NCBI RefSeq assembly: GCF_018977255.1
Contig: NW_024704755.1
Coordinates: 15,500,001-15,564,000 of the forward strand
From: Callorhinchus milii
Taxonomy: Eukaryota
DNA: 64,000 nucleotides
Direction of reading: 5' to 3'
Shown in pieces: positions 1-64,000 of this stretch. The notes below the pieces were generated by a model. The model was not told where the DNA came from. It made no database searches and saw only the letters and a list, made by a program, of their open reading frames with translations. The number at the start of each line of letters is the position of its first letter. Position 1 is the first letter of the stretch. The translations under genes were made by a program, and so were the position numbers.

Positions 1-417
1 AATATAAACCGAAAAATCATCATAACGTCGGACATTCCACCATAACCTGGAAAACAAATATCGGACTGTAAAACATTTACATGAAATCTACTCAATAATT
101 AGCTGTATTGGGAAACTGCACATGTTCTTAGTTAATTGCTATTGGAAGCTGCAATGAGGTGGACGGATATTATAAACTGTGAATTCAATTGATCGAAAAT
201 ATCAAATGCAAGGATTATTATTATTATTGTAACAGCGAATTGTGGTGGAAATCACCGCAGTGGCAGTTTCTCAGATATATATTCTGTTGTAGCAGTTCCC
301 CTGAGACTGTTTTCTCAGACTCAAATGTACCAGATATAATGTGTGTCCCGACCCGAGCCATCGAGAGGGGACACCGTCGTAACCAAAACTCATTGCATTG
401 GAAATCTACTGTCATAT

Positions 418-545
418 CCCAGTGTTAACTTCACTGCCGTCTTTATTCCAACTGAGCGTTACATCTCTCACGTAAAACACAGCCGTTTGGATGAATCTTT
501 TTCCGATTCTCTGGGGAATATCTTCAGTGGTGTTGTGGGGCAATG
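418..545 (-). pseudogene. Vestigial second C1 exon (5' half) downstream of the gene Z C1
   Basis: Reads [34 protein letters not shown]. Acceptor AG is mutated to AT and an approximately 23-nt deletion removes the first Cys. Confidence 0.75.
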
Positions 546-1237
546 TGGGGTTGAAAACGGAGCAGAATCACATTACCAGTGATCAGTGGGAAGATTAAAC
601 TTTATTCCCAGGATTTGAATTGGATATGATTTGTTTCCTTGCAACATATTAACTGGGAAGATCATGTCGCAAGTTGTTGTGACATTACAGGGAATTAGGT
701 AAGAAATATGAGCTTTTACAGGAAGACAAAATACATTCCATTCCAGACAGAGACATTGGAAATGGAGGCCATCATAGTCAATCATATTATCATTTGATAT
801 ATCATCGTGCAGAAACGCCTCGAAAATACATCAAAAATGTAGGTTATTTAAAGTGCAGTAAATGTTGATATATAGGCAAAGGCTACAGCTGATCTGCACC
901 ACACAATGCTACTGAGAGGAGGTTACCAAATGACCAGAATGTAACACCCAATTCAAAGTGAAGTATTTATCACAGAATAAGTACAAAATAGAACATAAAG
1001 CACATTTGATGTCCTCAGTTCTGACTGAGAAGAGTCGAAGGATTTGAAACTTATTAAAATAATTTAGCAGAGTAAGAGACGAAATAGTAAATTGAAATAA
1101 TGACATGTAAAGTTGAACACTATGCAGTATTCCGCAAGTGAACTATATGATTATAATTTTCTGTTTCAATTAATGGAAAAATATTTTGAATAACAATTTA
1201 GTTGACACCGATTGTCTTGAGGTTATTGGCAAATTAC

Positions 1238-1549
1238 CTTTGTTGGATTCAGAAAAAGTGTAGACCGCAATGGCTGGAATCCAGAGGGTGACATGAGATA
1301 CCAGACAGGTATAAACAGCCCCATTCTGTGCAGGCTGTGTCTCTTCCATAGAGCTCGAAGCTTTGTAAAGTTCCTTTGAATTCTTTTCTTCAGTGAAATG
1401 TATCCCAGTTTTAAATTCTTTGCCATCTTTATTCCAGGTGAACGTTACATCTCCCGGGTAGAACTCAGCCGTTTCACACACAAGAGTCAGAGACTTTGAT
1501 GGATCTCTTTCAGAATCTCTGGGGAATATCTTCAGTGGGGTTGGGGGGA
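1238..1549 (-). CDS. Gene Z C1-set exon
   Basis: ctgccctacag acceptor, G|gtaatt donor; C1 motifs; ORF 1170..1481. Confidence 0.9.
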
Positions 1550-4500
1550 CTGTAGGGCAGACAGTGGGGCAGAATCATGTTACTTGTGATCAGTTGGAAT
1601 ATAACATTTGATTCACATTTAAGTTGTATAATAACTGTTTCCCAGGAAATTATAACAAGGAATCTGGATTGTAATGGCAAGAAAGTGCAGTTTTACAAAT
1701 GTGTTTGTGTCTTTTGTTTTGAATGATGTGTTCAGTTTAGGTGATATAATAGCCTTGGAGGTGCTAAAGAAGTGAAGGAATTCATAATCTTAATATTGTG
1801 GCTCTCAGAAATGATGCGGAACCCTTCTCATCACATGGAATATTGTGAAGTTGCGGAATCCAGTCCCACAAGTGGCCTGAGATTCAGAATCAAGTTTCAC
1901 CATCAATAGAGATATAAGCAAAACCTCCCCATTCACACCAACATTAATTTTGTTCTGCTATATTTCTTTAAATTTTATAAGTTTCCAATTTACAAAAGTT
2001 ACAATAGGAACATTGAAGCCGTTTCACGCTGTTTGTGTGACATTGCTGTGTGTAAAATTTTCAAGTTGTCTAAAATGTTAACTTCTGCCTTTCGTATTAA
2101 TAATAATATAATAATAATCCTTGCACTTGATGTACCACTTGATGCTGTTAAGATGTCTGAAATCGCTCCACATAACATATTGTGATGTGGATTCATTATG
2201 TATTTTTCGTCGAAATTCAGAAAAAAATGTGCAAATCAGTCAATTGCAACTGCCTGGACCAGAGGTGCAAGAGATTCTGGTGAATAATAATCCTAATAAT
2301 AATTCTTATATTCGAGGGAGCTTTTCATGCTAAGAGGACCGTCTCAAAGCATTTCACGTGATTCACTATAAAGTGTGGCGATTTCGCATTTTTGTAGAGG
2401 AACACAGCAGCCAGTTTTCCACACAGCAATAATAACAATAATAATAATAATAATCCTTGCATTTGATATAGCGCTTTTCAAATCGGGAGGACGTCACAGA
2501 ACACACTGTAAAGTGAATTGACTGTATATTTGTGGGCGAACGCGGCAGCCAATTGCGGACAGCAATGTCCCACAAACAGTCGTAGATTGAAAATGACCAA
2601 TTTATTATTGTTATTGGTTTTTGGAGGGATTATTATTAGGCTCTGTGTGGAGTAAGGAAACTTGCCCAAGGTTTCTCCCTCTGCCTGGAATTGAACTCAG
2701 GTCTCTCACTTGCAAAGCGATTGCTCTAACCATTGAGCTTCAGGACTCCACAATGTATCACAAATAGTCATGAAGTGAATAACCAAACTTAATTGTGGGA
2801 TTCATAGGCCAGAAAACAGCGAGCAAGATTCTCCCTTTTCTTTTCGATTAGTACCAGGGGATCTTTAATATTTGTAGGATTCTATGATTAATGTGTTACA
2901 AAATATCTCAAATGATATTTGCGATGTTTACGTATGTGAAACATATGGTCAGTCCAATATGATGAGATCTGGTTTGAATCGCTTCGAAGAAGTTCCTTTC
3001 TCAATGAGGAGAAACAAAAGACTGTTTATAAACAACAAACTGTTTTCATTCCTTATCAATCATTTTCTCATGGAAAAATTGTCTGCTGCTGGAGAGAGCT
3101 CTGTTGCATTTGATTTTACAAAGGAACCATCTTGCAAACGACAATAGGTGAAAAATCACCGAATGAACAGTATAAACGGAGATTGATTCGAAAGAGAAGG
3201 AAGAAAATTGAAACTTGTATTCGTGAATGACATTCCAGCTTCTAAAGAAGGAAGATCAAGATTAAGAGTTGAACAACTCTAAACCTACAGAAATACCTGG
3301 ATACTTTTGGGTGATATCGAACTGCAAACTGTACAGCAATACTTGGATACTTTTTGATGCACAAATACTTGGATTAAAATGGACATTAAATTGGGCATTG
3401 CTCCTCTATCTCCCGCAGCATTTGGTTTGGCCAACTTAAATCGTTGTGATCTGCAATGTACGTGGATACATAAGCAAAATTGGATGTATTCTCTTAATTA
3501 GTTATAACCATTACTAATCTGAATTAATAAACATTGATTAATTGTACAACAACAAGATTACATTTGTATAATTTCTACAACATGTGTGTCAGCCCTTTGT
3601 TCAACGCAGAGTAACGAAATTAAAGTAACTCTTACATATCCACCTAAACAAGCAGAAGGGACTTCGGTTTAATGTCTCAACTAAATAGCGGATAGCCACA
3701 GATCAATCCACATGCACTGTATTGAATTGTCAGCGACGTGGGACAACCTCTATCAATTTGTTCAGGAAAGAATAAAATATCAGATAGCGTAAAGTTCGAG
3801 TTACGGCGGTTAAGGCGGTTTGCATAAATGTTTGAAAGCATTGCTTAGCACAATTATTCTGCAATTCAACTTCCCAATTTGTTGTGTTTGATAAATTCGC
3901 CAGCTCAGTAATTTACAACAACAAAGGAGCCAAACTTTGGTTGAATAATATTCTATTGTTCAATGTTTTTCATATTGAAATCAAACCTGTCCTCTGTGCT
4001 GTTCAATCATAAAGTTGTATGAGAGTAGAGAATTAAACAAATAATTTATCCATATCGATTTCACAATGTGGCAATACTCACCTTTCAGCATTCTTCATTA
4101 CTATGGTATTCACACTTACCATGTACAGTTAAACGTGATCCAGTTCCTTTTCCTGCTATTTTCCCCTGACGCATCACTGCACAAAGGTAGACTCCCGAGT
4201 CTTGAAAATTCACGTTTAGGAGGTGGAATGATTTGGACTCAAATGTTTTCCTGTTGTCAGGTTTTGTATTCAGGAATCCACTCTCTCCTTGTTTCCACCA
4301 GTAAAGTTCTGTGTTTGAATTGTGTTGATTTTCGGCAGTCTCACAGGAGAAGGTACCATTTTCACCTTGGATTACTGTGAGTTCTGGAGGATATTGGATC
4401 ACTTTCACTGCTGCATCACCAGCAACTGTCAGGAAATGAATTAACCAATAATTACTGATTATAGAGAGGAATAAAAGCGACAAAACAAACGAAGAGAGGG

Positions 4501-4679
4501 AGAGAAAGGTGGGAGATAGTTAGAGGAAAAGAAAGACAAACGTATTAACAATACACATTTTGAAACTCTTCACCTCTATTGATTTGTATTTAGACTGAGC
4601 TTTACTACAATTGCATACCTGTGGCAATAATCCCCATTAGAGAAAGATAGGGAATAGCATCACTCGCCATCATTGTCAT
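1238..4679 (-). CDS. Gene Z (partial, 3' end lies beyond the window): VJ-C1 IgSF receptor, SIRP-like/NKp30-like
   Basis: Leader 4679-4619 (MTMMASDAIPYLSLMGIIAT), V exon 4425-4120 (306 nt, [26 protein letters not shown]), C1 exon 1549-1238 (312 nt, C..FYP.DVT.TW.KDG..YTCLVSH). All GT-AG, phase 1, open frame. Confidence 0.85.
2430..2752 (-). mobile_element. tRNA(Ala)-derived SINE with L2-type tail
   Basis: tRNA-like head, ..gcgctatatcaaatgcaagga(tta)n tail, apparent caat target-site duplication; the site is empty in the paralogous introns. Confidence 0.8.
4120..4425 (-). CDS. Gene Z V(J) exon
   Basis: ttcctgacag acceptor, G|gtaagt donor; V-set cysteines, C-strand Trp, GTGSRLTV J-like motif; lies within ORF 4085..4483. 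Confidence 0.9.
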
Positions 4680-4766
4680 CAGTTGTTGAGACTCACCCCG
4701 AACCAGTCGTTGGTGTAACAAACATTTGCTGACTGTTTACCATGAAATATCTCGCAGTGTCGTTTG

Positions 4767-4793
4767 ACTTCCTGTGTCTGTGGATGCGATTGG
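4767..4793 (-). promoter_or_regulatory. Proximal promoter module of gene Z (ETS site + CCAAT box)
   Basis: ACAGGAAGT at 4775-4767 and CCAAT at 4793-4789, about 90-115 nt upstream of the ATG; repeated upstream of each intact leader. Confidence 0.5.
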
Positions 4794-5689
4794 CAAAGAA
4801 AGTGGAATCACTGCTCAGATCGGCAGGAAAAGGGAGGGTTAAATATTGTCATTTTATTTTCTGCGCATTGCATTATTTCTTACTTTTCATAGTAAACATT
4901 CAAGTTTATAATATGTAACTGAGAAAATAAAGCTGAAACACAGAGCTGAGGAAAAAAAATTCTCTTCAGTTTAATAATATTGTTAATCTTTGGGTTTTAT
5001 TTATTGCTTTACCACGTTGTATATACTGTAAAGTGAATTGACTGTACATACTTTGGGCGAAAAGTGAATAAAGCAAATGTTAATTTGTTGCAGCATAAGA
5101 CTGATGTTAGAAAAAACGTGTAACATCAGTTTTAGTCTCCACCACAAGAATCTGCTGAATCTTGTGAGAGGACACAGAGTACACCGAGTGATCCCTCAGC
5201 CAAACGAAAAAATTGGATTTAACTTTATGAGCAAATGTATAACATTTCTTCTGAAACCTGAGCATTTAAACACTGAATGCATTACCATGTTGAACGTCTT
5301 TCCACATATTATTTAATTCAATTCAAAATAACGGATGCAAATCTGATGATTTCTATAACCAAACATTATGTATCAGGTTAAGGCAATATTTAATAAACGT
5401 TCATCGATAGATATGACAGAAATATATAATTTCAGCTTTTACAAAGTCACTTTTCTCTTCCCTACAACTGCTACAATTACGTGAAAAGCTTATCAAAAAA
5501 CACAATCAGATAGGTAGCTCACTATAGGAGCGGTCCAGGTAAATTAAAGAAATAACTGAACGTTAAAAATAATAACGATTCAACTAATAATAATTTAGTA
5601 ACCCTTGGATAAATAAGGATAACCATTTACACACGATTGTTTGTGTGAAAGCGCTTCACGTGATTTACTGTTTTTTTTGGTGAAGTTGA

Positions 5690-6060
5690 CATCTTATTTG
5701 CAACCAGCAATGTACCGTAAACAGCTATGAAGTGAATGACCAATTTTCTTTGGGGAATTGTTGGTCAAGACACCCAGAGAACCGCTTTCACTTTAAGAGC
5801 AATGCTATCTGAAATTTATATCTGAACAGGCAGCGCGGAACTCGCTTCAAATTCTCATCTAAAGAATAAGAATAACTTGGATATATATAGCCCCCGTCAC
5901 ATGGGAAGCAGCTCCGAGGGTCTGAAACTATAGCTACGACAATATAGAACTCAGACATTACAGCATTGGAGCATCAGCCGAGAATTTTAGCTCAACGTCT
6001 CGACTTTCGACTTAAACTGACAAACTTCTGATTGAGAGGGAACATCAGAACTGTATTGAG
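5690..6060 (-). mobile_element. Old Deu-domain-like SINE upstream of the promoter
   Basis: Resembles, from memory, the SacSINE1/AmnSINE1 core (cagcaatgtccc..gaatgaccaa..cctgaacaggcag..) with a tRNA-like end. Homologues at about 8940-9310, 22090-22299, 24040-24420, 32490-32790, 44655-45015, 48075-48430 and 62625-63000. Confidence 0.6.
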
Positions 6061-6164
6061 TGAAGGGAAAGATAGAGCGGAAATAAAGATGATGTTTGTC
6101 CCTGTGATGGATTGTAACAAGCGAAGGTGGATAATATGATATAGAGTAGGTTGCTGTGACACTG

Positions 6165-6206
6165 ACTTCCTGTTTGATTGGGGTTGTGCAATGTAGCAGG
6201 TGTGGT
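6165..6206. promoter_or_regulatory. Candidate distal ETS/E-box/RUNX module
   Basis: ACTTCCTGT 6165-6173, CAGGTG 6197-6202, TGTGGT 6201-6206. Homologues near 24925, 33650, 45120 and 63108. Confidence 0.35.
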
Positions 6207-6424
6207 GGGTGCAATGTGAATCCATACCTCTGCAAAACAATGTGAAAATAAGAACGCATCCTATTAATAGCGGAGAAAAAGCTGAACACTTATCTAAATA
6301 TAAAAAAAGATTCAGTGTCAGTATTGAGCTTGCGGTGTTTTCTGCAACGGAAAAGGTTGTTTTGAGCATCAAGGCATGGAATTAGCAGTTTCAGAAACAT
6401 ACCAATTTGGTGAAGTATCTTTTC

Positions 6425-6562
6425 TGAGAGAGAGAGAGAGAGAGAGACCGAGTGAAAGACAGAGACAGACTGACTCAGAGCAAGAAACAGAGAGATAGAG
6501 AGATTGAGAGAGAGAGACTGAGAGAGGGAGCCTCAGCGAGAGAGAGACTGAGAGAGACTGAT
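6425..6562. repeat. (GA)n/GAGACT-rich microsatellite
   Basis: Read directly. Paralogues at 45385-45525 and an expanded one at 63405-63672. Confidence 0.9.
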
Positions 6563-7583
6563 ATTCTGAGAGATCCAAAGAGCGGTAAGTCATAGTGTGA
6601 TCCCTTACCATTGTATTGGATTGTAATGGGACAATCTGAATAACTGCGTTCAGGATTGAATAACATATTAAATTGAGTTCTACTTTCGGCAGTGCGTGAG
6701 GTGTGTGGGTGGTGGGGGAGATATAAAGGTTTGAAAACATTGCTTAAAACAATTATTATGCAAATGAAAACAAAATTCATTCCAAAATTACATTTGTATA
6801 CACCTTTCACATTTAACAGGACGTCTCAATCATAGAATCATAGAATTACAAAGCACAGAAGGAGGAGATTCGGCCCATCGTATCTGTTCCAACTCTTTGA
6901 AAAAAGCTATCCAAATCAAGCCCACTCCCCCGCGCTCTCCCCATAGCCCTGCAGACTTGTCCTCATCAAATAATTATCTACTTTTCTCTTAAAATTTATT
7001 ATTGAATCGGCTTCCACCACCCTTTCAGGTAATGCATTCCAGATCTGAACAACTCGCTGCGTGATAATATTTCTGATCATATCCCCTGTTTCTTTTAACT
7101 ACTGCAACCAAAGCACTTGACAGTCAGGGATTTGGACCTGGGGGATGTGGAGGGTTGAGGGCAGGGAGGGTAGGAAGTGGCTGAAGTCTCGGTCGAAGAG
7201 GATGGTTGTGATTCGCGCCTTGAAGGAGGCAGCATCATTGACCTGAAACATTAACCCATTTTCCTCTTACCATCAATGCTGCCTGGTCTGCTGAGTGTTC
7301 CAGCAACTTCTCTTTTTGTTTCAGATTTCCAGCAACTCGAATTCCCACTTTGCTGTGTTGTATAAACCCACCGGCTCACATCAGTACAGTAACAAAGAGG
7401 CCAAACTTCAGTTGAAGAATATTCTATTGATAAATGTGTTTCATGTTCAATTAAAATCTGTTGCTGTGTGTTGTATATACAGTCGAGCGGAGAGAAATAA
7501 ACAAATAATTTACGTATTTCAAGTCCAAAATGCCCCAATAGGCTCCTTTCAATATTCTCGGTTGCTATTGTATTCCCACTTAC

Positions 7584-8236
7584 CATGTAGAATTAAACAT
7601 AATCCAGTTCCATTTTGTGATGTTTTCCCTGATGGGCCACTGCACAGAAATAGACTTCTGAGTCGTGGACATTCACATTTATGAACTGGAACGTTTTCGA
7701 ATCAAATATTTTCCTGTTGTCAGGTTTTGTGTGTAAGAATTTACTCTCTCCTTGTTTCCACCAGTAACGTGTTATCTCTGAACCTCGTTTATTATCAGTA
7801 ACCTTGTAGGTGAATTTAAGGTTTTCATCTTGTAATGCTATCCTTTCTTCAGGATACTGAATCACTTTAATTGTTGCATCACCAGCAAATAAATTAACCT
7901 ATAATTAGTGCTCATAATTCATTACGCCCACAAATATATATGTAGTCACATCATTTTACAGTATGTTCTGTGGAGCAACTTGAGACTTCCTGAAGAAGTG
8001 AAAAGTGCAACATCAAATGCAAGTATTATTATTATTATACAGAGGAAGAAAAAGGAAGAAATAAATAACCAAGCGAGAGAAAGATGGAAGAAAGCGAGAC
8101 CGATCTATTCACTTCACACATTTTGAAACTCTTCTTCTATATTGTATTGTAGTTAAACTATGCTGTTGTAAAATTACATAGCTTTGGCAATAATTCTCTT
8201 TAGAGAAAGATAGGGGACAACATCACTTACTGTTAT
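7584..8236 (-). pseudogene. Orphan leader + divergent V pseudo-module
   Basis: V-like frame [22 protein letters not shown] (ORF 7593..7865). First Cys is Tyr, frameshift before the J-like motif, acceptor deleted, leader ATGs and GT donor mutated, no C1 or TM downstream. Confidence 0.85.
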
Positions 8237-9694
8237 TGTGATCACTTGTTGAGAGTCTCCCTGAACCAGTTTCTGGGTATAACAAATGTTTCCTGATTGA
8301 TTAATATGAAATACCTTGCAATGTCTTATGACTTACTGTATCCGTGGTTCAGCAATGAGTTGGATGCGATTGGAAACAAAAGTGTTTTTCATTAGTAAGT
8401 GGAATCACTCTTCAGATCAGCAGGAAATATGGTTAAATATTAGAAATTGATTTTTATTTTCCGCGTATTGCATTATTTCTTAATTTTCATACAAATCATT
8501 CACTTTTATAATAAGTAACTAGATGATACTAAAGCTGAAATACAGAGCTAAGGAAACAACATTCTCTTCAGTTTAATAATAATAATCGTTGAATTTGATA
8601 GAGCGCCTTATCACGTCATCGAGACTTCTCAAATTTCTTTACAGAATATTTAGTCAACTTTACATTTTGTGAGCAAAAAGTGAATATAATAAAGATTAGT
8701 TTGTTGCAGCATAAAACCAATATTAAAAAAATGTTTACAACAATTTTAGGCTACACCACGAGAATCTGAAATGGAGAAATAACTGAAAGATGATAATAAT
8801 GATTCAACTACTAATTGAATAATTATAATAATAATTAATAATAACCCTTGAATATATAGTAATAGCACTTTACACAAGGCAGTTTGTGCGAAAACTCTTC
8901 ACATGATTTATTGTTTCTGTTGCAGGTGAAGTTGTCACCTTATTTGCAGACAGCGATGTCCCAGGAACAGCTATTAAGTGAATGATCAATTTTCTTTGGG
9001 GAATTGTTGGTCATGATACCCAGGGACTGTTTTCACTTCAGGAGAAATGATATGAGATCGTTAACTTACACCTGAACAGGCAGCACGGACCTCGTTTCAA
9101 CATTTTATCTGAAGGATAAGAACAACAAGTTGGAAATATGCAGCGCCCATCACGCAGGAGAGAGTATTCGAGCATCTGGAACTACAGCTTCGACAATACA
9201 GAATGAACCCTTTAAGGCATTGGAGCATCAGCCGAGAATTGTAGCTCAAAGTCTCGACCTTGGACCTGAACCTACAACTTTCTGATTCAGAGGGACATCA
9301 CCGGAACTGTGTTGAGAGAAGGGAAATATAGAGCGGACAATGACGTTTGTCCCTGTGATGACCGTGAAACCATATTTGAATCATTTTGGTTGTAGATTTG
9401 CCAGCATCGATCAGAAAATAATCTCAATCACTGATTTATGCCTCGGGACGTCCTCCCGATGTAAAAGGCTGTATATAAATTAAGTTTGTTTTTGATATCA
9501 TTGATTTCTTACATTATGTGCGATGGGGGGAAAACAAGGAAAGAAATTGTAACTGTATTGAAATGAATTTGAGCACACTTTCTGCTATCTGAGTTTATAT
9601 CACCTTTAGTAATCACATGTAATATAGAAATGTACAGAAAGGCTCTGACTCTGATGTAACACATGAATGTGGATTATCCCACGGTATTAAAGGA

Positions 9695-10412
9695 ACATGG
9701 CTGCAGAAGCTGTCTGGGAGACAGAAAACAGAGATTGGTGGTGAACAGTTGTTTTTCTGACTGGAGGAAATTGTGCAGTAGTGTCCCCCAGGGGTCAGTA
9801 TTGGGACAACTGTTGTTTCTGATCAATATAAATGACCGGGACCTGCGTATCGGGAGTACAATTTCCAAGTTTGCAGATGATACTAAGCAAGGAAAAGTAG
9901 TCAACAGTGTGGAGGATAGTAGCAGACTGCAAAAGGAGATAGACAGACTGGTAAAATGGGCAGTCATATGGCAGATGAAAATTAATGTGGAGAAATACGA
10001 AATGATGGATTTTGGGAGGAAGATGCGGAGAGGGAATATAAGTCAGATGGTATAATCTTAAAAGGGGTGAGGGATCAGAAATACATGGTCGTTCATATAA
10101 GTAAATCTTTAAAGGTGGCAGGACAGGCAGATTACCTGTGAAAAAAAACATATGGGCTACTAGACTTTATAAACACGGGCAGAGAATACAAAAGTTAGAA
10201 AGTTATGATGAACCTTCATAAAACACTGGTTTGGCCTCAGTTAGCGAACTGTGTTCAGTTCTGTGTACCAATCTTTAGGAAGGATGTCAAGGCTTTGGAG
10301 AAGGTGCAAAGGAGATTCACCAGTATGGTACCAGGAATGAGGGATTTCAGTTATCAGGAGAGAGTAGAGAAGATAGGATTATTCTCCTGAGAGCAGAAAA
10401 GGTTAAGAGGAG
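9695..10412 (+). mobile_element. CR1-clade LINE reverse transcriptase fragment
   Basis: VPQGSVLGQLLFLININD and KFADDTK motifs (ORF 9663..10055); degenerate. Duplicate at about 48845-49395. Confidence 0.85.
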
Positions 10413-10414
10413 AA

Positions 10415-10715
10415 ACTATTTCCACTGGCTTGCTCATCCTGAAACGTGCCTTTGACGGAGGCAAGGGAGGGAGCAAAGTGAAGGCAATGTGGGATGGAAT
10501 ACCAAGGTTTGGGGGTAGAGAGGGTGAAGGCCCAACAGCCGATGGTGGGGTGGGCTGTGCAGGGGATGTGCAGCAGGCCGGAGCCCGCTGAGCGGAGAGA
10601 GTGGGCAGGTTGATAAAGGATTAGCAGTTTACAGGGTTAGGAAGGGGCAAAGCCACGGAGGGCCTTGAAAGCGAGAGTGGGGATTTTGAACTTTACCCTC
10701 TGGAAGGTTTCCCAT
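10415..10715 (-). mobile_element. L2 LINE 3' fragment
   Basis: Similar to the C-terminal region of the L2 ORFs in this window (HIPC..HPTIG). Duplicate at about 49395-49700. Confidence 0.65.
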
Positions 10716-11070
10716 AACACCAATTTACTCAGTAAAAATTGACACAATGATTCAAAGAAAAGATCTTGATTCACACACAAGCAGCAACAGTCTGCATTTA
10801 TGATGATATTATATTATCACATTAGCTTTCAGTTTTATCCAGCATAACAATCGAAATGCATATAACCTGCGATAAAACCACACTCTGACTGGAGAAAGCC
10901 GTCCTTCCTTACGGACCTCACTTCTCCTAGTCTCAAATCTTTCCGCGTAACTCTCTATTTTGTGTATCTATTTCTATCATACATTATTTTTAGCAATGTA
11001 GTTGCATGCATACATCCTCTAATAGTTATGAGTTACTAATCTTCATCTCCCAGCGCTGTTTACTCTTTTC

Positions 11071-11293
11071 CCTCCCTTCCCTCCCCTCACCCTGACCATT
11101 TCCCCCCTCCTTGCTCCCTCCCTTCCCTCCCCTCACCCTGACCATTTCCCCCCTCCTCTCTCCCTCCCTTCCCTCCCCTCACCCTGACCATTTCCCCCCT
11201 GCTCGGGTCATGACCCAACTGTGCAGCGCCTTGGGACGTCCTCCTGACGTGAAAGGCGCTTTATAAATGGAATCTTGTTGTTGTTGTTGTTGT
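11071..11293 (+). mobile_element. Young 5'-truncated L2 element (3'UTR + (TTG)n tail)
   Basis: ..ggcgctttataaatggaatcttgttgttg end, possible ttttcc TSD, absent at the paralogous site near 50030. Confidence 0.8.
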
Positions 11294-11479
11294 TTTCCTG
11301 TCTCATGTATTTCAAGGAGGCTTTCTGTACTAGGTGCAACGAACTTGATCTACTCCATTGATTATGCCCCATCTTCGTAATATCGCCTCCTGATCATGTC
11401 CCATTCCTTTGCCCCAAGCTTGATTTGCACGTGAAACCCTTGGCACCTTTTGAAAAAAAATTCTATTGATGAGTTATTT

Positions 11480-12010
11480 GGTCTGTTTGCTCTGCACCTC
11501 TGAGGGATGGGAAAAACAGTGCAGCCGCACAAGGGAGGCGGTGATTGGGTCACAGAACCAGGTGCAGGTGAGAACATGAGCTGCAGAGTTCTGGATGATC
11601 TGCAGCTTGTGAATGGAAGAGAAGGGAAGTCCAACAAGCAGAGAATTGTCCTAATTGAACCTAGATGTGATGAAAGTGAGAATGAGGGTTTTGGTGGCCT
11701 GAGGCAGTGGTGAAGCCAGGTGATATTGCGGAGGTGGGGGAAGGCAGATCAAGTCATGGCACAGATGAGTTGGAGAAAGGACAGTAGAGGTTAAACAAGA
11801 TGTCATGGTTCCTGAATAACTCCTTGAGGTGGACTGTGTTTCCTTACGTTGTGATGCTGCAAGTCCTTGCATGCGGAGGTGCTGATAGGAGCCAATCAGG
11901 AGGACCTCGATGTTGTTGACGTTCAACTGTAGGAAGATGGCTCTCATACCTGCCTTGCCCTGCCTTGATTCAATTTCAACATTCATATGCTTGCAAGTCA
12001 TATTAAACCC
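11480..12010 (-). mobile_element. L2 LINE RT fragment
   Basis: FLQLNVNNIEVLLIGS-type L2 RT C-terminal motifs. Paralogues at about 26120-27010 and 50230-50775. Confidence 0.75.
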
Positions 12011-12686
12011 AGTTCAGCCAAAATTAAACCATGTTTGCTTCCTCCCTCCAAGGTCAGTCACTGGTTGGCATTTAGACATTCATCCAGGACATGATTTAGT
12101 CTGCGCTCGATGGATAACAGATAACACAAAATATCTGTAAACCTCTTAGTGAGCAGCACTATTAAGCATTAAATGTGTGAGAGCTCTGCTCCAACCCTCC
12201 TCTTCTTCTTGGGACCCATTCGTATCAACTGAGCGATGCCTGAAGCCTTGAGTGTATCAATAAACAACACCTTTAGGATGTGCGGAATGATATATCTGTT
12301 TGTTGTTACATAAGCAATGCAAATTGTGCACAGTATCTACAGCCACTTCACTACTCTTTGAGAAGCAATTAATAGAAAAGCTGCTAATAGATAGAACATG
12401 TTAAAATCAACTGGACTCTATTTTTAATCTCAGTGAGCGAATCTCTTGCAATGGTATTATTTATTGACATATTCAAATACAGCAGAACAATTAGGGTTTG
12501 ATCATTTAGTTGTTTCATGTTAGGTGTTTTCTTTTGCAGTTCAACAACATTTAAACAGTTCAACGCCCAGGCATCAACGTTTTCCGGCATTGTATTAATT
12601 GATCCACTTTTAAGGTTGCCCACACCAACTGTTTTTTTCACTAATGCTGAAGAGACAGAGTGACAATAGGAGACTGATTAATGCAA

Positions 12687-12698
12687 TTTATTTTTATT
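12687..12698 (-). terminator. Candidate poly(A) signal of gene A (tandem AATAAA)
   Basis: Two AATAAA on the minus strand about 330 nt after the stop; also present at 51085-51096 in the gene D 3'UTR. Confidence 0.35.
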
Positions 12699-13029
12699 GA
12701 AAGGCTGATTGAACACGTTACACGAAACAGAAGTTCCTAATTTGTATTCAGATTTTAGTTTCGTAGCATTTAAAGGGCAATTCAAATTTCTTAGTGAGGG
12801 GCACAAATGGTTACCTTTAAAAACTTTATCAGATTAGCACAAACATAGATATAGTAAGGAATTTTTTAAGCATTTTCCTAAAGACAGATCATGTAACAGA
12901 CTAATAAATGCAGTTATGGTTGAAACAGGTACAAAGAGCATTGCAGCACGAGACTAACATGGCATATCATTCAGTAAATTGGAAATCTACATCTAATATA
13001 CACCAATATCAGTTTCTGCGCCTGTTGTA

Positions 13030-14692
13030 TTACTTGGATTTCGTTTCCCTGCAGATAGCTGCTGCTGCTCCTCTGTGGTTTCTCACATGGAGCTCTGCAT
13101 ACTCTGTATCCTTAACAGAACTTTTAGGTTTTCCTGGTTTTTTGGACGGATGTAAATCCACAACAGCATACGTCAGATTGTTCCCGGCTGCCTTTTGTTT
13201 GGTCTGAAAACGCAATATTTGAGAAGTTAATTATATTAATTAGTTTTTCCTCAGTCTTTAGAAATCTCCTCGAATATTTGCCAATTATTATTTGCAGAAC
13301 CGCTTGCCCCATAGATGATTTGATAAGGGATTGCTCCTCACAGAACTGAGCTAAACAAAATCCAGTGGCAACAATTCTATTCCTTATTCGATTAGTTGTG
13401 CATTGACAGCAACCGTGGGGTGGGAAAGAAAAGTGAAAATCATCCAAGAAGCAGTTGTTCAAATGTTCTGGAGAGAATTGTTTTTTATTGTTGAACAGTG
13501 GCAGATTGCTGCCATTTCATAGACAAGGTCAGCGACACAGAGAGAAAAGATCACCACATGATTAACCACAGAGATATACAGACTCGTTTACAATAAACAC
13601 TGAAGTGAGATCCACTGTATAAAATGTAGCAAATGCTCAGATATACCTGGGCGTATACAGTCCTCTCGTCTTGTTTTTTAGGTCTGGGGATTTTCTTGCA
13701 ATGATTCAAATCCACTTTGGCATAAGTCACTGAGTCATTCTGTGCTCCCTGCAGTGTCTGTAAGATAGAAAGTGATAGATTGTTGGCTTCACTTGTCTGG
13801 AGATACCTGTATAAGTATTCACCAAATCACCTCGAGAATAAATGTTTTCTCCTACGTTTGAAATACTTAATATATAGCTTCCAAATATTTTACAGGTGAA
13901 AACCAACCTATGTATTAGTTGTTCATTGACATACATAAATATGGGATGTGAATTTCCATATGTAGGTGATATCCCAGTGCCTCATAGGTTGAGACGCACA
14001 ATACCTCGTCTCACACAAGAAAAGTAACTATTTGGCTATACAGTGGTGGATTGTCGCCATCATATCATAGCTCAGGAGAGAGCCAGAAAGTGAAGATTAG
14101 TGTACAAAGAAAGATTAACCACAAAAATGTAGAAACTATCTTGCAGTAATCACCATGTGAATCCCACTCTTTACCGAAGGAAGACAATTCAATTTGATAG
14201 AAAAGATTTCTGTTTGCAATTTATGTTTCTCAGATATACCTGGGCATACACAGTCCTCTCCTCTTGACTTTTAGGTCTTGGACTTTTCTTAGAACTTTTC
14301 AAATTCAATGTAACATATGCCACCGGCTCGTTCTCTGCTCCATGCTTCGTCTATAAAACAAAATGTGATCATAATAAGAAAAATGCATGACATTTATAAT
14401 GCGCCATTCAAGTCGGGATGACATCCTATGGCACTGATAGATTGTTGTCTTCACTGTTCTGGAAATTGTTGTGTATGTACTGATCTGAAAGCCCTTACGA
14501 ATAAATATTTTCACAGCAGTATATAATTTTTACATATAGATGCAGGTAGGGAACATAATTACATTTCTTAATATTGAACAATATGTTTTCATTTCAATCA
14601 TTCTGTTTTGATTTGAAACATCTGCTCAAATGAATTTAATACATCTACCTGTTCTTCGCAATGACCCGATCTTTTCTGGTTTCTGCGTGAGC
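13030..14692 (-). CDS. Gene A cytoplasmic exons (44, 111, 111 and 174 nt)
   Basis: GSRRNQKRSGHCEEQ / [37 protein letters not shown] / [37 protein letters not shown] / TKQKAAGNNLTYAVVDLHPSKKPGKPKSSVKDTEYAELHVRNHRGAAAAICRETKSK*. Confidence 0.8.
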
Positions 14693-17600
14693 CTGAGAAA
14701 GAATTTCAATAAATGAAGCATTCAGTCAATTTCCAAGTGAATCACATGATTTCAAATTCCTAACCCATTCCCTCCACCACACCCCTTCTCTTATTCCTTC
14801 AAACGTATTGCCATCCACTGCTCTACACATTGGATCTGCCGCCGCTCTCTGGAGCACCGTCACTGAGTAATAATAATTATAATCCTTGCATTTCATATAG
14901 CGCTTTTCACGTCTTCTAGATGTCTCACAGCACTTCACAGAATATACTGTAAGGTGAATTGACTGTATATTTTGTGGTCGAAACGCGGCAGCCGATTGCG
15001 CAGCAGTGTCCCACAAACAGTCATGGATTGAAGTGCCCAACGTATTTTTGTTTTTTTCCTTCAGGGATTATTATCAGGCGTGTGAAGTAAGGAAACTTGC
15101 CCAAGGTTTTACCCTGCCAGGAATCGAACCTATGTCTCTTGTTTGCGAGGCATGTGCTCTAACCACTGAGCTACAGGACTCCAATCGGAGTAACTCCGAT
15201 TCCCTCTTTGCAGTGCTTCCTTCAAATTGTTGATGGAAACACTGAGAGCACACATTAATTGCGATATGGACGTATTGTTTAGATGAAAAAACGTTGGTTA
15301 GACCAATTAGAATCCAGGATTGTTTAACCCATGTCGGAAAGATGTCAAGGATTGAATGGGGTGCAAAAGAGATTTACCAGATCATACCAGGAAGGTTGGT
15401 GTGACCTACGTGCAGAGAGCAGAGCAACAGGGAATTTTCTCATTGGATTACAAAAGTTTGAGTGGTGACTCGATGGAGGTTTGGAAAATTATGATGGGTT
15501 TTGATAGCATCAATGGAGAATTTATTTCCATTGGTAGGTGATTTAGTGACAAGAAAGAAATGGCTAAGATAGCTATAAAATGGGAAACAGTGGGGGGTAA
15601 GGAGATTTCTTTTCCACACACAGAGAATTCAGGATATCCTGTTGAGTGTGATGTTGAGGCAAAATGTGCATTCACTTTCAAAAGGCTTCTTGAAGAAATA
15701 ACCTATATTGGGTTAACTGGAAGGGTAATGTAGAAAAACAGGGAAAGTGGGACTGAAAGCATTGCTCTTGAAAGGTTAGCACAGACACTATGGACGGAAT
15801 GTGACTTTATGCAGAGCATAGTTTTGCACTGCAAATTTATATCATTCTATTGAGGTCAAATTGTGCGTCCACTTTCTAGTTTCAGAGGTCTTTCCTGTAC
15901 CTATAACCCAATTCCACCACCAGGCGGAGTGCAGATCCAAGCAGTGTCAATCATATTGGGGCTTCCACAAGACATGAACAGAGCTATATAAATGTGAATT
16001 TATACTGTACCATTAAATGTTTCCCTATTTCCCTATGTTAAGTATTTCCCTTACTCCTTTGTTTCCCAATTTATAAAAGAATATGAAGATCTTTGAACAT
16101 ATTCCAGGAATATCTTGAAATTCTTATGCAATCAATTTATTGTTGAGAAATCATGTTTTACCATATTGGGAACAGAATCCTAAGGGTTTTACCATCGCAT
16201 TTCTGCTGATACCTGATGCTTCTCTCCAATTAAATACAAAATCTGGATTTTGGTATATCGGGCAAAATTTCTAACTTTGTGGACGATACAAAAGGGCAAC
16301 AGTTTGAAGATGATTTTAATTTCATTGAAGAGATGTAACAACGACAACAACAAGAACAAAATTACATTTGTAAAGCGCCATTGATGTGGGGAGGACGTCC
16401 CAACGCACAGAACAGTCAGGGATCAGGACCCGCGTGTGAGGGGTGGAGTTAGGATGAGGGAGGGAGAAGGGGTAGGAGGGCAGAAGGCTCAAAAGTGTAT
16501 TGAGTCAGGCCTTGAAGGAGGCAAGAGAGGGAGCAAGGAGAAGGTATTGCGGGATGGAGTTCCATAGAGTGGGGATAGCGAGTCTGAAAGCCCGGTCTCC
16601 GATGGTAAGGCAGGTTGGGTGGGAGACCTGGAGTAGACCAGAGCCTGCTGAGTGGAGACAGCGAATAGGCTTATAGGGCGTCAGCAGGTCAGAGATGTAG
16701 GAGTGGGCCATGGAGGGCCTTGATAGTAAGGCAGAGGATTTTGAATTCTATCTTCTGGGGCCAGTCAAGAGTGCGGGTGATGGGGTCACAGAACCTGGTG
16801 CAGGAGAGGACATGAGCTACAGAGTTCTGGATGGTCCACTGCTTGTGAGGGGCTGTTGACAACGAGGAACTAGAAGATTGCAGAGAGAAGACAGAGAGAT
16901 GGCAGAGGAATTAAATGCAGGAAACTGGGCATTTGGGGATGTGTTCTAATGGTCTAACAGGATGCTGCGGTTGAAAATGGCCCAAACAGAATCTGCATTT
17001 TCTAGAATAATATATTTTCTAGAACTAATTAATTGCAACAGAAAGCTGAAAAAAACAGGTGAATTCTTTAAGGAGTGGACAGAGATACAATGTGCTGAAT
17101 GGCCTTCTTTGATGTAAATTTCTGTAGTTCAATCACAACAGATTTCTTTGATTCTTTGAGACGTGAAGCTAAATGTATACAGTGCGAGTTTCTGTGAGGA
17201 CATTTGCAATTGTGAATCAATCGCAACCTATTAATCATTTGCACAGCTTTACAGGAAGTCAAGATTCCTCTGGTTGTGACCCGGGATCCTCTAAACTATG
17301 AAATAAACTTCATTTAAATTAAACATTTACAACTAAACTAAATAGAATCGGAATATATCTTACCTTTCCTTTTGTTTAATTGACATAGTTTCCCAATTAT
17401 GATCAAAAGCAGTAGAAATGCCAGCCCTCCCCCTGCACATCCACCGATCAGTTTGTGAAGGTGTTGAGAACCACTCCCTACAAGAACAACATAAATTGAC
17501 AGCGTTTGTGAACCCAGCAATGAGTTACAGCTTGATTATCTACACAGTGCATCAGATCAGAGATGTTTACGAGCATGTTTTAATTGAAAAAAACCTGAAA

Positions 17601-20600
17601 AGTATCCTGTCAGGTCCGTTGCTCTAATGGTCAAAAATCAGCCAGTGGAATGGCCACTGGTGGTGGCCGGGGTATGGGAAGGTGGGTGGGGTGGTGGGGG
17701 TTGAATTCCTCCAGCGAGACAAAGCTCATCCCATTCCAGATACAAATAAGTTCGAGGTGGACTCCATTATGATCAATCATATTTTAATTTGATATATTAT
17801 CGTGTGGAAATGCCTTAAAAGCACATCACACAATGATTCTATTACAGTGTATTAACTGTTGATATATAGGCAAAGGCGACAGCTAATCTGCGCCATGAAT
17901 TGCTAGTTACAGTAATTGCTAGTTAGGTAATTGCTAGTTAGGTAATTGCAGGTTACCTAATGACCAAAATGTGATAACCAATTTGAAGGGAAGTATACAA
18001 TATTCCATACAATAAGAACAAAGTAGGATATCCTGCAATTTAAAATATACTTATGATTCCCTCAGTTATGATTGAGCAGAGTCTAAACTTGATGAGTTGC
18101 CAAATAGAATATAAAAAAGTAAGAGACTAAAGAGAAAATTCAAAGAACGACATGTGAAGTTGAATATTATTTTACAACTATTTCTATGGAGTATTCTTCA
18201 AGTAAACTACATCATTATAATCTTCTGTGTAAATAAATGGAAATTATCTTCGAATAACAATTTAGTTAACAATTGTTTTCAGCAAATTACCTTTGGATTT
18301 AGCAGCATTGTAGACGGCAACCGCTGGAGTCTGGAGGGTGACGTGAGTTACCAGACAGGTATAAACAACACCGCTCTGCACGGTCTTTGGCTCTTCCAAA
18401 GAGCTCGAAACTTTGTAAAGTCCCTTCGAATTATTTTCTTTCATGAAATGTATCCCAGTTTTAACTTCACTGCCGTCTTTATTCCAGGTGAGCGTGACAT
18501 CTCCCGGGTAAAACTCACCCGTTTCACACACAAGAGTCAGAGACTTTGATGGATGTATTTCAGAATCTGTGGGGAATATCTTCAGTGGGGTTGGGGGGAC
18601 TGTAGGGCAGACAGTGGGGCAGAATCACGTTATTTGCTCTGCCACCATTCTGGAGCAACAACAACCTGCATTTATGTAGCACCTTTGCGCAGATAGTGAC
18701 CTTACATACAGATTTAAATGGAGATTTCACTGTGAATAAGGATATAAGCAAAAGCTCCCCATTCACACCAAAATTCATTTTCTTCCACTATTTTTCTTTA
18801 AGCTGTATAAGTTTCCAACTGATTTACAACAGTTACTATAGCTACTTGTGAGCCGTTCCATTCTGTTTGTGGGACATAGCTGCGAGTAAAACAGATTTAT
18901 GAGAGTAATACTTGCATCTGATTTAACATCTTAGACGTTGTTAACGTGTCTCAAATCGCTGAACATAATACAATGAAATTATGTATTAGTGGAACAAATT
19001 CAGTAAAAAGTATGTAAATCAGAAAATTGTAATTGCCTGGACAGTAGTCGCAAGCGATTCTGATGAATAATCCTAATAATAATTATTATCTTCGAGGGAG
19101 CTTCTCATGCCGTGAGGACAGTCTGAAAGCATTTCACGGGATTCACTGTAAATTAGGGCGATTTGCATTTTCGTAGGTCAACACAACAGCCAGTTTTCCA
19201 CACAGCAATGTACCACAAATAGATATGAAGTGAATAATCAAATTTAACTGATGGATTCATGGGCCAGAACATAGCGAGGAAGAAGGTCTCTTCTGTTTTC
19301 GAGTAGTAGCACAGGATATTTAATAACTGTAGGATTCTGCCATTAATGTGTTAAATAATATCTGAAATTATATTTGTGATGTTTATGTATTTGAAACATA
19401 TAATCAATCCCCTATTAGGGAAGCTGTTTTTGCTTCGAAGAAGATTCTTTCTCAAACAGGAGAAACAAAAGACTTTATAAACAACAAACTCTTTTCATTT
19501 TTTATCAGTCATTTTCTCATGGAAAACATGGTCTGCAGCTGGAGAGATCTCTGTTGCATTTGATTACACAAGGAACCATCTTACAAAAGTCAATAGATGA
19601 AAGGTCATCTGATCAACAGTATAATTGGGGATCGATTCGAAAGAAAATTGGAACTTGGAGTCCGAAACATATTCCATCTTCTAATGAAGGAAGAACAAGA
19701 CGACGAGTTAAACAACTCTAAACATACAATAATACTTGGATACTTTTGGGGTGATATCGAACTGGAAACTGTACAACAATACTTGGATACTTTTTGATGG
19801 ACAAATATTTGGATTGAAATGGTCAATAAATTGAAAATTGCTCCTCTATCTCTCCCGCAGCATTTGGTTGGGTCAACCTATATCTTTATCAGCTGCATTA
19901 TACGAGGAAACATAAGCATAATTGGATGTATTTTTAATTACTTATTAACATTATTAATCTGAATTAATAAAGATTGAATAATTGTACAACATTTGTGTCA
20001 GTCCTTACTGCACCGCAGTATTGAATTTAAAGGAACCCTCACATATCCACCTGAACAACTAGAAGGGACTCGGTTTAACTTCTCATCCAAATAGCGGGAA
20101 GACACATATCGATCCTCAAGCACTGCATTGAATTGTCAGCCGCCGTGGGACAATTTCTGTAACTTTGATCACGATACAAACAAACACCAGATAGAGTAAA
20201 GTTCTAGTTACGGTGATGTGGAGGGATATCAAGGTCTGAAACATTGCTTAACGCAATTATTCAGCAACTCAACTTCCCACTTTGTTGTATTTGATAAATT
20301 GCCGCTTCAGATCATTACAATAGCGAAGGGGCAAAACTTTGGTTGAATAGTATTCTGTTGTTCAATGTTTTTCATATTGATATCAAACCTGTCCTGTGTG
20401 CTGTTCAATCATAAATTTGTATGAGAGTAGAGAATTAGACAAATAATTTACTTATATCGTTTTCACAATATGGCAATACTCACCTTTCAGCATTCTCTGT
20501 TACTATGGTATTCACACTTACCATGTACAGTTAAACGTGATCCAGTTCCTTTTCCTGCTATTTTTTCCTGACGCTTCACTGCACAAAGATAGACTCCCGA

Positions 20601-21075
20601 GTCTTGAAAATTCACGTTTAGGAGGTGGAATGATTTGGACTCAAATATTTTCCTGTTGTCAGGTTTTGTATTCAGGAATCCACTCTCTCCTTGTTTCCAC
20701 CAGTAAAGTTCTGTATTTGAATTGTGTTGATTTCTGGCAGTCTCACAGGAGAATGTACCATTTTCACCTTGGATTACTGTGAGTTCTGCAGGATATTGGA
20801 TCACTTTCACTGATGCATCACCAGCAACTGTCAGGAAATGAATTAACCAATAATTACTGATTATAGAGAGGAATAAAAGCGACAAAACAAACGGAGAGAG
20901 GGAGAGAAAGGTGGGAGATAGTTAGAGGAAAAGAAAGACAAACGTATTAACAATACACATTTTGAAACTCTTCACTTCTGTCGTTTTGTATTTAGACTGA
21001 GCTTTAGTACAATTCCATACCTGTGGCAATAATCCCCATTAGAGAAAGATAGGGAATAGCATCACTCGCCATCAT
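13030..21075 (-). CDS. Gene A: complete VJ-C1-TM receptor with a six-tyrosine ITIM tail, 407 aa
   Basis: Exons 21075-21021, 20827-20522, 18599-18291, 17477-17364, 14692-14649, 14350-14240, 13757-13647, 13203-13030 sum to 1224 nt, open, with consistent phases. ITIMs VAYVTL, VTYAKV, LTYAVV, plus TVYAQ twice and TEYAEL. Confidence 0.88.
14871..15183 (-). mobile_element. tRNA(Ala)-derived SINE
   Basis: Same family, full head and tail. Confidence 0.8.
16340..16850 (-). mobile_element. Older L2 3' fragment
   Basis: [22 protein letters not shown] motifs (ORF 16505..16711). Paralogue at 56521-57030. Confidence 0.75.
17364..17477 (-). CDS. Gene A stalk/transmembrane exon
   Basis: 114 nt; [20 protein letters not shown] followed by basic KLCQLNKRK; cttgtag acceptor, gtaag donor. 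Confidence 0.85.
17898..17957. repeat. Short tandem repeat, unit about 15 nt (AATTGCTAGTTAGGT), about 4 copies
   Basis: Read directly in the gene A C1-TM intron; a single copy occurs at the paralogous site near 58495. Confidence 0.75.
18291..18599 (-). CDS. Gene A C1-set exon
   Basis: 309 nt; CETGEFYPGDVTLTWNKDG..YTCLVTH; ORF 18262..18531. Confidence 0.9.
20522..20827 (-). CDS. Gene A V(J) exon
   Basis: 306 nt, same splice sites and motifs as Z; ORF 20487..20885. Confidence 0.9.
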
Positions 21076-22251
21076 CGTGATCAGTTGTTGAGACTCACCC
21101 TGAACCAGTTGTTGGTGTAACAAACATTTGCTGACTGTTTAATATGAAATATCTCGCAGTGTCATTCGACTTCCTGTGTCAGTGGTTCAGAAATCAGTTG
21201 GATGTGATTGGCAAAGAAAGTTCTGCCTTTCAATAATAAGTGGAATCACTCCTTAGATCGGCAGGAAAAAAGAGGATTAATTATTGCTATTTTCCGTGTC
21301 TTTTTCTGCGTATTGCATTATTTCTTACTTTTCGTAGGAAACATTCACGTTTATAATAATAAACTATAAGAAAATAAAGTTAAAATGAAGATCTAAGGAA
21401 ACGTCATTTTCTTCAGTTTAATGATAATAATCCTTGCATTTGATTTAGCGCCTTATCACGTCGTATATACCATAAAGTTAATTGGCTGTTCATTTAGTGG
21501 TGAAACTTGAATAAAGCAAAAAATAATTTATTGTAGTCTAAAAGTTAAATTAGAATCACGTTTAACATCATTTTTAGTTTACATCACGAAAATCTGCCGA
21601 ATTGTGTGAAAGGACACAGAGTGCACCGATTGATCTTTAACCCAAACGCAAAGATTGGATTAATTTAAAGTTATGAGAAAATGTACAAAATTTCTTCTGG
21701 AACCTGAGCAGTTAATCATTGAATGCATCACCATGTTCAATCTTTTCACATTTTATTTACTGCAATTCAGAATCATGAAAACAAATCTGGTGATTTCAGT
21801 AACAATACATAATGCATCAGGTTAAGACAATATTTAATAAACATTTCATGATAGATATGACAGAAATAAAATATAACAATCACGTGAAAAGCTTCTCTCT
21901 ATAAACACAGCCAAATATGTAGCTCACGATGAGTGGTCCAGGCGAATTAAAGAAATAACTAAATGCTAAAAATAATAACGATTCAACTGATAATAATATC
22001 GTAACCGTTGGTTATAAGAATAACCCTTTACACAACGTTGTTTTTGTGAAAGCGCTTCACACGATCGGTTGCTTGTGTTTTAGGTGAAGTTGGCATGTTA
22101 TTTCCAAACAACAATGTCCCATCAACAGCTGTGAAATAAATGACCAATTTTCTTTGGGGAATTGTTGGTCAAGATACCCAAAGAACCGCTTTCATTTTAG
22201 GAGCAATGCTATTAAGTTTACAACAGGCAGCGCGGAACTCGCTTCAACTTC

Positions 22252-22702
22252 TCATTTTACAGATAAGAACAACTTGGCGATATATATTTCTATAGCGGCC
22301 AGGAATCCACTCTCTCCTTGTTTCCACCAGTAACGTTCTGTGTTTGAATTGTGTTGATTTCTGGCAGTCTTGCAGCGGAATGTAACGTTTTCACCTTGGA
22401 TTACTGTGACTTCTGGAGGATATTGGATCACTTTCACTGATGCATCACCAGCAACTGTCAGGAAATGAATTAACCAATAATTACTGATTATAGAGAGGAA
22501 TAGAAGTGACAAAACAAACGGAGAGAGGGAGAGAAAGGTGGGAGATAGTTAGAGGAAAAGAAAGACGAACGTATTAACTATACACATTTTGAAACTCTTC
22601 ACCTCTATCGTTTTGTATTTAGACTGAGCTTTAGTACAATTCCATACCTGTGGCAATAATCCCCATTAGAGAAAGGTAGGGAATAGCATCACTCGCCATC
22701 AT
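22252..22702 (-). pseudogene. Duplicated leader + 5' half of a V exon
   Basis: Intact leader 22702-22648 and acceptor at 22454. V homology stops at GESGFL (22300) and reads into SINE sequence to a stop at 22252. Confidence 0.85.
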
Positions 22703-23192
22703 CGTGATCGGTTGTTGAGACTCACCCTGAACCAGTTCTTGGTGTAACAAACATTTGCTGACTGTTTACCATGAAATATCTCGCAGTGTCTTTTGACTTC
22801 CTGTGTCTGTTGTTCAGAGATTAGTTGGATGTGATTGGCAAAGAAAGTTGTGCCTTTCAATGATAAGTGGAATCACTGCTCAGATCGGCAGGAGATGGCA
22901 GGGTTAGATATTATGATTGAATGTGGGTTTTTTCTGCGATTTGAATTATTTTTTACTTTTCATAGAAAACATTCAAACTTATTAATAAATAACTGTATGA
23001 CAATGAACTGAAATACAGAGTTAAGAAAATGACTTAGTTTTCAGTTTAATCATAACAGTAATCCTTGCCTTTGATATAGCGCCTCATCACATCGTTGAGA
23101 CGTCTCAAAACGCTTCACAGAATACACTGTAAAGTTAATTGACTGTTGCTTTTGTGAGCGATAAGTTACTTAAAAAAATTGTTTTACCCTAA

Positions 23193-23546
23193 AACAACAA
23201 CAACAACAACAAGATTCCATTTATAAAGCGCCTTTCACGTCAGGAGGACGTCCCAAGGCGCTGCACAGTTGGGTCATGACCCGAGCATGGGGGAAATGGT
23301 CAGGGTGAGGGGAGGGAAGGGAGGGAGCGAGCAGGGGGAAATGGTCAGGGTGAGGGGAGGGAAGGGAGGAGCGAGGAGGGGGAAGAGAGTCGAGAGGGGA
23401 GCTGAAGGCTCGGTCAAAGAGAAAGGTTTTGAGACCGGCCTTGAAGGAGGAAAGGGAGGAGGCGGCGAAGGCACTGGGGGATGGAGTTCCAGAGCCTGGG
23501 GGCTGAGAGGCTGAAGGCCCGACCACCGATGGTAGGGCGGTTGGGG
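23193..23546 (-). mobile_element. Young 5'-truncated L2 element
   Basis: Near-identical to the copies at 11.1, 33.0, 52.0 and 55.4 kb; (AAC)n on the plus strand. Confidence 0.85.
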
Positions 23547-25329
23547 TTAGTATAAGTGTTAGGCTACACCATGAGAATCGAATGAACCAAATGAAAGTAC
23601 ATGGAGTACACAAGGTGATCTTTAAGCCATACCGAATGTCTTTCCATATTTTATTTAATGCAATTCAAAATTATAAATACAAATCTGATGGTTTCAGAAA
23701 CTGTACATCATTTGTCATGTTACGAACATATTTAGTAAATGTTTAATAATAGATGTGACAGAAACAAAATATATTTTTTCCGTTTTAACAGACACATTTA
23801 TCTTCCTTACAACTATTACAATCATGAGCACAGCTTCTCTCTATAAACACAGTTAATTATATAGCTCGCCATATGAGTGTTATAGGTGAATTAGAGAAAT
23901 AACTAAATAATAATTCTACTACTAATAAAATAATAACCCTTGCATAGTTAATCATAACTATTTACACAAGGTTGTTTGTGTGAAAGTGCTTCAAATGATT
24001 TGTTGTTTGTGTTTTAGGCAAAGTTGAAATCTTATTTGCACATAGCAATATCCCATAAACAGCTATGAAGTGAATGACCAATTTTGTTTGGGGAACTGTT
24101 GACCATGATATCTAGAGAACTTCTTTGACTTTAGCAGCAATGCTAAGAGATCTTTACCTTACACCTCAACAGCCAGTGTGGACCTTTTTTAACATCTAAT
24201 CTAAAGGATAAGAAAAACAACTTGGATATATATAGCGCTCATCACTCAGGGTAGTGGTTCTGAACATCTGGAGCATCTGGAAGTACGCCTATGACAATAC
24301 TATGACAATGCCTATGCACCCTAGTGTCAGTCTAGAATGTTAGCTCAATTTTAACCTCTGACTTGTACCTACAATCTTTTGGTTTAGAGCGGGCACCAGA
24401 ACCATGTTGAATGAAAGAAAGAAAGAGTGTAAGGTGTTTAATAATAATTATTATAATAATATTAATAATCCTTGCATTCTTATAGACCTCTCAAAGCACT
24501 TCTCAGAATATGCTGTAAAGTGAATTGACTACATTTTTGGGCGAATGATTGTCCCTGTGATGGATGTCACACATTACAGGATTTGAGTCACTTTGTTTGT
24601 AGAATTGACAGCATCTGTCAGAAAATCAATTCAAACACTGGTTTACACCTCGGGACATCCTCTTCATGTAAAAAGCTGTTTATAAATCAAATTTGTTTTT
24701 GTTAATTTTTTAGTTTATATGCCATGAGTGAAAAATGATGAAAGAATTCGCAACTATATTGAAATGAATTTGAGCACACTTTATGCTACCTGATTTTTTA
24801 TCACCTTTAGAAATCACATGTAAGGCAGACAAGTACAGAAAGGGAATACTCGCTGTGTCTGACTCTGGCTGTGATAGGCTGTAACACTCGAAGTGGATAA
24901 TTTAGAGTAGGTTGTTGTGACACTGACTTCCTGTTTCGTTGGATATGTGTAATGTAGCTGTTGTTTTGGGTGCGATGCGAAACCACACTTCTACAGCAAC
25001 AGTGAGAAAATAACAATGCATCCTATTAATAGCGGAGAAAAGGCTGAACACATATCTAAACATAAAAAACAACAGTGTTCAGAGTCACTATTGAGCTTTG
25101 GTGCTTTCTGTAACTGGAAATGTTGTTTTGAGCACCAAGGCATAGAAACATAGAAATATAGAAATACAGAAACATGGAAACATTGAAATAAATACATAGG
25201 TACAGGAGAAACGAGAATAGGGAATAGAGAATAGAGGCATAGAGTTAATAGTATTAGAAACATAACAATCTGGTGGCATATTACTTCTGATACTCAGCCT
25301 TTTGAAGGCAGCGTGTGTGCAAATTTGTT

Positions 25330-25990
25330 TTTATATGCTATATATAGTTATGTTTTTATTCCTCTTTTACTCCTTTGTTTTCTCAATGGCATCTAAGAAA
25401 TCATTTTTTGATTCTGTTTTCTCACAGTACAATTGTATGGTGCTGACAGGGACCATGGCCTACTCCATGAGAAAAGGCATCATCACCCTCCTTTGTAAGC
25501 AGAAGGAGGAGAGGAGCAAATTAACAACTGGCAATTGCTTTCGCTGCTGAATGTCGATCATAATTTCCTGGCAAGGTGATCTCTGAGGAGATTCGACAGT
25601 ACTGTGGAGCGTGGTTCACTCTGGAGAGGCCTGTGTGATTCCAGGCTGGAGTGTCTTCTCTGATAGCTTTGCCTACGCACAGGAAGTGTGTGTGTGGGGG
25701 GGGGAGGGGTGGTGGGGGAGGAAGATGGTAGATATCTGACTGATCATCTCAATCAGGAGAAATCCTTCAACAGAGTACCTCAGGACTGCATGTATGAAGT
25801 ACTCTCCACAATGGGCTGTGAAAAGGGAATATTCAATTGACTTCAGCTTCTCTACAGAAACATTTGCAGTACAGTCAAATGTCGCTAGGACCTGGGCTTT
25901 TATTTGTACTTGGTGTTGCGAAGGATGCGTCAGGCAGACTTGCGTCAGAATGCCACATCCAGTTGAAGCATGTGGAAGTATCTATCAGAT
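25330..25990 (+). mobile_element. Degenerate L1/Tx1-clade LINE RT fragment
   Basis: MRKGIITLLCKQKEER..LLNVD..LA-like RT motifs. Related pieces at about 33890-34430 and 63850-64000. Confidence 0.6.
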
Positions 25991-26119
25991 GTCAAGAATT
26001 TCCTACTCGCAATACCGAGTCTACACGTCCGGTCATGGAGTCCAACAGAGAGGGCAAAGTGGCATAACCTGCACACACCCAGCTTTGTCTAACCTTAGAA
26101 TACAATTTAAAATTATATT

Positions 26120-27010
26120 TGTATAGCAAGTCAGGAGGATGCCCCAAGGTGCTGGAAAGTCAGGGATTTAGACCTGACGACGGGGGTGGTGGGGGGGTTG
26201 GGGGGGGCTTGGGGTAAAGAAGGGTGGAAGGCAGGGAGGTTATGTGGGTAGCTGAAGGAATGGTGCCTTGTTGGAAGCAAGGGACAATGTGAGGTGAAGA
26301 GAATGTGGGATGGAGTACTAAAGGTTGGGGGCAGAGAGGATGAAGGTTCGATCACCGATGGTGGGGTGGGCCATGCAGGGGATGCGTAGCAGGCTGGAGC
26401 CCGCTGAGCAGAAAGAATGGACTGGTTGATAAGGGGTTAGCAGGTCACAGAAATAGGAAGGGGGTAGGCCGTGCAGAACCTTGAAGGTGAGGGCAAGGAT
26501 TTTGAACTCTATCCTCTGAAGGTTGGAGAGCCAGTAGACATGCATGAGGGTGGGGGTGATGGGGTCACGGAGCAGGTGTATGAGAGAATGAGCAGCAGAG
26601 TTCTGGGTTGTTTGCATCTTGTGGAGGGAAGAGATGGCAAGCAGGGATTTGGCGTAGTCGAGCCTAGATGCAATGTTTGCCAGCATGATGTTTTTGTTGG
26701 CTTGAGGGGTGAGGTAGTAGTGGAGCCGGGCGTTATTGTGGAAGTAGGTGAAGGCAGATCGGTTAGTGCATGGATGTGGGGGAGAAAAGACAGTTGAGTC
26801 AATCAAGATGCCAATATTCCTGACTGGCTCAGTGAGGTGCAGTGTGCATCCTTGAATGTTGATGCTGCCAGTGCCTAAAGTATGGAGGCGCTGATAGGAG
26901 CCAATCAGGAGGGCCTCGGTATTGTTGACTTTCAACTGTAGAAAGTTGTGTCTCTTCCAGGCCTTGTCCTGGTTTGAATTGATTCCAACATTCATTTGCC
27001 AAGCAAGCCA
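26120..27010 (-). mobile_element. L2 LINE RT/3' fragment
   Basis: ORF 26318..27061: FLQLKVNNTEALLIGS, SRLDY, WLSNLQRIEFKIL. Confidence 0.8.
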
Positions 27011-28809
27011 CATTGGACCCAGCTCAGCCAAAATGAGACAATGTTTGTTTCCTCCCTCCAAGGACAGTCACTGGTTAGCAATTAGACATCCATCGAGCAC
27101 AGGATTTAGTCTGCGCTGGATGGATAATAGATACCAGAAAATATCTACAAATCTCACAGTGAGCAGCACAACTAAGCATTAAATGTGTGAGAGCGCTGCC
27201 CGCACCCTCCTGTCCTTCTTGGGACAGCTTTGTATCGACTGAGCGATGATTGAAGCATTGAGTGAATCAACAAACAAAACCCTGAAGATGTGCTTTTTTA
27301 AAAGGTACAAACGCAGCCACACACCGTCTGCTTTGAGACATGGCGATTATTGGATAAGCACAATATCAAATTTGTGAATTATAAATAGATAGGAGGGCAA
27401 AGTAAACCCACTCTACAGTTCAGATCTCACCTTTAATGAATCAGAACAAAGGCAAAGATGTGAGGAATGATATATCTGTTTGTTGTTACATAAACAATGC
27501 AAAATTGTGCACAATATCTACAACCACTTCGCTACTCTTTGAGAAGCAATTAATAGAAAAGTCGCTAATACATAGAACATGTTAAAATCAACTGGGCTCT
27601 ATTTTTAATCGGATTGAACAAATCTCTTGCAATGGAATTATGTATTGACATTTTCAAATACAGCAGAACAATTAGGGTTTGATCACTTAGTTGTTTCACG
27701 CTAGGTTTTTTTTTGCAGTTCAATAATATTTAAACAGTTCAACGCCCAGGTATCAACTTTTTCACTGCGTTGTATGAATTGCACCATATTTTGTGGACCT
27801 GCTTTTAAAGTTGCCCATAGCAACTGTTTTGTTTGTCTGAAGCGACAGAGTGACCAGAGGAGATTGATTCATGCAATTTATGTTTTTTTTTGAAAGAACA
27901 TGTTACAGAAAACAGAAATTCCTAACTTTTATATTCAGGTTTTAGTTTCATAGCAGTTAAACCTCTTAGTGAGGTGTACCTTAAAAAACGTTATCAGATT
28001 AACACAAATAATACTTGTTTAAAATTAAGTATGGTTAAAAAGATATAGTAAGCAATATTTTCAAAGAATTTTCCTCAAGGCAAATTGTGTAACAAACTGA
28101 TCAATGCAGTTATGGTTGAAACAGGTCTAAACAGCATTACAGCACAAGACTAATGTGGCACATCATTCAGTACATTGAAAACTACATCCAATATACAACA
28201 ATATCCATTTTGGTGACTATTGCATTACTTAGATCTTGGTTCCCTGCAGATAGTTGCTGCTGCTCCTCTGTGGTCTCTCACATGGAGCTCCACATGCACT
28301 GTATCCTTAACATAACTTTTAGGTTTTCCTGATTTTTTTGGAGGGATGTAAATCCAGAACAGCACAGATTAGATTGTTCTCGCTGCCCTTTGCTTGGTCT
28401 GAAAAGGCAATGTTTGAGAGTTTAATAGTATAAATTCATTTTTCCTCAATCTTCAGTAATCTCCTTGAATATTTGCCAATTATTATTTGCAGCACCATTT
28501 GCCCAATAGCTCCTTTGATGAAGCCACTGCTCCTCACGGAACTGAGCTGAACAGAATTCAGTAGCCACGATTCTTTGCGTATTGGTTTAGTTGCACATCA
28601 AGAGCAAACATGGGCTTGGAAAGAAAAGTGAAAATGAACCAGGGAAGCAGTTGTTCAAATGATTTGGACACAAGTGTTTTTCTTTTTCTAACTGGTGAAG
28701 GATTGCTGGCATCATTTGATGGCCTAGGTCAGTGACAGAGAGAGAAAAAAANTCATAGGAGAAAGAAAGGTTAACAACAGAAATATACAAACTAATTTAT
28801 AATAAAGTG

Positions 28810-29460
28810 TAGAACATTTTACTATTTCTTTTTATATTCCTTGATAATTTACTTTCATAATTCCTCTTCTAGCCAAATTATCTGGGGATAGTTGAAATCC
28901 CCCAGGATTATTATTCTATGTCTTTTACTCATTTTCCTAATTTGCTTGCATATTTCTTCCTGAACCTCCCTTCTACTGTTAGGTGGTCTGTAGAGTACCC
29001 ATATTTGTGTGATTGATCCATTCTTATCTTTTTTCTCTATCCAGGCAGATTTTGTTCCTCTCTTACTGTTGGCTATGTCCCTTTTTACTACTGCCATGAT
29101 GATATCTCTAACAAATACAACCACTCCATCGCCCTTTATCCCATCTCTATCCTTTCTAGATATGTTATATCCTGCAATGTTTAGCTGCCAGACCTGTGCT
29201 TTTTGTAGCCGTGTATCTGGTTCCTCACTACGAATTATTGCCTTCAGTTCTCCTGTTTTATTTCGGATGCTGTGTGTATTGTTGTACAGACAGTTTACTT
29301 CATTATTATTATATAATTGTCCCTCTCATTTCATTCTTGATAGTCTTTTCTCAATTTTGTTCGAATTGTATTAATTCTCTAACCATTTATATTCTCCTTA
29401 TTTCTTACTTTTGGCTGGTTTTTGACATTTCCTTCTGATTGCACTCCCCCCGTTTACTAG
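28810..29460 (-). mobile_element. CR1-like LINE endonuclease fragment at the copy B deletion junction
   Basis: YRPP and ILGDFNYPQIIW APE-endonuclease motifs (ORF 28855..29124). Confidence 0.8.
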
Positions 29461-30019
29461 TTTAATCATTTGAAACATATGATCAATCACATATGAGGGG
29501 AGTTGGTTGTGACCAGCTTCAAAGAAGATCCTTTCCAATGAGAAGAAACAAGAGTGTTTATAAACAACAAACAGTTTTCATTCCTTATCATGCATTTTCT
29601 CATGGAAAAATGGTCTGCAGCAGGAGAGAGCTCTGTTGCATTTGTTTTTACAACACTTCCACCTTGCAAAAGAAAACAGGTGAAAGATGACCTTATCAAC
29701 AGTAAACACGGAGATCGATTCGAAAGAGAAGTAAGAGAATTGGAACTTGGAATCGTGAACCATATTCCAGGTTCTAAAGTAGAAACATCAAGACTTCGAG
29801 TTAAGCAACTCTAAATGTAAATAATAAATAATTCCTTGATATTTTTGTTGATATCAAACTGGAAATCGTATAACAATACATTTGAAGGACATATATTTGG
29901 ATTAAAATGGATTTTAGATTGGACATTGCTCCCTTGGTTTGGTCAACTTAAATCGTTGTGAACAGCATTATAAGTGGGATCGCAAGCATAATTGGAGGTA
30001 CTCTTTTAAATACTGATTT

Positions 30020-30325
30020 GTGGAGTCCTGTAGCTCAATGGTTAGAGCGTTCGCTTTGCAAGCGAGACACCTGGGTTCAATTCCAGGCAGAGGGCGAAAC
30101 CTTGGGCAAGTTTCCTTAGTCCACACACCTAATAATAATCCCTCCAAAACAAAAAAAATTGATCATTTTCAATCCACTACTGTTTGTGGGATACTGCTGT
30201 GCACAATTGGCTGCTGCGTTTCATCCACAAAATTGAATTGAATTGAATTACAGTCTATTCTGTGAAGTGCTTTGAGACGTCGAGAAGACTTGAAAAGCGC
30301 TATATCAAATGCAAGGATTATTATT
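30020..30325 (+). mobile_element. tRNA(Ala)-derived SINE
   Basis: A box TAGCTCAATGG, TGC anticodon loop, B box GGTTCAATTCC, no acceptor stem, (tta)n tail. Confidence 0.85.
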
Positions 30326-33002
30326 AATATAACCATTATCAATCTGAATTAATAAACATTGATTAATTGTACAAATTTATGTCAGTACTTACTTCACTGC
30401 AGGGAAACAAATTTACAGTAATCCTTACATATCTGCCTGAACAAGTAGAAGGGACCTCGGTTTAACGTCTCACTCAAATAGCGGGAAACCATAGATCAAT
30501 TCCCTCGCATTGCATTGAATTGTCAGCGACGTGGGACAATCTCTATAAATTCGTTCAGGATAGAATAAAATATCAGATAGAGTAAACTTCTAGTCATGGT
30601 GGTATGAAGGGATATAAATGTTCGAAAACATTGCTTAACGCAATTATTCAACAACTCCACTTCCCACTTTGTTGTGTTTGATAAATTCGCCGGCTCAGAT
30701 CATTACAAGAAAGAAGGGGTAACATTTTGGTTGAATAATATTCTATTGTTCAATGGTTTCATATTTAAATAATACCTGTTCCTGTGTGCTGTGCAATCAT
30801 ATCTTTGTACGAAAATAGAGAATTAAACAAATAATTTACCCATATCGATTTCAAATCGATGTAGCAATGTATCACGTTTCAACATTCTCCATTAATATTG
30901 TATTCACACTTACCTTGTACAATTAAATGTGATCCAGTTCCATTTCCTACTATTTTCCCTTGACGGACCACTGCGCAGAGATAGACTCCTGAGTCGTAAA
31001 AATCCACATTTAGGAGCTGGAATGATTTGGAATCAAATATTTTCCTGTTGTCAGTTTTTGTATGTAAGTATTGACTCTCTCCTTGTTTCCACCAGTAAAG
31101 TGTTACATCTGAACTTTGTTGATAAGTGACATCCCTGCAGGTGAATTTAGCGTTTTCACCTTGGGATTTTGTGAGTTTTGAAGGATATTGAATCACTTTC
31201 ACTGATGCATCACCTGAAACTGTAAGGAAATGAATTCACCATGAATTAGTAATTAAAAAGAGGAATAGAAGCAAAACAAATGGTGAGAGGGAGAGAAAGG
31301 TGGGAGATAGTTAGAGGAAAAGAAAGACTTTAATGTATTTAATGTATAAATTTAAAAATTCTTCTTCTATATAATTTTGTATTTAAACTTTGCTATAGTA
31401 AAATTCCATACCTGTGGCAATAATCCCCATTAGAGAAAGATAGGGATCACATTACTCGCCATCATTGTGATCGGTTGGGGAGACTCACTCTGAACCAGTT
31501 GCTGGTGTAACAAACGTTTGCTGACTGTTTTATATGAAAGTGACTTCCTGTGTCCATGGTTCAGAGGTGAATTGGATGCGATTGGCAAAGTAAATTGTGC
31601 CTTTCAATAGTAACTGAAATCACTACTCAGATCGGCAGTAAAAGGGAGGGTTAAATATTGCCACTGTCTGTGGTTATTCTGTGTATTGCATTATTTCTTA
31701 CTTCCCAGTAAATATTTACCTTTATATTAAGTAACTACGAGAAAATAAAGCTGTTTGCAGAGCTAAGGAAACTACATTCTCTTCAGTTTAAGAATATTAA
31801 TCCTTGCATTTGATTTAGCGCCTTATCACGTGGTATATACTGTAAAGTGAATTGACTGTACATTTTGTTGGCGAAACGTGAATAAAACAAGGTTAATTTG
31901 CTGTTGCCTAAAAGTGATGGTAAACAAATGTTTATCATCAATTTTAAGCTACAACACGAGAATCTGCCGAATCTAGTGAAAGGACACGAAGTAAACGGAG
32001 TGATGTTTCAGCCAAACACAAAGATTGGATTCATTTAAATTTATGAGCAAATATATAAAATATCTTCTGGCACCTGAGCAGTTAATCATTGAATGAATTA
32101 CCATGTTGAATGACTTTCCATATTTTATTTAACACAATTCAAAATCATGAATACAAATCTGATGATTTCAGTAACAATGCATTATGTATCCGGTTACAAA
32201 ATTATTTAGTAAATGTTTAACGATAGAAATGAAATTTTTTAAAAACTTTTACAAAGTCTCTCTATAAAGCTTCTCTCTGTAAACACAAACAAATGTCACT
32301 CACGATAGGAGTGGTCCAGGTGAATTAGAGAAATAACTAAATGATAAAAATAATAATGGTTCAACTCATAATAATATAGTAACCCTTGGAAAAATAAGAA
32401 TAACTCTTTACACAAGGTTGTTTGCGTGAAAGCGCTTCACGTGATTTATTGTTTGTGTTTTAGGCAAAGTTGCATCTTATTTGCACACAGAAATGTCCCA
32501 TAAACAGCTGCGAAGTGAATGACCAATTTTCTTTGGGGAACTGTTGGTCAAGATACCCAGAGAACCGCTTTCAGTTTAGGAAAATTTTATGAGATCCTTA
32601 ATTTACACCTCAACACGCAGCGCGGAACTTGTTTCAACGTCTTATCTTAAGGATAAGAACAACAATTTGAATATATATAGCGCCCAACACACGGGGCAGT
32701 GGCTCTGAGTGGCTGGAACTACAGCTATGACAATACAAAATTCAGCCACTTCACTTCACCTTCTGTTCAGAGAGCACATCAGAACCGTATTGAGAGAAGA
32801 GAAATATAGAGAGGAAATAAAGATGACGTTTGGCCCTGTGATGACCATCACGTTAGAGATTTGAGTCACTTTGTTTGTAGAATTGCCAGCAACGCAGAAA
32901 ATAAGTTCAAACACTGCTTTACACCTCGAGGCGTCCTCCCGACGTAAAAGGCTGTATCTCAATGATATTTGTTGTTGATTTCTTAGATTAAGCGCTGTGG
33001 AG

Positions 33003-33449
33003 ACATTGATTTTAAGATCCTCATCCTCACCTACAAGGCCATTCGCGGCCTTGCTCCCTCCTACCTCTCCGACCTACTATCCCCCTACCTACCTGCCCGT
33101 ACCCTCCGTTCCTCCGGCTCCGGTCTGCTCCACGTCACCCGCCCAAATCGCCCTACCATCGGTGGTCAGGCCTTCAGCCTCTCAGCCCCCAGGCTCTGGA
33201 ACTCCATCCCCCAGTGCCTTCGCCGCTTCCTCCCTCTCCTCCTTCAAGGCCGGTCTCAAAACCTTTCTCTTTGACCGAGCCTTCAGCTCCCCTCTCGACT
33301 CTCTTCCCCCTCCTCACTCCCTCCCTTCCCTCCCCTCACCCTGACCATTTCCCCCCTGCTCGGGTCATGACCCAACTGTGCAGCGCCTTGGGACGTCCTC
33401 CTGACGTGAAAGGCGCTTTATAAATGGAATCTTGTTGTTGTTGTTGTTG
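33003..33449 (+). mobile_element. Young 5'-truncated L2 element
   Basis: End of the L2 ORF2, 3'UTR and (TTG)n tail. Confidence 0.85.
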
Positions 33450-34918
33450 AAAGAGGAAAAAATCGTAACTATATTGAAACGAACTTGCAAACATTGATGG
33501 ATCCTGAGTTACAGTAAGAAAACATGCCTTTAAACATCATATATGTAAGACAAACAGGTACAGAAAGGCAGCATACCTATGTCTGACTCTGATGAGCTGT
33601 AACACGTGAACGTGGATAATTTGATGTAGAGTAGTTTGCTGTGACGCTTACTTCCTGTTCTTTGGGTTCGTGAAATGTAGCCGGTGTGGTGCGTGCAATG
33701 TGAAACCACACTTCTACAGTAACAATGTGAAAATAACAATGCATCCTATTAATAGCAGAGAAAAGACTGAACACGTATCTAAACGGAAAAAAAAACAGTG
33801 TTCAGTGTCACTATAGAATTTGCAGTATTTTCTGCAATGGGAAAGGTTGTTTTGAGCATCAAGGCATGGAGCTAATAGTTTCAGAAACATGCTAGCGCGA
33901 GCGTCTGGAAGGCTGTCTCTCTGGAGAGCTGAGCAGACCTTATTCCAGACCAATAAGACCCCCGGGGGCATCGACCTCCCAGAGGAGCTCTGCTTGGGTC
34001 TGTGGGAGCAGGTAATCCATGGCCTATGTCTTTCCAGGGTACAGCTATAATTCTATATATAGTTACGTTATTTTCCCCACTTTTATACCTTTGTTTTCTC
34101 CATTGGCACAAAATGTAAGAAATCGGTGTTTGAATCAGATTTCTGACAATACGATTGTCTAGTGGTGGCAGGGACCATGGCCGACTCCATGTGAAAAGGC
34201 ATCAACCTCTGTAAGCAGAAGGAGGAGAGGGAGGAAAATAAGATCTGGCAACCGATGTCGTTGCTGAATGTAGATGATAATATCCTGGCAAAGGGAATCT
34301 CCAAGTGGATTAACACAATACTGTGAGAGTGATCTGCTCTGCTCAGACCTGTGTGGTTCCGGGCTGGAGGATCTCTGATAGCTTCATAATACTGAGAAAC
34401 ACCATCGCCTATGTGCAGGAACTGGGGTAGAAATCTGACTGATCCATCTCAATCAGGAGGGACTTGACTTGACCTTTGACAGAACGATTTGTCTGCTCTA
34501 TCGCTGCTTGTATAGCGAGGACCACTCTATCGATTAAGTAGAGTGGTCTACTCAAAACATTCTTTTGCCAATCCAAATATATTGGACCTAACTCAGCCAC
34601 AAGGAAACCAGGATTCCTTCCTCCCTCCAAGGACAGTAAGTCATTGGCAATTAGATATCCATTCAAGTGCAGGTTATAGTCTGCACTGTATGCATAACAG
34701 ATACCTGGAATTCCCTTTGCACCTCTTTGTGAGCGGTACAACGAAGCATTGAATGTGTGAGAGGATAGAGCCTCAACCTCATGACCCTCTTGGCATACAT
34801 TCGTACTGATTGAGTAGTTGCTGAACCAGTTGGCGCGATTTTTTTTAAAAAAAGGCCTGTGTTATGACAAATTGACGGTATCGCCCACAAAAGACACGTG
34901 TATTATTATACACGACTT

Positions 34919-35250
34919 ATAATAATAATAATAATAATAATCCTTGCATTTGATATAGCGCTTTTCACATCGGGAGGACGTCCCAAAGCGCTTCACAGAA
35001 TATACTGTAAAATGAATTGATTGTATATTTGTGGGCGAACGCGGCAGCCAATTGCGCACAGCAATGTCCCACAAACAGTCGTAGATTGAAAATGACCAAT
35101 TTACTATTGTTTTTGTTTTTTTGGAGGGATTATTATTAGGCTCTGTAAGGAGTAAGGAAACTTGCCCAAGGTTTCGCCCTCTGCCTGGAATTGAACTCAG
35201 GTCTCTCAATTGCAAAGCGAGTGCTCTCACCACTGAGCTACAGGACTCCA
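34919..35250 (-). mobile_element. tRNA(Ala)-derived SINE
   Basis: Near-identical to the copies at 2.4 and 57.1 kb. Confidence 0.8.
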
Positions 35251-36718
35251 CAGTTACAGGACTTAACAGTTTATCCTGCAAAACACTTTGAGACATTGTG
35301 ACTACGTGATAAGGCACAATATCAAATTCATGGTTATTAATAGATATGACCTTGAAGTAAAACCACAGCACAGCTGTGAGCCAGCACAAAGGCGTAGAGC
35401 TCCAGAATGATATGTCTCATGTCGTTAGAATGCAAATACACTGCTCTATTTTTAGCTTGAGTGAGCGAATCTCTTGTAATGCAACTATTTATCTACACTT
35501 CTAAATACAGAAGAACCATTGAGGTTTTAACTCTTAGTTAATTGTTATTTAATATTATTAGTTGTTTCAAGTTAGGTATATTTTTAGCAGTTACGTGAAC
35601 AGCTCATGTCCACAACTTTTTTGCTGCGTTGGACAAATTGCACTTTCTTTTATTGAACAGCTTTTAAGCTAGCCTGCATCATTTCATTAATGCTGAAGAG
35701 ACAGAGTCACTAAAGGAGATTGCTTCAAGCAATTCGTGTTTTTATCGATTAAAAGGATGGTTGAACATGTTAAACAATAGTTCCTAAGCTTCATCCACTG
35801 GTTTTCGTTTGTGGCAATTAAAATGCTATTTTTTAATCAAATAATTTAGTAGTGACCTTTACAAATCTTATCAGATTAAAAATACTGTTGGTAATTATGT
35901 ATGGATTATAGATATAGCCAGCAATATTTTACAAGAAATTTCCTAAAGATATATGATGTAATAATAAATGCAGTTATAGTTGAACCAGATGCAAAAAGAA
36001 AAGCAGCACAGGACTCAGAAGCTAATTATTCGGTATTGTGGAAAACTACATCCAATATACACCAATATCAGTTTCTGACACTGTTGCATTACATGGATCT
36101 TGGTTCCCTGCAGATAGCTGCTGCTGCTCCTCCATAGTTTCTCGCATGTCGTTCTGCACACTCTGTATCCTTAACGGTACTTTTAGGTTTTCCGCTTTTT
36201 TTTGGAAGAATGTAAATCCAGAACAGCACACGTCAGATTGTTCTCGGCTGTACTTTGCTTGGTCTGAAAAGGCAATGTTTGAGAATTTAATTACATTGGT
36301 TCATTTTTGCTCAGTCTAGAAATCTCCTCAAATATTTGCCAGTTATTATTGCAGCACTGCTTGACCCACAGCTCATTTGATAAAGGCCCTGCCCCTCACA
36401 GAACTAAGCTGAACAGAATCTAGCGGCCACAATTCTTTCCTTGTTGGATTCGTTGCGCAAAGACAACAACGGTGGGCTGGGAAAGAAAAGTGAAAATAAC
36501 CAGGGAAGCAGTTGTTCAAATGTTCTGGAGATAAATATTTTTCTTTTGCTAAATGTTGGCAGATTGCTGGCACTATTTCATAGCCCAGGTAGAGAGAGAA
36601 ACGATCAGAGGAGATAGAGGGGATAACAACAGAAATAGACAAACTAGTGTATAATAAACAATGAAGTGATTTCCACTATATATAATTTAGCGAGAAAAAT
36701 TCTCAGATATACCTGGGG

Positions 36719-39700
36719 CTACAAAGTCCTCTCATCTTGCGTTTTGGATCTTGGAGTTTTCTTGCAACGATTCAAATCCACTTTGGCATAAATCACAGAC
36801 CCATTCTCTGCTCCCTGCAGTGTCTGTAAAACAGAATGTGATAGATTGTTGGCTTCACTGGTCTGGAGATTCCTGTATAAGTATTTATCACAATGCCCTC
36901 AAGAATAAATATTTTCAACTAAGTTTAAAATATTTAAATATAGCGTCCAAATATTTTAGCAGTGGAGATCAACCAGTGTAGCAGTTTGTTCATTGACCTA
37001 TAGAAATGTGGGGTGGGTATTTCCATATATAGCTGATGTCCCAGTGCCTCATAGATTCACACACAATAACTAGTCTTATACAAGAAGAATAACTATTTGG
37101 TTATACAGTAGCTTGGAGATTGTCTCCCTCCATAGTCTGCAGATTATCCAGAACTCTGCAGCTCGTGTCCTCTACTGTACCAGGCTCTGTGAATCATCTC
37201 CATCCTCGCCCGACCACACTGACTTCCCATCACACAAATGATACAGTTCAAGATCCTGGTCCTCAGCTTCTAAGGCCTCCATTGCCTGCTCCCCACCCAC
37301 CTCTGTGACCTCCTAAACCCCTACGAACCTGCCCACTTGCTCCGCTCAGAAGGCTCTGCCTGCTTAATGTCCCACACGTCATCCGCCCCACCATTGGTGG
37401 ATGAGCGTTCAGTCACTCTGCCCCACCTTCTGGAGCTCCATTCGAAAGTATCTCCACCTTGCCTCTTCCCTTGCCTCCTTGAAGACCCATCTCAAGAACC
37501 TCCTTTTGGACTGTGCTTTGAATCACTCCCCTCCAGCCTCCCCGATCCCGATCCCCAGATCGGGCCCAAAATATTAACTGTCCAGTGTCTTGTGAAGTCC
37601 TCCCGATGTAAAATGCATTAGAAGACCATAAGACGTAGGAACAAAGGTAATTTTGTTGTTGTTGTTGTTCATTGACCTACAGCAATGTGGGGTGTGCATT
37701 TCCATATATAGATAATGTCCCAGTGCCTCATAGATTGACACACACAATATCTAGTCTTACACAAGTAGAATAACTATTTGGCTATACAGTGGCGGATTGT
37801 CACCATCATATCACAGCCACAGAGTGAAGATTAGAGGGCAAAGGAAGACTAACCACAAAAACTATCTTCCAGTAAACACTGAAGTGAATCCCACTCTTTA
37901 CTGAACCAAGAAAATTCAACTGGTTAGAAAAGGTTTCTGTTTGATTTTGTGTTTCTTAGCCATACCTGAGCGTATACAGTCCTCTCCTCTTGTCTTTCAG
38001 ATCTTGGAGTTTTGTTGCAAGTAGCCAAATTCAATGTGACATAAGCCACCGGCTCATTCTCTGCTCTGTGCTTTGTCTATGTGATCACAACAAGAAAAAT
38101 ATATTACATTTCCATAGCATATTTCAAGTCACGATGATGTCCTAAGGCGTTGATGGATTGTTCTGAAAATTGTTGTGTATATACTGATCAGAAAGCCCTC
38201 GAGAATAAATATCTTCCCCGAAGTTTATAATATTTAACATTCAGCTCTGTCACCAATTACATGAAACTCGGCGTCTCATATTTCAGCAGTACATTGAGGC
38301 CATGTAGATGTACGTAGAGAATACATTTAAAATCTTTTTATTTCTTAATGATGAATAATATCTTTCCATTACCTGAATTCCGTTTGAGACAATTGCTGAA
38401 ATGAATTTAATAAATGTACCTGTTCTTCGCAATGCCCCCTTCTGTTCTGGTTTCTGCGTGAGCCTTGGAAAGAAATTCAATAAATGAAGTATTCATTCAA
38501 TTTCTACGTAAATATTTTCAAGCATATTTTGGATAGACCGAATAAAAAGCGATTCAGAGTCCATGAACTGCCAGATCTTGGTTCTAAAAAGGTAGTTTTC
38601 TTCCACCACAAACCTGCTCATCTTTATTGACCGTTAATGCATTAAAACCTGAATTAGAGTCACACAAATCACATGATTTGAACTTCTGAAACATCCGCCT
38701 CTCTTCCATTATTCCTTCAAATGGTTTATCATCCACTGCCCCATGCTCTGAAACTGCCCCTGCTCTCTGGAACACCAGCCCTGAGTGCCTCCGATACCCT
38801 CTTTCTCGCGCCTTCAAATCGTTGATGGAATAAGCGAGAAAATAGATAAATTGTGATATGGAATATAAAACCAGAGAGGTAATGTCAACAAGAAAGATCA
38901 TTATTTAGAACACAATTAGAATATTATGTCCAGGATTGTTTTCCTCACTTACGAAAGACGTCAAGGAATGAATGTGGTGCAAAAGAGATTAATCGGATTA
39001 TATCGGGGGAGGTTGGTGTGACCTGTGAGCAGAGACTGGAGGATCTGGGACTTTCCTCTTTGGAACAAAGAACTTTGAGTGACGACCTGCTAGAGATCGA
39101 TTTCTAAGTTTGCTGATGAGACAAAAGTGCAACAGTGAAGAGGATTGTAATTTTATTGAAGAGATATAAGACCCAGCAGATTGCTAAAGATGGCAGTTGA
39201 AACTGGGCATTTTGGGATGTGTAACCAGGTGGGTTATGTAACATCGTGCTGCTGGTGAAGGTAGCCCAGGCGGGATCTGCATTTTCTAAAATAATATATT
39301 TTCTAAAATTAATTAATTGTAACGGTAAGTGGAATAAACAGGTGAATGAAATGTAAATTAAGACCTGTAGGAGCAGGCTTAGACCATTCGGCCCCTCAAG
39401 CCTGACCCACCATTTAATAAGATCGTGGCTGATCTTCTAACCTAATTCCATTTAGCCGCCCTATCCCCATATCACTTAATCCCTCTATCCTTCAGAAATA
39501 TATTAACCTCAGTCTTGAATATGTTCAAGGACTGAGCATCCACAGCCTTCTGGGGTAGAGAATTCCGCAAATTCACTACCCTCTGAGTGAAGAAATGTTT
39601 CCTCAACTCAGTTCGAAAAGGCTGACCCTTAATCTTGAGATAACCCCATCTGCCACCTACTTGCCCACTCAGCTAGCCTGTCTTTTTCCCTCTGCATTCG

Positions 39701-42700
39701 TCTTGTGTCATCCTCACAGCTTACTCTCCCACCTAGCTTTGTATCGTATGCAAATTTAGATATGTTCAGTTCTATTTCCTCATCTAAGTTATTGATATCG
39801 TCTGCAAATACTTGAGGCCCAATGGCTGATCCTTATGACACTCCAATAGTCAAACCCTGCCAATCTGAGAAGGACCCGTTTATCCTACTCTCTGTTTTCT
39901 CCCTGTTAGCCACTCTCCAATCCATGCTAATATATTACCTTTAATTCCATGGGCTCTAATCTTATACAATAGCCTTTTATGTGGCACCTTGTCGAATGCC
40001 TTCTGGAAATCCAAATGCACCACATCTACTGGTTCCCCCTATCTAACCTGCTCGTTACAACCCCCCAAAACTCTAGAAGATTTGTTAAACATGTTTTCCC
40101 TTTCGGAAAGCCATGTTGACTGCCTAATCATGTTATAATTTCTAAATGCCCCATGCCTATGTCCCTAATTAAGGCCTCTAGAATTTTGCCTACCACCGAT
40201 GTCAGACTAACTGGTCTATAGTTCCCCAATTTTTGTCTCCCACCCTTCTTAAATGGTGGTGTTACGTTTGCGACCTTCCAATCAAAGGGAATCGTTCCAG
40301 AATCCAGGGAATTTTGGAAGATCAAAAACAATGCATCCACTATCACTGCAGCCATCGCTTTTAATACCCTAAGATGCAGGCCATCAGGTCTAGGGTATTT
40401 ACAGGTTTTTAATCCTATCAATTTCTCTAGTACTATTGCTTTACTGATATTCATTTCTTTAAGTTCCTCACTAACATTATCCTCCAGCTTCCCCTCTATT
40501 TTCGGTAAATTTTCAGTATTCTCTAATGTGACGACAGAAGCAAAATGTTTGTTTAATGACGCTGCCATTTCTTTATTCCCCATTACAATTTCTCCTGTCT
40601 CAGGCTGCAATGGACCCACATTCACTTTTGATAGTCTCTTCCTCTTTATATACATGTAAAAACTCTTATAATCTGTCTTTATGATCCTAGCTAATTTACC
40701 CTCATATTCCATTTTCTTCTTCTTAATCAGTTTCTTGGTTTTCCTTTGCTGATCTCTAAAGACCTCCCAATCCTCAGGTTTACTGCTCTTTTTGGTAGTA
40801 CTATTGGCCTCTTCTTTTAACTTTATACTTTCCGTAACATCTCTGGATTCCTAGATACCCTCAAAGAGTGAACAAAGTGACGATGGGCAGAATTGCCTTA
40901 TATACTGTAAATTTCTGTAGTTCTATCGCAACAGATTTCAGACATTCATTGCATGGAAATTTCTTATTAAATGTGCAGCTAAATATATACAGGGTGAGTT
41001 TCTATGAGGACATTTGCATTTGTGAATCAATCGCAAAACATTAATCATTTGCGCAGCTATACAGGATAACAGGTTTTCTCTCGTTGTCAGCTCTAAACTA
41101 TTAAATGAATTGTTTTATTGAATTAAATATTGCCAATTAACGTAAATAAAATAGGAATATTTCTTACCTTTCCTTTTGTTTAATAGGCATTGTTTCCCAA
41201 TGACGATTAAAAGCAGCAGAATTGCCAGCCCTCCAGCAGCAGATCCAGCGATCAGTGCATAGGGAAGCTCAGCCTTACTCCCTACAGGAACATCATAAGG
41301 TGAATGTATCGGCGACTCCAGCAATGAGTCATAGTTTCATTCCCTACACAGCGCATCAGATCAGAGATTTTAGAGCAGATTTAAAAAAGATGTTTTTAGA
41401 TTGTCCTGGCAGGTCAGTTGCAGTCCAACGCACTATTGATCAAAAATCAGCAATCAGCCAGCCAAGCGCATCAGCGAGACTGAGAGTGGCAGCCAGTCAC
41501 TGGGGGAGGGGGGGTGGCAAAGGCTACAGCTAATTTGCGTCATGTAATGCTACTTAGTGGAAGTTACCAAAGGAAGAAAATGTAATACCCAATTTGAAGG
41601 GAAGTATTTATTACTTAGTAAGAACAAAATAGAACATACCGCGATTACAGATGTACATGTGATGCTCTCAATTCTGATTCAGGAAAGTCTAAGGATTTGA
41701 AACTTATTAAAATAATTTACAGAGTAAGAGACGAAAGAATCAATTCAAATAATGACATGTAAAGTTGAATGTTAAGCAGGATTTCGCAGGAAACCTATAT
41801 GATTATAATTTTCTGTGTAAATAAATAGAAATATGTTTCAAATAACAATTTAGTTGACAACGATTGTCTTGAGGATTTTGGCAAATTACCTTTATTGGAT
41901 TCAGAAACGGTGTAGACCGCAATGGCTGGAATCCGGAGGGTGACGTGAGATACCAGACAGGTATAAACAGCCCCTCTCTGCACAGGCTGTGTCTCTTCCA
42001 TGGAGCTCGAAACTTCATAAAGTCCCTTTGAATTCTTTTCTTCACTGATATTTATCCCAGTTTTAACTTCACTCCCATCTTTATTCCAGGTGAGTGTTAC
42101 ATCTTCCGGGTAAACCTCAGCCGTTTCACACACAAGTGTCAGAGACTTTGATGAATCTCTTTCAGAATCTCTGGGGAATATCTTCAGTGGGGTTGGGGGG
42201 ACTGTAGGGCAGACAGTGGGGCAGAGTCATGTTACTTGTGATCAGTTGGAATATAAAACTTTAGTCTCATTTAAATTGTACCATAAGTGTTCCTTGGAAC
42301 AAGAAGTAAAGAATCTGGATTGTAACGGCAAGAACGTGATCCAGCAATTCTAAAAATTGTTTGTGTCCTTAGTTTGGAATGATGTGTTCAGTTTAGGAGA
42401 TATAATAGCCTTGGAGGGGCTAAAGAAGTGAAAGAGTTCATAATCTTAACATTGTGACTCTCAGAAATGATGTGGAATCCTTCTCAACACATGGAATATT
42501 GTGAAGTTGTGGCATTCAGTCCACAAGTAGCCTTAGATGCAGATTTAACTGGGATATATATATAAACGAGAGCTAGATGATAATTTTAAGGGATGTGGAG
42601 GGTGAAATTGGATTAAAAGCTCCGCCAACATTCTAGAGCATCAACAACCTACATGTATATATGGTGCTTCACGCAGGATAATGAACTGAGATAGCGTAAA

Positions 42701-43580
42701 GTTCGAGTTATGGCGGTTAAGGCGGTTTGCATAAATGTTTGAAAGCATTGCTTAACACAATTATTCTGCAATTCAACTTCTCAATTTGTTGTGTTTGATA
42801 AATTTGCCGGCTCAGTTCATTGCAACAACAAAGGAGCCAAACTTTGGTTCAATAATATTCTATTGTTTAATGTTTTTCATATTGAAATCAAACCTATCCT
42901 CTGTGCTGTTCAATCATAAAGTTGTATGAGAGTAGAGAATTAAACAAATAATTTATCCATATCGACTTCAACATATGGCAATACTCGCACTTCAACATTC
43001 TCCATTACTATGGTATTCACACTTACCATGTACAGTTAAACGTGATCCAGTTCCTTTTCCTGCTATTTTTTCCTGACGCATCACTGCACAAAGATAGACT
43101 CCCGAGTCTTGAAAATTCACGTTTAGGAGGTGGAATGATTTGGAATCAAATATTTTCCTGTTGTCAGGTTTTGTATTCAGGAATCCACTCTCTCCTTGTT
43201 TCCACCAGTAAAGTTCTGTAGGTGAATTGTGTTGATTTCCGGCAGTCTCACAGGAGAAAGTACCATTTTCACCTTGGATTACTGTGAGTTTTGGAGGATA
43301 TTGGATCACTTTCACTGATGCATCACCAGCAACTGTCAGGAAATGAATTAACCAATAATTAGTGATTATAGAGAGGGATAAAAGCGACAAAACAAACAGA
43401 GAGAGGGAGAGAAAGGTGGGAGAAAGTTAGAGGAAAAGAAAGACGGACGTATTAACAATACACATTTTGAAACTCTTCACCTCTATGGATTTGTATTTAG
43501 ACTGAGATTTGGTACAATTCCATACCTGTGGCAATAATCCCCATTAGAGAAAGATAGGGGATCACATCACTCGCCATCAT
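36719..43580 (-). CDS. Gene C: complete VJ-C1-TM receptor with a shortened ITIM tail, 348 aa
   Basis: Exons 43580-43526, 43332-43027, 42201-41890, 41281-41168, 38463-38420, 38076-37966, 36823-36719 (TAG at 36721-36719) sum to 1047 nt. The terminal exon starting at 36263 is then 3'UTR. Confidence 0.82.
37105..37625 (+). mobile_element. Older L2 3' fragment in a gene C intron
   Basis: [11 protein letters not shown]-like motif and a degenerate L2 tail. Confidence 0.65.
39355..40840 (-). mobile_element. CR1-clade LINE fragment (RT N-terminus and 3' end) in the gene C TM-cytoplasmic intron
   Basis: ORF 40128..40712: PRPDGLHLRVLK, WKVANVTPPFKKG, NYRPVSLTSVVGKILE; shark-type ..ccattcggcccctcaagcct.. 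3' end. Confidence 0.88.
41168..41281 (-). CDS. Gene C stalk/transmembrane exon
   Basis: 114 nt; [29 protein letters not shown]; ORF 41115..41324. Confidence 0.85.
41890..42201 (-). CDS. Gene C C1-set exon
   Basis: 312 nt; ORF 41795..42133; same lineage as the Z C1 exon. Confidence 0.9.
43027..43332 (-). CDS. Gene C V(J) exon
   Basis: 306 nt; ORF 42992..43390. Confidence 0.9.
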
Positions 43581-43673
43581 TGTGATCAATTGTTGAGACT
43601 CACCCTGAACCAGTCGTTGGTGTAACAAACATTTGCTGACTGTTTAATATGAAATATCTCGCAGTGTCGTTTG

Positions 43674-43716
43674 ACTTCCTGTGTCTGTGGTTCAGAGATC
43701 AGTTGGATGCGATTGG
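43674..43716 (-). promoter_or_regulatory. Proximal promoter module of gene C (ETS + RUNX + CCAAT)
   Basis: ACTTCCTGT 43674-43682, TGTGGT 43686-43691, ATTGG 43712-43716. Confidence 0.5.
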
Positions 43717-46378
43717 CAAAGAAAGTTGCGCCTTTCAATAGAAAGTGGAATAGTTTCAATAGAAAGCTCAGATCGGCAGGAAAAGGGAGGGTTAAATATT
43801 GTTATTTTATTTTCTGCGCATTGCATTATTTCTTACTTTTCATAGTAAACATTCAAGTTTATAATAAGTAACTGAGAAAATAAAGCTGAAACACAGAGCT
43901 GAGGAAACAAAATTCTCTTCAGTTTAATAATATTGTTAATCTTTGCGTTTTATTTAGTGCTTTACCACGTCGTATATACTGTAAAGTGAATTGACTGTAC
44001 ATATTTTGGGTGAAAAGTGAATAAAGCAAAGGTTAATTAGTTGGAGCATAAAACTGATGTTAAAAAAAATGTGTAACATCAGTTTTAGTCTCCACCACAA
44101 GAATCTGCTGAATCTTGTGAAAGGACACAGAGTACACCGAGTGATCCCTCAGCCAAACGAAAAGATTGGATTTAACTTTATGAGCAAATGTATAAAATTT
44201 CTTCTGAAACCTGAGCATTTAATCACTGAATGCATTACCATGTTGAACGTCTTTCCATATTTTGTTTAATGCAATTCAACATAACGGATACAAATCTGAT
44301 GATTTCTATAACCAAACATTATGTATCAGGTTAAGGCAATATTTAATAAACGTTTATCGATAGATATGATAGAAATAAAATATATTTTTTCAGCTTTTAC
44401 AAAGTCACTTTTCTCTTCCCGACAACTACAACAATCACGTGAAAAGCTTATCAAAAAACACAATCAGATAGGTAGCTCACTATAGGAGCTGTCCAGGCAA
44501 ATTAAAGAAATAACTGAACGTTAAAAATAATAATGATTCAACTCATAATAATTTAGTAACCCTTGGATAAATAAGGATAACCATTTACACACGATTGTTT
44601 GTGTGAAAGCGCTTCACGTGATTTACTGTTTTTTTTGGCGAAGTTGGTATCTTATTTGCAACCAGCAATGTACCGTAAACAGCTATGAAGTGAATGACCA
44701 ATTTTCTTTGGGGAATTGTTGGTCAAGACACCCAGAGAATCGCTTTCACTTTAGGAGCAATGCTATCTTAAATTTATATCTGAACAGGTTGCGCGGAACT
44801 CGCTTCAACTTCTCATCTGAAGAATAAGAATAACTTGGATATATATAGCCCCCGTCACATGGGAAGCAGCTCCGAGGGTCTGAAACTACAGCTACGACAA
44901 TATAGAACTCAGACATTACAGCATTGGAGCATCAGCCGAGAATTTTAGCTCAAAGTCTTGACTTTCGACTTAAACTGACAAACTTCTGATTGAGAGGGAA
45001 CATCAGAACAGTGTTGAGAGAAGGGAAAGATAGAGCGGAAATAAAGATGATGTTTGTCCCTGTGATGGATTGTAACAAGCGAAGGTGGATAATATGATAG
45101 AGTAGGTTGCTGTGACACTGACTTCCTGTTTGATTGGGGTTGTGCAATGTAGCAGGTGTGGTGGGTGCAATGTGAATCCATACCTCTACAAAACAATGTG
45201 AAAATAAGAACGCATCCTATTAATAGCAGAGAAAAAGCTGAACACGTATCTAAATATAAAAAAAACAGGTTCAGTGTCAGTATTGAGCTTGCAGTGTTCT
45301 CAGCAACGGAAAAGGTTGTTTTGAGCATCAAGGCATGAAGTTAGCAGTTTCAGAAATATACCAATTCGGTGAAGTATCTCTTCTGAGAGAGAGAGAGAGA
45401 GAGAGAGAGAAACCGAGTGAAAGACAGAGACAGACTGACTCAGAGCAAGAAAAAGAGATAGAGAGATTGAGAGAGAGAGACTGAGAGGGGGAGACTGAGC
45501 GAGAGAGAGACTGAGAGAGACTGATATTCTGAGAGATCCAAAGAGCGGTAAGTCACAGTGTGATCCCTTAGCATTGCATTGGATTGTAATGGGACAATCT
45601 GAATAACTGCGTTCAGGATTGAATAACATATTAAATTGAGTTCTACTTTTGGTTGTGGGTGAGGTGTGTGGGTGGTGGGGGAGATATAAAGGTTTGAAAA
45701 CATTGCTTAAAACAATTATTATGCAAATCAAAACAAAATTCATTCAAAAATTACGTTTGTATACACCTTTCACATTTGACAGGACATCCCAATCATAGAA
45801 TCATAAATTACAAAGCAGAGAAGGAGGAGATTCGGCCCATCGTGTCTGTCCCAACTCGCTGCGTGATAATATTTCTGCTCATATCCCCTGTTTCTTTTAA
45901 CTACTGCAACCAAAGCACTGGACAGTCGGGGATTTGGACCTGGGGTTTGGGGAAGGTGGAGGGCAGGGAGGGTAGGAAGTGGCTGAAGTCTCAGTCGAAG
46001 AGGATGGTTGTGATTCACGCCTTGAAGGAGGCAGCATCATTGACCTGAAACATTAACCCATTTTCCTCTTACCATCGATGCTGCCTGGTCTGCTGAGTGT
46101 TCCAGCAACTTCTCTTTTTGTTTCAGATTTCCAGCAACTCGAATTCCCACTTTGCTGTGTTGTATAAACCCACCGGCTCACATCAGTACAGTAACAAAGA
46201 GGCAAAACTTCAGTTGAAGAATATTCTATTGATAAATGTGTTTCATGTTCAATTAAAATCTGTTGCTTTGTGTTGTACATACAGTCGAGCGGAGAGAAAT
46301 AAACAAATAATTTACGTATCTCAAGTCCAAAATGCCCCAATAGACTCCTTTCAATATTCTCGGTTGCTATTGTATTCC

Positions 46379-47026
46379 CATGTAGAATTAAACATGATCC
46401 AGTTCCATTTTGTGATGTTTTCCCTGATGGACCACTGCACAGAAATAGACTCCTGAGTCGTGGACATTCACATTTATGAACTGGAACGTTTTGGAATCAA
46501 ATATTTTCCTGTTCTCAGGTTTTGCGTGTAAGAATTTACTCTCTCCTTTTTTCCACCAGTAAAGCGTTATCTCTGAACCTCGTTTATTATCGTTAATCTT
46601 GCAGGTGAATTTAAGGTTTTTATCTTTTAATGCTATCCATTCTTCAGGATACTGAATCCTTTAATTGTTGCATCACCAGCAAATGAATTAACTTATAATT
46701 AGTGCTCATAATTCATTTCGCCCACAAATATATAGTCAAATCACTTTACAGTATATTCTGTGAAGCAATTTGACACATCCAGAAGAAGTGAAAAGCGCTA
46801 CATTAAATGCAAGTATTATTATTATTATACAGAGGACTAAAAGGGAAGAAATAAATAAGCGAGCGAGAGAAAGATGGAAGAAAGTAAGACCGATCTATTC
46901 ACTTTACACATTTTGAAACTCTTCTTCTATATTGTATTGTAGTTAAACTATGCTATCGTAGAAGTACACAGCTGTGGCAATAATTCTCATTAGAGAAAGA
47001 TACGGGAAAACATCACTTACCGTCAC
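46379..47026 (-). pseudogene. Orphan leader + divergent V pseudo-module (duplicate of 7584-8236)
   Basis: Same divergent V type (KFTCKINDNKRGSE..LYWWK), with frameshifts and both acceptor and donor deleted. Confidence 0.85.
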
Positions 47027-50000
47027 TGTGATCACTTGTTGAGAGTCTCCCTGAACCAGTTTCTGGGTATAACAAATGTTTCCTGATTGATTAATATGAA
47101 ATACCTTGCAATGTCTTATGACTTACTGTATCCGTGGTTCAGAAATGAGTTGGATGCGATTGGAAACAAATGTGCTTTTCATTAGTAAGTGGAATCACTC
47201 TTCAGATCAGCAGGAAATATGGTTAAATATTAGCAATTAATTTTTATTTTCCGTGTATTGCATTATTTCTTAATTTTCATCAAAATCATTCACGTTTATA
47301 ATAAGTAACTACATGATACTAAAGCTGAAATATAGAGCTAAGGAAACAACATTCTCTTCAGTTTAATAATAATAATCATTGAATTTGATAGAGTCGTCGA
47401 GACTTCTCAAATTTCTTCACGGCATACATAGCCAACTTTACATTTTGTGAGCAAAAAGTGAATATAATAAAGATTAGTTTGTTGCAGCATAAAACGGATA
47501 TTAAAAAAATGTTTACCAACAATTTTAGGCTACACCACGAGATTCTGACAACTCGAATGAAAGGAAACGGAGTACATGGAGTAAGACAATTGCGAAGATT
47601 GGTTTGATTTAAATTTATGAGCAAACGTATCAAATTTAATCTGGAACCTGAGAAGTTAATCGTTGAACGCATTACCATATTGAATATCATTCTGTGTTGT
47701 TTTTAAAGCTATTTGAAATCATGAATACAAATCTGATGATTTCAGTACATTGTGTATCAAGTTACAATGATATTTAGTAGAAGTTTGACGATAGATATGA
47801 CAGAAGTAAAATACATTTTTTCCATTGTTGCACCAACATTTATATTCCTTACAGCTTCTTACAATCAAGTGAACAGCTTCTCTCTATAAACACATTTCAA
47901 TATGTAGCTCACGATGCATGTGTCCAGGTGAAATATAGAAATAACTGAATGATAATAACAATGATTCAACTTCTAATTAAATAATAACCCTTGCATTAAT
48001 AATAATAACACTTTACACAAGATTGTTTGATTTATTGTTTCTGTTGTTGATGAAGTTGTCACCTTATTTGCACACAGCGATGTCCCAGCTATTAAGTGAA
48101 TAACCAATTTTCTTTGGGGAATTGTTGGCCATGATACCCAGGGACCGTTTTCACTTTAGGAGCAATGCTATGAGATCATTAACTTACACCTCAACAGGAC
48201 GCGCAGACCTCGTTTCAACATCTTATCTGAAGGACAAGAACAACAAGTTTGAAATATGTAGCGCCCATCACGCTGGATAGCGTATTTGAGCATCTGGAAC
48301 TACAGCTTCGACAATACAGAATGAACCCTTTAAGGCATTGGAGCATTAGCCTAGAATTGTAGCTCAAAGTCTCGACCTTGGACCTGAACCTACAACTTTC
48401 TGATTCAGAGGGACATCACCGGAACTGTGTTGAGAGAAGAGAAACATAGAGCGGAAAATGACGTTTGTCCCTGTGATGACCATCACACTTTAGGTGAATT
48501 GAATCACTTAGTTTGTAGAATTGCCACCAACAATCAGAAAATATACTCAATCACTGATTTATGTCTCGGGACGTCCTCCCGATGTAAAAGGCTGTATATA
48601 AATTAAGTTCGTTTTTGATATCATTGATTTCTTACATTATGTACCATGGGGGGAAAACGAGGAAATAAATCGTAACTGTATTGAAATGAATTTGAGCACA
48701 CTTTCTGCTATCTGAGTTTATATCACCTTTAGTAATCACATGTAATACAGACATGTGCAGAAAGGCACCACTCGCTGTGTCTGACTCTGATGGCCTGTAA
48801 CACGTGAACATAGATTATCCCACGGTATTAAAGGAACAGTGACGGCATGGCTACAGAAGCTGTCTGGGAGACAGAAAGCAGAGATTGGTGGTGAACAGTT
48901 ATTTTTCTGCCTGAAGTGTGCAGTGATGTACCCCAGGGGTCAGTATTAGGACAATTGATGTGTAGATCAGTATAAATCACCTGGACCTGCGTATAGCGAG
49001 TACAATTTCCAAGTTTGCAGATGATACTAAGCTATGAAAAGTAGTCAACAGTGAGGAGGATAGTAGAAGACTGCAAAAGGAGATAGACAGACTGGTAAAA
49101 TGGGCAGTCATATGGCAGATGAAGATTAATGTGGAGAAATGCGAAGTGATGGATTTTGGGATACTAGGCTTTATAAATAGGGGCATAGAATACAAGAGTT
49201 AGAAAGTTTGGTGAACCTTCATAAAACTGGTTAGGCCTCAGCTAGAGACTGTGTTCAGTTCTGGGTAGCAATCTTTAGGAAGGATGTCAAGGCTTTGGAG
49301 AAGGTGTAAAGGAGATTTACCAGATGGTACCAGGAATGAGGGTCTTCAGTAATCAGGAGCGAGTAGAGAAGCAAGGATTATTTTCCCGGGAGCAGAGAAG
49401 ATTAAGAGGAGAAACTATTTCCACTGGCTTGCTCGTCCTGAGACGTGCCTTGGACGGAGACATGGGGGGTAGCAAAGTGGAGGCAATGTGGGATGGAGTA
49501 CCAAAGTTTGGGGTTAGAGAAGGTGAAGGTCTGATAGCCGATGGTGGGGTGGGCCGTGCAGGGAAAGTGCAGCAGGCCAGAGCCCGCTGAGCGGAGAGAG
49601 TGGGCAGGTTGATAAAGAATTAACAGTTTAGGAAGGGGCAAAGCCATGGAAGGCCTTGAAAGCGAGAGCAGAGATTTTGAACTCTATCCTCTGTAAGGTT
49701 TGCCTTAACACCAATTTACTCAATACGAGTTCATGCAATGATTCAAAGAAAAGGTCTTTATTCACACACAAGCAGCAACAGTCTTTGCATTTGTGTTGAT
49801 ATTATATTTTCACATTAACATTCAGTTTTATCCAGCATAACAATCGAAATGTATATTACCCTCGATAACACCAAATTCCTACTGGAGAAAGCCGTCCTTC
49901 CTTACGGACCTCACTATTCCTAGCCTCGTCTTTCTGCATAACTCTCTACTTTTTTTGCCTTCATATCCATCGTTCATTATTTTTAGCAATGCATCTGTGT

Positions 50001-51591
50001 TACTTCTCTTAATCTCTCAGCACTGTCTACTCTCTTCCTGTCTCACGTATTTCAAGGAGGCTTTCTCGACGAGGCGAGACCAAATTGATCTACTCCCTTG
50101 ATCATGCTCCATCCCCGTAATATCACCTTCTCATCATGTGCCATTTCTTTGCCCCAAGCTTGATTTGCATGTCTAACCCTTGGTGCCTTTCGGAAGCAGT
50201 TCTATTATTTGGTCTGTTTGCTCTGAACCTCTGAGGGATGGGGAACCAAAGCAGTGTGGCAAGGGAGGCGGTGATTGGGTCACAGAACCAGGTGCAGGAG
50301 AAAACACGAGCTGCAGAGTTCTGGATGATCTGGAGCTTGTGGAGGAAAGGGATGGGAAGGCCAACAAGCAGAGGATTGTTGTAATTGTACATAGATGTGA
50401 TGAAAGTGAGAATGAGGGTGTCGATAGCCTGAGGGCTGAGGCAGTGGTGAAACCAGGTGACAATGCGGAGGTGGGGGAAGGCAGATCGAGTCATGGCATG
50501 GATGTATGGGAGAAAGGACAGTTGAGGTCAAACAAGATGCCAAGGTTCCTGACTGGCTCAGTGAGGTGGACAGTGCTTCCTTAGATGGTGATGCTGCCAG
50601 CGTTTGAAGTGCGGAGTCGCATATAGGAGCCAATCAGGAGGGCCTCAGTGTTGTTGATATTCAACTGTAGGAAGTTAGCTCTCATCCAGGCCTTGTCCTG
50701 CTTTGAATCGATTCGGACATTCATTTTCCAAACAAGTCACATTCGACCCAGCTCAGCCAAAATGAGACCATGTTTGCTTCCTCCCTCAACTGGGCTCTAT
50801 TTTTAATCTGAGTGAGCGAATCTCTTGCAATGGTATTATTTGTTGACATACTCAAATACAACAGAACAATTGGGCCTTTATCACTTAGTTGTTTCATGTT
50901 AGGCCTTTTTTTTTGCCATTCAACAACATTTCATTAGTTCAATGCACACACATTTTTCTCTGCATTATATGAAATACGTGATATTTTAATTGACCTGCTT
51001 TTCAGTTAGCCCATACCAACTGTGTTTCTTACTCATGCTGAAAAGACAGAGTGACCAGAAGAGACTGGTTCATGCGATTTATGTTTTATTTTTATTGAAA
51101 GGCTGATTGAATGCATTACACAAAACCGAAGTTCCTAACTTACATTCAAGTTTTAGTTTCGGAGCAATTAAAGGGCAATTCAAATTGCCCATTGAGACAT
51201 ACAACTAATTGGTTATCTTTCAAGATGTTATCAGATTAACACAAACAATGCCTTTTTGCAATTTTAAGTATGGTGATGAAGATATAGTAAGCAATATTTT
51301 CCAATAATTTTCCTAAAGACTGATCACGTAACAACCTAATAAATGCAGTTATGGTTGAAAAAGGTGCAAGGAACATTGCAGCACAAGATTAATGCACATC
51401 ATTCAGTAAATTGGAAAATTACATCTAATATACACCAATATTAGTTTCTGAGCCTGCTGCTTTACTTGGCTCTTGGTTCCCTGCAGATAGCTGCTCCTAC
51501 GTGGTTTCTCACAGGAAGCTCTGCATTCGCTGTATCCTTAACAGAAATACTGGGATTTCCTGTGCTTTTTGTAGGATGTAAATCCAAAAGC

Positions 51592-54500
51592 TCACGTCAG
51601 ATTGTTCACGGCTACCCTTTGCTTGGTCTGAAAAAGCAATGTTTGAGAAAGTAATTACATTAATTTGTTTTTCCTGACGTTTTAGAAATCTCCTCGAATA
51701 TTTGCAAATTATTATTTACAGCACCACTTGGCTCATTAGGTAAAGGCTCTACTCCTCACAGAACGGAGCTGAACAGAATCCAGGAGCCACAATTCTTTTC
51801 CTTATTGGATTAGTTGTGCATCGACAGCAATGTAGGCTGGAAAAGAAAAGTGAAGACCAGGGTAGCAGTTGTTCAAATGATTTGGAGATTAATGGGTCTT
51901 TTTTTTTGCTAAACAGTGGCGGATTGCTGCCATCATTTCATAGTCCAAGTCAGCGACAGAGAGAGAAAAGATCAGACGAGAAAGAAAGATTAACCACAGA
52001 AATATACAAACTAGTTTATAAACAATGAACAACAACAACAACAACAAGATTCCATTTATAAAGCGCCTTTCACGTCAGGAGGACGTCCCAAGGCGCTGCA
52101 CAGTTGGGTCATGACCCGAGCAGGGGGGAAATGGACAGGGTGAGGGGAGGGAAGGGAGGGAGCGAGGAGGGGGGAAATGGTCAGGATGAGGGGAGGGAAG
52201 GGAGGGAGCGAGGAGCGGGGAAATGGTCAGGGTGAGGGGAGGGAAGGGAGGGAGCGAGGAGGGGGAAGAGAGTCGAGAGGGGAGCTGAAGGCATGAAGTG
52301 AGTTCCACTACATAGAATGTAGGAAAAAAAATTCTCAGATATACCTGGGTATACACAGTGTTTTCGTCTTGTTTTTTAGGTCTTGGAGTTTTCTTGCAAC
52401 GATTCAAATCCATTTTGGCATAAGTCACCGACTCTTTCTCTGCTCCCTGCAGCGTCTGTAAGACAGACAGTGATAGATTGTTGGCTTCACTGATTTGGAG
52501 ATTCCTCTATTAGTACTGATCAAAATGCTCTTGTGAATCAATATTTTATAATAATAATAATAATCCTTGCATTTGATATAGTGCCTTTCACGTCGGGAGG
52601 ACATCCCAAAGCGCTTCACCTGAATTGAAAATATTTAAAATATAACTTCCAAATATTTTACAAGTCAAAATCATCCTAATTAGCTTTCAGAAGAAAAATT
52701 CCTATTTGACTATACAGTGGCTGATTGTCACCATAATATCATAGAATAAGATAGCGCAAGAGTGTGAAGATGAAGGATAAAGAAAAATTAACCAAAAAAA
52801 TGTGCAAACTATCTTACAGTAAATATTGAAGTGAGTCCCATTCTTTAAAGAAGTAAGAACATTCAATTGGATAGGAAAAGTTGCTGTTTCCATTTTGTGT
52901 TTCTCAGATATACCTGGGCATACACAGTCCTCTCCTCTTGTCTTTTAGGTCTTGGAGTTTTCTTGGAACTGGTTAAATTCAATGTAACATAAGCCACCGG
53001 CTCGTTCTCTTTTCCGTGCTTCGTCTATAAAGCAGAATGTGATGACAACAAGAAAAAACATGATATTTATATTGCACCATTCAAGTCGGGATGACGTCCT
53101 ATGGCACTGATGGATTGTTGTCTTCACTGGTCTGAAAATTGTTGGGGAAGTACGAATCAGAAAGCCCTTGAGAATAATTATATTCGGAGCAGTTTATAAT
53201 TTTTAACAAATAGATGCATGTAGGGAACATATTTAAAAGGTTATTATTTCTTAATAACAACAACAACAAGATTACAGTTGTATGGAGCCTTTCATGTCGG
53301 GAGGACTTCCCAAGGCGATGGACAGTGTACAGCAATTCAGACCCGAGCTGGAGTCAGGAGGGGGAAGGGAGGGGAAGAGGGATGGCCGATGGCACGGTCG
53401 AAGAGGAGAGACTTGAGGCGGCACTTGAAGGAGGCTAAGGAGGGAGCGAGACGGAGTGATTGGGGGATGGAATTCCAGAGGTTGGGAGTAGAGTGGCTGA
53501 AGGCTCTCCTGCCAATGGTGGGGCGGGTGGGTCGGAGCACATGGAGCAGGCCAGAGCCGGCTGAGCGGAGGGAGCGGGTAGGTTGGTAGGGGGGTAGGAG
53601 GTTGCAGAAGTCGGGTGACCAATAACTTTCCATTTGAAGAATTCTGTTTTCAGCTGAAGCATCTGCTGAAATTAATTGAATAAATTTACCTGTTCTTCAC
53701 AATGGTTCAATCTGTTCTGGTTTCTGTGTGAGCCTTAGAAAGAAATTCAATAAATTAAGTATTCACTCAATTTCAAAGTAAATCACATGATTTCAACTTC
53801 TTAACACATTTGCCCACCCCCTTCTCTTATTCCTTCAAATGTATTGCCATCCATTGCTCCACACTCTGGAGCTACAGCTGCCTCTGGAACACCATCACTA
53901 AGTAACTCTGATTCCCTTCTTCACCGCCCCCTTTCTTGTTGATGGAAAAAACAAGATAATAGATTCATTGTGATATGGAATATAAAACCAAAGAGGTATT
54001 AGTAAGATGTAAAAAACGTTGGTTGGACCAATTAGATGATTGTGTCCAAGATTGTTTACCCCACGTAGGAAAGATGTCAATGAATGAATGGGGTGCAAAA
54101 GAGATTTAGCACATGATAATAACAACAATAATAATAATAATCCTTGCATTTGATATAGCACTTTTCACGTCTTCGAGATGTCTCAAAGCGTTTCACAGAA
54201 TGGATTGTAAAGTGAATTGACTGTATATTTGTAGGTGAAATGCAGAAGCCAATTGTGCACAGCAGTGTTCCACAAACAGTTGTGGTTTGAAGTGACCAAT
54301 TTATTATTGTTTGATTTTCTTAGGGATTATTATCAGGCGTGTGGAGTAAGGAAACTTGCCCAAGGTTTCACCCTGCTGGGAGTCAAACCCAGGTTTCTCG
54401 TTTGCAAAGCGAGTACTCTAACCGCTGAGCTATATGATACCAGGCAAGGCTGGCGTGACCTATGAGCAGAGACTGGAGCAACAGAGATTTTTCTCCATGG

Positions 54501-57500
54501 AATAAAGAAGTTTGAGTGGTGACCTGATAGAGGTCTTTAAAATTATGAGTGGTTTTGATAGTATCAATGGAGAATTTATTTCCAATGGTAAGTGATTCAG
54601 TGACAAGAAGGCAGTGGTTAAGATAGCTATAAAATGGCAAATAGCGGTTTAAGGAGATTTATTTTCCACACACAGAGAAATCAGGATATCCTGTTGATGG
54701 TGTAGGCAAATTTCGCATTCACTTTCAAAAGGGTACAAGAAGATATAACCTAAAATGGGTTGACTGGAAGAGTAATGGAGAAATACAGGTAAATTGGGAC
54801 TAAAAGCATTGCTCTTAAAAAGATAACACAGACACTGTGGACGGAATGTGACTGTATGCAGATCATACTTCTGTGCTGTAAATTTGTATCCTTCTATCCA
54901 GTTTACAATTTACTTCTTCCTCTTTTGTAGTTTCAGAGGTCTTTCCTGTACCCACAATCCAATTCCATCACCAGATGGGAAGCCGATCCAAGCAGTGTCA
55001 ATCATTTGGGGTTTTCCACAAGACATGAATAGTGCTATATCAATGTGAATTTATATTGTATAGTTAAATGTTTCCCTACTTCTCTATTTTAAATATTTCC
55101 CTTACTCCTTTGTTTCCCTCTATAAAAAACAATATGCAGATCTTTGTCACATTTTCCAGGAATATCTTGAAATTGTCACGCAATCAATGTATTGTTGAGA
55201 AATCATGTTTTACCATATTGGGAACAGAATCCTAATGGTTCTACTGTTGCATTTCTGCTGATACCTGATGCTTTTCTCCAAATATATACAAAATCTGGAT
55301 TTTGTATATCAGGCACTATTTCTAACTTTGCGGATGAGACAAAAGGGCAACAGTGAAGATTATTTTAATTTCATTGGAGAGATATAAGAACAATAACAAC
55401 AACAACAAAATCACATTTCTAAAGTGCCACTCAACAACAACAACAACAACAACAACAACAAGATTCCATTTATAGAGCGCCTTTCACGTCGGGAGGACGT
55501 CCCAAGGCGCTGTAGAGTTGGGTCAGGACCCGAGCAGGGGGAAAATGGTCAGGGTGAGGGGAGGGAATGGAAGGAGCGAGGAGGGGGTAGAGAGTCGAGA
55601 GGGGAGCTGAAGGCACGGTCAAAGAGAAAGGTCTTGAGACTGGCCTTGAAGGAGGAAAGGGAGGAGGCGGCGAAGGCACTGGGGGATAGAGTTCCAGAGC
55701 CTCGGGGCTGAGAGGCTGAAGGCCCAGCCACCGATGGTAGGGCGGTTGGGGCGGGGGATGTGAGGCAGTCCGGAGCCAGAGGAACGGAGGGTACGGGCAG
55801 ATAGGTAGGGGGATAGTAGGTCGGAGAGGTAGGAGGGAGCAAGGCTGTGAATGGCCTTGTAGGTGAGGATGAGGATCTTGAAATCGATCCTCTGGGGGAT
55901 GGGGAGCCAGTGGAGGCGAGCGAGGGTGGGAGTCATGTGGTCGCGGTGTCTGGTGCGGGACAGTACACGAGCTGCAGAGTTCTGAATGACCTGCAGTGTG
56001 GAGGGAGGTGCTGGGAAGGCCGGCGAGGAGAGAGTTCCCATAGTCCAGCCTTGAGGTGATAAAGGCGTAGACCAGAGTTTCAGCCGCGTGAGGGGTGAGG
56101 TAGTGCCGTAGTCTGGCGACATTCCGGAGGTGATGGAAGGCGGTGCCAGTTATGGCGTGGATATGAGGGAGAAAGGACAGCTCAGGGTCGAACAGAACGC
56201 TGAGGTTCCTGACCGGCTTTGAGAGGTGGAGAGTGCGTCCTTGGATGCTGATGTTGTCAGCGCCTGAGGTGCGGAGGCGCTGACGCGAGCCAATCAGGAG
56301 GGCCTTAGTTTTACGCACGTTGAGCTGAAGAAAGTTGTCTCTCGTCCAGGACTCGATGTCGGACAGGCAGGCTGTCAGGACATCGGTGGTCGTGGAGTTG
56401 AGGGTAGAGGAGGAAAGGTAGAGTTGGGTGTCATCCACATACATGTGGAAGTTAACCCCATGTCTGCGGATGATGTCACCAAGGGGGAGCATGTAGAGTG
56501 TGAAGAGGAGAGGATCGAGGACATCGAGAGGATGTCCCAAGGCACCGTGCAGTCAGAGATCAGGACCCAAACCTAAAGGGTAGTGTTGGGATGAGGGAGG
56601 GAGAGGGTGTAGGAGTGCAACTGAATGCACAGTCAAAAGTTTCTTGAGTTGTACCTTGAAGGAGGCAAAAGAGGGAACAAGGCAAAAGGAATGTATGATG
56701 TAGTTCCATAGACAGGGGGCAGAGAGGCTGAAATCCAGCCACCGATGGTATGGCGAGGCGGGCGGGAGACCTGGAGCAGGCCAGAGCCTGCTGAGCGGAG
56801 ATAGCGAACAGGCTTATAGGGGGTCAGCAGGTCAGAGATGTATAAGGGGGCAAGGCCATGGGGGGCCTTGAAAGTAAGACCAAGGATTTTGAATTCTATC
56901 CTCCGGGGGATAGGGAGCCAGTGGAGCCAGTCAAGGTTGCGGCTGATGGGGGCACAGAGCCTGGTGCAGGAGAGGACATGAGCTGCAGAGTTCTGGATGA
57001 TCTGCTGTTTGTGAGGGGAGGCTGACAAGGAGGAACTAGAAGATTGTACAGAGAGAGAGAGATAATAATAATAATAATAATCCTTGCATTTGATATAGCG
57101 CTTTTCAGGTCGGGAGGACGTCCCAAAGCGCTTCACAGAACACACTGTAAAGTGAATTGACTGTATATTTGTGGGCGAACGCGGCAGCCAATTGCGCACA
57201 GCAATGTCCCACAAACAGTCGTGGATTGAAAATGACCAATTTTATTATTGTTTTGTTTTTTTGGAGGGATTATTATTAGGCATGTGGAGTAAGGAAACTT
57301 GCCCAAGGTCTCGCCCTGCCTGGAATTCAAATCAGGTCTCTCGCTTGCAAAACGAGTGCTCAAACCACTGAGCTGCAGGACTCCAGATGACAGAGGAAAT
57401 TAAATGCAGAAAATTGGGCACTTGGGGATGTGTAACCAGGTGAGTAGTCTGACAGGATGCTGCGGGTGAAAACGGCTCAGACAGATTCTGTCTTTTCTAA

Positions 57501-60500
57501 AATAGCATATTTTCTAAAATTAATTAATTGTAGCAGAAAGATTAAAAAAAAAGGTGAATTGGGCGTGAATTCTTTAAGGATCGAACAGAGATACAATGGG
57601 CTGAATGGCCTTCTATGATGTAAATTTATTAGTTCAATCACAACAGGTTTCTGACATTCGTTCACACATGAAGCTAAATGTATACAGTGTGAGTTTCTGT
57701 GAGGACATTTGCAATTGTAAATCAATCGCAACCTATTAATCATTTGCACAGCTTTACAGGATGTCAAGATTCCTCTCATTGTGACCTGGGATCCTCTAAA
57801 CTATAAAATAAAGTTCATTTAAATTAAACATTTACAATTAAACTAAATAAAATAGGAATATATCTTACCTTTCCTTTTGTTTAATTGGCATCGTTTCCCA
57901 ATTACAATCAAAAGCAGCAGAAATGCCAGCCCTCCCCCTGCACATCCACCAATCAGGAAATTACGATGTTGAGAACCACTCCCTACAAGAACAGCATAAA
58001 TTGAGTGTGTTAATGACCCCAGCAATGCGTTACAGCCTCATTATCTACACAGTGCATCAGATCAAAGAAGTTCACGCAGATTTGTTTTTAAAAAATACTG
58101 TAAAAAGTGTCCTGGAAGGTCCGTTGCACTAATGGTCAAAAATCAGCCAGTGGAGTTCGTCAGCAAGATTTAGAGTAGCAGACCAGTCACTGGTGGTGGG
58201 GGGGTTGGGGGTCAGGGAGGTTTGCATTACTCCAGCAGTACAACAAACCATACTCTGGATTTTCTTATCCATGTTTCTAGTCAACCTGCATCAAATGCTC
58301 TTCAGATTACATAACGTGAGTCCCTCCAGGAAGACAAAGCTCATCCCATTCCAGATACAAATAAATTCGAGTTGGACGCCCTTATGATCAATCATATTTT
58401 CATTTGACATATTACCGTATGGAAACGGTTCAAAAGCAAATCACACAATAACTTTATTATACTGAAGTAAATGTTGATATATAGGCAAAGCTAATTGCTA
58501 GTTAGTGGAATTACCAAATGATGAAAACGTAATGCACAACTTGAAGGGAAGTATATAGTATTCCATATAATAAAAACAGTTGTACATAACACAATTTAAA
58601 GATATACATTTGATGCCCTCAGTTCTGATTCAGCAGAGTCTAAGAAGATGAAGAATATTCCACAAGAAAACTATATCATTGTAATTTTATGTGTAAATCA
58701 ATGTAAATTATCTTCGAATAACAATTTAGTTAACAACAATTGTCTTTCATAAATTACCTTTGGATTTAGCAGTGTTGTAGACGGCAACCGCTGGAGTCTG
58801 GAGGCTGACGTGAAATGCCAGACAGGTATAAATAACTCCGCTCTGCACAGGCTTTGGCTCTTCCATAGAGCTCGAAACTTTGTAAAGTCCATTTGAGTTA
58901 TTTTTTTTCATGAAATTTATCCCAGTTTTAACTTCATTGCCATCTTTATTCCAGATGAATGTTACATCTCCCGGGTAAACCTCAGCCGTTTCACACACAA
59001 GAGTCAGAGACTTTGATGGATCTCTTTCAGAAGCTCTGGGGAATATCTTCAGTGGGGTTGGGGGGACTGTAGGGCAGACAGTGGGGCAGAATCACATTAT
59101 TTGCTCTGCCACCATTCTGGAACAACAACAACCTGCATTTATGTAACGCCTTTGCGCATATAGTGACCTTACCTACAGATTTAAATGGAGATTTCACTGT
59201 GAATAGGGATATAAGCAAAACCTCCCCATTCACACCAACATTAATTTTGTTCCACTGTGTTTTTTAAATTGTATTTGTTTTGAAACTAATTTACAACAGT
59301 TACAATAGGTACTTTGAAACTGCGCACTGAAACTGTTTCATGCTGTTTGTCGAACATTACTGTGCGTAAAATAGGTTTTCTAGAATGTTAACTTCTGCCT
59401 TTTGTATTAATAATCATGATAATAATAATCCTTGCATTTGATGTAGCAACTTAGATGTTGTTAAGGTGTCTCCCATCGCTACACATAATACACTGTAATC
59501 TGTGGAACAAATTCAGAAAAATTATATAAATCAGAAAATTGTAGTTGCCTGGACTGTAGGTGCAAGAGATTCTGATGAATAATAATCCTAATAATAATTC
59601 CTATCTTAGAGGGAGCGTTTCATGCCATGAGGACCGTCTGAAAGCATTTCACGGGATTCACTGTAAATTAGGGCGATTTGCATTTTTGTAGGTTAACACA
59701 ACAGTCAGTTTTCCACACAGCAATGTACCGCAAATAGATATGAAGTGAATAATCAAATTTAACTGATGGATTCATGGGCCAGAACATAGCGAAGAACAAT
59801 GTCTCTTCTCCTTTCGAATAGTATCACGGGATCTTTAATATCTGTAGGATTCTGCAATTAATGTGTTAAATAATATCTGAAATGATATATGTGCTGCTTA
59901 TGTATTTGCAACATATGATCAATCGCATATTAGGGAAGCTGCTTTTGCTTCGAAGAAGATTCTTTCTCAATGAGGAGAAACAAAAACTTTATAAACAACA
60001 AACTGTTTTCATTTCTTATGTCATTTTCACATTAAAAAAATGGTCTAAGCTGGAGAGAGTTCTGTTGCATCTTACAACAGTCAATAGATGAAAGGTCATC
60101 TAATCAACAGTATAAAAATAGATCGATTCGAAAGAGAACAAAGAAAATTGGAACTTGGAGTCGGAAACATATTCCAGCTTCTAATGAAGGAAGAACAAGA
60201 CGACGAGTTAAACATCTCAACGTGCAATAATACTTGGATACTTTTGGGGTTATATCGAACTGGAAACCATGCAACAATATTTGGATACTTTTTGATGGAC
60301 AAATATTCCGATTAAAATGATCATTAGATTGGACATTACTCCTTTATCTCTCGCACAGCATTTGGTTTTGTCAACTGATATCTTTATGAGCTGCATTATA
60401 CGAGGATGCATAAGCATGATGGGATGTAATCTTTTATTTACTTATTAACATTATTAATCTGAATTAATAGAGATTGATTAATTGTATGACATTTGAGTTA

Positions 60501-61560
60501 GTCCTTACTGCACCACAGGGCAACAAATTTAAAGGAACCCTCACATATTCACCTGAACAAGTAGAAGGGACCTCGGTTTAACGTCTCATCCAAATAGCGG
60601 GAATAGAAGATCGATCCTCAAGCATTGCATTGAATTGTCAGGGATGTGGGACAATCTCTATAATTTTGTTCAGGATAGAATCAAATATCAGATCGAGTAA
60701 AGTTCGAGTTACGGCGGTACGGAGGTATATTTAAAAACATTGCTTAACGCAATTATTCAGCAACTCAGCTTCCCACTTTGTTATGTTTAATAAATTCGCC
60801 GGCTCAGGTCAGTTCAATAAAGAAGGGGCAAAACTTTGGTTTCATAATATTCTATTGGTCAATAAGTATTGAAATAAAACCTGTCCTGTGTGCTGTTCAA
60901 TCATAACTTTGTATGAGTGTTGAGAATTAAACAAATAATTTATTCATATCGATTTCACAATGTGGCAATACTCACCTTTCAGCATTCTTCATTACTATGG
61001 TATTCACACTTACCATGTACAGTTAAACATGATCCAGTTCCTTTTCCTGCTATTTTTTCCTGACGCATCACTGCACAAAGATAGACTCCCGAGTCTTGAA
61101 AATTCACGTTTAGGAGGTGGAATGATTTGGACTCAAATGTTTTCCTGTTGTCAGGTTTTGTATTCAGGAATCCACTCTCTCCTTGTTTCCACCAGTAAAG
61201 TTCTGTATTTGAATTGTGTTGATTTTCGGCAGTCTCACAGGAGAATGTACCATTTTCACCTTGGATTACTGTGAGTTCTGCAGGATATTGGATCACTTTC
61301 ACTGCTGCATCACCAGCAACTGTCAGGAAATGAATTAACCAATAATTACTGATTATAGAGAGGAATAAAAGCGACAAAACAAACAGAGAGAGGGAGGAGA
61401 AAACAATCAGAAGATAAGAAAGACGGACGTATTCACTATACACATTTTGAAAAATTTTATCTACCTCGTTTTGTATTTAGACTGAGCTTTAGTACAATTC
61501 CATACCTGTGGTGATAATCCCTATTAGATAAATATAGGAGATCACATCACTCGCCATCAT
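51592..61560 (-). CDS. Gene D: complete VJ-C1-TM receptor with a four-tyrosine tail, 361 aa
   Basis: Exons 61560-61506, 61319-61014, 59066-58758, 57982-57869, 53733-53690, 53024-52914, 52455-52345, 51627-51592 (TGA) sum to 1086 nt, open. Confidence 0.84.
52028..52292 (-). mobile_element. Young 5'-truncated L2 element
   Basis: Apparent atgaa TSD; the site is empty at the paralogous positions near 13610 and 36660. Confidence 0.85.
53262..53620 (-). mobile_element. L2 3' fragment
   Basis: [23 protein letters not shown] motifs with (AAC)n tail. Confidence 0.75.
54115..54440 (-). mobile_element. tRNA(Ala)-derived SINE inserted into an old CR1 fragment
   Basis: Same family; interrupts sequence that is contiguous at about 15.3 kb. 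Confidence 0.75.
55433..56520 (-). mobile_element. Young L2 element, about 1.1 kb (RT C-terminal half + 3'UTR), nested in an older L2 tail
   Basis: [34 protein letters not shown]2-type RT motif (ORF 55470..56540) and (AAC)n tail. Confidence 0.9.
57062..57385 (-). mobile_element. tRNA(Ala)-derived SINE
   Basis: Same family, full length. Confidence 0.8.
57869..57982 (-). CDS. Gene D stalk/transmembrane exon
   Basis: 114 nt; [29 protein letters not shown]; ORF 57843..58025. Confidence 0.85.
58758..59066 (-). CDS. Gene D C1-set exon
   Basis: 309 nt; ORF 58747..58998; same lineage as the A C1 exon. Confidence 0.9.
61014..61319 (-). CDS. Gene D V(J) exon
   Basis: 306 nt; ORF 60979..61443. Confidence 0.9.
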
Positions 61561-63404
61561 TGTGATCGGTTGTTGAGACTCACCCTGAACCAGTTGCTGG
61601 TGTAACAAACGTTTGCTGACTGTTTAATATGAAATATTTGGCAGTGACGTTTGATTTCCTGTGTCCGTGGTTCAGAAATGAATTGGATTCGATTGGCAAA
61701 GAAAGTTCTGACTACAGTAGTAAGTGGAATCACTCCTCAGATCGGAAAAAGGACGGTTAAATATTGTCATTTTATATGTTTTTTCTGCATATTGCATTAT
61801 TTCTTACTTAACATCGTAAACATTCACGTTTATTATAATTAACTGTAAGAAAATAAAGCTGGAATACAGAGCTAAGGAAATGGCATTCTCTTCAGTTTAA
61901 TAATAATCCTTGCATTTGTTTAGCGCCTTATCACGTCGCATATACTGTAAAGTAAATTGACTGTACATTTTATGGGCGAAATCTGAATAAAGCAATTGTT
62001 AATTTGTTGCAGCCTAAAACTGATGTTAAAAAAACCTTTAACGTGTTACAAAAACCTTTAACATCAGTTTTAGTCTACACCATGAGAATCTGCTGACTCT
62101 GGAGACAGGACACGGGGTACAGATTTTTAAGCCAAATGAACAGATTGGATGAAATTAATGCTATGAGCCAATGTATAACATTTCTTCTGAAACCTAAGCA
62201 TTTAATCATTAAAAGCATTACCATGTTGACCGACTTTCCATATTTTATTAAATACAATTCAAAATCATAAATACAAATCTGATGATTTCAGTAACAGTAC
62301 ATTATGTATCAGGTTAAAACAATATTTAGTAAACGTTTAATGATAGATATGACAAATAAAATATATTTTTCAGCTTTTACAAAGTCACATTTACCTTCCC
62401 TACACTGCAACAATCACTTAAACAGTTTCTCTCTATAAACATAGTCGAATGTGCAGAGTGATCCAGGTGAATTAAAGAAATAACTAAATGCTAAAAATAA
62501 TACTGTTTCAACTCATAATAATATAGTAACCTTTGGATAAATAAGAATAACGCTTTACACACGATTGGTTTTGTGAAAGCGCTTCACATGATTTACTGTT
62601 TCTGTTTCAGGCGAAATTGCATCTTATTTGTATCCAGCAATGTCCCATAAACAGCGATGAAGTGAATGACCAATTTTCTTTGGGGAATTGTTGGCCAAGA
62701 TACCCAGAGAACCGCTTTCCCTTTAGGAGCAATGCTATACGATCTTTAACTTATACCTGAACAGGCAGCGCAGAACAGGTTTTCACTTTTCATCAAAAGG
62801 ATAAGAACAATTTGAATATATATATATATATAGCGCCCATCACATGGGGTAGCGGCTCCGAGGGTCTGGAACAACAGCTACGACAATACAGAACTCAGCC
62901 ATTATGGCATTGGAGCTTCAGCCCAGAATTTTAGCTCAAAGTCTCGACTTTCGACTTAAACTGCCAAACTTCTGATTTAGAGGGAACATCAGAACTGTGT
63001 TGAGAGAAGGGAAAGATAAAGTGGAAATAAAGATGACGTTTGTCCCTGTGATGGATTGTAACAAGCGAAGGTGGATAATATGATATAGAGTAGGTTGCTG
63101 TGACACTGACTTCCTGTTTGATTGGGGTTGTGCAATGTAGCAGGTGTGGTGGGTGCAATGTCAAACCACACATCTTCAAAAACAATGTGAAAATAACAAC
63201 GCATCCTATTAATAGCAGAGAAAAAGCTGAACACATATCTAAATATAAAAAAATAGGTTTCAGTGTCACGATTGAGCTTGCAGTGTTTCCTGCAACGGAA
63301 AATGTTGTTTTGAGCATCAAGGCATGTCAAATTATTTATTATTGGCAAGTTATAAATCAAGGCAAGTAATTTCAGAAACGTACCAATTCAGTGGAGTATC
63401 TCTT

Positions 63405-63672
63405 CTGAGAGAGAGAGAGAGAGAGAGTGAAAGACAGAGACAGACTGACTCAGAGCAAGAAACAGATAGATAGAGAGATTGAGGGAGAGAAACTGAGTGA
63501 GAGAGAGAGACTGGAGAGACTGATATTCTGAGAGATACTAACAGACTGAAATAGAGAGACTGGGAGAGAGACTGAATGAGGGAGACTGAGAGAGACACAG
63601 AGAAAGGGAAACATTGAGAAAGAGAGAGAGAGAGACTGGGGGAGAAACAGAGACATCGAGAGAGAGAGGGGA
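63405..63672. repeat. Expanded GA-rich simple repeat
   Basis: Read directly; it produces the spurious Ser/Leu-rich ORFs. Confidence 0.9.
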
Positions 63673-64000
63673 AGACTGTGAGAGAAAATATATCGAAGGC
63701 GTCCTCCCACGAAGTCCTCCCAAAAGGAGTCCTGTCACAGGAGTCCTTCCATCTGAGCATGATGTCTAAATGAAATGTGTGTCTGTCTGTCAATCTACAA
63801 TCCATATTGGATCATTTTGGTTGCAAGTGAAGCTGCAACGGGTTCAGCTATAATTCTATATATAGTTGTGTTATTTTCCCATCTTTTATACCTTTGTTTT
63901 TTTCCATTGGCACAAAATGTAAGAAATTGGTGTTTGAATCTGTTTTCTGACAATACAATTGTATTGTGGTGGCAGGGACCATGGCCTACTCCATGGGAAA

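Follow-up and report, generated by a model that had tools for sequence, protein, structure and literature searches.

The DNA analysed here (the window, 64,000 nucleotides of Callorhinchus milii scaffold MU249845.1, ~15.500-15.564 Mb) is a piece of a tandem gene cluster, and its genes belong to a multigene family of predicted type I membrane receptors that extends across the Chondrichthyes. Judged by sequence comparison, the members of this family are probably NKp30-related VJ-C1 inhibitory receptors, and neither SIRP orthologues nor the nearest relatives of Ig and TCR. Every gene in the window lies on the minus strand. The family cluster runs on the same scaffold from 15.257 Mb to beyond 15.609 Mb (>350 kb), with further family exons in both flanks. 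The window contains five intact V exons with a J-like motif and four C1-set exons, which are distributed over the following gene models (positions are those of the window):

1238-4673, minus strand: G1, with leader (4619-4673), VJ (4120-4425) and C1 (1238-1549) exons.
13030-21075, minus strand: G2, complete and the fullest model, 407 aa, six tail tyrosines; leader 21021-21075, VJ 20522-20827, C1 18291-18599, TM 17364-17477, cytoplasmic exons 14649-14692, 14240-14350, 13647-13757 and 13030-13203.
13030-14350, minus strand: G2 tail modules, encoded by the last exon and the two 111-nt phase-0 exons before it, each module ITIM-x23-TxYxx[T/L].
30914-31219, minus strand: G3 V exon, open reading frame intact, ending in GNGTGSHLIV; C1 and TM exons absent.
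36716-43580, minus strand: G4, 347 aa, three tail tyrosines; leader 43526-43580, VJ 43027-43332, C1 41890-42201, TM 41168-41281, cytoplasmic exons 38420-38463, 37966-38076 and 36716-36823.
51592-61557, minus strand: G5, complete, 360 aa, four tail tyrosines; leader 61506-61557, VJ 61014-61319, C1 58758-59066, TM 57869-57982, cytoplasmic exons 53690-53733, 52914-53024, 52345-52455 and 51592-51627.

Three genes (G2, G4 and G5) are complete in the window; G1 is a V-C1 gene without TM and tail, and G3, with V only, is a pseudogene or fragment. A sequence-only reading of this DNA had assigned positions 1238-61560 to the family, bounds that coincide with the end of the G1 C1 exon and the G5 start codon, and had proposed splicing the listed exons as a check. 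For G5, the spliced translation is identical, residue for residue, to the C. milii RefSeq protein P0001, "signal-regulatory protein beta-1-like", and this is the only gene in the window with an exact public protein model. UniProt A0A4W3H6B2 (P0003) has the same V exon as G2, without any difference. All splice sites of the gene models are AG/GT (introns GT..AG), and the reading frames of G2 and G5 are fully open and correctly spliced over eight exons. The G4 tail has three tyrosines because the third cytoplasmic exon carries an in-frame TAG, a premature stop, in place of the fourth tail tyrosine codon. No TM or tail exon of G1 was found in the window, and the next ~10.8 kb of scaffold downstream (10 kb searched, 782 bases unseen) held only a last-exon relic with stops. 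The number of genes with an uncharged TM and a tyrosine-bearing tail, earlier put at four or more, comes down to three (G2, G4 and G5).

LINE insertions and several V and C1 relics also lie inside the window. The exon relics include:

415-551, minus strand: C1-like relic, frameshifted, at the expected place of the G1 TM exon (tblastn).
7596-7955, minus strand: V pseudo-exon with a frameshift immediately 5' of the J motif.
22300-22702, minus strand: partial duplication, with a leader exon plus the 5' half of a V exon.
28228-28416, minus strand: last-exon relic of G3, containing a stop.
36095-36281, minus strand: decayed last cytoplasmic exon of G4, with Tyr to Cys changes and a frameshift (tblastn with P0004).
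46391-46660, minus strand: V pseudo-exon with a like frame shift before the J motif.

The last of these, in which the J part (…NGTGSCLILHG) is in another frame, is a copy of 7596-7955 within a ~39-kb duplication. The cluster evolves by birth and death, and dN/dS exceeds 1 in some V pairs, a value resting on very few changes.

A J-like motif with the consensus G-x-G-T-G-S-x-L-x-V ends five minus-strand V exons, in agreement with the germline-joined J-like motif described earlier. It reads GKGTGSRLTV at 4124-4153, 20526-20555 and 43031-43060 and GNGTGSHLIV at 30918-30947, and another ten-residue version (letters not shown) is found at 61018-61047. The leader is split, and V and J share a single exon, which in G2 matches Pfam V-set and Ig_3 and carries the germline-joined J-like G strand (23 residues, not shown). 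A scan for RSS detected one weak heptamer/nonamer match, on the opposite strand, with 0.93 expected in shuffled sequence. RSS-like sites are no more frequent than chance predicts, which confirms the reported absence of RSS beside the V exons, and the genes therefore do not rearrange. The second domain was described as a true C1-set, and is one: all four C1 exons, one per C1-bearing gene in the window, are of this type, with a Pfam C1-set match at E=3.2e-14 and 53.5 bits (cut-off 21; Pfam V-set, 6e-8). In G2 the C1-set exon reads …FYPGDVTLTW…YTCLVTH… and is followed by an exon that encodes a short stalk and an uncharged TM (20 residues, not shown).

The TM is uncharged in G2, G4 and G5 alike, and all three tails carry ITIMs, so that these models support the combination of non-rearranging VJ, C1, uncharged TM and ITIM-rich tail that had been proposed. 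The tails are built of 111-nt exons, each coding for an ITIM and then TxYxx[T/L] 23 residues on; intact genes have one to three such phase-0 modules, with ITIMs of the form [VL]xYxx[VL] and a tail-motif spacing of 23/14 residues. The six G2 motifs are VAYVTL, TVYAQT, VTYAKV, TVYAQT, LTYAVV and TEYAEL. Canonical ITIMs ([SIVL]xYxx[IVL]) number three in G2 (VAYVTL, VTYAKV and LTYAVV), two in G4 and one in G5, which also has a near-canonical VTYAKM. The context of half of the tail tyrosines is TxYxxT, a sequence that does not fit the canonical ITSM. The earlier description of ITIM/ITSM-like tails is sustained for the ITIMs and corrected for the ITSM-like "TVYAQV", which was partly an artefact of reading through a splice donor; once spliced, the +3 residue is T. 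Tail motifs and invariant Ig-fold residues have been kept across the ancient divergence from chimaera to ray. It is these motifs that suggest the terms "inhibitory" and "leukocyte" for the receptors.

The predicted V domain would bind a cell-surface or pathogen ligand, and the paired tail tyrosines would be phosphorylated by Src-family kinases. The phosphorylated pairs could then dock the tandem SH2 domains of SHP-1 or SHP-2 and damp activation, as in PD-1, Siglecs, PECAM-1 and SIRPalpha. Short-tailed shark and ray relatives have an Arg in the outer TM, a form seen only in elasmobranchs; these may be activating partners, which would suggest a paired-receptor system.

An AF2 model of G5 is confident for V, C1 and TM (helix 226-259; block pLDDT mostly 72-96 over V and C1), with a disordered tail. 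When the predicted ectodomain was compared with the PDB using Foldseek, the best 50 matches were all antibody light chains.

By kinship, and with moderate support, the V domain appears to be an NKp30 (NCR3)-type VJ domain. Of the domains in a reference panel, human NKp30 scored highest with the family V HMM (31.6 bits, compared with 23.9 for SIRPalpha d1 and 11.8 for B7H6 V; the NKp30 and B7H6 references were confirmed identical to PDB 3PV6), although some PDB antibody VL domains reach ~45 bits on the same profile, above human NKp30. A comparison of the family V with a mammalian NKp30 profile in hhalign gave a probability of 96.6% and E=6e-10. The V trees recover the family as a single clade (95/93), which joins turtle multi-VJ proteins and then NKp30, represented by five sequences, all mammalian, at 89/75; human and skink SIRP V stand apart from these in a group with Ig/TCR V (93/71). 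The CD4 d1 reference was placed inside the group of the family and NKp30, and in one tree B7H6 V is sister to NKp30 plus the family. An AU test did not reject the family, NKp30 and turtle sequences as one clade (p=0.16).

In sequence comparison, the family C1 belongs to the MHC/B7H6/SIRP-type C1 group. On the family C1 profile, B7H6 C (51.1 bits) and Ig lambda C (48.6) score almost equally, with SIRPalpha d3 third (43.6), and the top per-domain match of G2 C1 in a PDB phmmer search is an Ig lambda constant. In the C1 tree the family is monophyletic (100/99) and falls within the MHC/beta2m/B7H6/SIRP group (92/78), with no direct join to B7H6. Ig/TCR constants lie apart, together with P0100, a Heptranchias V plus multi-C1 protein resembling UrIg2. 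The nearest outgroups to the family C1 clade are multi-C1 proteins of skate, coelacanth and lungfish with B7H6-like V and C1. These V and C1 trees, which the sequence-only reading had called for, place neither domain with Ig/TCR, V grouping with NKp30 and turtle VJ and C1 standing outside the Ig/TCR constants. The likeness to an antigen-receptor precursor that had been proposed is therefore one of architecture and not one of closest kinship. Given an NKp30-type V and an MHC/B7H6/SIRP-type C1, the best name is therefore NKp30-related VJ-C1 receptors.

It is improbable that these genes are the SIRP orthologues of cartilaginous fish, with V-C1 ectodomains, SHP-binding tails and a CD47-like ligand. 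The RefSeq names SIRPB1-like and PTPNS1-like are consistent with such an identity, as are the third-best C1 score of SIRPalpha d3, the skink SIRP-like P0160 among the distant matches, and the last tail module (NNLTYAVVDL…DTEYAEL), which resembles the ITYADL…TEYASI pairs of the SIRPalpha tail. However, many unrelated receptors share paired ITIM/ITSM tails, SIRP has two C1 domains to the family's one, the family V HMM favours NKp30 over SIRPalpha d1, and the V trees place SIRP beside Ig/TCR V and outside the family group (93/71, 89/75). The family paralogues, dozens per species, also show no one-to-one relation.

Descent as direct relics of a pre-RAG antigen-receptor precursor, with Ig/TCR as their nearest IgSF kin, is likewise not probable. 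The VJ plus C1 architecture, the split leader and the J-like GxG bulge motif would fit this origin, and the Foldseek matches, the Ig lambda constant as best per-domain PDB sequence match to C1 and the VL scores on the V profile point in the same direction. Against this, the trees set V with NKp30/turtle VJ and C1 with MHC/B7H6/SIRP, apart from Ig/TCR and P0100, and the nearest non-rearranging relatives in the literature are already UrIg and UrIg2 (PMC12227049).

It is very unlikely that the family consists of B7H6-like ligands, recognised by NKp30-type receptors, whose tails only modulate the cell that bears them. Human B7H6 does top the C1 references and is sister to NKp30 plus the family in one V tree, and three members (P0030, P0110 and P0140), named NCR3LG1-like, have basic, tyrosine-poor tails. 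However, B7H6 V scores poorly on the family V profile, B7H6 is not directly joined to the family in the C1 tree, and the window genes have multiple canonical ITIMs, a hallmark of signalling receptors. The least probable account, that most of the window copies are decaying duplicates and serve no function today, could draw on G3, G1 and the G4 stop, on the relics and LINE insertions and on the dN/dS values, but is opposed by the open, correctly spliced G2 and G5 frames, by the match of G5 to a RefSeq model and by the conservation of Ig-fold residues and tail motifs from chimaera to ray.

Chimaera, sharks and rays all have relatives with this architecture, and every named full-architecture match is chondrichthyan, which upholds the original proposal of a multigene family of cartilaginous fish. 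At E<=1e-30, 212 representative proteins (50%-identity clusters) were detected, unrelated multi-Ig giants included. Models of 489-493 aa are V-C1-V-C1 or V-C1-C1, duplicating the family's own domains. C1-less isoforms or genes (P0026, P0101, P0148 and P0168) carry the RefSeq name NCR3-like. The earlier statement that the genes match no named family stands insofar as no description of the family was found in the searchable literature, but automatic RefSeq and UniProt models already exist, with inconsistent names (SIRPB1-like, PTPNS1-like, Ig lambda-like, tapasin-related-like, NCR3-like and also CD276). NCR3 itself is marked by MHC class III linkage, adjoining AIF1. White shark "NCR3" genes adjoining AIF1 are listed in a supplement (PMC10751288). 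Within reach of the C. milii loci, the neighbours were family genes only, and no non-Ig gene was found.

A bolder proposal, which is doubtful, is that the family still has the layout of an ancestor shared by NKp30 and B7H6, a non-rearranging VJ-C1 receptor of the proto-MHC era with ITIM-pair signalling and activating partners already in place. Tetrapod NKp30 would then be a derivative that lost the C1 exon, and Chondrichthyes would retain a large paired system whose ligands may include the linked "NCR3LG1-like" V-C1 molecules. NKp30 is frequently named as the NK receptor conserved from sharks to humans, and non-rearranging VJ-C1 genes are invoked as raw material in the origin of antibodies and T-cell receptors. 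If the genes are real and expressed, the combination of an NKp30-type V, a C1 and ITIM tails would show that the lineage was once two-domain. Cartilaginous fish would gain an inhibitory, probably paired, system comparable to KIR, LILR, SIRP and NITR, and concrete genes would be at hand for testing how the receptors co-evolve with B7H6-like molecules as ligands. The misleading automatic names that these genes now bear (SIRP, tapasin-related, Ig lambda, CD276) would be corrected.

Among known systems, NKp30 is, with moderate branch support, the nearest named group in V trees, and it is the best reference for the family V profile. It shares a non-rearranging VJ-type V with a GxGTG/GNGT…L.V G strand and, like the short-tailed members in sharks and rays, has an Arg in the outer part of its TM; the NCR3-like name of C1-less members and isoforms is in keeping. 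However, NKp30 lacks a C domain, acts as an activating receptor (TM Arg, adaptor-coupled) and exists as a single copy in mammals, whereas the window genes are multicopy and combine a C1 domain with an uncharged TM and ITIM tails. Its single-Ig layout is ruled out for G1, G2, G4 and G5 by a C1 exon in each, and its charged TM and short tail by the uncharged TM and ITIM tail of G2, G4 and G5.

B7H6 (NCR3LG1) resembles the family in its V plus C1 ectodomain and leading C1 score, but its V is distant (outside the family group) and its C1 not joined to the family, and it serves as a ligand displayed by stressed cells rather than as an ITIM receptor. SIRPalpha and its relatives share the VJ-like V followed by a C1-set domain, paired tail tyrosines (SHP-1/2-recruiting in SIRP) and, probably, pairing of inhibitory with activating members; their V-C1-C1 ectodomain differs from the one C1 exon per gene seen here, and the family V lies outside the SIRP V group. 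The UrIg and UrIg2 genes, also of cartilaginous fish, have the germline-joined VJ exon, split leader and C1-type domains (PMC12227049), with many C domains and no ITIM tail where the family has a single C1 and an ITIM tail; the C1 tree parts the family from P0100, and UrIg2 is reported in elasmobranchs whereas the family is also present in chimaera. With rearranging Ig/TCR the family shares the two-domain V plus C1 chain fold of the AF2 model and Foldseek matches, but in place of separate RSS-flanked V and J segments, V and J are one exon. The closest functional analogues are probably the NITRs, known only from bony fish, which form large, fast-evolving clusters with a non-rearranging VJ-type V and ITIM tails or charged TMs, and whose second domain is V/I-type, not C1-set.

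A six-frame scan of the window for the J-like motif that closes the V exon (G-x-G-T-G-S-x-L-x-V) identified five open frames, all on the minus strand, which is the strand of every receptor exon in the window. The corresponding genes, numbered G1 to G5, and the related fragments are listed below.

Receptor genes and gene fragments of the window (coordinates, strand, feature)
61557-51592, minus: G5, complete, seven- or eight-exon class
43580-36716, minus: G4, complete, seven- or eight-exon class
21075-13030, minus: G2, complete, seven- or eight-exon class
4673-1238, minus: G1, leader, VJ and C1 exons
30914-31219, minus: G3, intact V exon without C1 or TM
28228-28416, minus: G3, decayed last exon, downstream of the V exon
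7596-7955, minus: V pseudo-exon, frame-shifted immediately ahead of the J motif
46391-46660, minus: V pseudo-exon, frame-shifted immediately ahead of the J motif
22300-22702, minus: leader and half of a V, duplicated

The three complete genes share a single exon plan, with a split leader of 52-55 nt (phase 1), a VJ exon of 306 nt and a C1 exon of 309-312 nt at the 5' end, followed by a stalk/TM exon of 114 nt, a 44-nt exon, 111-nt phase-0 tail exons and a last exon; their introns are GT-AG throughout. The spliced exons of G5, the rightmost gene, are identical to P0001, a 360-aa C. milii RefSeq protein named 'signal-regulatory protein beta-1-like', whose locus is 15,551,592-15,561,557 on the minus strand of scaffold MU249845.1 (18.1 Mb, GCA_018977255.1), so that the window corresponds to 15,500,001-15,564,000 of this scaffold. 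C. milii was likewise the best match in a protein search with a hand-spliced V-C1-TM product, and the cartilaginous fish proposed in the sequence-only reading is thus borne out. Pfam classifies the first domain as V-set/Ig and the second, as had been claimed, as a true C1-set domain (E=3.2e-14, 53.5 bits against a cut-off of 21). The gene family is real, and its architecture had been read correctly. That reading had also counted at least four complete genes with an uncharged TM and a tyrosine-bearing tail; the multigene family stands, but the complete genes number three, and only in G2, G4 and G5 are the uncharged TM segment and the tail present.

The fourth gene, G1, is without TM or tail in the sequence searched. 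A frameshifted C1-like relic (415-551) occupies the expected position of its TM exon, and a search of 10 kb (locus L005) of the next ~10.8 kb of scaffold, with 782 bases between the window and this locus unseen, detected only a last-exon relic with stops. The G1 product may be a secreted V-C1 protein alone. The RefSeq model of the gene neighboring G1 (P0005) is likewise a 229-aa protein of V and C1, translated through the splice donor of the C1 exon.

The tails contain six (G2), four (G5) and three (G4) tyrosines, and every tail module features a canonical ITIM (VAYVTL, VTYAKV or VIYAKV, LTYAVV). The distance from the ITIM to a TxYxx[T/L] motif is exactly 23 residues, and the spacing from module to module is 14 residues. 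Of the ITIM/ITSM-like contexts reported earlier, the ITIMs are thus preserved, but the ITSM is weaker, as the apparent TVYAQV was a read-through into the GT of a splice donor and the spliced form, TVYAQT, is not a canonical ITSM. With these two corrections, to the number of complete genes and to the ITSM contexts, the original observation stands. The absence of recombination signal sequences flanking the V exons was also upheld: a scan for a CAC-anchored heptamer (at most one mismatch), a spacer of 12 or 23 (±1) and a nonamer (at most two mismatches) returned one match, intronic and on the opposite strand, against 0.93 expected by chance. In G4, a TAG stands in place of the fourth tail tyrosine (exon 36716-36823), and in the former last exon (36095-36281) Tyr codons have changed to Cys and the frame is shifted, which indicates a tail undergoing shortening by decay. 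G5 also stops early (…NNLT*), ahead of a decayed last exon at 51465-51587.

Self-alignment of the window detected paralogous blocks that share 80-95% of their nucleotides, among them a segmental duplication of ~39 kb (93-95% identity at an offset of 38.8-38.95 kb). The two V pseudo-exons are copies within this duplication, and in both the frame is lost after …HQGK, before the J motif, which suggests that the frameshift predates the duplication; in the 46391-46660 copy, the J part (…NGTGSCLILHG) lies in another frame. The V exons of G1, G2, G4 and G5 (4120-4425, 20522-20827, 43027-43332 and 61014-61319) are near-identical, with pairwise dS of 0-0.06, whereas the C1 exons of the same genes (1238-1549, 18291-18599, 41890-42201 and 58758-59066) are far more diverged, with dS of 0.12-0.20. 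This contrast suggests that the V exons have been homogenised by gene conversion, or that the duplications were mosaic.

The remaining features are mostly repeats, with the non-LTR fragments located in introns and intergenic DNA.

Repeats and other features of the window (coordinates, strand, feature)
55473-56552, minus: non-LTR retrotransposon fragment (Pfam RVT_1)
9660-10052, plus: non-LTR retrotransposon fragment (Pfam RVT_1)
28858-29325, minus: LINE endonuclease fragment (Pfam endonuclease-reverse transcriptase), downstream of the G3 V exon
15109-15180 and 54368-54439, minus: tRNA-Ala (CGC and TGC) calls by ARAGORN
11069-11205, 23282-23384 and 52117-52265, both strands: tandem repeat of 45-46 nt, 2-3 copies (GGGAAATGGTCAGGGTGAGGGGAGGGAAGGGAGG…)
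6426-6557 and 63556-63687: GA-rich simple repeats

The two tRNA-Ala calls are probably heads of tRNA-derived SINEs and not tRNA genes, since they lie inside a repeated element (translation …SCSSVVRA…GSIPGR…) that recurs across the window. One copy of the 45-46-nt tandem repeat is found just downstream of the third tail exon of G5, and a single N occurs at 28752, downstream of the V exon of G3 in what is either an intron or intergenic DNA. Other long ORFs, such as 40131-40850 and 26321-27067, have no Pfam match.

Further family genes are found on MU249845.1 at 15.257-15.277, 15.347-15.365, 15.4825-15.4892, 15.596-15.599 and at least 15.609 Mb, all in one orientation, and the outermost flanks of the mapped region contain still more family exons. 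The cluster therefore exceeds 350 kb and includes more than a dozen genes; at the C. milii cluster loci inspected, only family genes were present, with no non-family neighbors. HMMER, run exhaustively on 1.84 billion representatives, returned 212 proteins at E<=1e-30, a number that includes unrelated giant multi-Ig proteins. In this search and in word-indexed searches, all named matches with the full architecture are chondrichthyan, from Callorhinchus, Heptranchias, Heterodontus, Mustelus, Scyliorhinus, Carcharodon, Hypanus, Mobula, Hemitrygon, Amblyraja, Leucoraja and Narcine; a word-indexed profile search beyond Chondrichthyes for bony-vertebrate members returned Robo proteins only. The family alignment preserves two Cys pairs, the C-strand Trp, DxGxYxC, GxG…L.V and FYP…W…YxC.V.H without variation, and a per-column entropy scan of the V domain gave no sharp pattern of CDR-like loops. 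RefSeq names within this one family include SIRPB1-like, PTPNS1-like, Ig lambda-like, tapasin-related-like, CD276 homolog, NCR3-like (carried by C1-less variants) and NCR3LG1-like (variants with basic, tyrosine-free tails). Doubled V-C1 models also occur.

Resemblance to antigen receptors, as initially proposed, is supported at the level of architecture and fold. AlphaFold2, run on the family alignment, models the V and C1 domains and the TM helix confidently and the tail as disordered, and the best 50 Foldseek matches in the PDB are all antibody light chains (19-27% identity); the architecture and the predicted fold are light-chain-like. Descent is another matter, and here kinship to antigen receptors had been overstated. 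PDB searches with a single V, a single C1 and the V profile were uninformative for ranking NKp30, SIRP and Ig, as multi-domain proteins and antibodies flooded the top 60 rows, and a small reference panel was used instead. Against this panel, two references of which, human NKp30 and B7H6, were verified as 100% identical to chains of PDB 3PV6, the V profile scored NKp30 (31.6 bits) above SIRPalpha d1 (23.9) and V-kappa (22.9), and the C1 profile scored B7H6 C (51.1 bits) above Ig lambda C (48.6) and SIRPalpha d3 (43.6). An hhalign comparison of the family V profile with a mammalian NKp30 profile gave 96.6% probability.

Maximum likelihood V trees (LG+C20 PMSF) recover the family as one clade (95/93). 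Its neighbors are first a turtle multi-VJ ITIM protein, represented by its four V domains, and then five mammalian NKp30 sequences (89/75), a word-indexed search with human NKp30 having given mammalian NCR3 only; SIRP and the Ig/TCR V domains fall in another group (93/71). A clade of family, NKp30 and turtle sequences is not rejected by the AU test (p=0.16), but support is only moderate because CD4 d1 wanders into this group. The turtle V domains are the most similar to the family outside cartilaginous fish (35-46 bits, above human NKp30). These turtle proteins, P0145 from Malaclemys terrapin and cluster members in other turtles, combine an ITIM/ITSM tail with four VJ-type V domains in tandem (…GNGTGTQVTI), and are annotated as FCRL5-, pIgR- or titin-like. 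In the C1 tree, the family again forms a single clade, here with strong support (100/99), within a loose group (92/78) that contains MHC class I alpha3, class II alpha2/beta2, beta2m, SIRP d2/d3, B7H6, and skate, coelacanth and lungfish multi-C1 proteins with B7H6-like domains. It is apart from the Ig kappa, lambda and heavy constants, the TCR constants, and P0100, a Heptranchias V plus multi-C1 protein resembling UrIg2. These comparisons point to a V domain of NKp30 type, with moderate support, and a C1 domain of MHC/B7H6/SIRP type, and the family is best classed as a set of NKp30-related, putatively inhibitory VJ-C1 receptors in cartilaginous fish.

No description of a chondrichthyan VJ-C1-ITIM family was found in the searchable literature. 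Among the closest described items is NKp30/B7H6 co-evolution 'from sharks to mammals', reportedly treated by Flajnik and colleagues in 2012. The main uncertainty on novelty is that elephant-shark NKp30-like genes may already be mentioned there or in Ohta & Flajnik 2015. The other closest items are UrIg and UrIg2 (PMC12227049). In the white shark, five genes labelled NCR3, namely LOC121291731, LOC121291652, LOC121291149, LOC121291708 and LOC121291923, adjoin AIF1 in the MHC class III region (Verissimo et al. 2023 supplement, PMC10751288). A placement of white shark P0052 and catshark P0019 and P0086 on MHC chromosomes, obtained by accession arithmetic (CM029971.1 as chr19, LR744038.1 as chr13), was withdrawn, as the gene tables published for these chromosomes have shox2/rsrc1 and other non-matching entries where these family members lie; given this disagreement, no claim of MHC linkage is made for the family.

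The predicted protein begins with a signal peptide, followed by two Ig domains and a stalk of 10 residues; beyond the TM segment lies a disordered tail in which tyrosines are paired at a fixed distance. A mechanism may be modelled on the ITIM/ITSM receptors PD-1, Siglecs, PECAM-1, SIRPalpha and LAIR-1. Engagement of a ligand by the V domain would bring Src-family kinases and the tail together, the ITIM-x23-Tyr pairs, phosphorylated on both tyrosines, would bind the tandem SH2 domains of SHP-1/SHP-2, and activation signals would then be dephosphorylated. The modular phase-0 exons would allow the number of pairs to vary (1-3) via duplication, loss or skipping. Short-tailed variants with an Arg in the outer TM (W-x-I/L-R-C…) are found in catshark, Mustelus and stingray, with W-I-S-R-C, W-A-I-R-C and W-I-L-R-C in the shark and ray proteins P0018, P0019 and P0022, where ITIM-tailed forms have Leu or Gly. 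Activating partners in families of paired receptors show this pattern, an analogy which suggests that these relatives are the activating counterparts of the ITIM-tailed forms.

Follow-up and report, generated by a model that had tools for sequence, protein, structure and literature searches.

Gene 2 and its eight exons

The window studied here is a 64,000-nucleotide stretch of DNA from Callorhinchus milii (elephant shark). Gene 2, which occupies positions 13030-21075 on the minus strand, belongs with similar genes of this species to a tandem cluster located on scaffold MU249845.1 at about 15.35-15.83 Mb. As shown in Table 1, its eight exons are arranged in the order leader, V, C1, TM, short exon, A, B and C, and they give a single open frame of 407 aa with ag/gt at all splice sites and compatible phases. 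The product is a type I membrane receptor with a basic tail of 155 residues. Exon 8 is translated into module C, TKQKAAGNNLTYAVVDLHPSKKPGKPKSSVKDTEYAE, which is followed by a 20-residue C-terminal extension, LHVRNHRGAAAAICRETKSK, and the stop. The end of the V domain fits GxG[T/S]xLxV, a germline-joined J-like motif. Only one C1 exon lies between V and TM, as is also the case in single V-C1 RefSeq paralogues such as P0001-P0003, and the TM helix contains no Lys, Arg or Asp, and so no charged residue for pairing with ITAM adaptors.

Table 1. Features of gene 2 and of related tails in the 64-kb window
Feature	Position	Strand	Description
Exon 1	21021..21075	-	start codon; leader peptide MMASDAIPYLSLMGIIAT; phase 1 at its end; donor gtatgg
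Exon 2	20522..20827	-	V-set Ig domain, J-like end GKGTGSRLTVH; phase 1-1; Pfam V-set E 5.6e-8
Exon 3	18291..18599	-	C1-set Ig domain; phase 1-1; Pfam C1-set E 6.7e-14
Exon 4	17364..17477	-	stalk, uncharged TM helix, stop-transfer KLCQLNKRK; from hydrophobicity scan and splice sites
Exon 5	14649..14692	-	44-nt juxtamembrane cytoplasmic exon GSRRNQKRSGHCEEQ; shifts phase 1 to 0
Exon 6 = module A	14240..14350	-	111 nt, phase 0-0; acceptor ttatag, donor gtatat; VAYVTL ... TVYAQ
Exon 7 = module B	13647..13757	-	111 nt, phase 0-0; acceptor ttacag, donor gtatat; VTYAKV ... TVYAQ
Exon 8 = module C	13030..13203	-	174 nt including TAA; acceptor tttcag; LTYAVV ... TEYAEL
Candidate poly(A) signal	12687..12698	-	two overlapping AATAAA, 331-337 nt past stop codon; pattern only
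Intron segment upstream of exon A	14435..14539	-	homologue at 13773-13877, upstream of exon B; repeat family D2
Intron segment downstream of exon A	14040..14173	-	homologue at 13495-13621, downstream of exon B; repeat family D4
Orphan C-type terminal exon	28225..28398	-	decayed: stop codon; His in place of second Tyr
Gene 3 tail	36089..38076	-	paralogous A-B-C tail
Gene 3 module A	37966-38076	-	intact
Gene 3 module B	36713-36823	-	in-frame stop
Gene 3 module C	36089-36263	-	frameshift; Cys in place of both Tyr
Gene 4 (= RefSeq P0001) tail	51462..53024	-	paralogous A-B-C tail
Gene 4 module A	52914-53024	-	intact
Gene 4 module B	52345-52455	-	intact
Gene 4 module C	51462-51627	-	truncated after 11 codons

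The gene 2 model is co-linear with the RefSeq paralogue P0001, with which it has an identical exon chain and 85% identity, and homologues of exon 5 were found in genes 3 and 4 and in P0001, P0002 and P0017. The UniProt entry A0A4W3H6B2 (P0007) matches exon 2 at 100%, and its model has the leader and V exons in common with gene 2. The best protein matches of gene 2 are the C. milii 'signal-regulatory protein beta-1-like' and 'tyrosine-protein phosphatase non-receptor type substrate 1-like' proteins; the names given to its relatives vary by source (SIRP-like, NCR3LG1-like, tapasin-related, CD276, Ig-lambda-like). The exact 407-aa product and its six splice/start variants (seven sequences) were absent from a 15-billion-protein collection, which thus gave no annotation or transcript support for the gene 2 copy. 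Furthermore, a tail-only homology search for transcript-derived A-B-C fragments retrieved six known relatives only, none of them from gene 2.

The three modules of the cytoplasmic tail

Each module is a unit of approximately 37 residues composed of an ITIM-like tyrosine, a Lys/Pro-rich spacer and a second tyrosine. The tyrosines are located at positions 12 and 35 of modules A, B and C, a spacing of 23, and Tyr35 of A is 14 residues from Tyr12 of B. The first motifs, VAYVTL (A), VTYAKV (B) and LTYAVV (C), all fit the ITIM consensus [SIVL]xYxx[IVL]; the second motifs, TVYAQ in A and B and TEYAE in C, fit TxYAx, and the TEYAEL of module C is ITSM-like. Modules A and B are identical at 82 of 111 nucleotides (74%) and 21 of 37 residues, A and C at 59/111 and 14/37, and B and C at 57/111 and 16/37. 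When the whole window was searched in six frames, the cross-matches had E-values of 3e-11 (A-B), 9e-5 (A-C) and 1e-5 (B-C), and the similarity of the modules is therefore far above chance.

A previous sequence-only reading of this locus had described two 111-nt phase 0-0 exons as homologous to each other and to the terminal exon over its first 111 nt, and the identities and six-frame E-values confirm it. The tyrosine layout, ITIM assignments and 23-residue spacing given there were reproduced on the exon translations. The complete open gene model of a type I Ig-superfamily receptor likewise agrees with its view that the cytoplasmic tail is a modular, exon-encoded and amplified cassette. Modules A, B and C of gene 2 are under purifying selection: dN/dS was 0.29 for A+B between gene 2 and gene 4, 0.36 for A+B between gene 2 and the locus L003, and 0.41 for module C against that of P0002.

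Origin of module B and number of modules in relatives

The introns flanking exons A and B are homologous on both sides. The upstream pair gave a local alignment score of 78 compared to 28.7 +/- 4.6 for shuffles (z = 10.8) and a blastn match of 75% over 79 nt, and the downstream pair gave a score of 71 compared to 28.6 +/- 3.8 (z = 11.0). Local alignment of the introns of C with those of A or B detected no homology (z = -0.8 to 1.7), and DNA-level duplication is thus demonstrable for A and B only. The comparison of exons and flanking introns proposed in the sequence-only reading therefore gives intron homology for A and B and none for C. TRF at a maximum period of 500 reported no tandem array across 13030-14350, since the copies are too diverged and the period is limited to that maximum.

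In the module tree, the B modules form a clade with 100/98 support inside the first-module (A-type) group, which is itself weakly separated (63/85), and module C of gene 2 groups with the last modules of the P0002 and P0004 tails. Exon A was later copied in tandem, together with approximately 100-130 nt of intron on each side, to give module B. The "triplication" suggested earlier is thus correct insofar as there are three homologous modules; it was not a single event, the tail being composed of an older A/C pair and a younger B derived from A.

The usual tail, found in most full-length relatives in C. milii, Heptranchias and Heterodontus, contains four tyrosines at a spacing of 23/14/23. This two-module tail consists of an A-type internal exon and a C-type terminal exon and is common to the Holocephali and Elasmobranchii relatives examined. 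The modules are exons at other loci too (L002, L003 and L005 in C. milii, L001 and L004 in Heptranchias), the internal ones being 102-117 nt long. In L002, a two-module paralogue, the intron between A and C contained no trace of a B exon at the protein level. Tails of three or four modules with intact tyrosines are present in P0012 and P0033 (C. milii), P0020 and P0034 (Heterodontus) and P0036 (Scyliorhinus torazame), and the Heterodontus three-module proteins are P0019 and P0020. The count of modules in relatives, which had been put forward as a check, thus gives two as the usual number, three in gene 2, and three or four elsewhere. Extra modules were gained several times within the family. 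The old A-type/C-type pair is present in chimaera and shark relatives alike, and two modules are taken here as the ancestral state.

The decay of module C is not confined to the copies listed in Table 1. A stop is present at codon 3 of module C in L003/P0003, and Tyr is replaced by Cys in that of P0006. Module C is truncated or decayed in every other A-B-C copy checked, and only gene 2 among them has six tyrosines. This decay of C in the other copies suggests that selection favours about two modules, not three. Pseudo-V exons and a half-V duplicate were also observed inside the window.

Comparison of the tail with SIRP-alpha

When a profile of the two-module tail was searched against 1.84 billion protein representatives, 44 matches were obtained in all, most of them unnamed. 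Camel SIRP-alpha was among the 44 (E 1.7e-4), and the matched stretch contains its four tail tyrosines. Alignment of the shark tail profile with SIRP-alpha by hhalign gave a probability of 90% and an E-value of 1.4e-6, with four of four tyrosines aligned in order. Moreover, module C is 38% identical (E 0.002) to the published human SIRP-alpha bisphosphoryl peptide, the first unit, which, once phosphorylated, activates SHP2 (PMC5589908). The match to SIRP-alpha, although significant, is modest and depends on short motifs within a basic tail of low complexity, and convergence is therefore possible.

The two receptors are also alike in architecture. SIRP, which has been counted among the joined-VJ genes (PMC11599192), resembles gene 2 in that SIRP-alpha is non-rearranging and has an N-terminal V domain with a J-like end, a C1-set, an uncharged TM and a basic tail. 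The SIRP-alpha tail is likewise built of two-tyrosine units, ITYADL..(24)..TEYASI and LTYADL..SEYASV, and its pattern of four tyrosines in two pairs is matched by the tail of gene 2, which has one extra pair. RefSeq names the gene 2 paralogues SIRP-beta-1-like or SHPS-1-like.

There are differences, however. Gene 2 has one C1 domain whereas SIRP has two membrane-proximal C1-set domains; its tail has three units (six tyrosines) instead of two; and its within-unit spacing is fixed at 23, compared to 24 in the first SIRP-alpha unit. Where SIRP-alpha has TEYASI, modules A and B have TVYAQT as their second motif, two residues including the aliphatic +3 being absent. SIRP was not among the listed solved-structure matches of the gene 2 V and C1 domains; among those listed, V was closest to Robo and TCR-beta chains, and C1 to Ig lambda/mu constant domains and UrIg2. 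For the tail, SIRP-alpha (SHPS-1, PTPNS1) is a closer model than PECAM-1.

Comparison with PECAM-1, UrIg and other receptors

The sequence-only reading had compared the tyrosine pair with that of PECAM-1, whose ITIM tyrosines are given as Y663 and Y686 in PMC12356826. The 23-residue spacing is correct, but as the nearest known tail PECAM-1 gives way to SIRP-alpha, which is closer by profile. PECAM-1 was not identified among the named matches of the tail-profile search, in which most of the 44 matches are unnamed. In PECAM-1, a single tyrosine pair is split over exons 13 and 14, whereas in gene 2 the pair lies within one exon and is repeated. The PECAM-1 ectodomain has six Ig domains, unlike that of gene 2 with one V-set and one C1-set domain. 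The tail of PECAM-1 is encoded by several short exons that are alternatively spliced, and its exon 13 and exon 14 tyrosines have been reported to dock SHP-2 together (PMC2132561).

The tail-profile matches include teleost proteins that carry similar units in three or four copies, and some of the teleost matches have other architectures (Oreochromis LOC102081169, Channa). LILRB, KIR, CD22/Siglecs and the teleost NITR and LITR are type I receptors in fast-evolving tandem clusters, with several ITIM/ITSM tyrosines, and these clusters also contain pseudogenes and short-tailed relatives. Their ectodomains differ from that of gene 2, being of C2- or I-type or V only, and their tails are without the strict 37-residue, exon-sized two-tyrosine unit at 23/14 spacing.

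The non-rearranging VJ-C1 molecules UrIg and UrIg2 of cartilaginous fish resemble gene 2 in having a germline-joined V with a J-like end followed by C1 (PMC12227049, PMC10751288). UrIg is a nonrearranging shark antibody according to the title of Flajnik et al. 2023, as cited in PMC10751288. The solved architecture of UrIg2, V-C1-C2-C3, is unlike that of gene 2. The identification of gene 2 as UrIg was rejected because of the different architecture. No ITIM is mentioned for UrIg or UrIg2 in PMC12227049 and PMC10751288, and the papers covered by our literature search contain no account of a comparable SIRP-like or ITIM-bearing family in sharks.

Proposed function and alternative explanations

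We consider it probable that gene 2 is an intact 8-exon receptor with a SIRP-alpha-type tail, in which B arose by tandem exon duplication and the units engage SHP-1/SHP-2 to dampen signalling. The ancestral tail is taken to have had two units, an internal A-type exon and a C-type terminal exon. A stretch of approximately 450-600 bp carrying exon A and approximately 100-130 nt of intron per side was then duplicated in tandem in one C. milii subfamily, and since exon A is in phase 0-0, a third unit, B, was inserted in frame. Upon ligand engagement, Src-family kinases would phosphorylate the tail tyrosines; a doubly phosphorylated unit would act as the SIRP-alpha bisphosphoryl motif does and engage the tandem SH2 domains of SHP-1/SHP-2, whose autoinhibition would be released, and cell signalling would be damped. 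The exon structure, the history of duplication, the purifying selection and the likeness to SIRP-alpha are shown by the sequence analysis; we infer the phosphorylation, the SHP-1/2 docking and the inhibitory output. The third unit might hold an additional phosphatase, for the up to three sites per chain suggested in the sequence-only reading, or might add avidity or redundancy alone. The C-SH2 domain of SHP2 has a strong preference for Ile/Val/Leu at +3 (PMC10065799). The +3 residue of the second motif is Thr in A and B (TVYAQT), and module C (TEYAEL) alone is a full C-SH2-type match; with Thr at that position, A and B may be weaker than C or differently specific.

The frequent decay of module C bears on a different reading, which we regard as possible though on balance unlikely: the three-module state could be a functionless transient of birth-and-death turnover, in which the A exon duplicates and a module, usually C, then goes, so that the third unit of gene 2 would be redundant or being lost. 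That C is truncated or decayed in gene 4/P0001, L003/P0003, gene 3, P0006 and the orphan exon at 28225-28398, and that most relatives have exactly two modules, would be expected from such turnover. However, no module of gene 2 has lost a tyrosine, a splice site or the frame, the dN/dS values of A, B and C are all <0.45, and tails of three or four modules with intact tyrosines occur in other lineages (P0012, P0033, P0020, P0034, P0036). Silencing is a related matter. Gene 2 could have been recently shut down in a pseudogene-rich cluster, its open frame awaiting decay; the absence of the exact product from public protein sets, where the sole UniProt model (P0007) has the leader and V exons in common with it, and the broken relatives in the window (gene 3, pseudo-V exons, the half-V duplicate and the orphan C exon) fit with this. 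We find it improbable in view of the eight open exons with canonical splice sites, the dN/dS well below 1 against paralogues, and the AATAAA signals 331-337 nt past the stop.

Two further alternatives concern the form and the partners of the tail. Exon B, and possibly A too, could be an alternatively spliced cassette giving two- and three-module isoforms instead of a fixed six-tyrosine tail, since A and B are each 111 nt in phase 0-0 and the frame is kept if either is skipped. Both have the identical non-consensus donor CAG/gtatat without G at +5, and the tail exons of PECAM-1 are alternatively spliced in a comparable manner (PMC2132561). Nevertheless, A and B are both included in the RefSeq paralogue models P0001 and P0003, and the gene 2 skip variants are all absent from the 15-billion-protein collection, so we rate cassette splicing as rather unlikely. 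It is quite doubtful, in our view, that the tyrosines chiefly serve partners other than SHP-1/2, such as AP-2 in endocytosis or Csk, SHIP or a SAP-type adaptor, with the likeness to SIRP-alpha being convergent. The ITIM-like YVTL, YAKV and YAVV are compatible with the YxxPhi sorting motif, TVYAQT is nearly invariant family-wide (TVY and Q are invariant) yet is without an aliphatic +3, and similar repeated units are found in the teleost proteins of other architecture (Oreochromis LOC102081169, Channa). By contrast, the profile alignment spans the four SIRP-alpha tyrosines in order and at similar spacing, canonical ITIMs are found as the first motif of every module, and the C-SH2-type pattern is matched in full by TEYAEL.

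Implications

A multi-ITIM receptor in a fast-evolving cluster is, by itself, ordinary immunogenetics, and the three-module tail of gene 2 is a modest but real departure from a familiar design. Should the tail function as proposed, the SIRP-alpha-style paired-tyrosine phosphatase-docking unit is old, being present in chimaeras and sharks alike, and is a single symmetric exon that can be gained or lost without damage to the frame. A more far-reaching view, to which we give little credence, is that the cartilaginous-fish VJ-C1 receptors are deep relatives (co-orthologues) of SIRP, that the SIRP-alpha-type, SHP-activating two-tyrosine unit predates the jawed-vertebrate radiation as a self-contained phase 0-0 exon and that its copy number is an evolvable dial. 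If that were true, module number (2, 3 or 4, changed independently per lineage) would tune the strength of the inhibitory signal, and gene 2 would be a six-tyrosine setting holding up to three phosphatases. Gene 2 is also a further candidate among the few germline-joined V-C1 receptors that have been considered in relation to how antigen receptors originated. The tails of two, three and four units constitute a natural series in which the number and spacing of units can be tested against inhibitory strength.

The three-module tail of gene 2

Gene 2, the second member of a tandem array of receptor genes on the minus strand, has canonical splice sites at all eight exons. Its domain exons are in phase 1-1, as is typical of Ig-superfamily genes, a 44-nt cytoplasmic exon returns the phase to 0, and exons A and B are 0-0. 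The product is a type I protein of 407 residues with V-set and C1-set domains (Pfam), a J-like C-terminal end of the V domain (GKGTGSRLTVH), an uncharged TM helix, and a 155-residue tail whose net charge is +19. Downstream of the stop, at a distance of 331-337 nt, are AATAAA hexamers. The exact product was absent from a 15-billion-protein collection, both as the full sequence and as six variants in splicing or start site (seven forms in all); the only entry found was a UniProt model with the leader and V exons in common. Directly upstream, at 22300-22702 (minus), lies a partial copy that covers the leader exon (98%) and, at 94%, the first half of the V exon; its similarity to gene 2 is lost beyond 155 nt.

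Exons of gene 2 and members of the receptor array (window positions)
Feature	Positions	Strand	Remarks
Gene 1	1241-4673	minus	leader, V, C1; tail beyond window
Gene 2		minus	focal gene
Leader exon	21021-21075	minus	gene 2, upstream of modules
V exon	20522-20827	minus	gene 2, upstream of modules
C1 exon	18291-18599	minus	gene 2, upstream of modules
TM exon	17364-17477	minus	gene 2, upstream of modules
44-nt cytoplasmic exon	14649-14692	minus	gene 2, upstream of modules
Module A exon	14240-14350	minus	111 nt, flanked by ag and gt
Module B exon	13647-13757	minus	111 nt, flanked by ag and gt
Module C exon	13030-13203	minus	acceptor tttcag; 174 nt up to TAA stop
Orphan C-type terminal exon	28225-28398	minus	decayed; part of remnant
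Remnant V	30914-31219	minus	looks intact
Remnant leader	31412-31465	minus	looks intact
Gene 3	36089-43580	minus	array member
Gene 4	51462-61560	minus	RefSeq P0001

The three-module tail is a real feature. The sequence-only reading had described three homologous 111-nt modules, and the exon coordinates, tyrosine positions, motifs and a search of all six frames across the window showed this description to be accurate throughout. Each module has tyrosines at positions 12 and 35; the first motifs, VAYVTL (A), VTYAKV (B) and LTYAVV (C), each match the ITIM consensus, with TVYAQ, TVYAQ and TEYAE as the respective second motifs. The translation of exon C is TKQKAAGNNLTYAVVDLHPSKKPGKPKSSVKDTEYAELHVRNHRGAAAAICRETKSK. 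Nucleotide identity is 74% between A and B and 51-53% between C and either of them, and the modules matched one another with E values of 3e-11, 9e-5 and 1e-5. None of the module exons of the other fetched loci was present in the window, with L002, a C. milii locus, additionally compared directly by blastn.

Comparison with SIRP-alpha and PECAM-1

A profile built from ten two-module tails, searched against 1.84 billion representative proteins (E <= 0.001), gave only 44 matches. Where the source organism of a match was looked up and was not a cartilaginous fish, the match was either a teleost protein with repeats of similar units or a camel protein, 'tyrosine-protein phosphatase non-receptor type substrate 1', that is, SIRP-alpha (E 1.7e-4). 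In the hhalign comparison with camel SIRP-alpha (90% probability, E 1.4e-6), the tyrosines of ITYADL, TEYASI, LTYADL and SEYASV all aligned in order with those of the shark profile. The bisphosphoryl motif DITYADLNLPKGKKPAPQAAEPNNHTEYASIQTS, which forms the first unit of the SIRP-alpha tail, activates SHP2 in its phosphorylated form (PMC5589908) and shares 38% identity with module C. PECAM-1 has its two tail tyrosines in different exons, 13 and 14 (PMC2132561), whereas both tyrosines of a gene 2 module lie in one exon. SIRP-alpha is therefore a closer model for the tail than PECAM-1, to which the sequence-only reading likened its 23-residue tyrosine spacing. The family is already termed SIRP-like in public annotation. 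SIRP has two C1 domains and the gene 2 product one, the ectodomain showed no specific similarity to SIRP among the solved-structure matches listed, and gene 2 is only a candidate member of the SIRP family proper.

Origin of the third module

When the exons were compared together with their flanking introns, as the sequence-only reading had proposed, intron 14435-14539 beside A matched 13773-13877 beside B (z = 10.8) and 14040-14173 beside A matched 13495-13621 beside B (z = 11.0), but unit C showed no intron similarity to A or B. Since the homology lies on both exon sides, B arose by tandem segmental duplication of the A exon with its flanks. In the module tree, where the first- and second-module groups are weakly separated (63/85), module C groups with the last modules of P0002 and P0004, both two-module paralogues (99/91), and within the first-module group a separate clade (100/98) unites the B modules of gene 2, P0001 and P0003. 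Genes 2, 3 and 4 share the A-B-C arrangement with L003, another C. milii locus; therefore, the A-to-B duplication is older than these gene duplications. Synonymous divergence, from few sites, agrees with this order (dS 0.64 for A versus B, ~0.3 between genes). Taken together, intron homology, module clustering, A-B-C distribution and dS indicate that the tail is an old A/C pair with a younger A-derived insert. The modules were thus amplified, but not by the one triplication of the sequence-only reading.

Module number across the family

The main value of the tail is evolutionary: a SIRP-alpha-type unit is packaged as a movable exon in cartilaginous fish, and its copy number has changed repeatedly. 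Most family members have two modules, and some lineages have three or four. Tyrosine spacing is 23/14/23 across the family with very little variation (within modules mostly 22-23, range 20-23), and a tail alignment of ten sequences shows no variation at TVY, Q or the four tyrosines. Internal modules occupy one exon each, of 102-117 nt, at all loci examined (L001-L005). The extra modules have separate origins in several members: a C-type duplicate in P0012, P0033 and P0074 of C. milii, a common three-module tail, with modules pairing one to one, in P0019/P0020 of Heterodontus and P0036 of S. torazame, a four-module tail in P0034 of Heterodontus, and a truncated third module in P0045 of Heptranchias. 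The gene 2 tail belongs to a known kind of signalling tail and is a lineage-specific variant of it, longer by a single exon-sized unit.

Elsewhere among the A-B-C copies checked, module C is truncated or decayed, with a stop after 11 codons in P0001 and at codon 3 in L003, and with loss of tyrosines in gene 3, in P0006 and in the orphan exon. Among the A-B-C copies seen, six intact tyrosines occur in gene 2 alone. Its dN/dS against paralogues (0.29-0.36 for A+B, 0.41 for C) argues that its modules have been under constraint.

Some family members outside the window (P0014 and P0027) have short tails without tyrosine modules, and P0014 has an Arg within its hydrophobic segment. By analogy with SIRP-beta, this hints that short-tailed members may be activating partners of inhibitory forms (paired receptors).

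Proposed working of the tail

By analogy, the gene 2 product most likely works as an inhibitory receptor. From homology, Src-family kinases would phosphorylate the tail tyrosines, and each phosphorylated unit would bind the tandem SH2 domains of SHP-1/SHP-2. The C-SH2 domain of SHP2 favours Thr/Val/Ile at -2 and Ala/Ser/Thr at +1, and its preference for Ile/Val/Leu at +3 is strong (PMC10065799). The second motif of A and B with its following residue is TVYAQT, whose +3 Thr is encoded by the codon that opens the following exon; Thr occurs at every module junction. TVYAQT satisfies the -2 and +1 preferences but fails at +3; TEYAEL of module C satisfies all three. At this motif the hhalign alignment of the shark profile has a two-residue gap relative to TEYASI of SIRP-alpha. 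Since TVYAQT misses the aliphatic +3 choice, the binding of three phosphatases per chain, predicted from the motifs, is the least secure part of this reading. The third unit may instead give higher avidity or be redundant, the symmetric module exons may be alternatively spliced, and TVYAQT may serve a different partner.

The introns after A and B begin with gtatat, and read-through into their starts (14225-14239 and 13638-13646, respectively) would turn the second motif into TVYAQV, a canonical TxYxxV ITSM; past exon A it would meet a stop 16 codons on. Exactly such read-through is used in P0005, a UniProt model of a paralogue. Intron retention after the module exons would shorten the tail and leave it with a motif that looks stronger.

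The gene cluster and its surroundings

The closest protein matches were C. milii proteins, which marks the window as elephant-shark DNA; these proteins are named 'signal-regulatory protein beta-1-like' and 'tyrosine-protein phosphatase non-receptor type substrate 1-like' by their sources; remoter relatives were named NCR3LG1-like, tapasin-related, CD276 and Ig-lambda-like. Relatives were found in Heptranchias perlo, Heterodontus francisci, Scyliorhinus canicula, S. torazame and Mobula birostris. The same scaffold, MU249845.1, carries the paralogues P0002, P0003 and P0074 at ~15.35, 15.48 and 15.81 Mb. A C1 exon was looked for in the gene remnant (28225-31465, minus) and none was found. A LINE-like reverse-transcriptase ORF (28858-29325) and the single N of the window (28752) lie in the same stretch.

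The V exons of genes 1-4 (4120-4425, 20522-20827, 43027-43332 and 61014-61319, minus) share 96-98% identity, but the C1, TM and tail exons only 82-91%. This is the opposite of the usual pattern in diversifying immune receptors and suggests gene conversion or strong V-domain constraint. Upstream of genes 1 and 3 are diverged second V-type exons (~75% identity; 7584-7888 and 46379-46682, minus), accompanied by leader-like sequences (8182-8236 and 46972-47026, minus). They have defective splice sites and a frameshift in the J-like end, and one copy (FTYKV) has lost the first Ig cysteine; they are probably pseudo-exons copied together with the gene unit. ARAGORN detected tRNA-Ala-like sequences at equivalent sites of genes 2 and 4, within the intron between the TM and cy1 exons (15109-15180 and 54368-54439, minus), probably heads of a tRNA-derived SINE duplicated with the gene unit. 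Long stop-free frames at 9660-10052, 26321-27067, 40131-40850 and 55473-56552 resemble reverse-transcriptase/LINE fragments and, with related repeats, occupy much of the intergenic space between the receptor genes.
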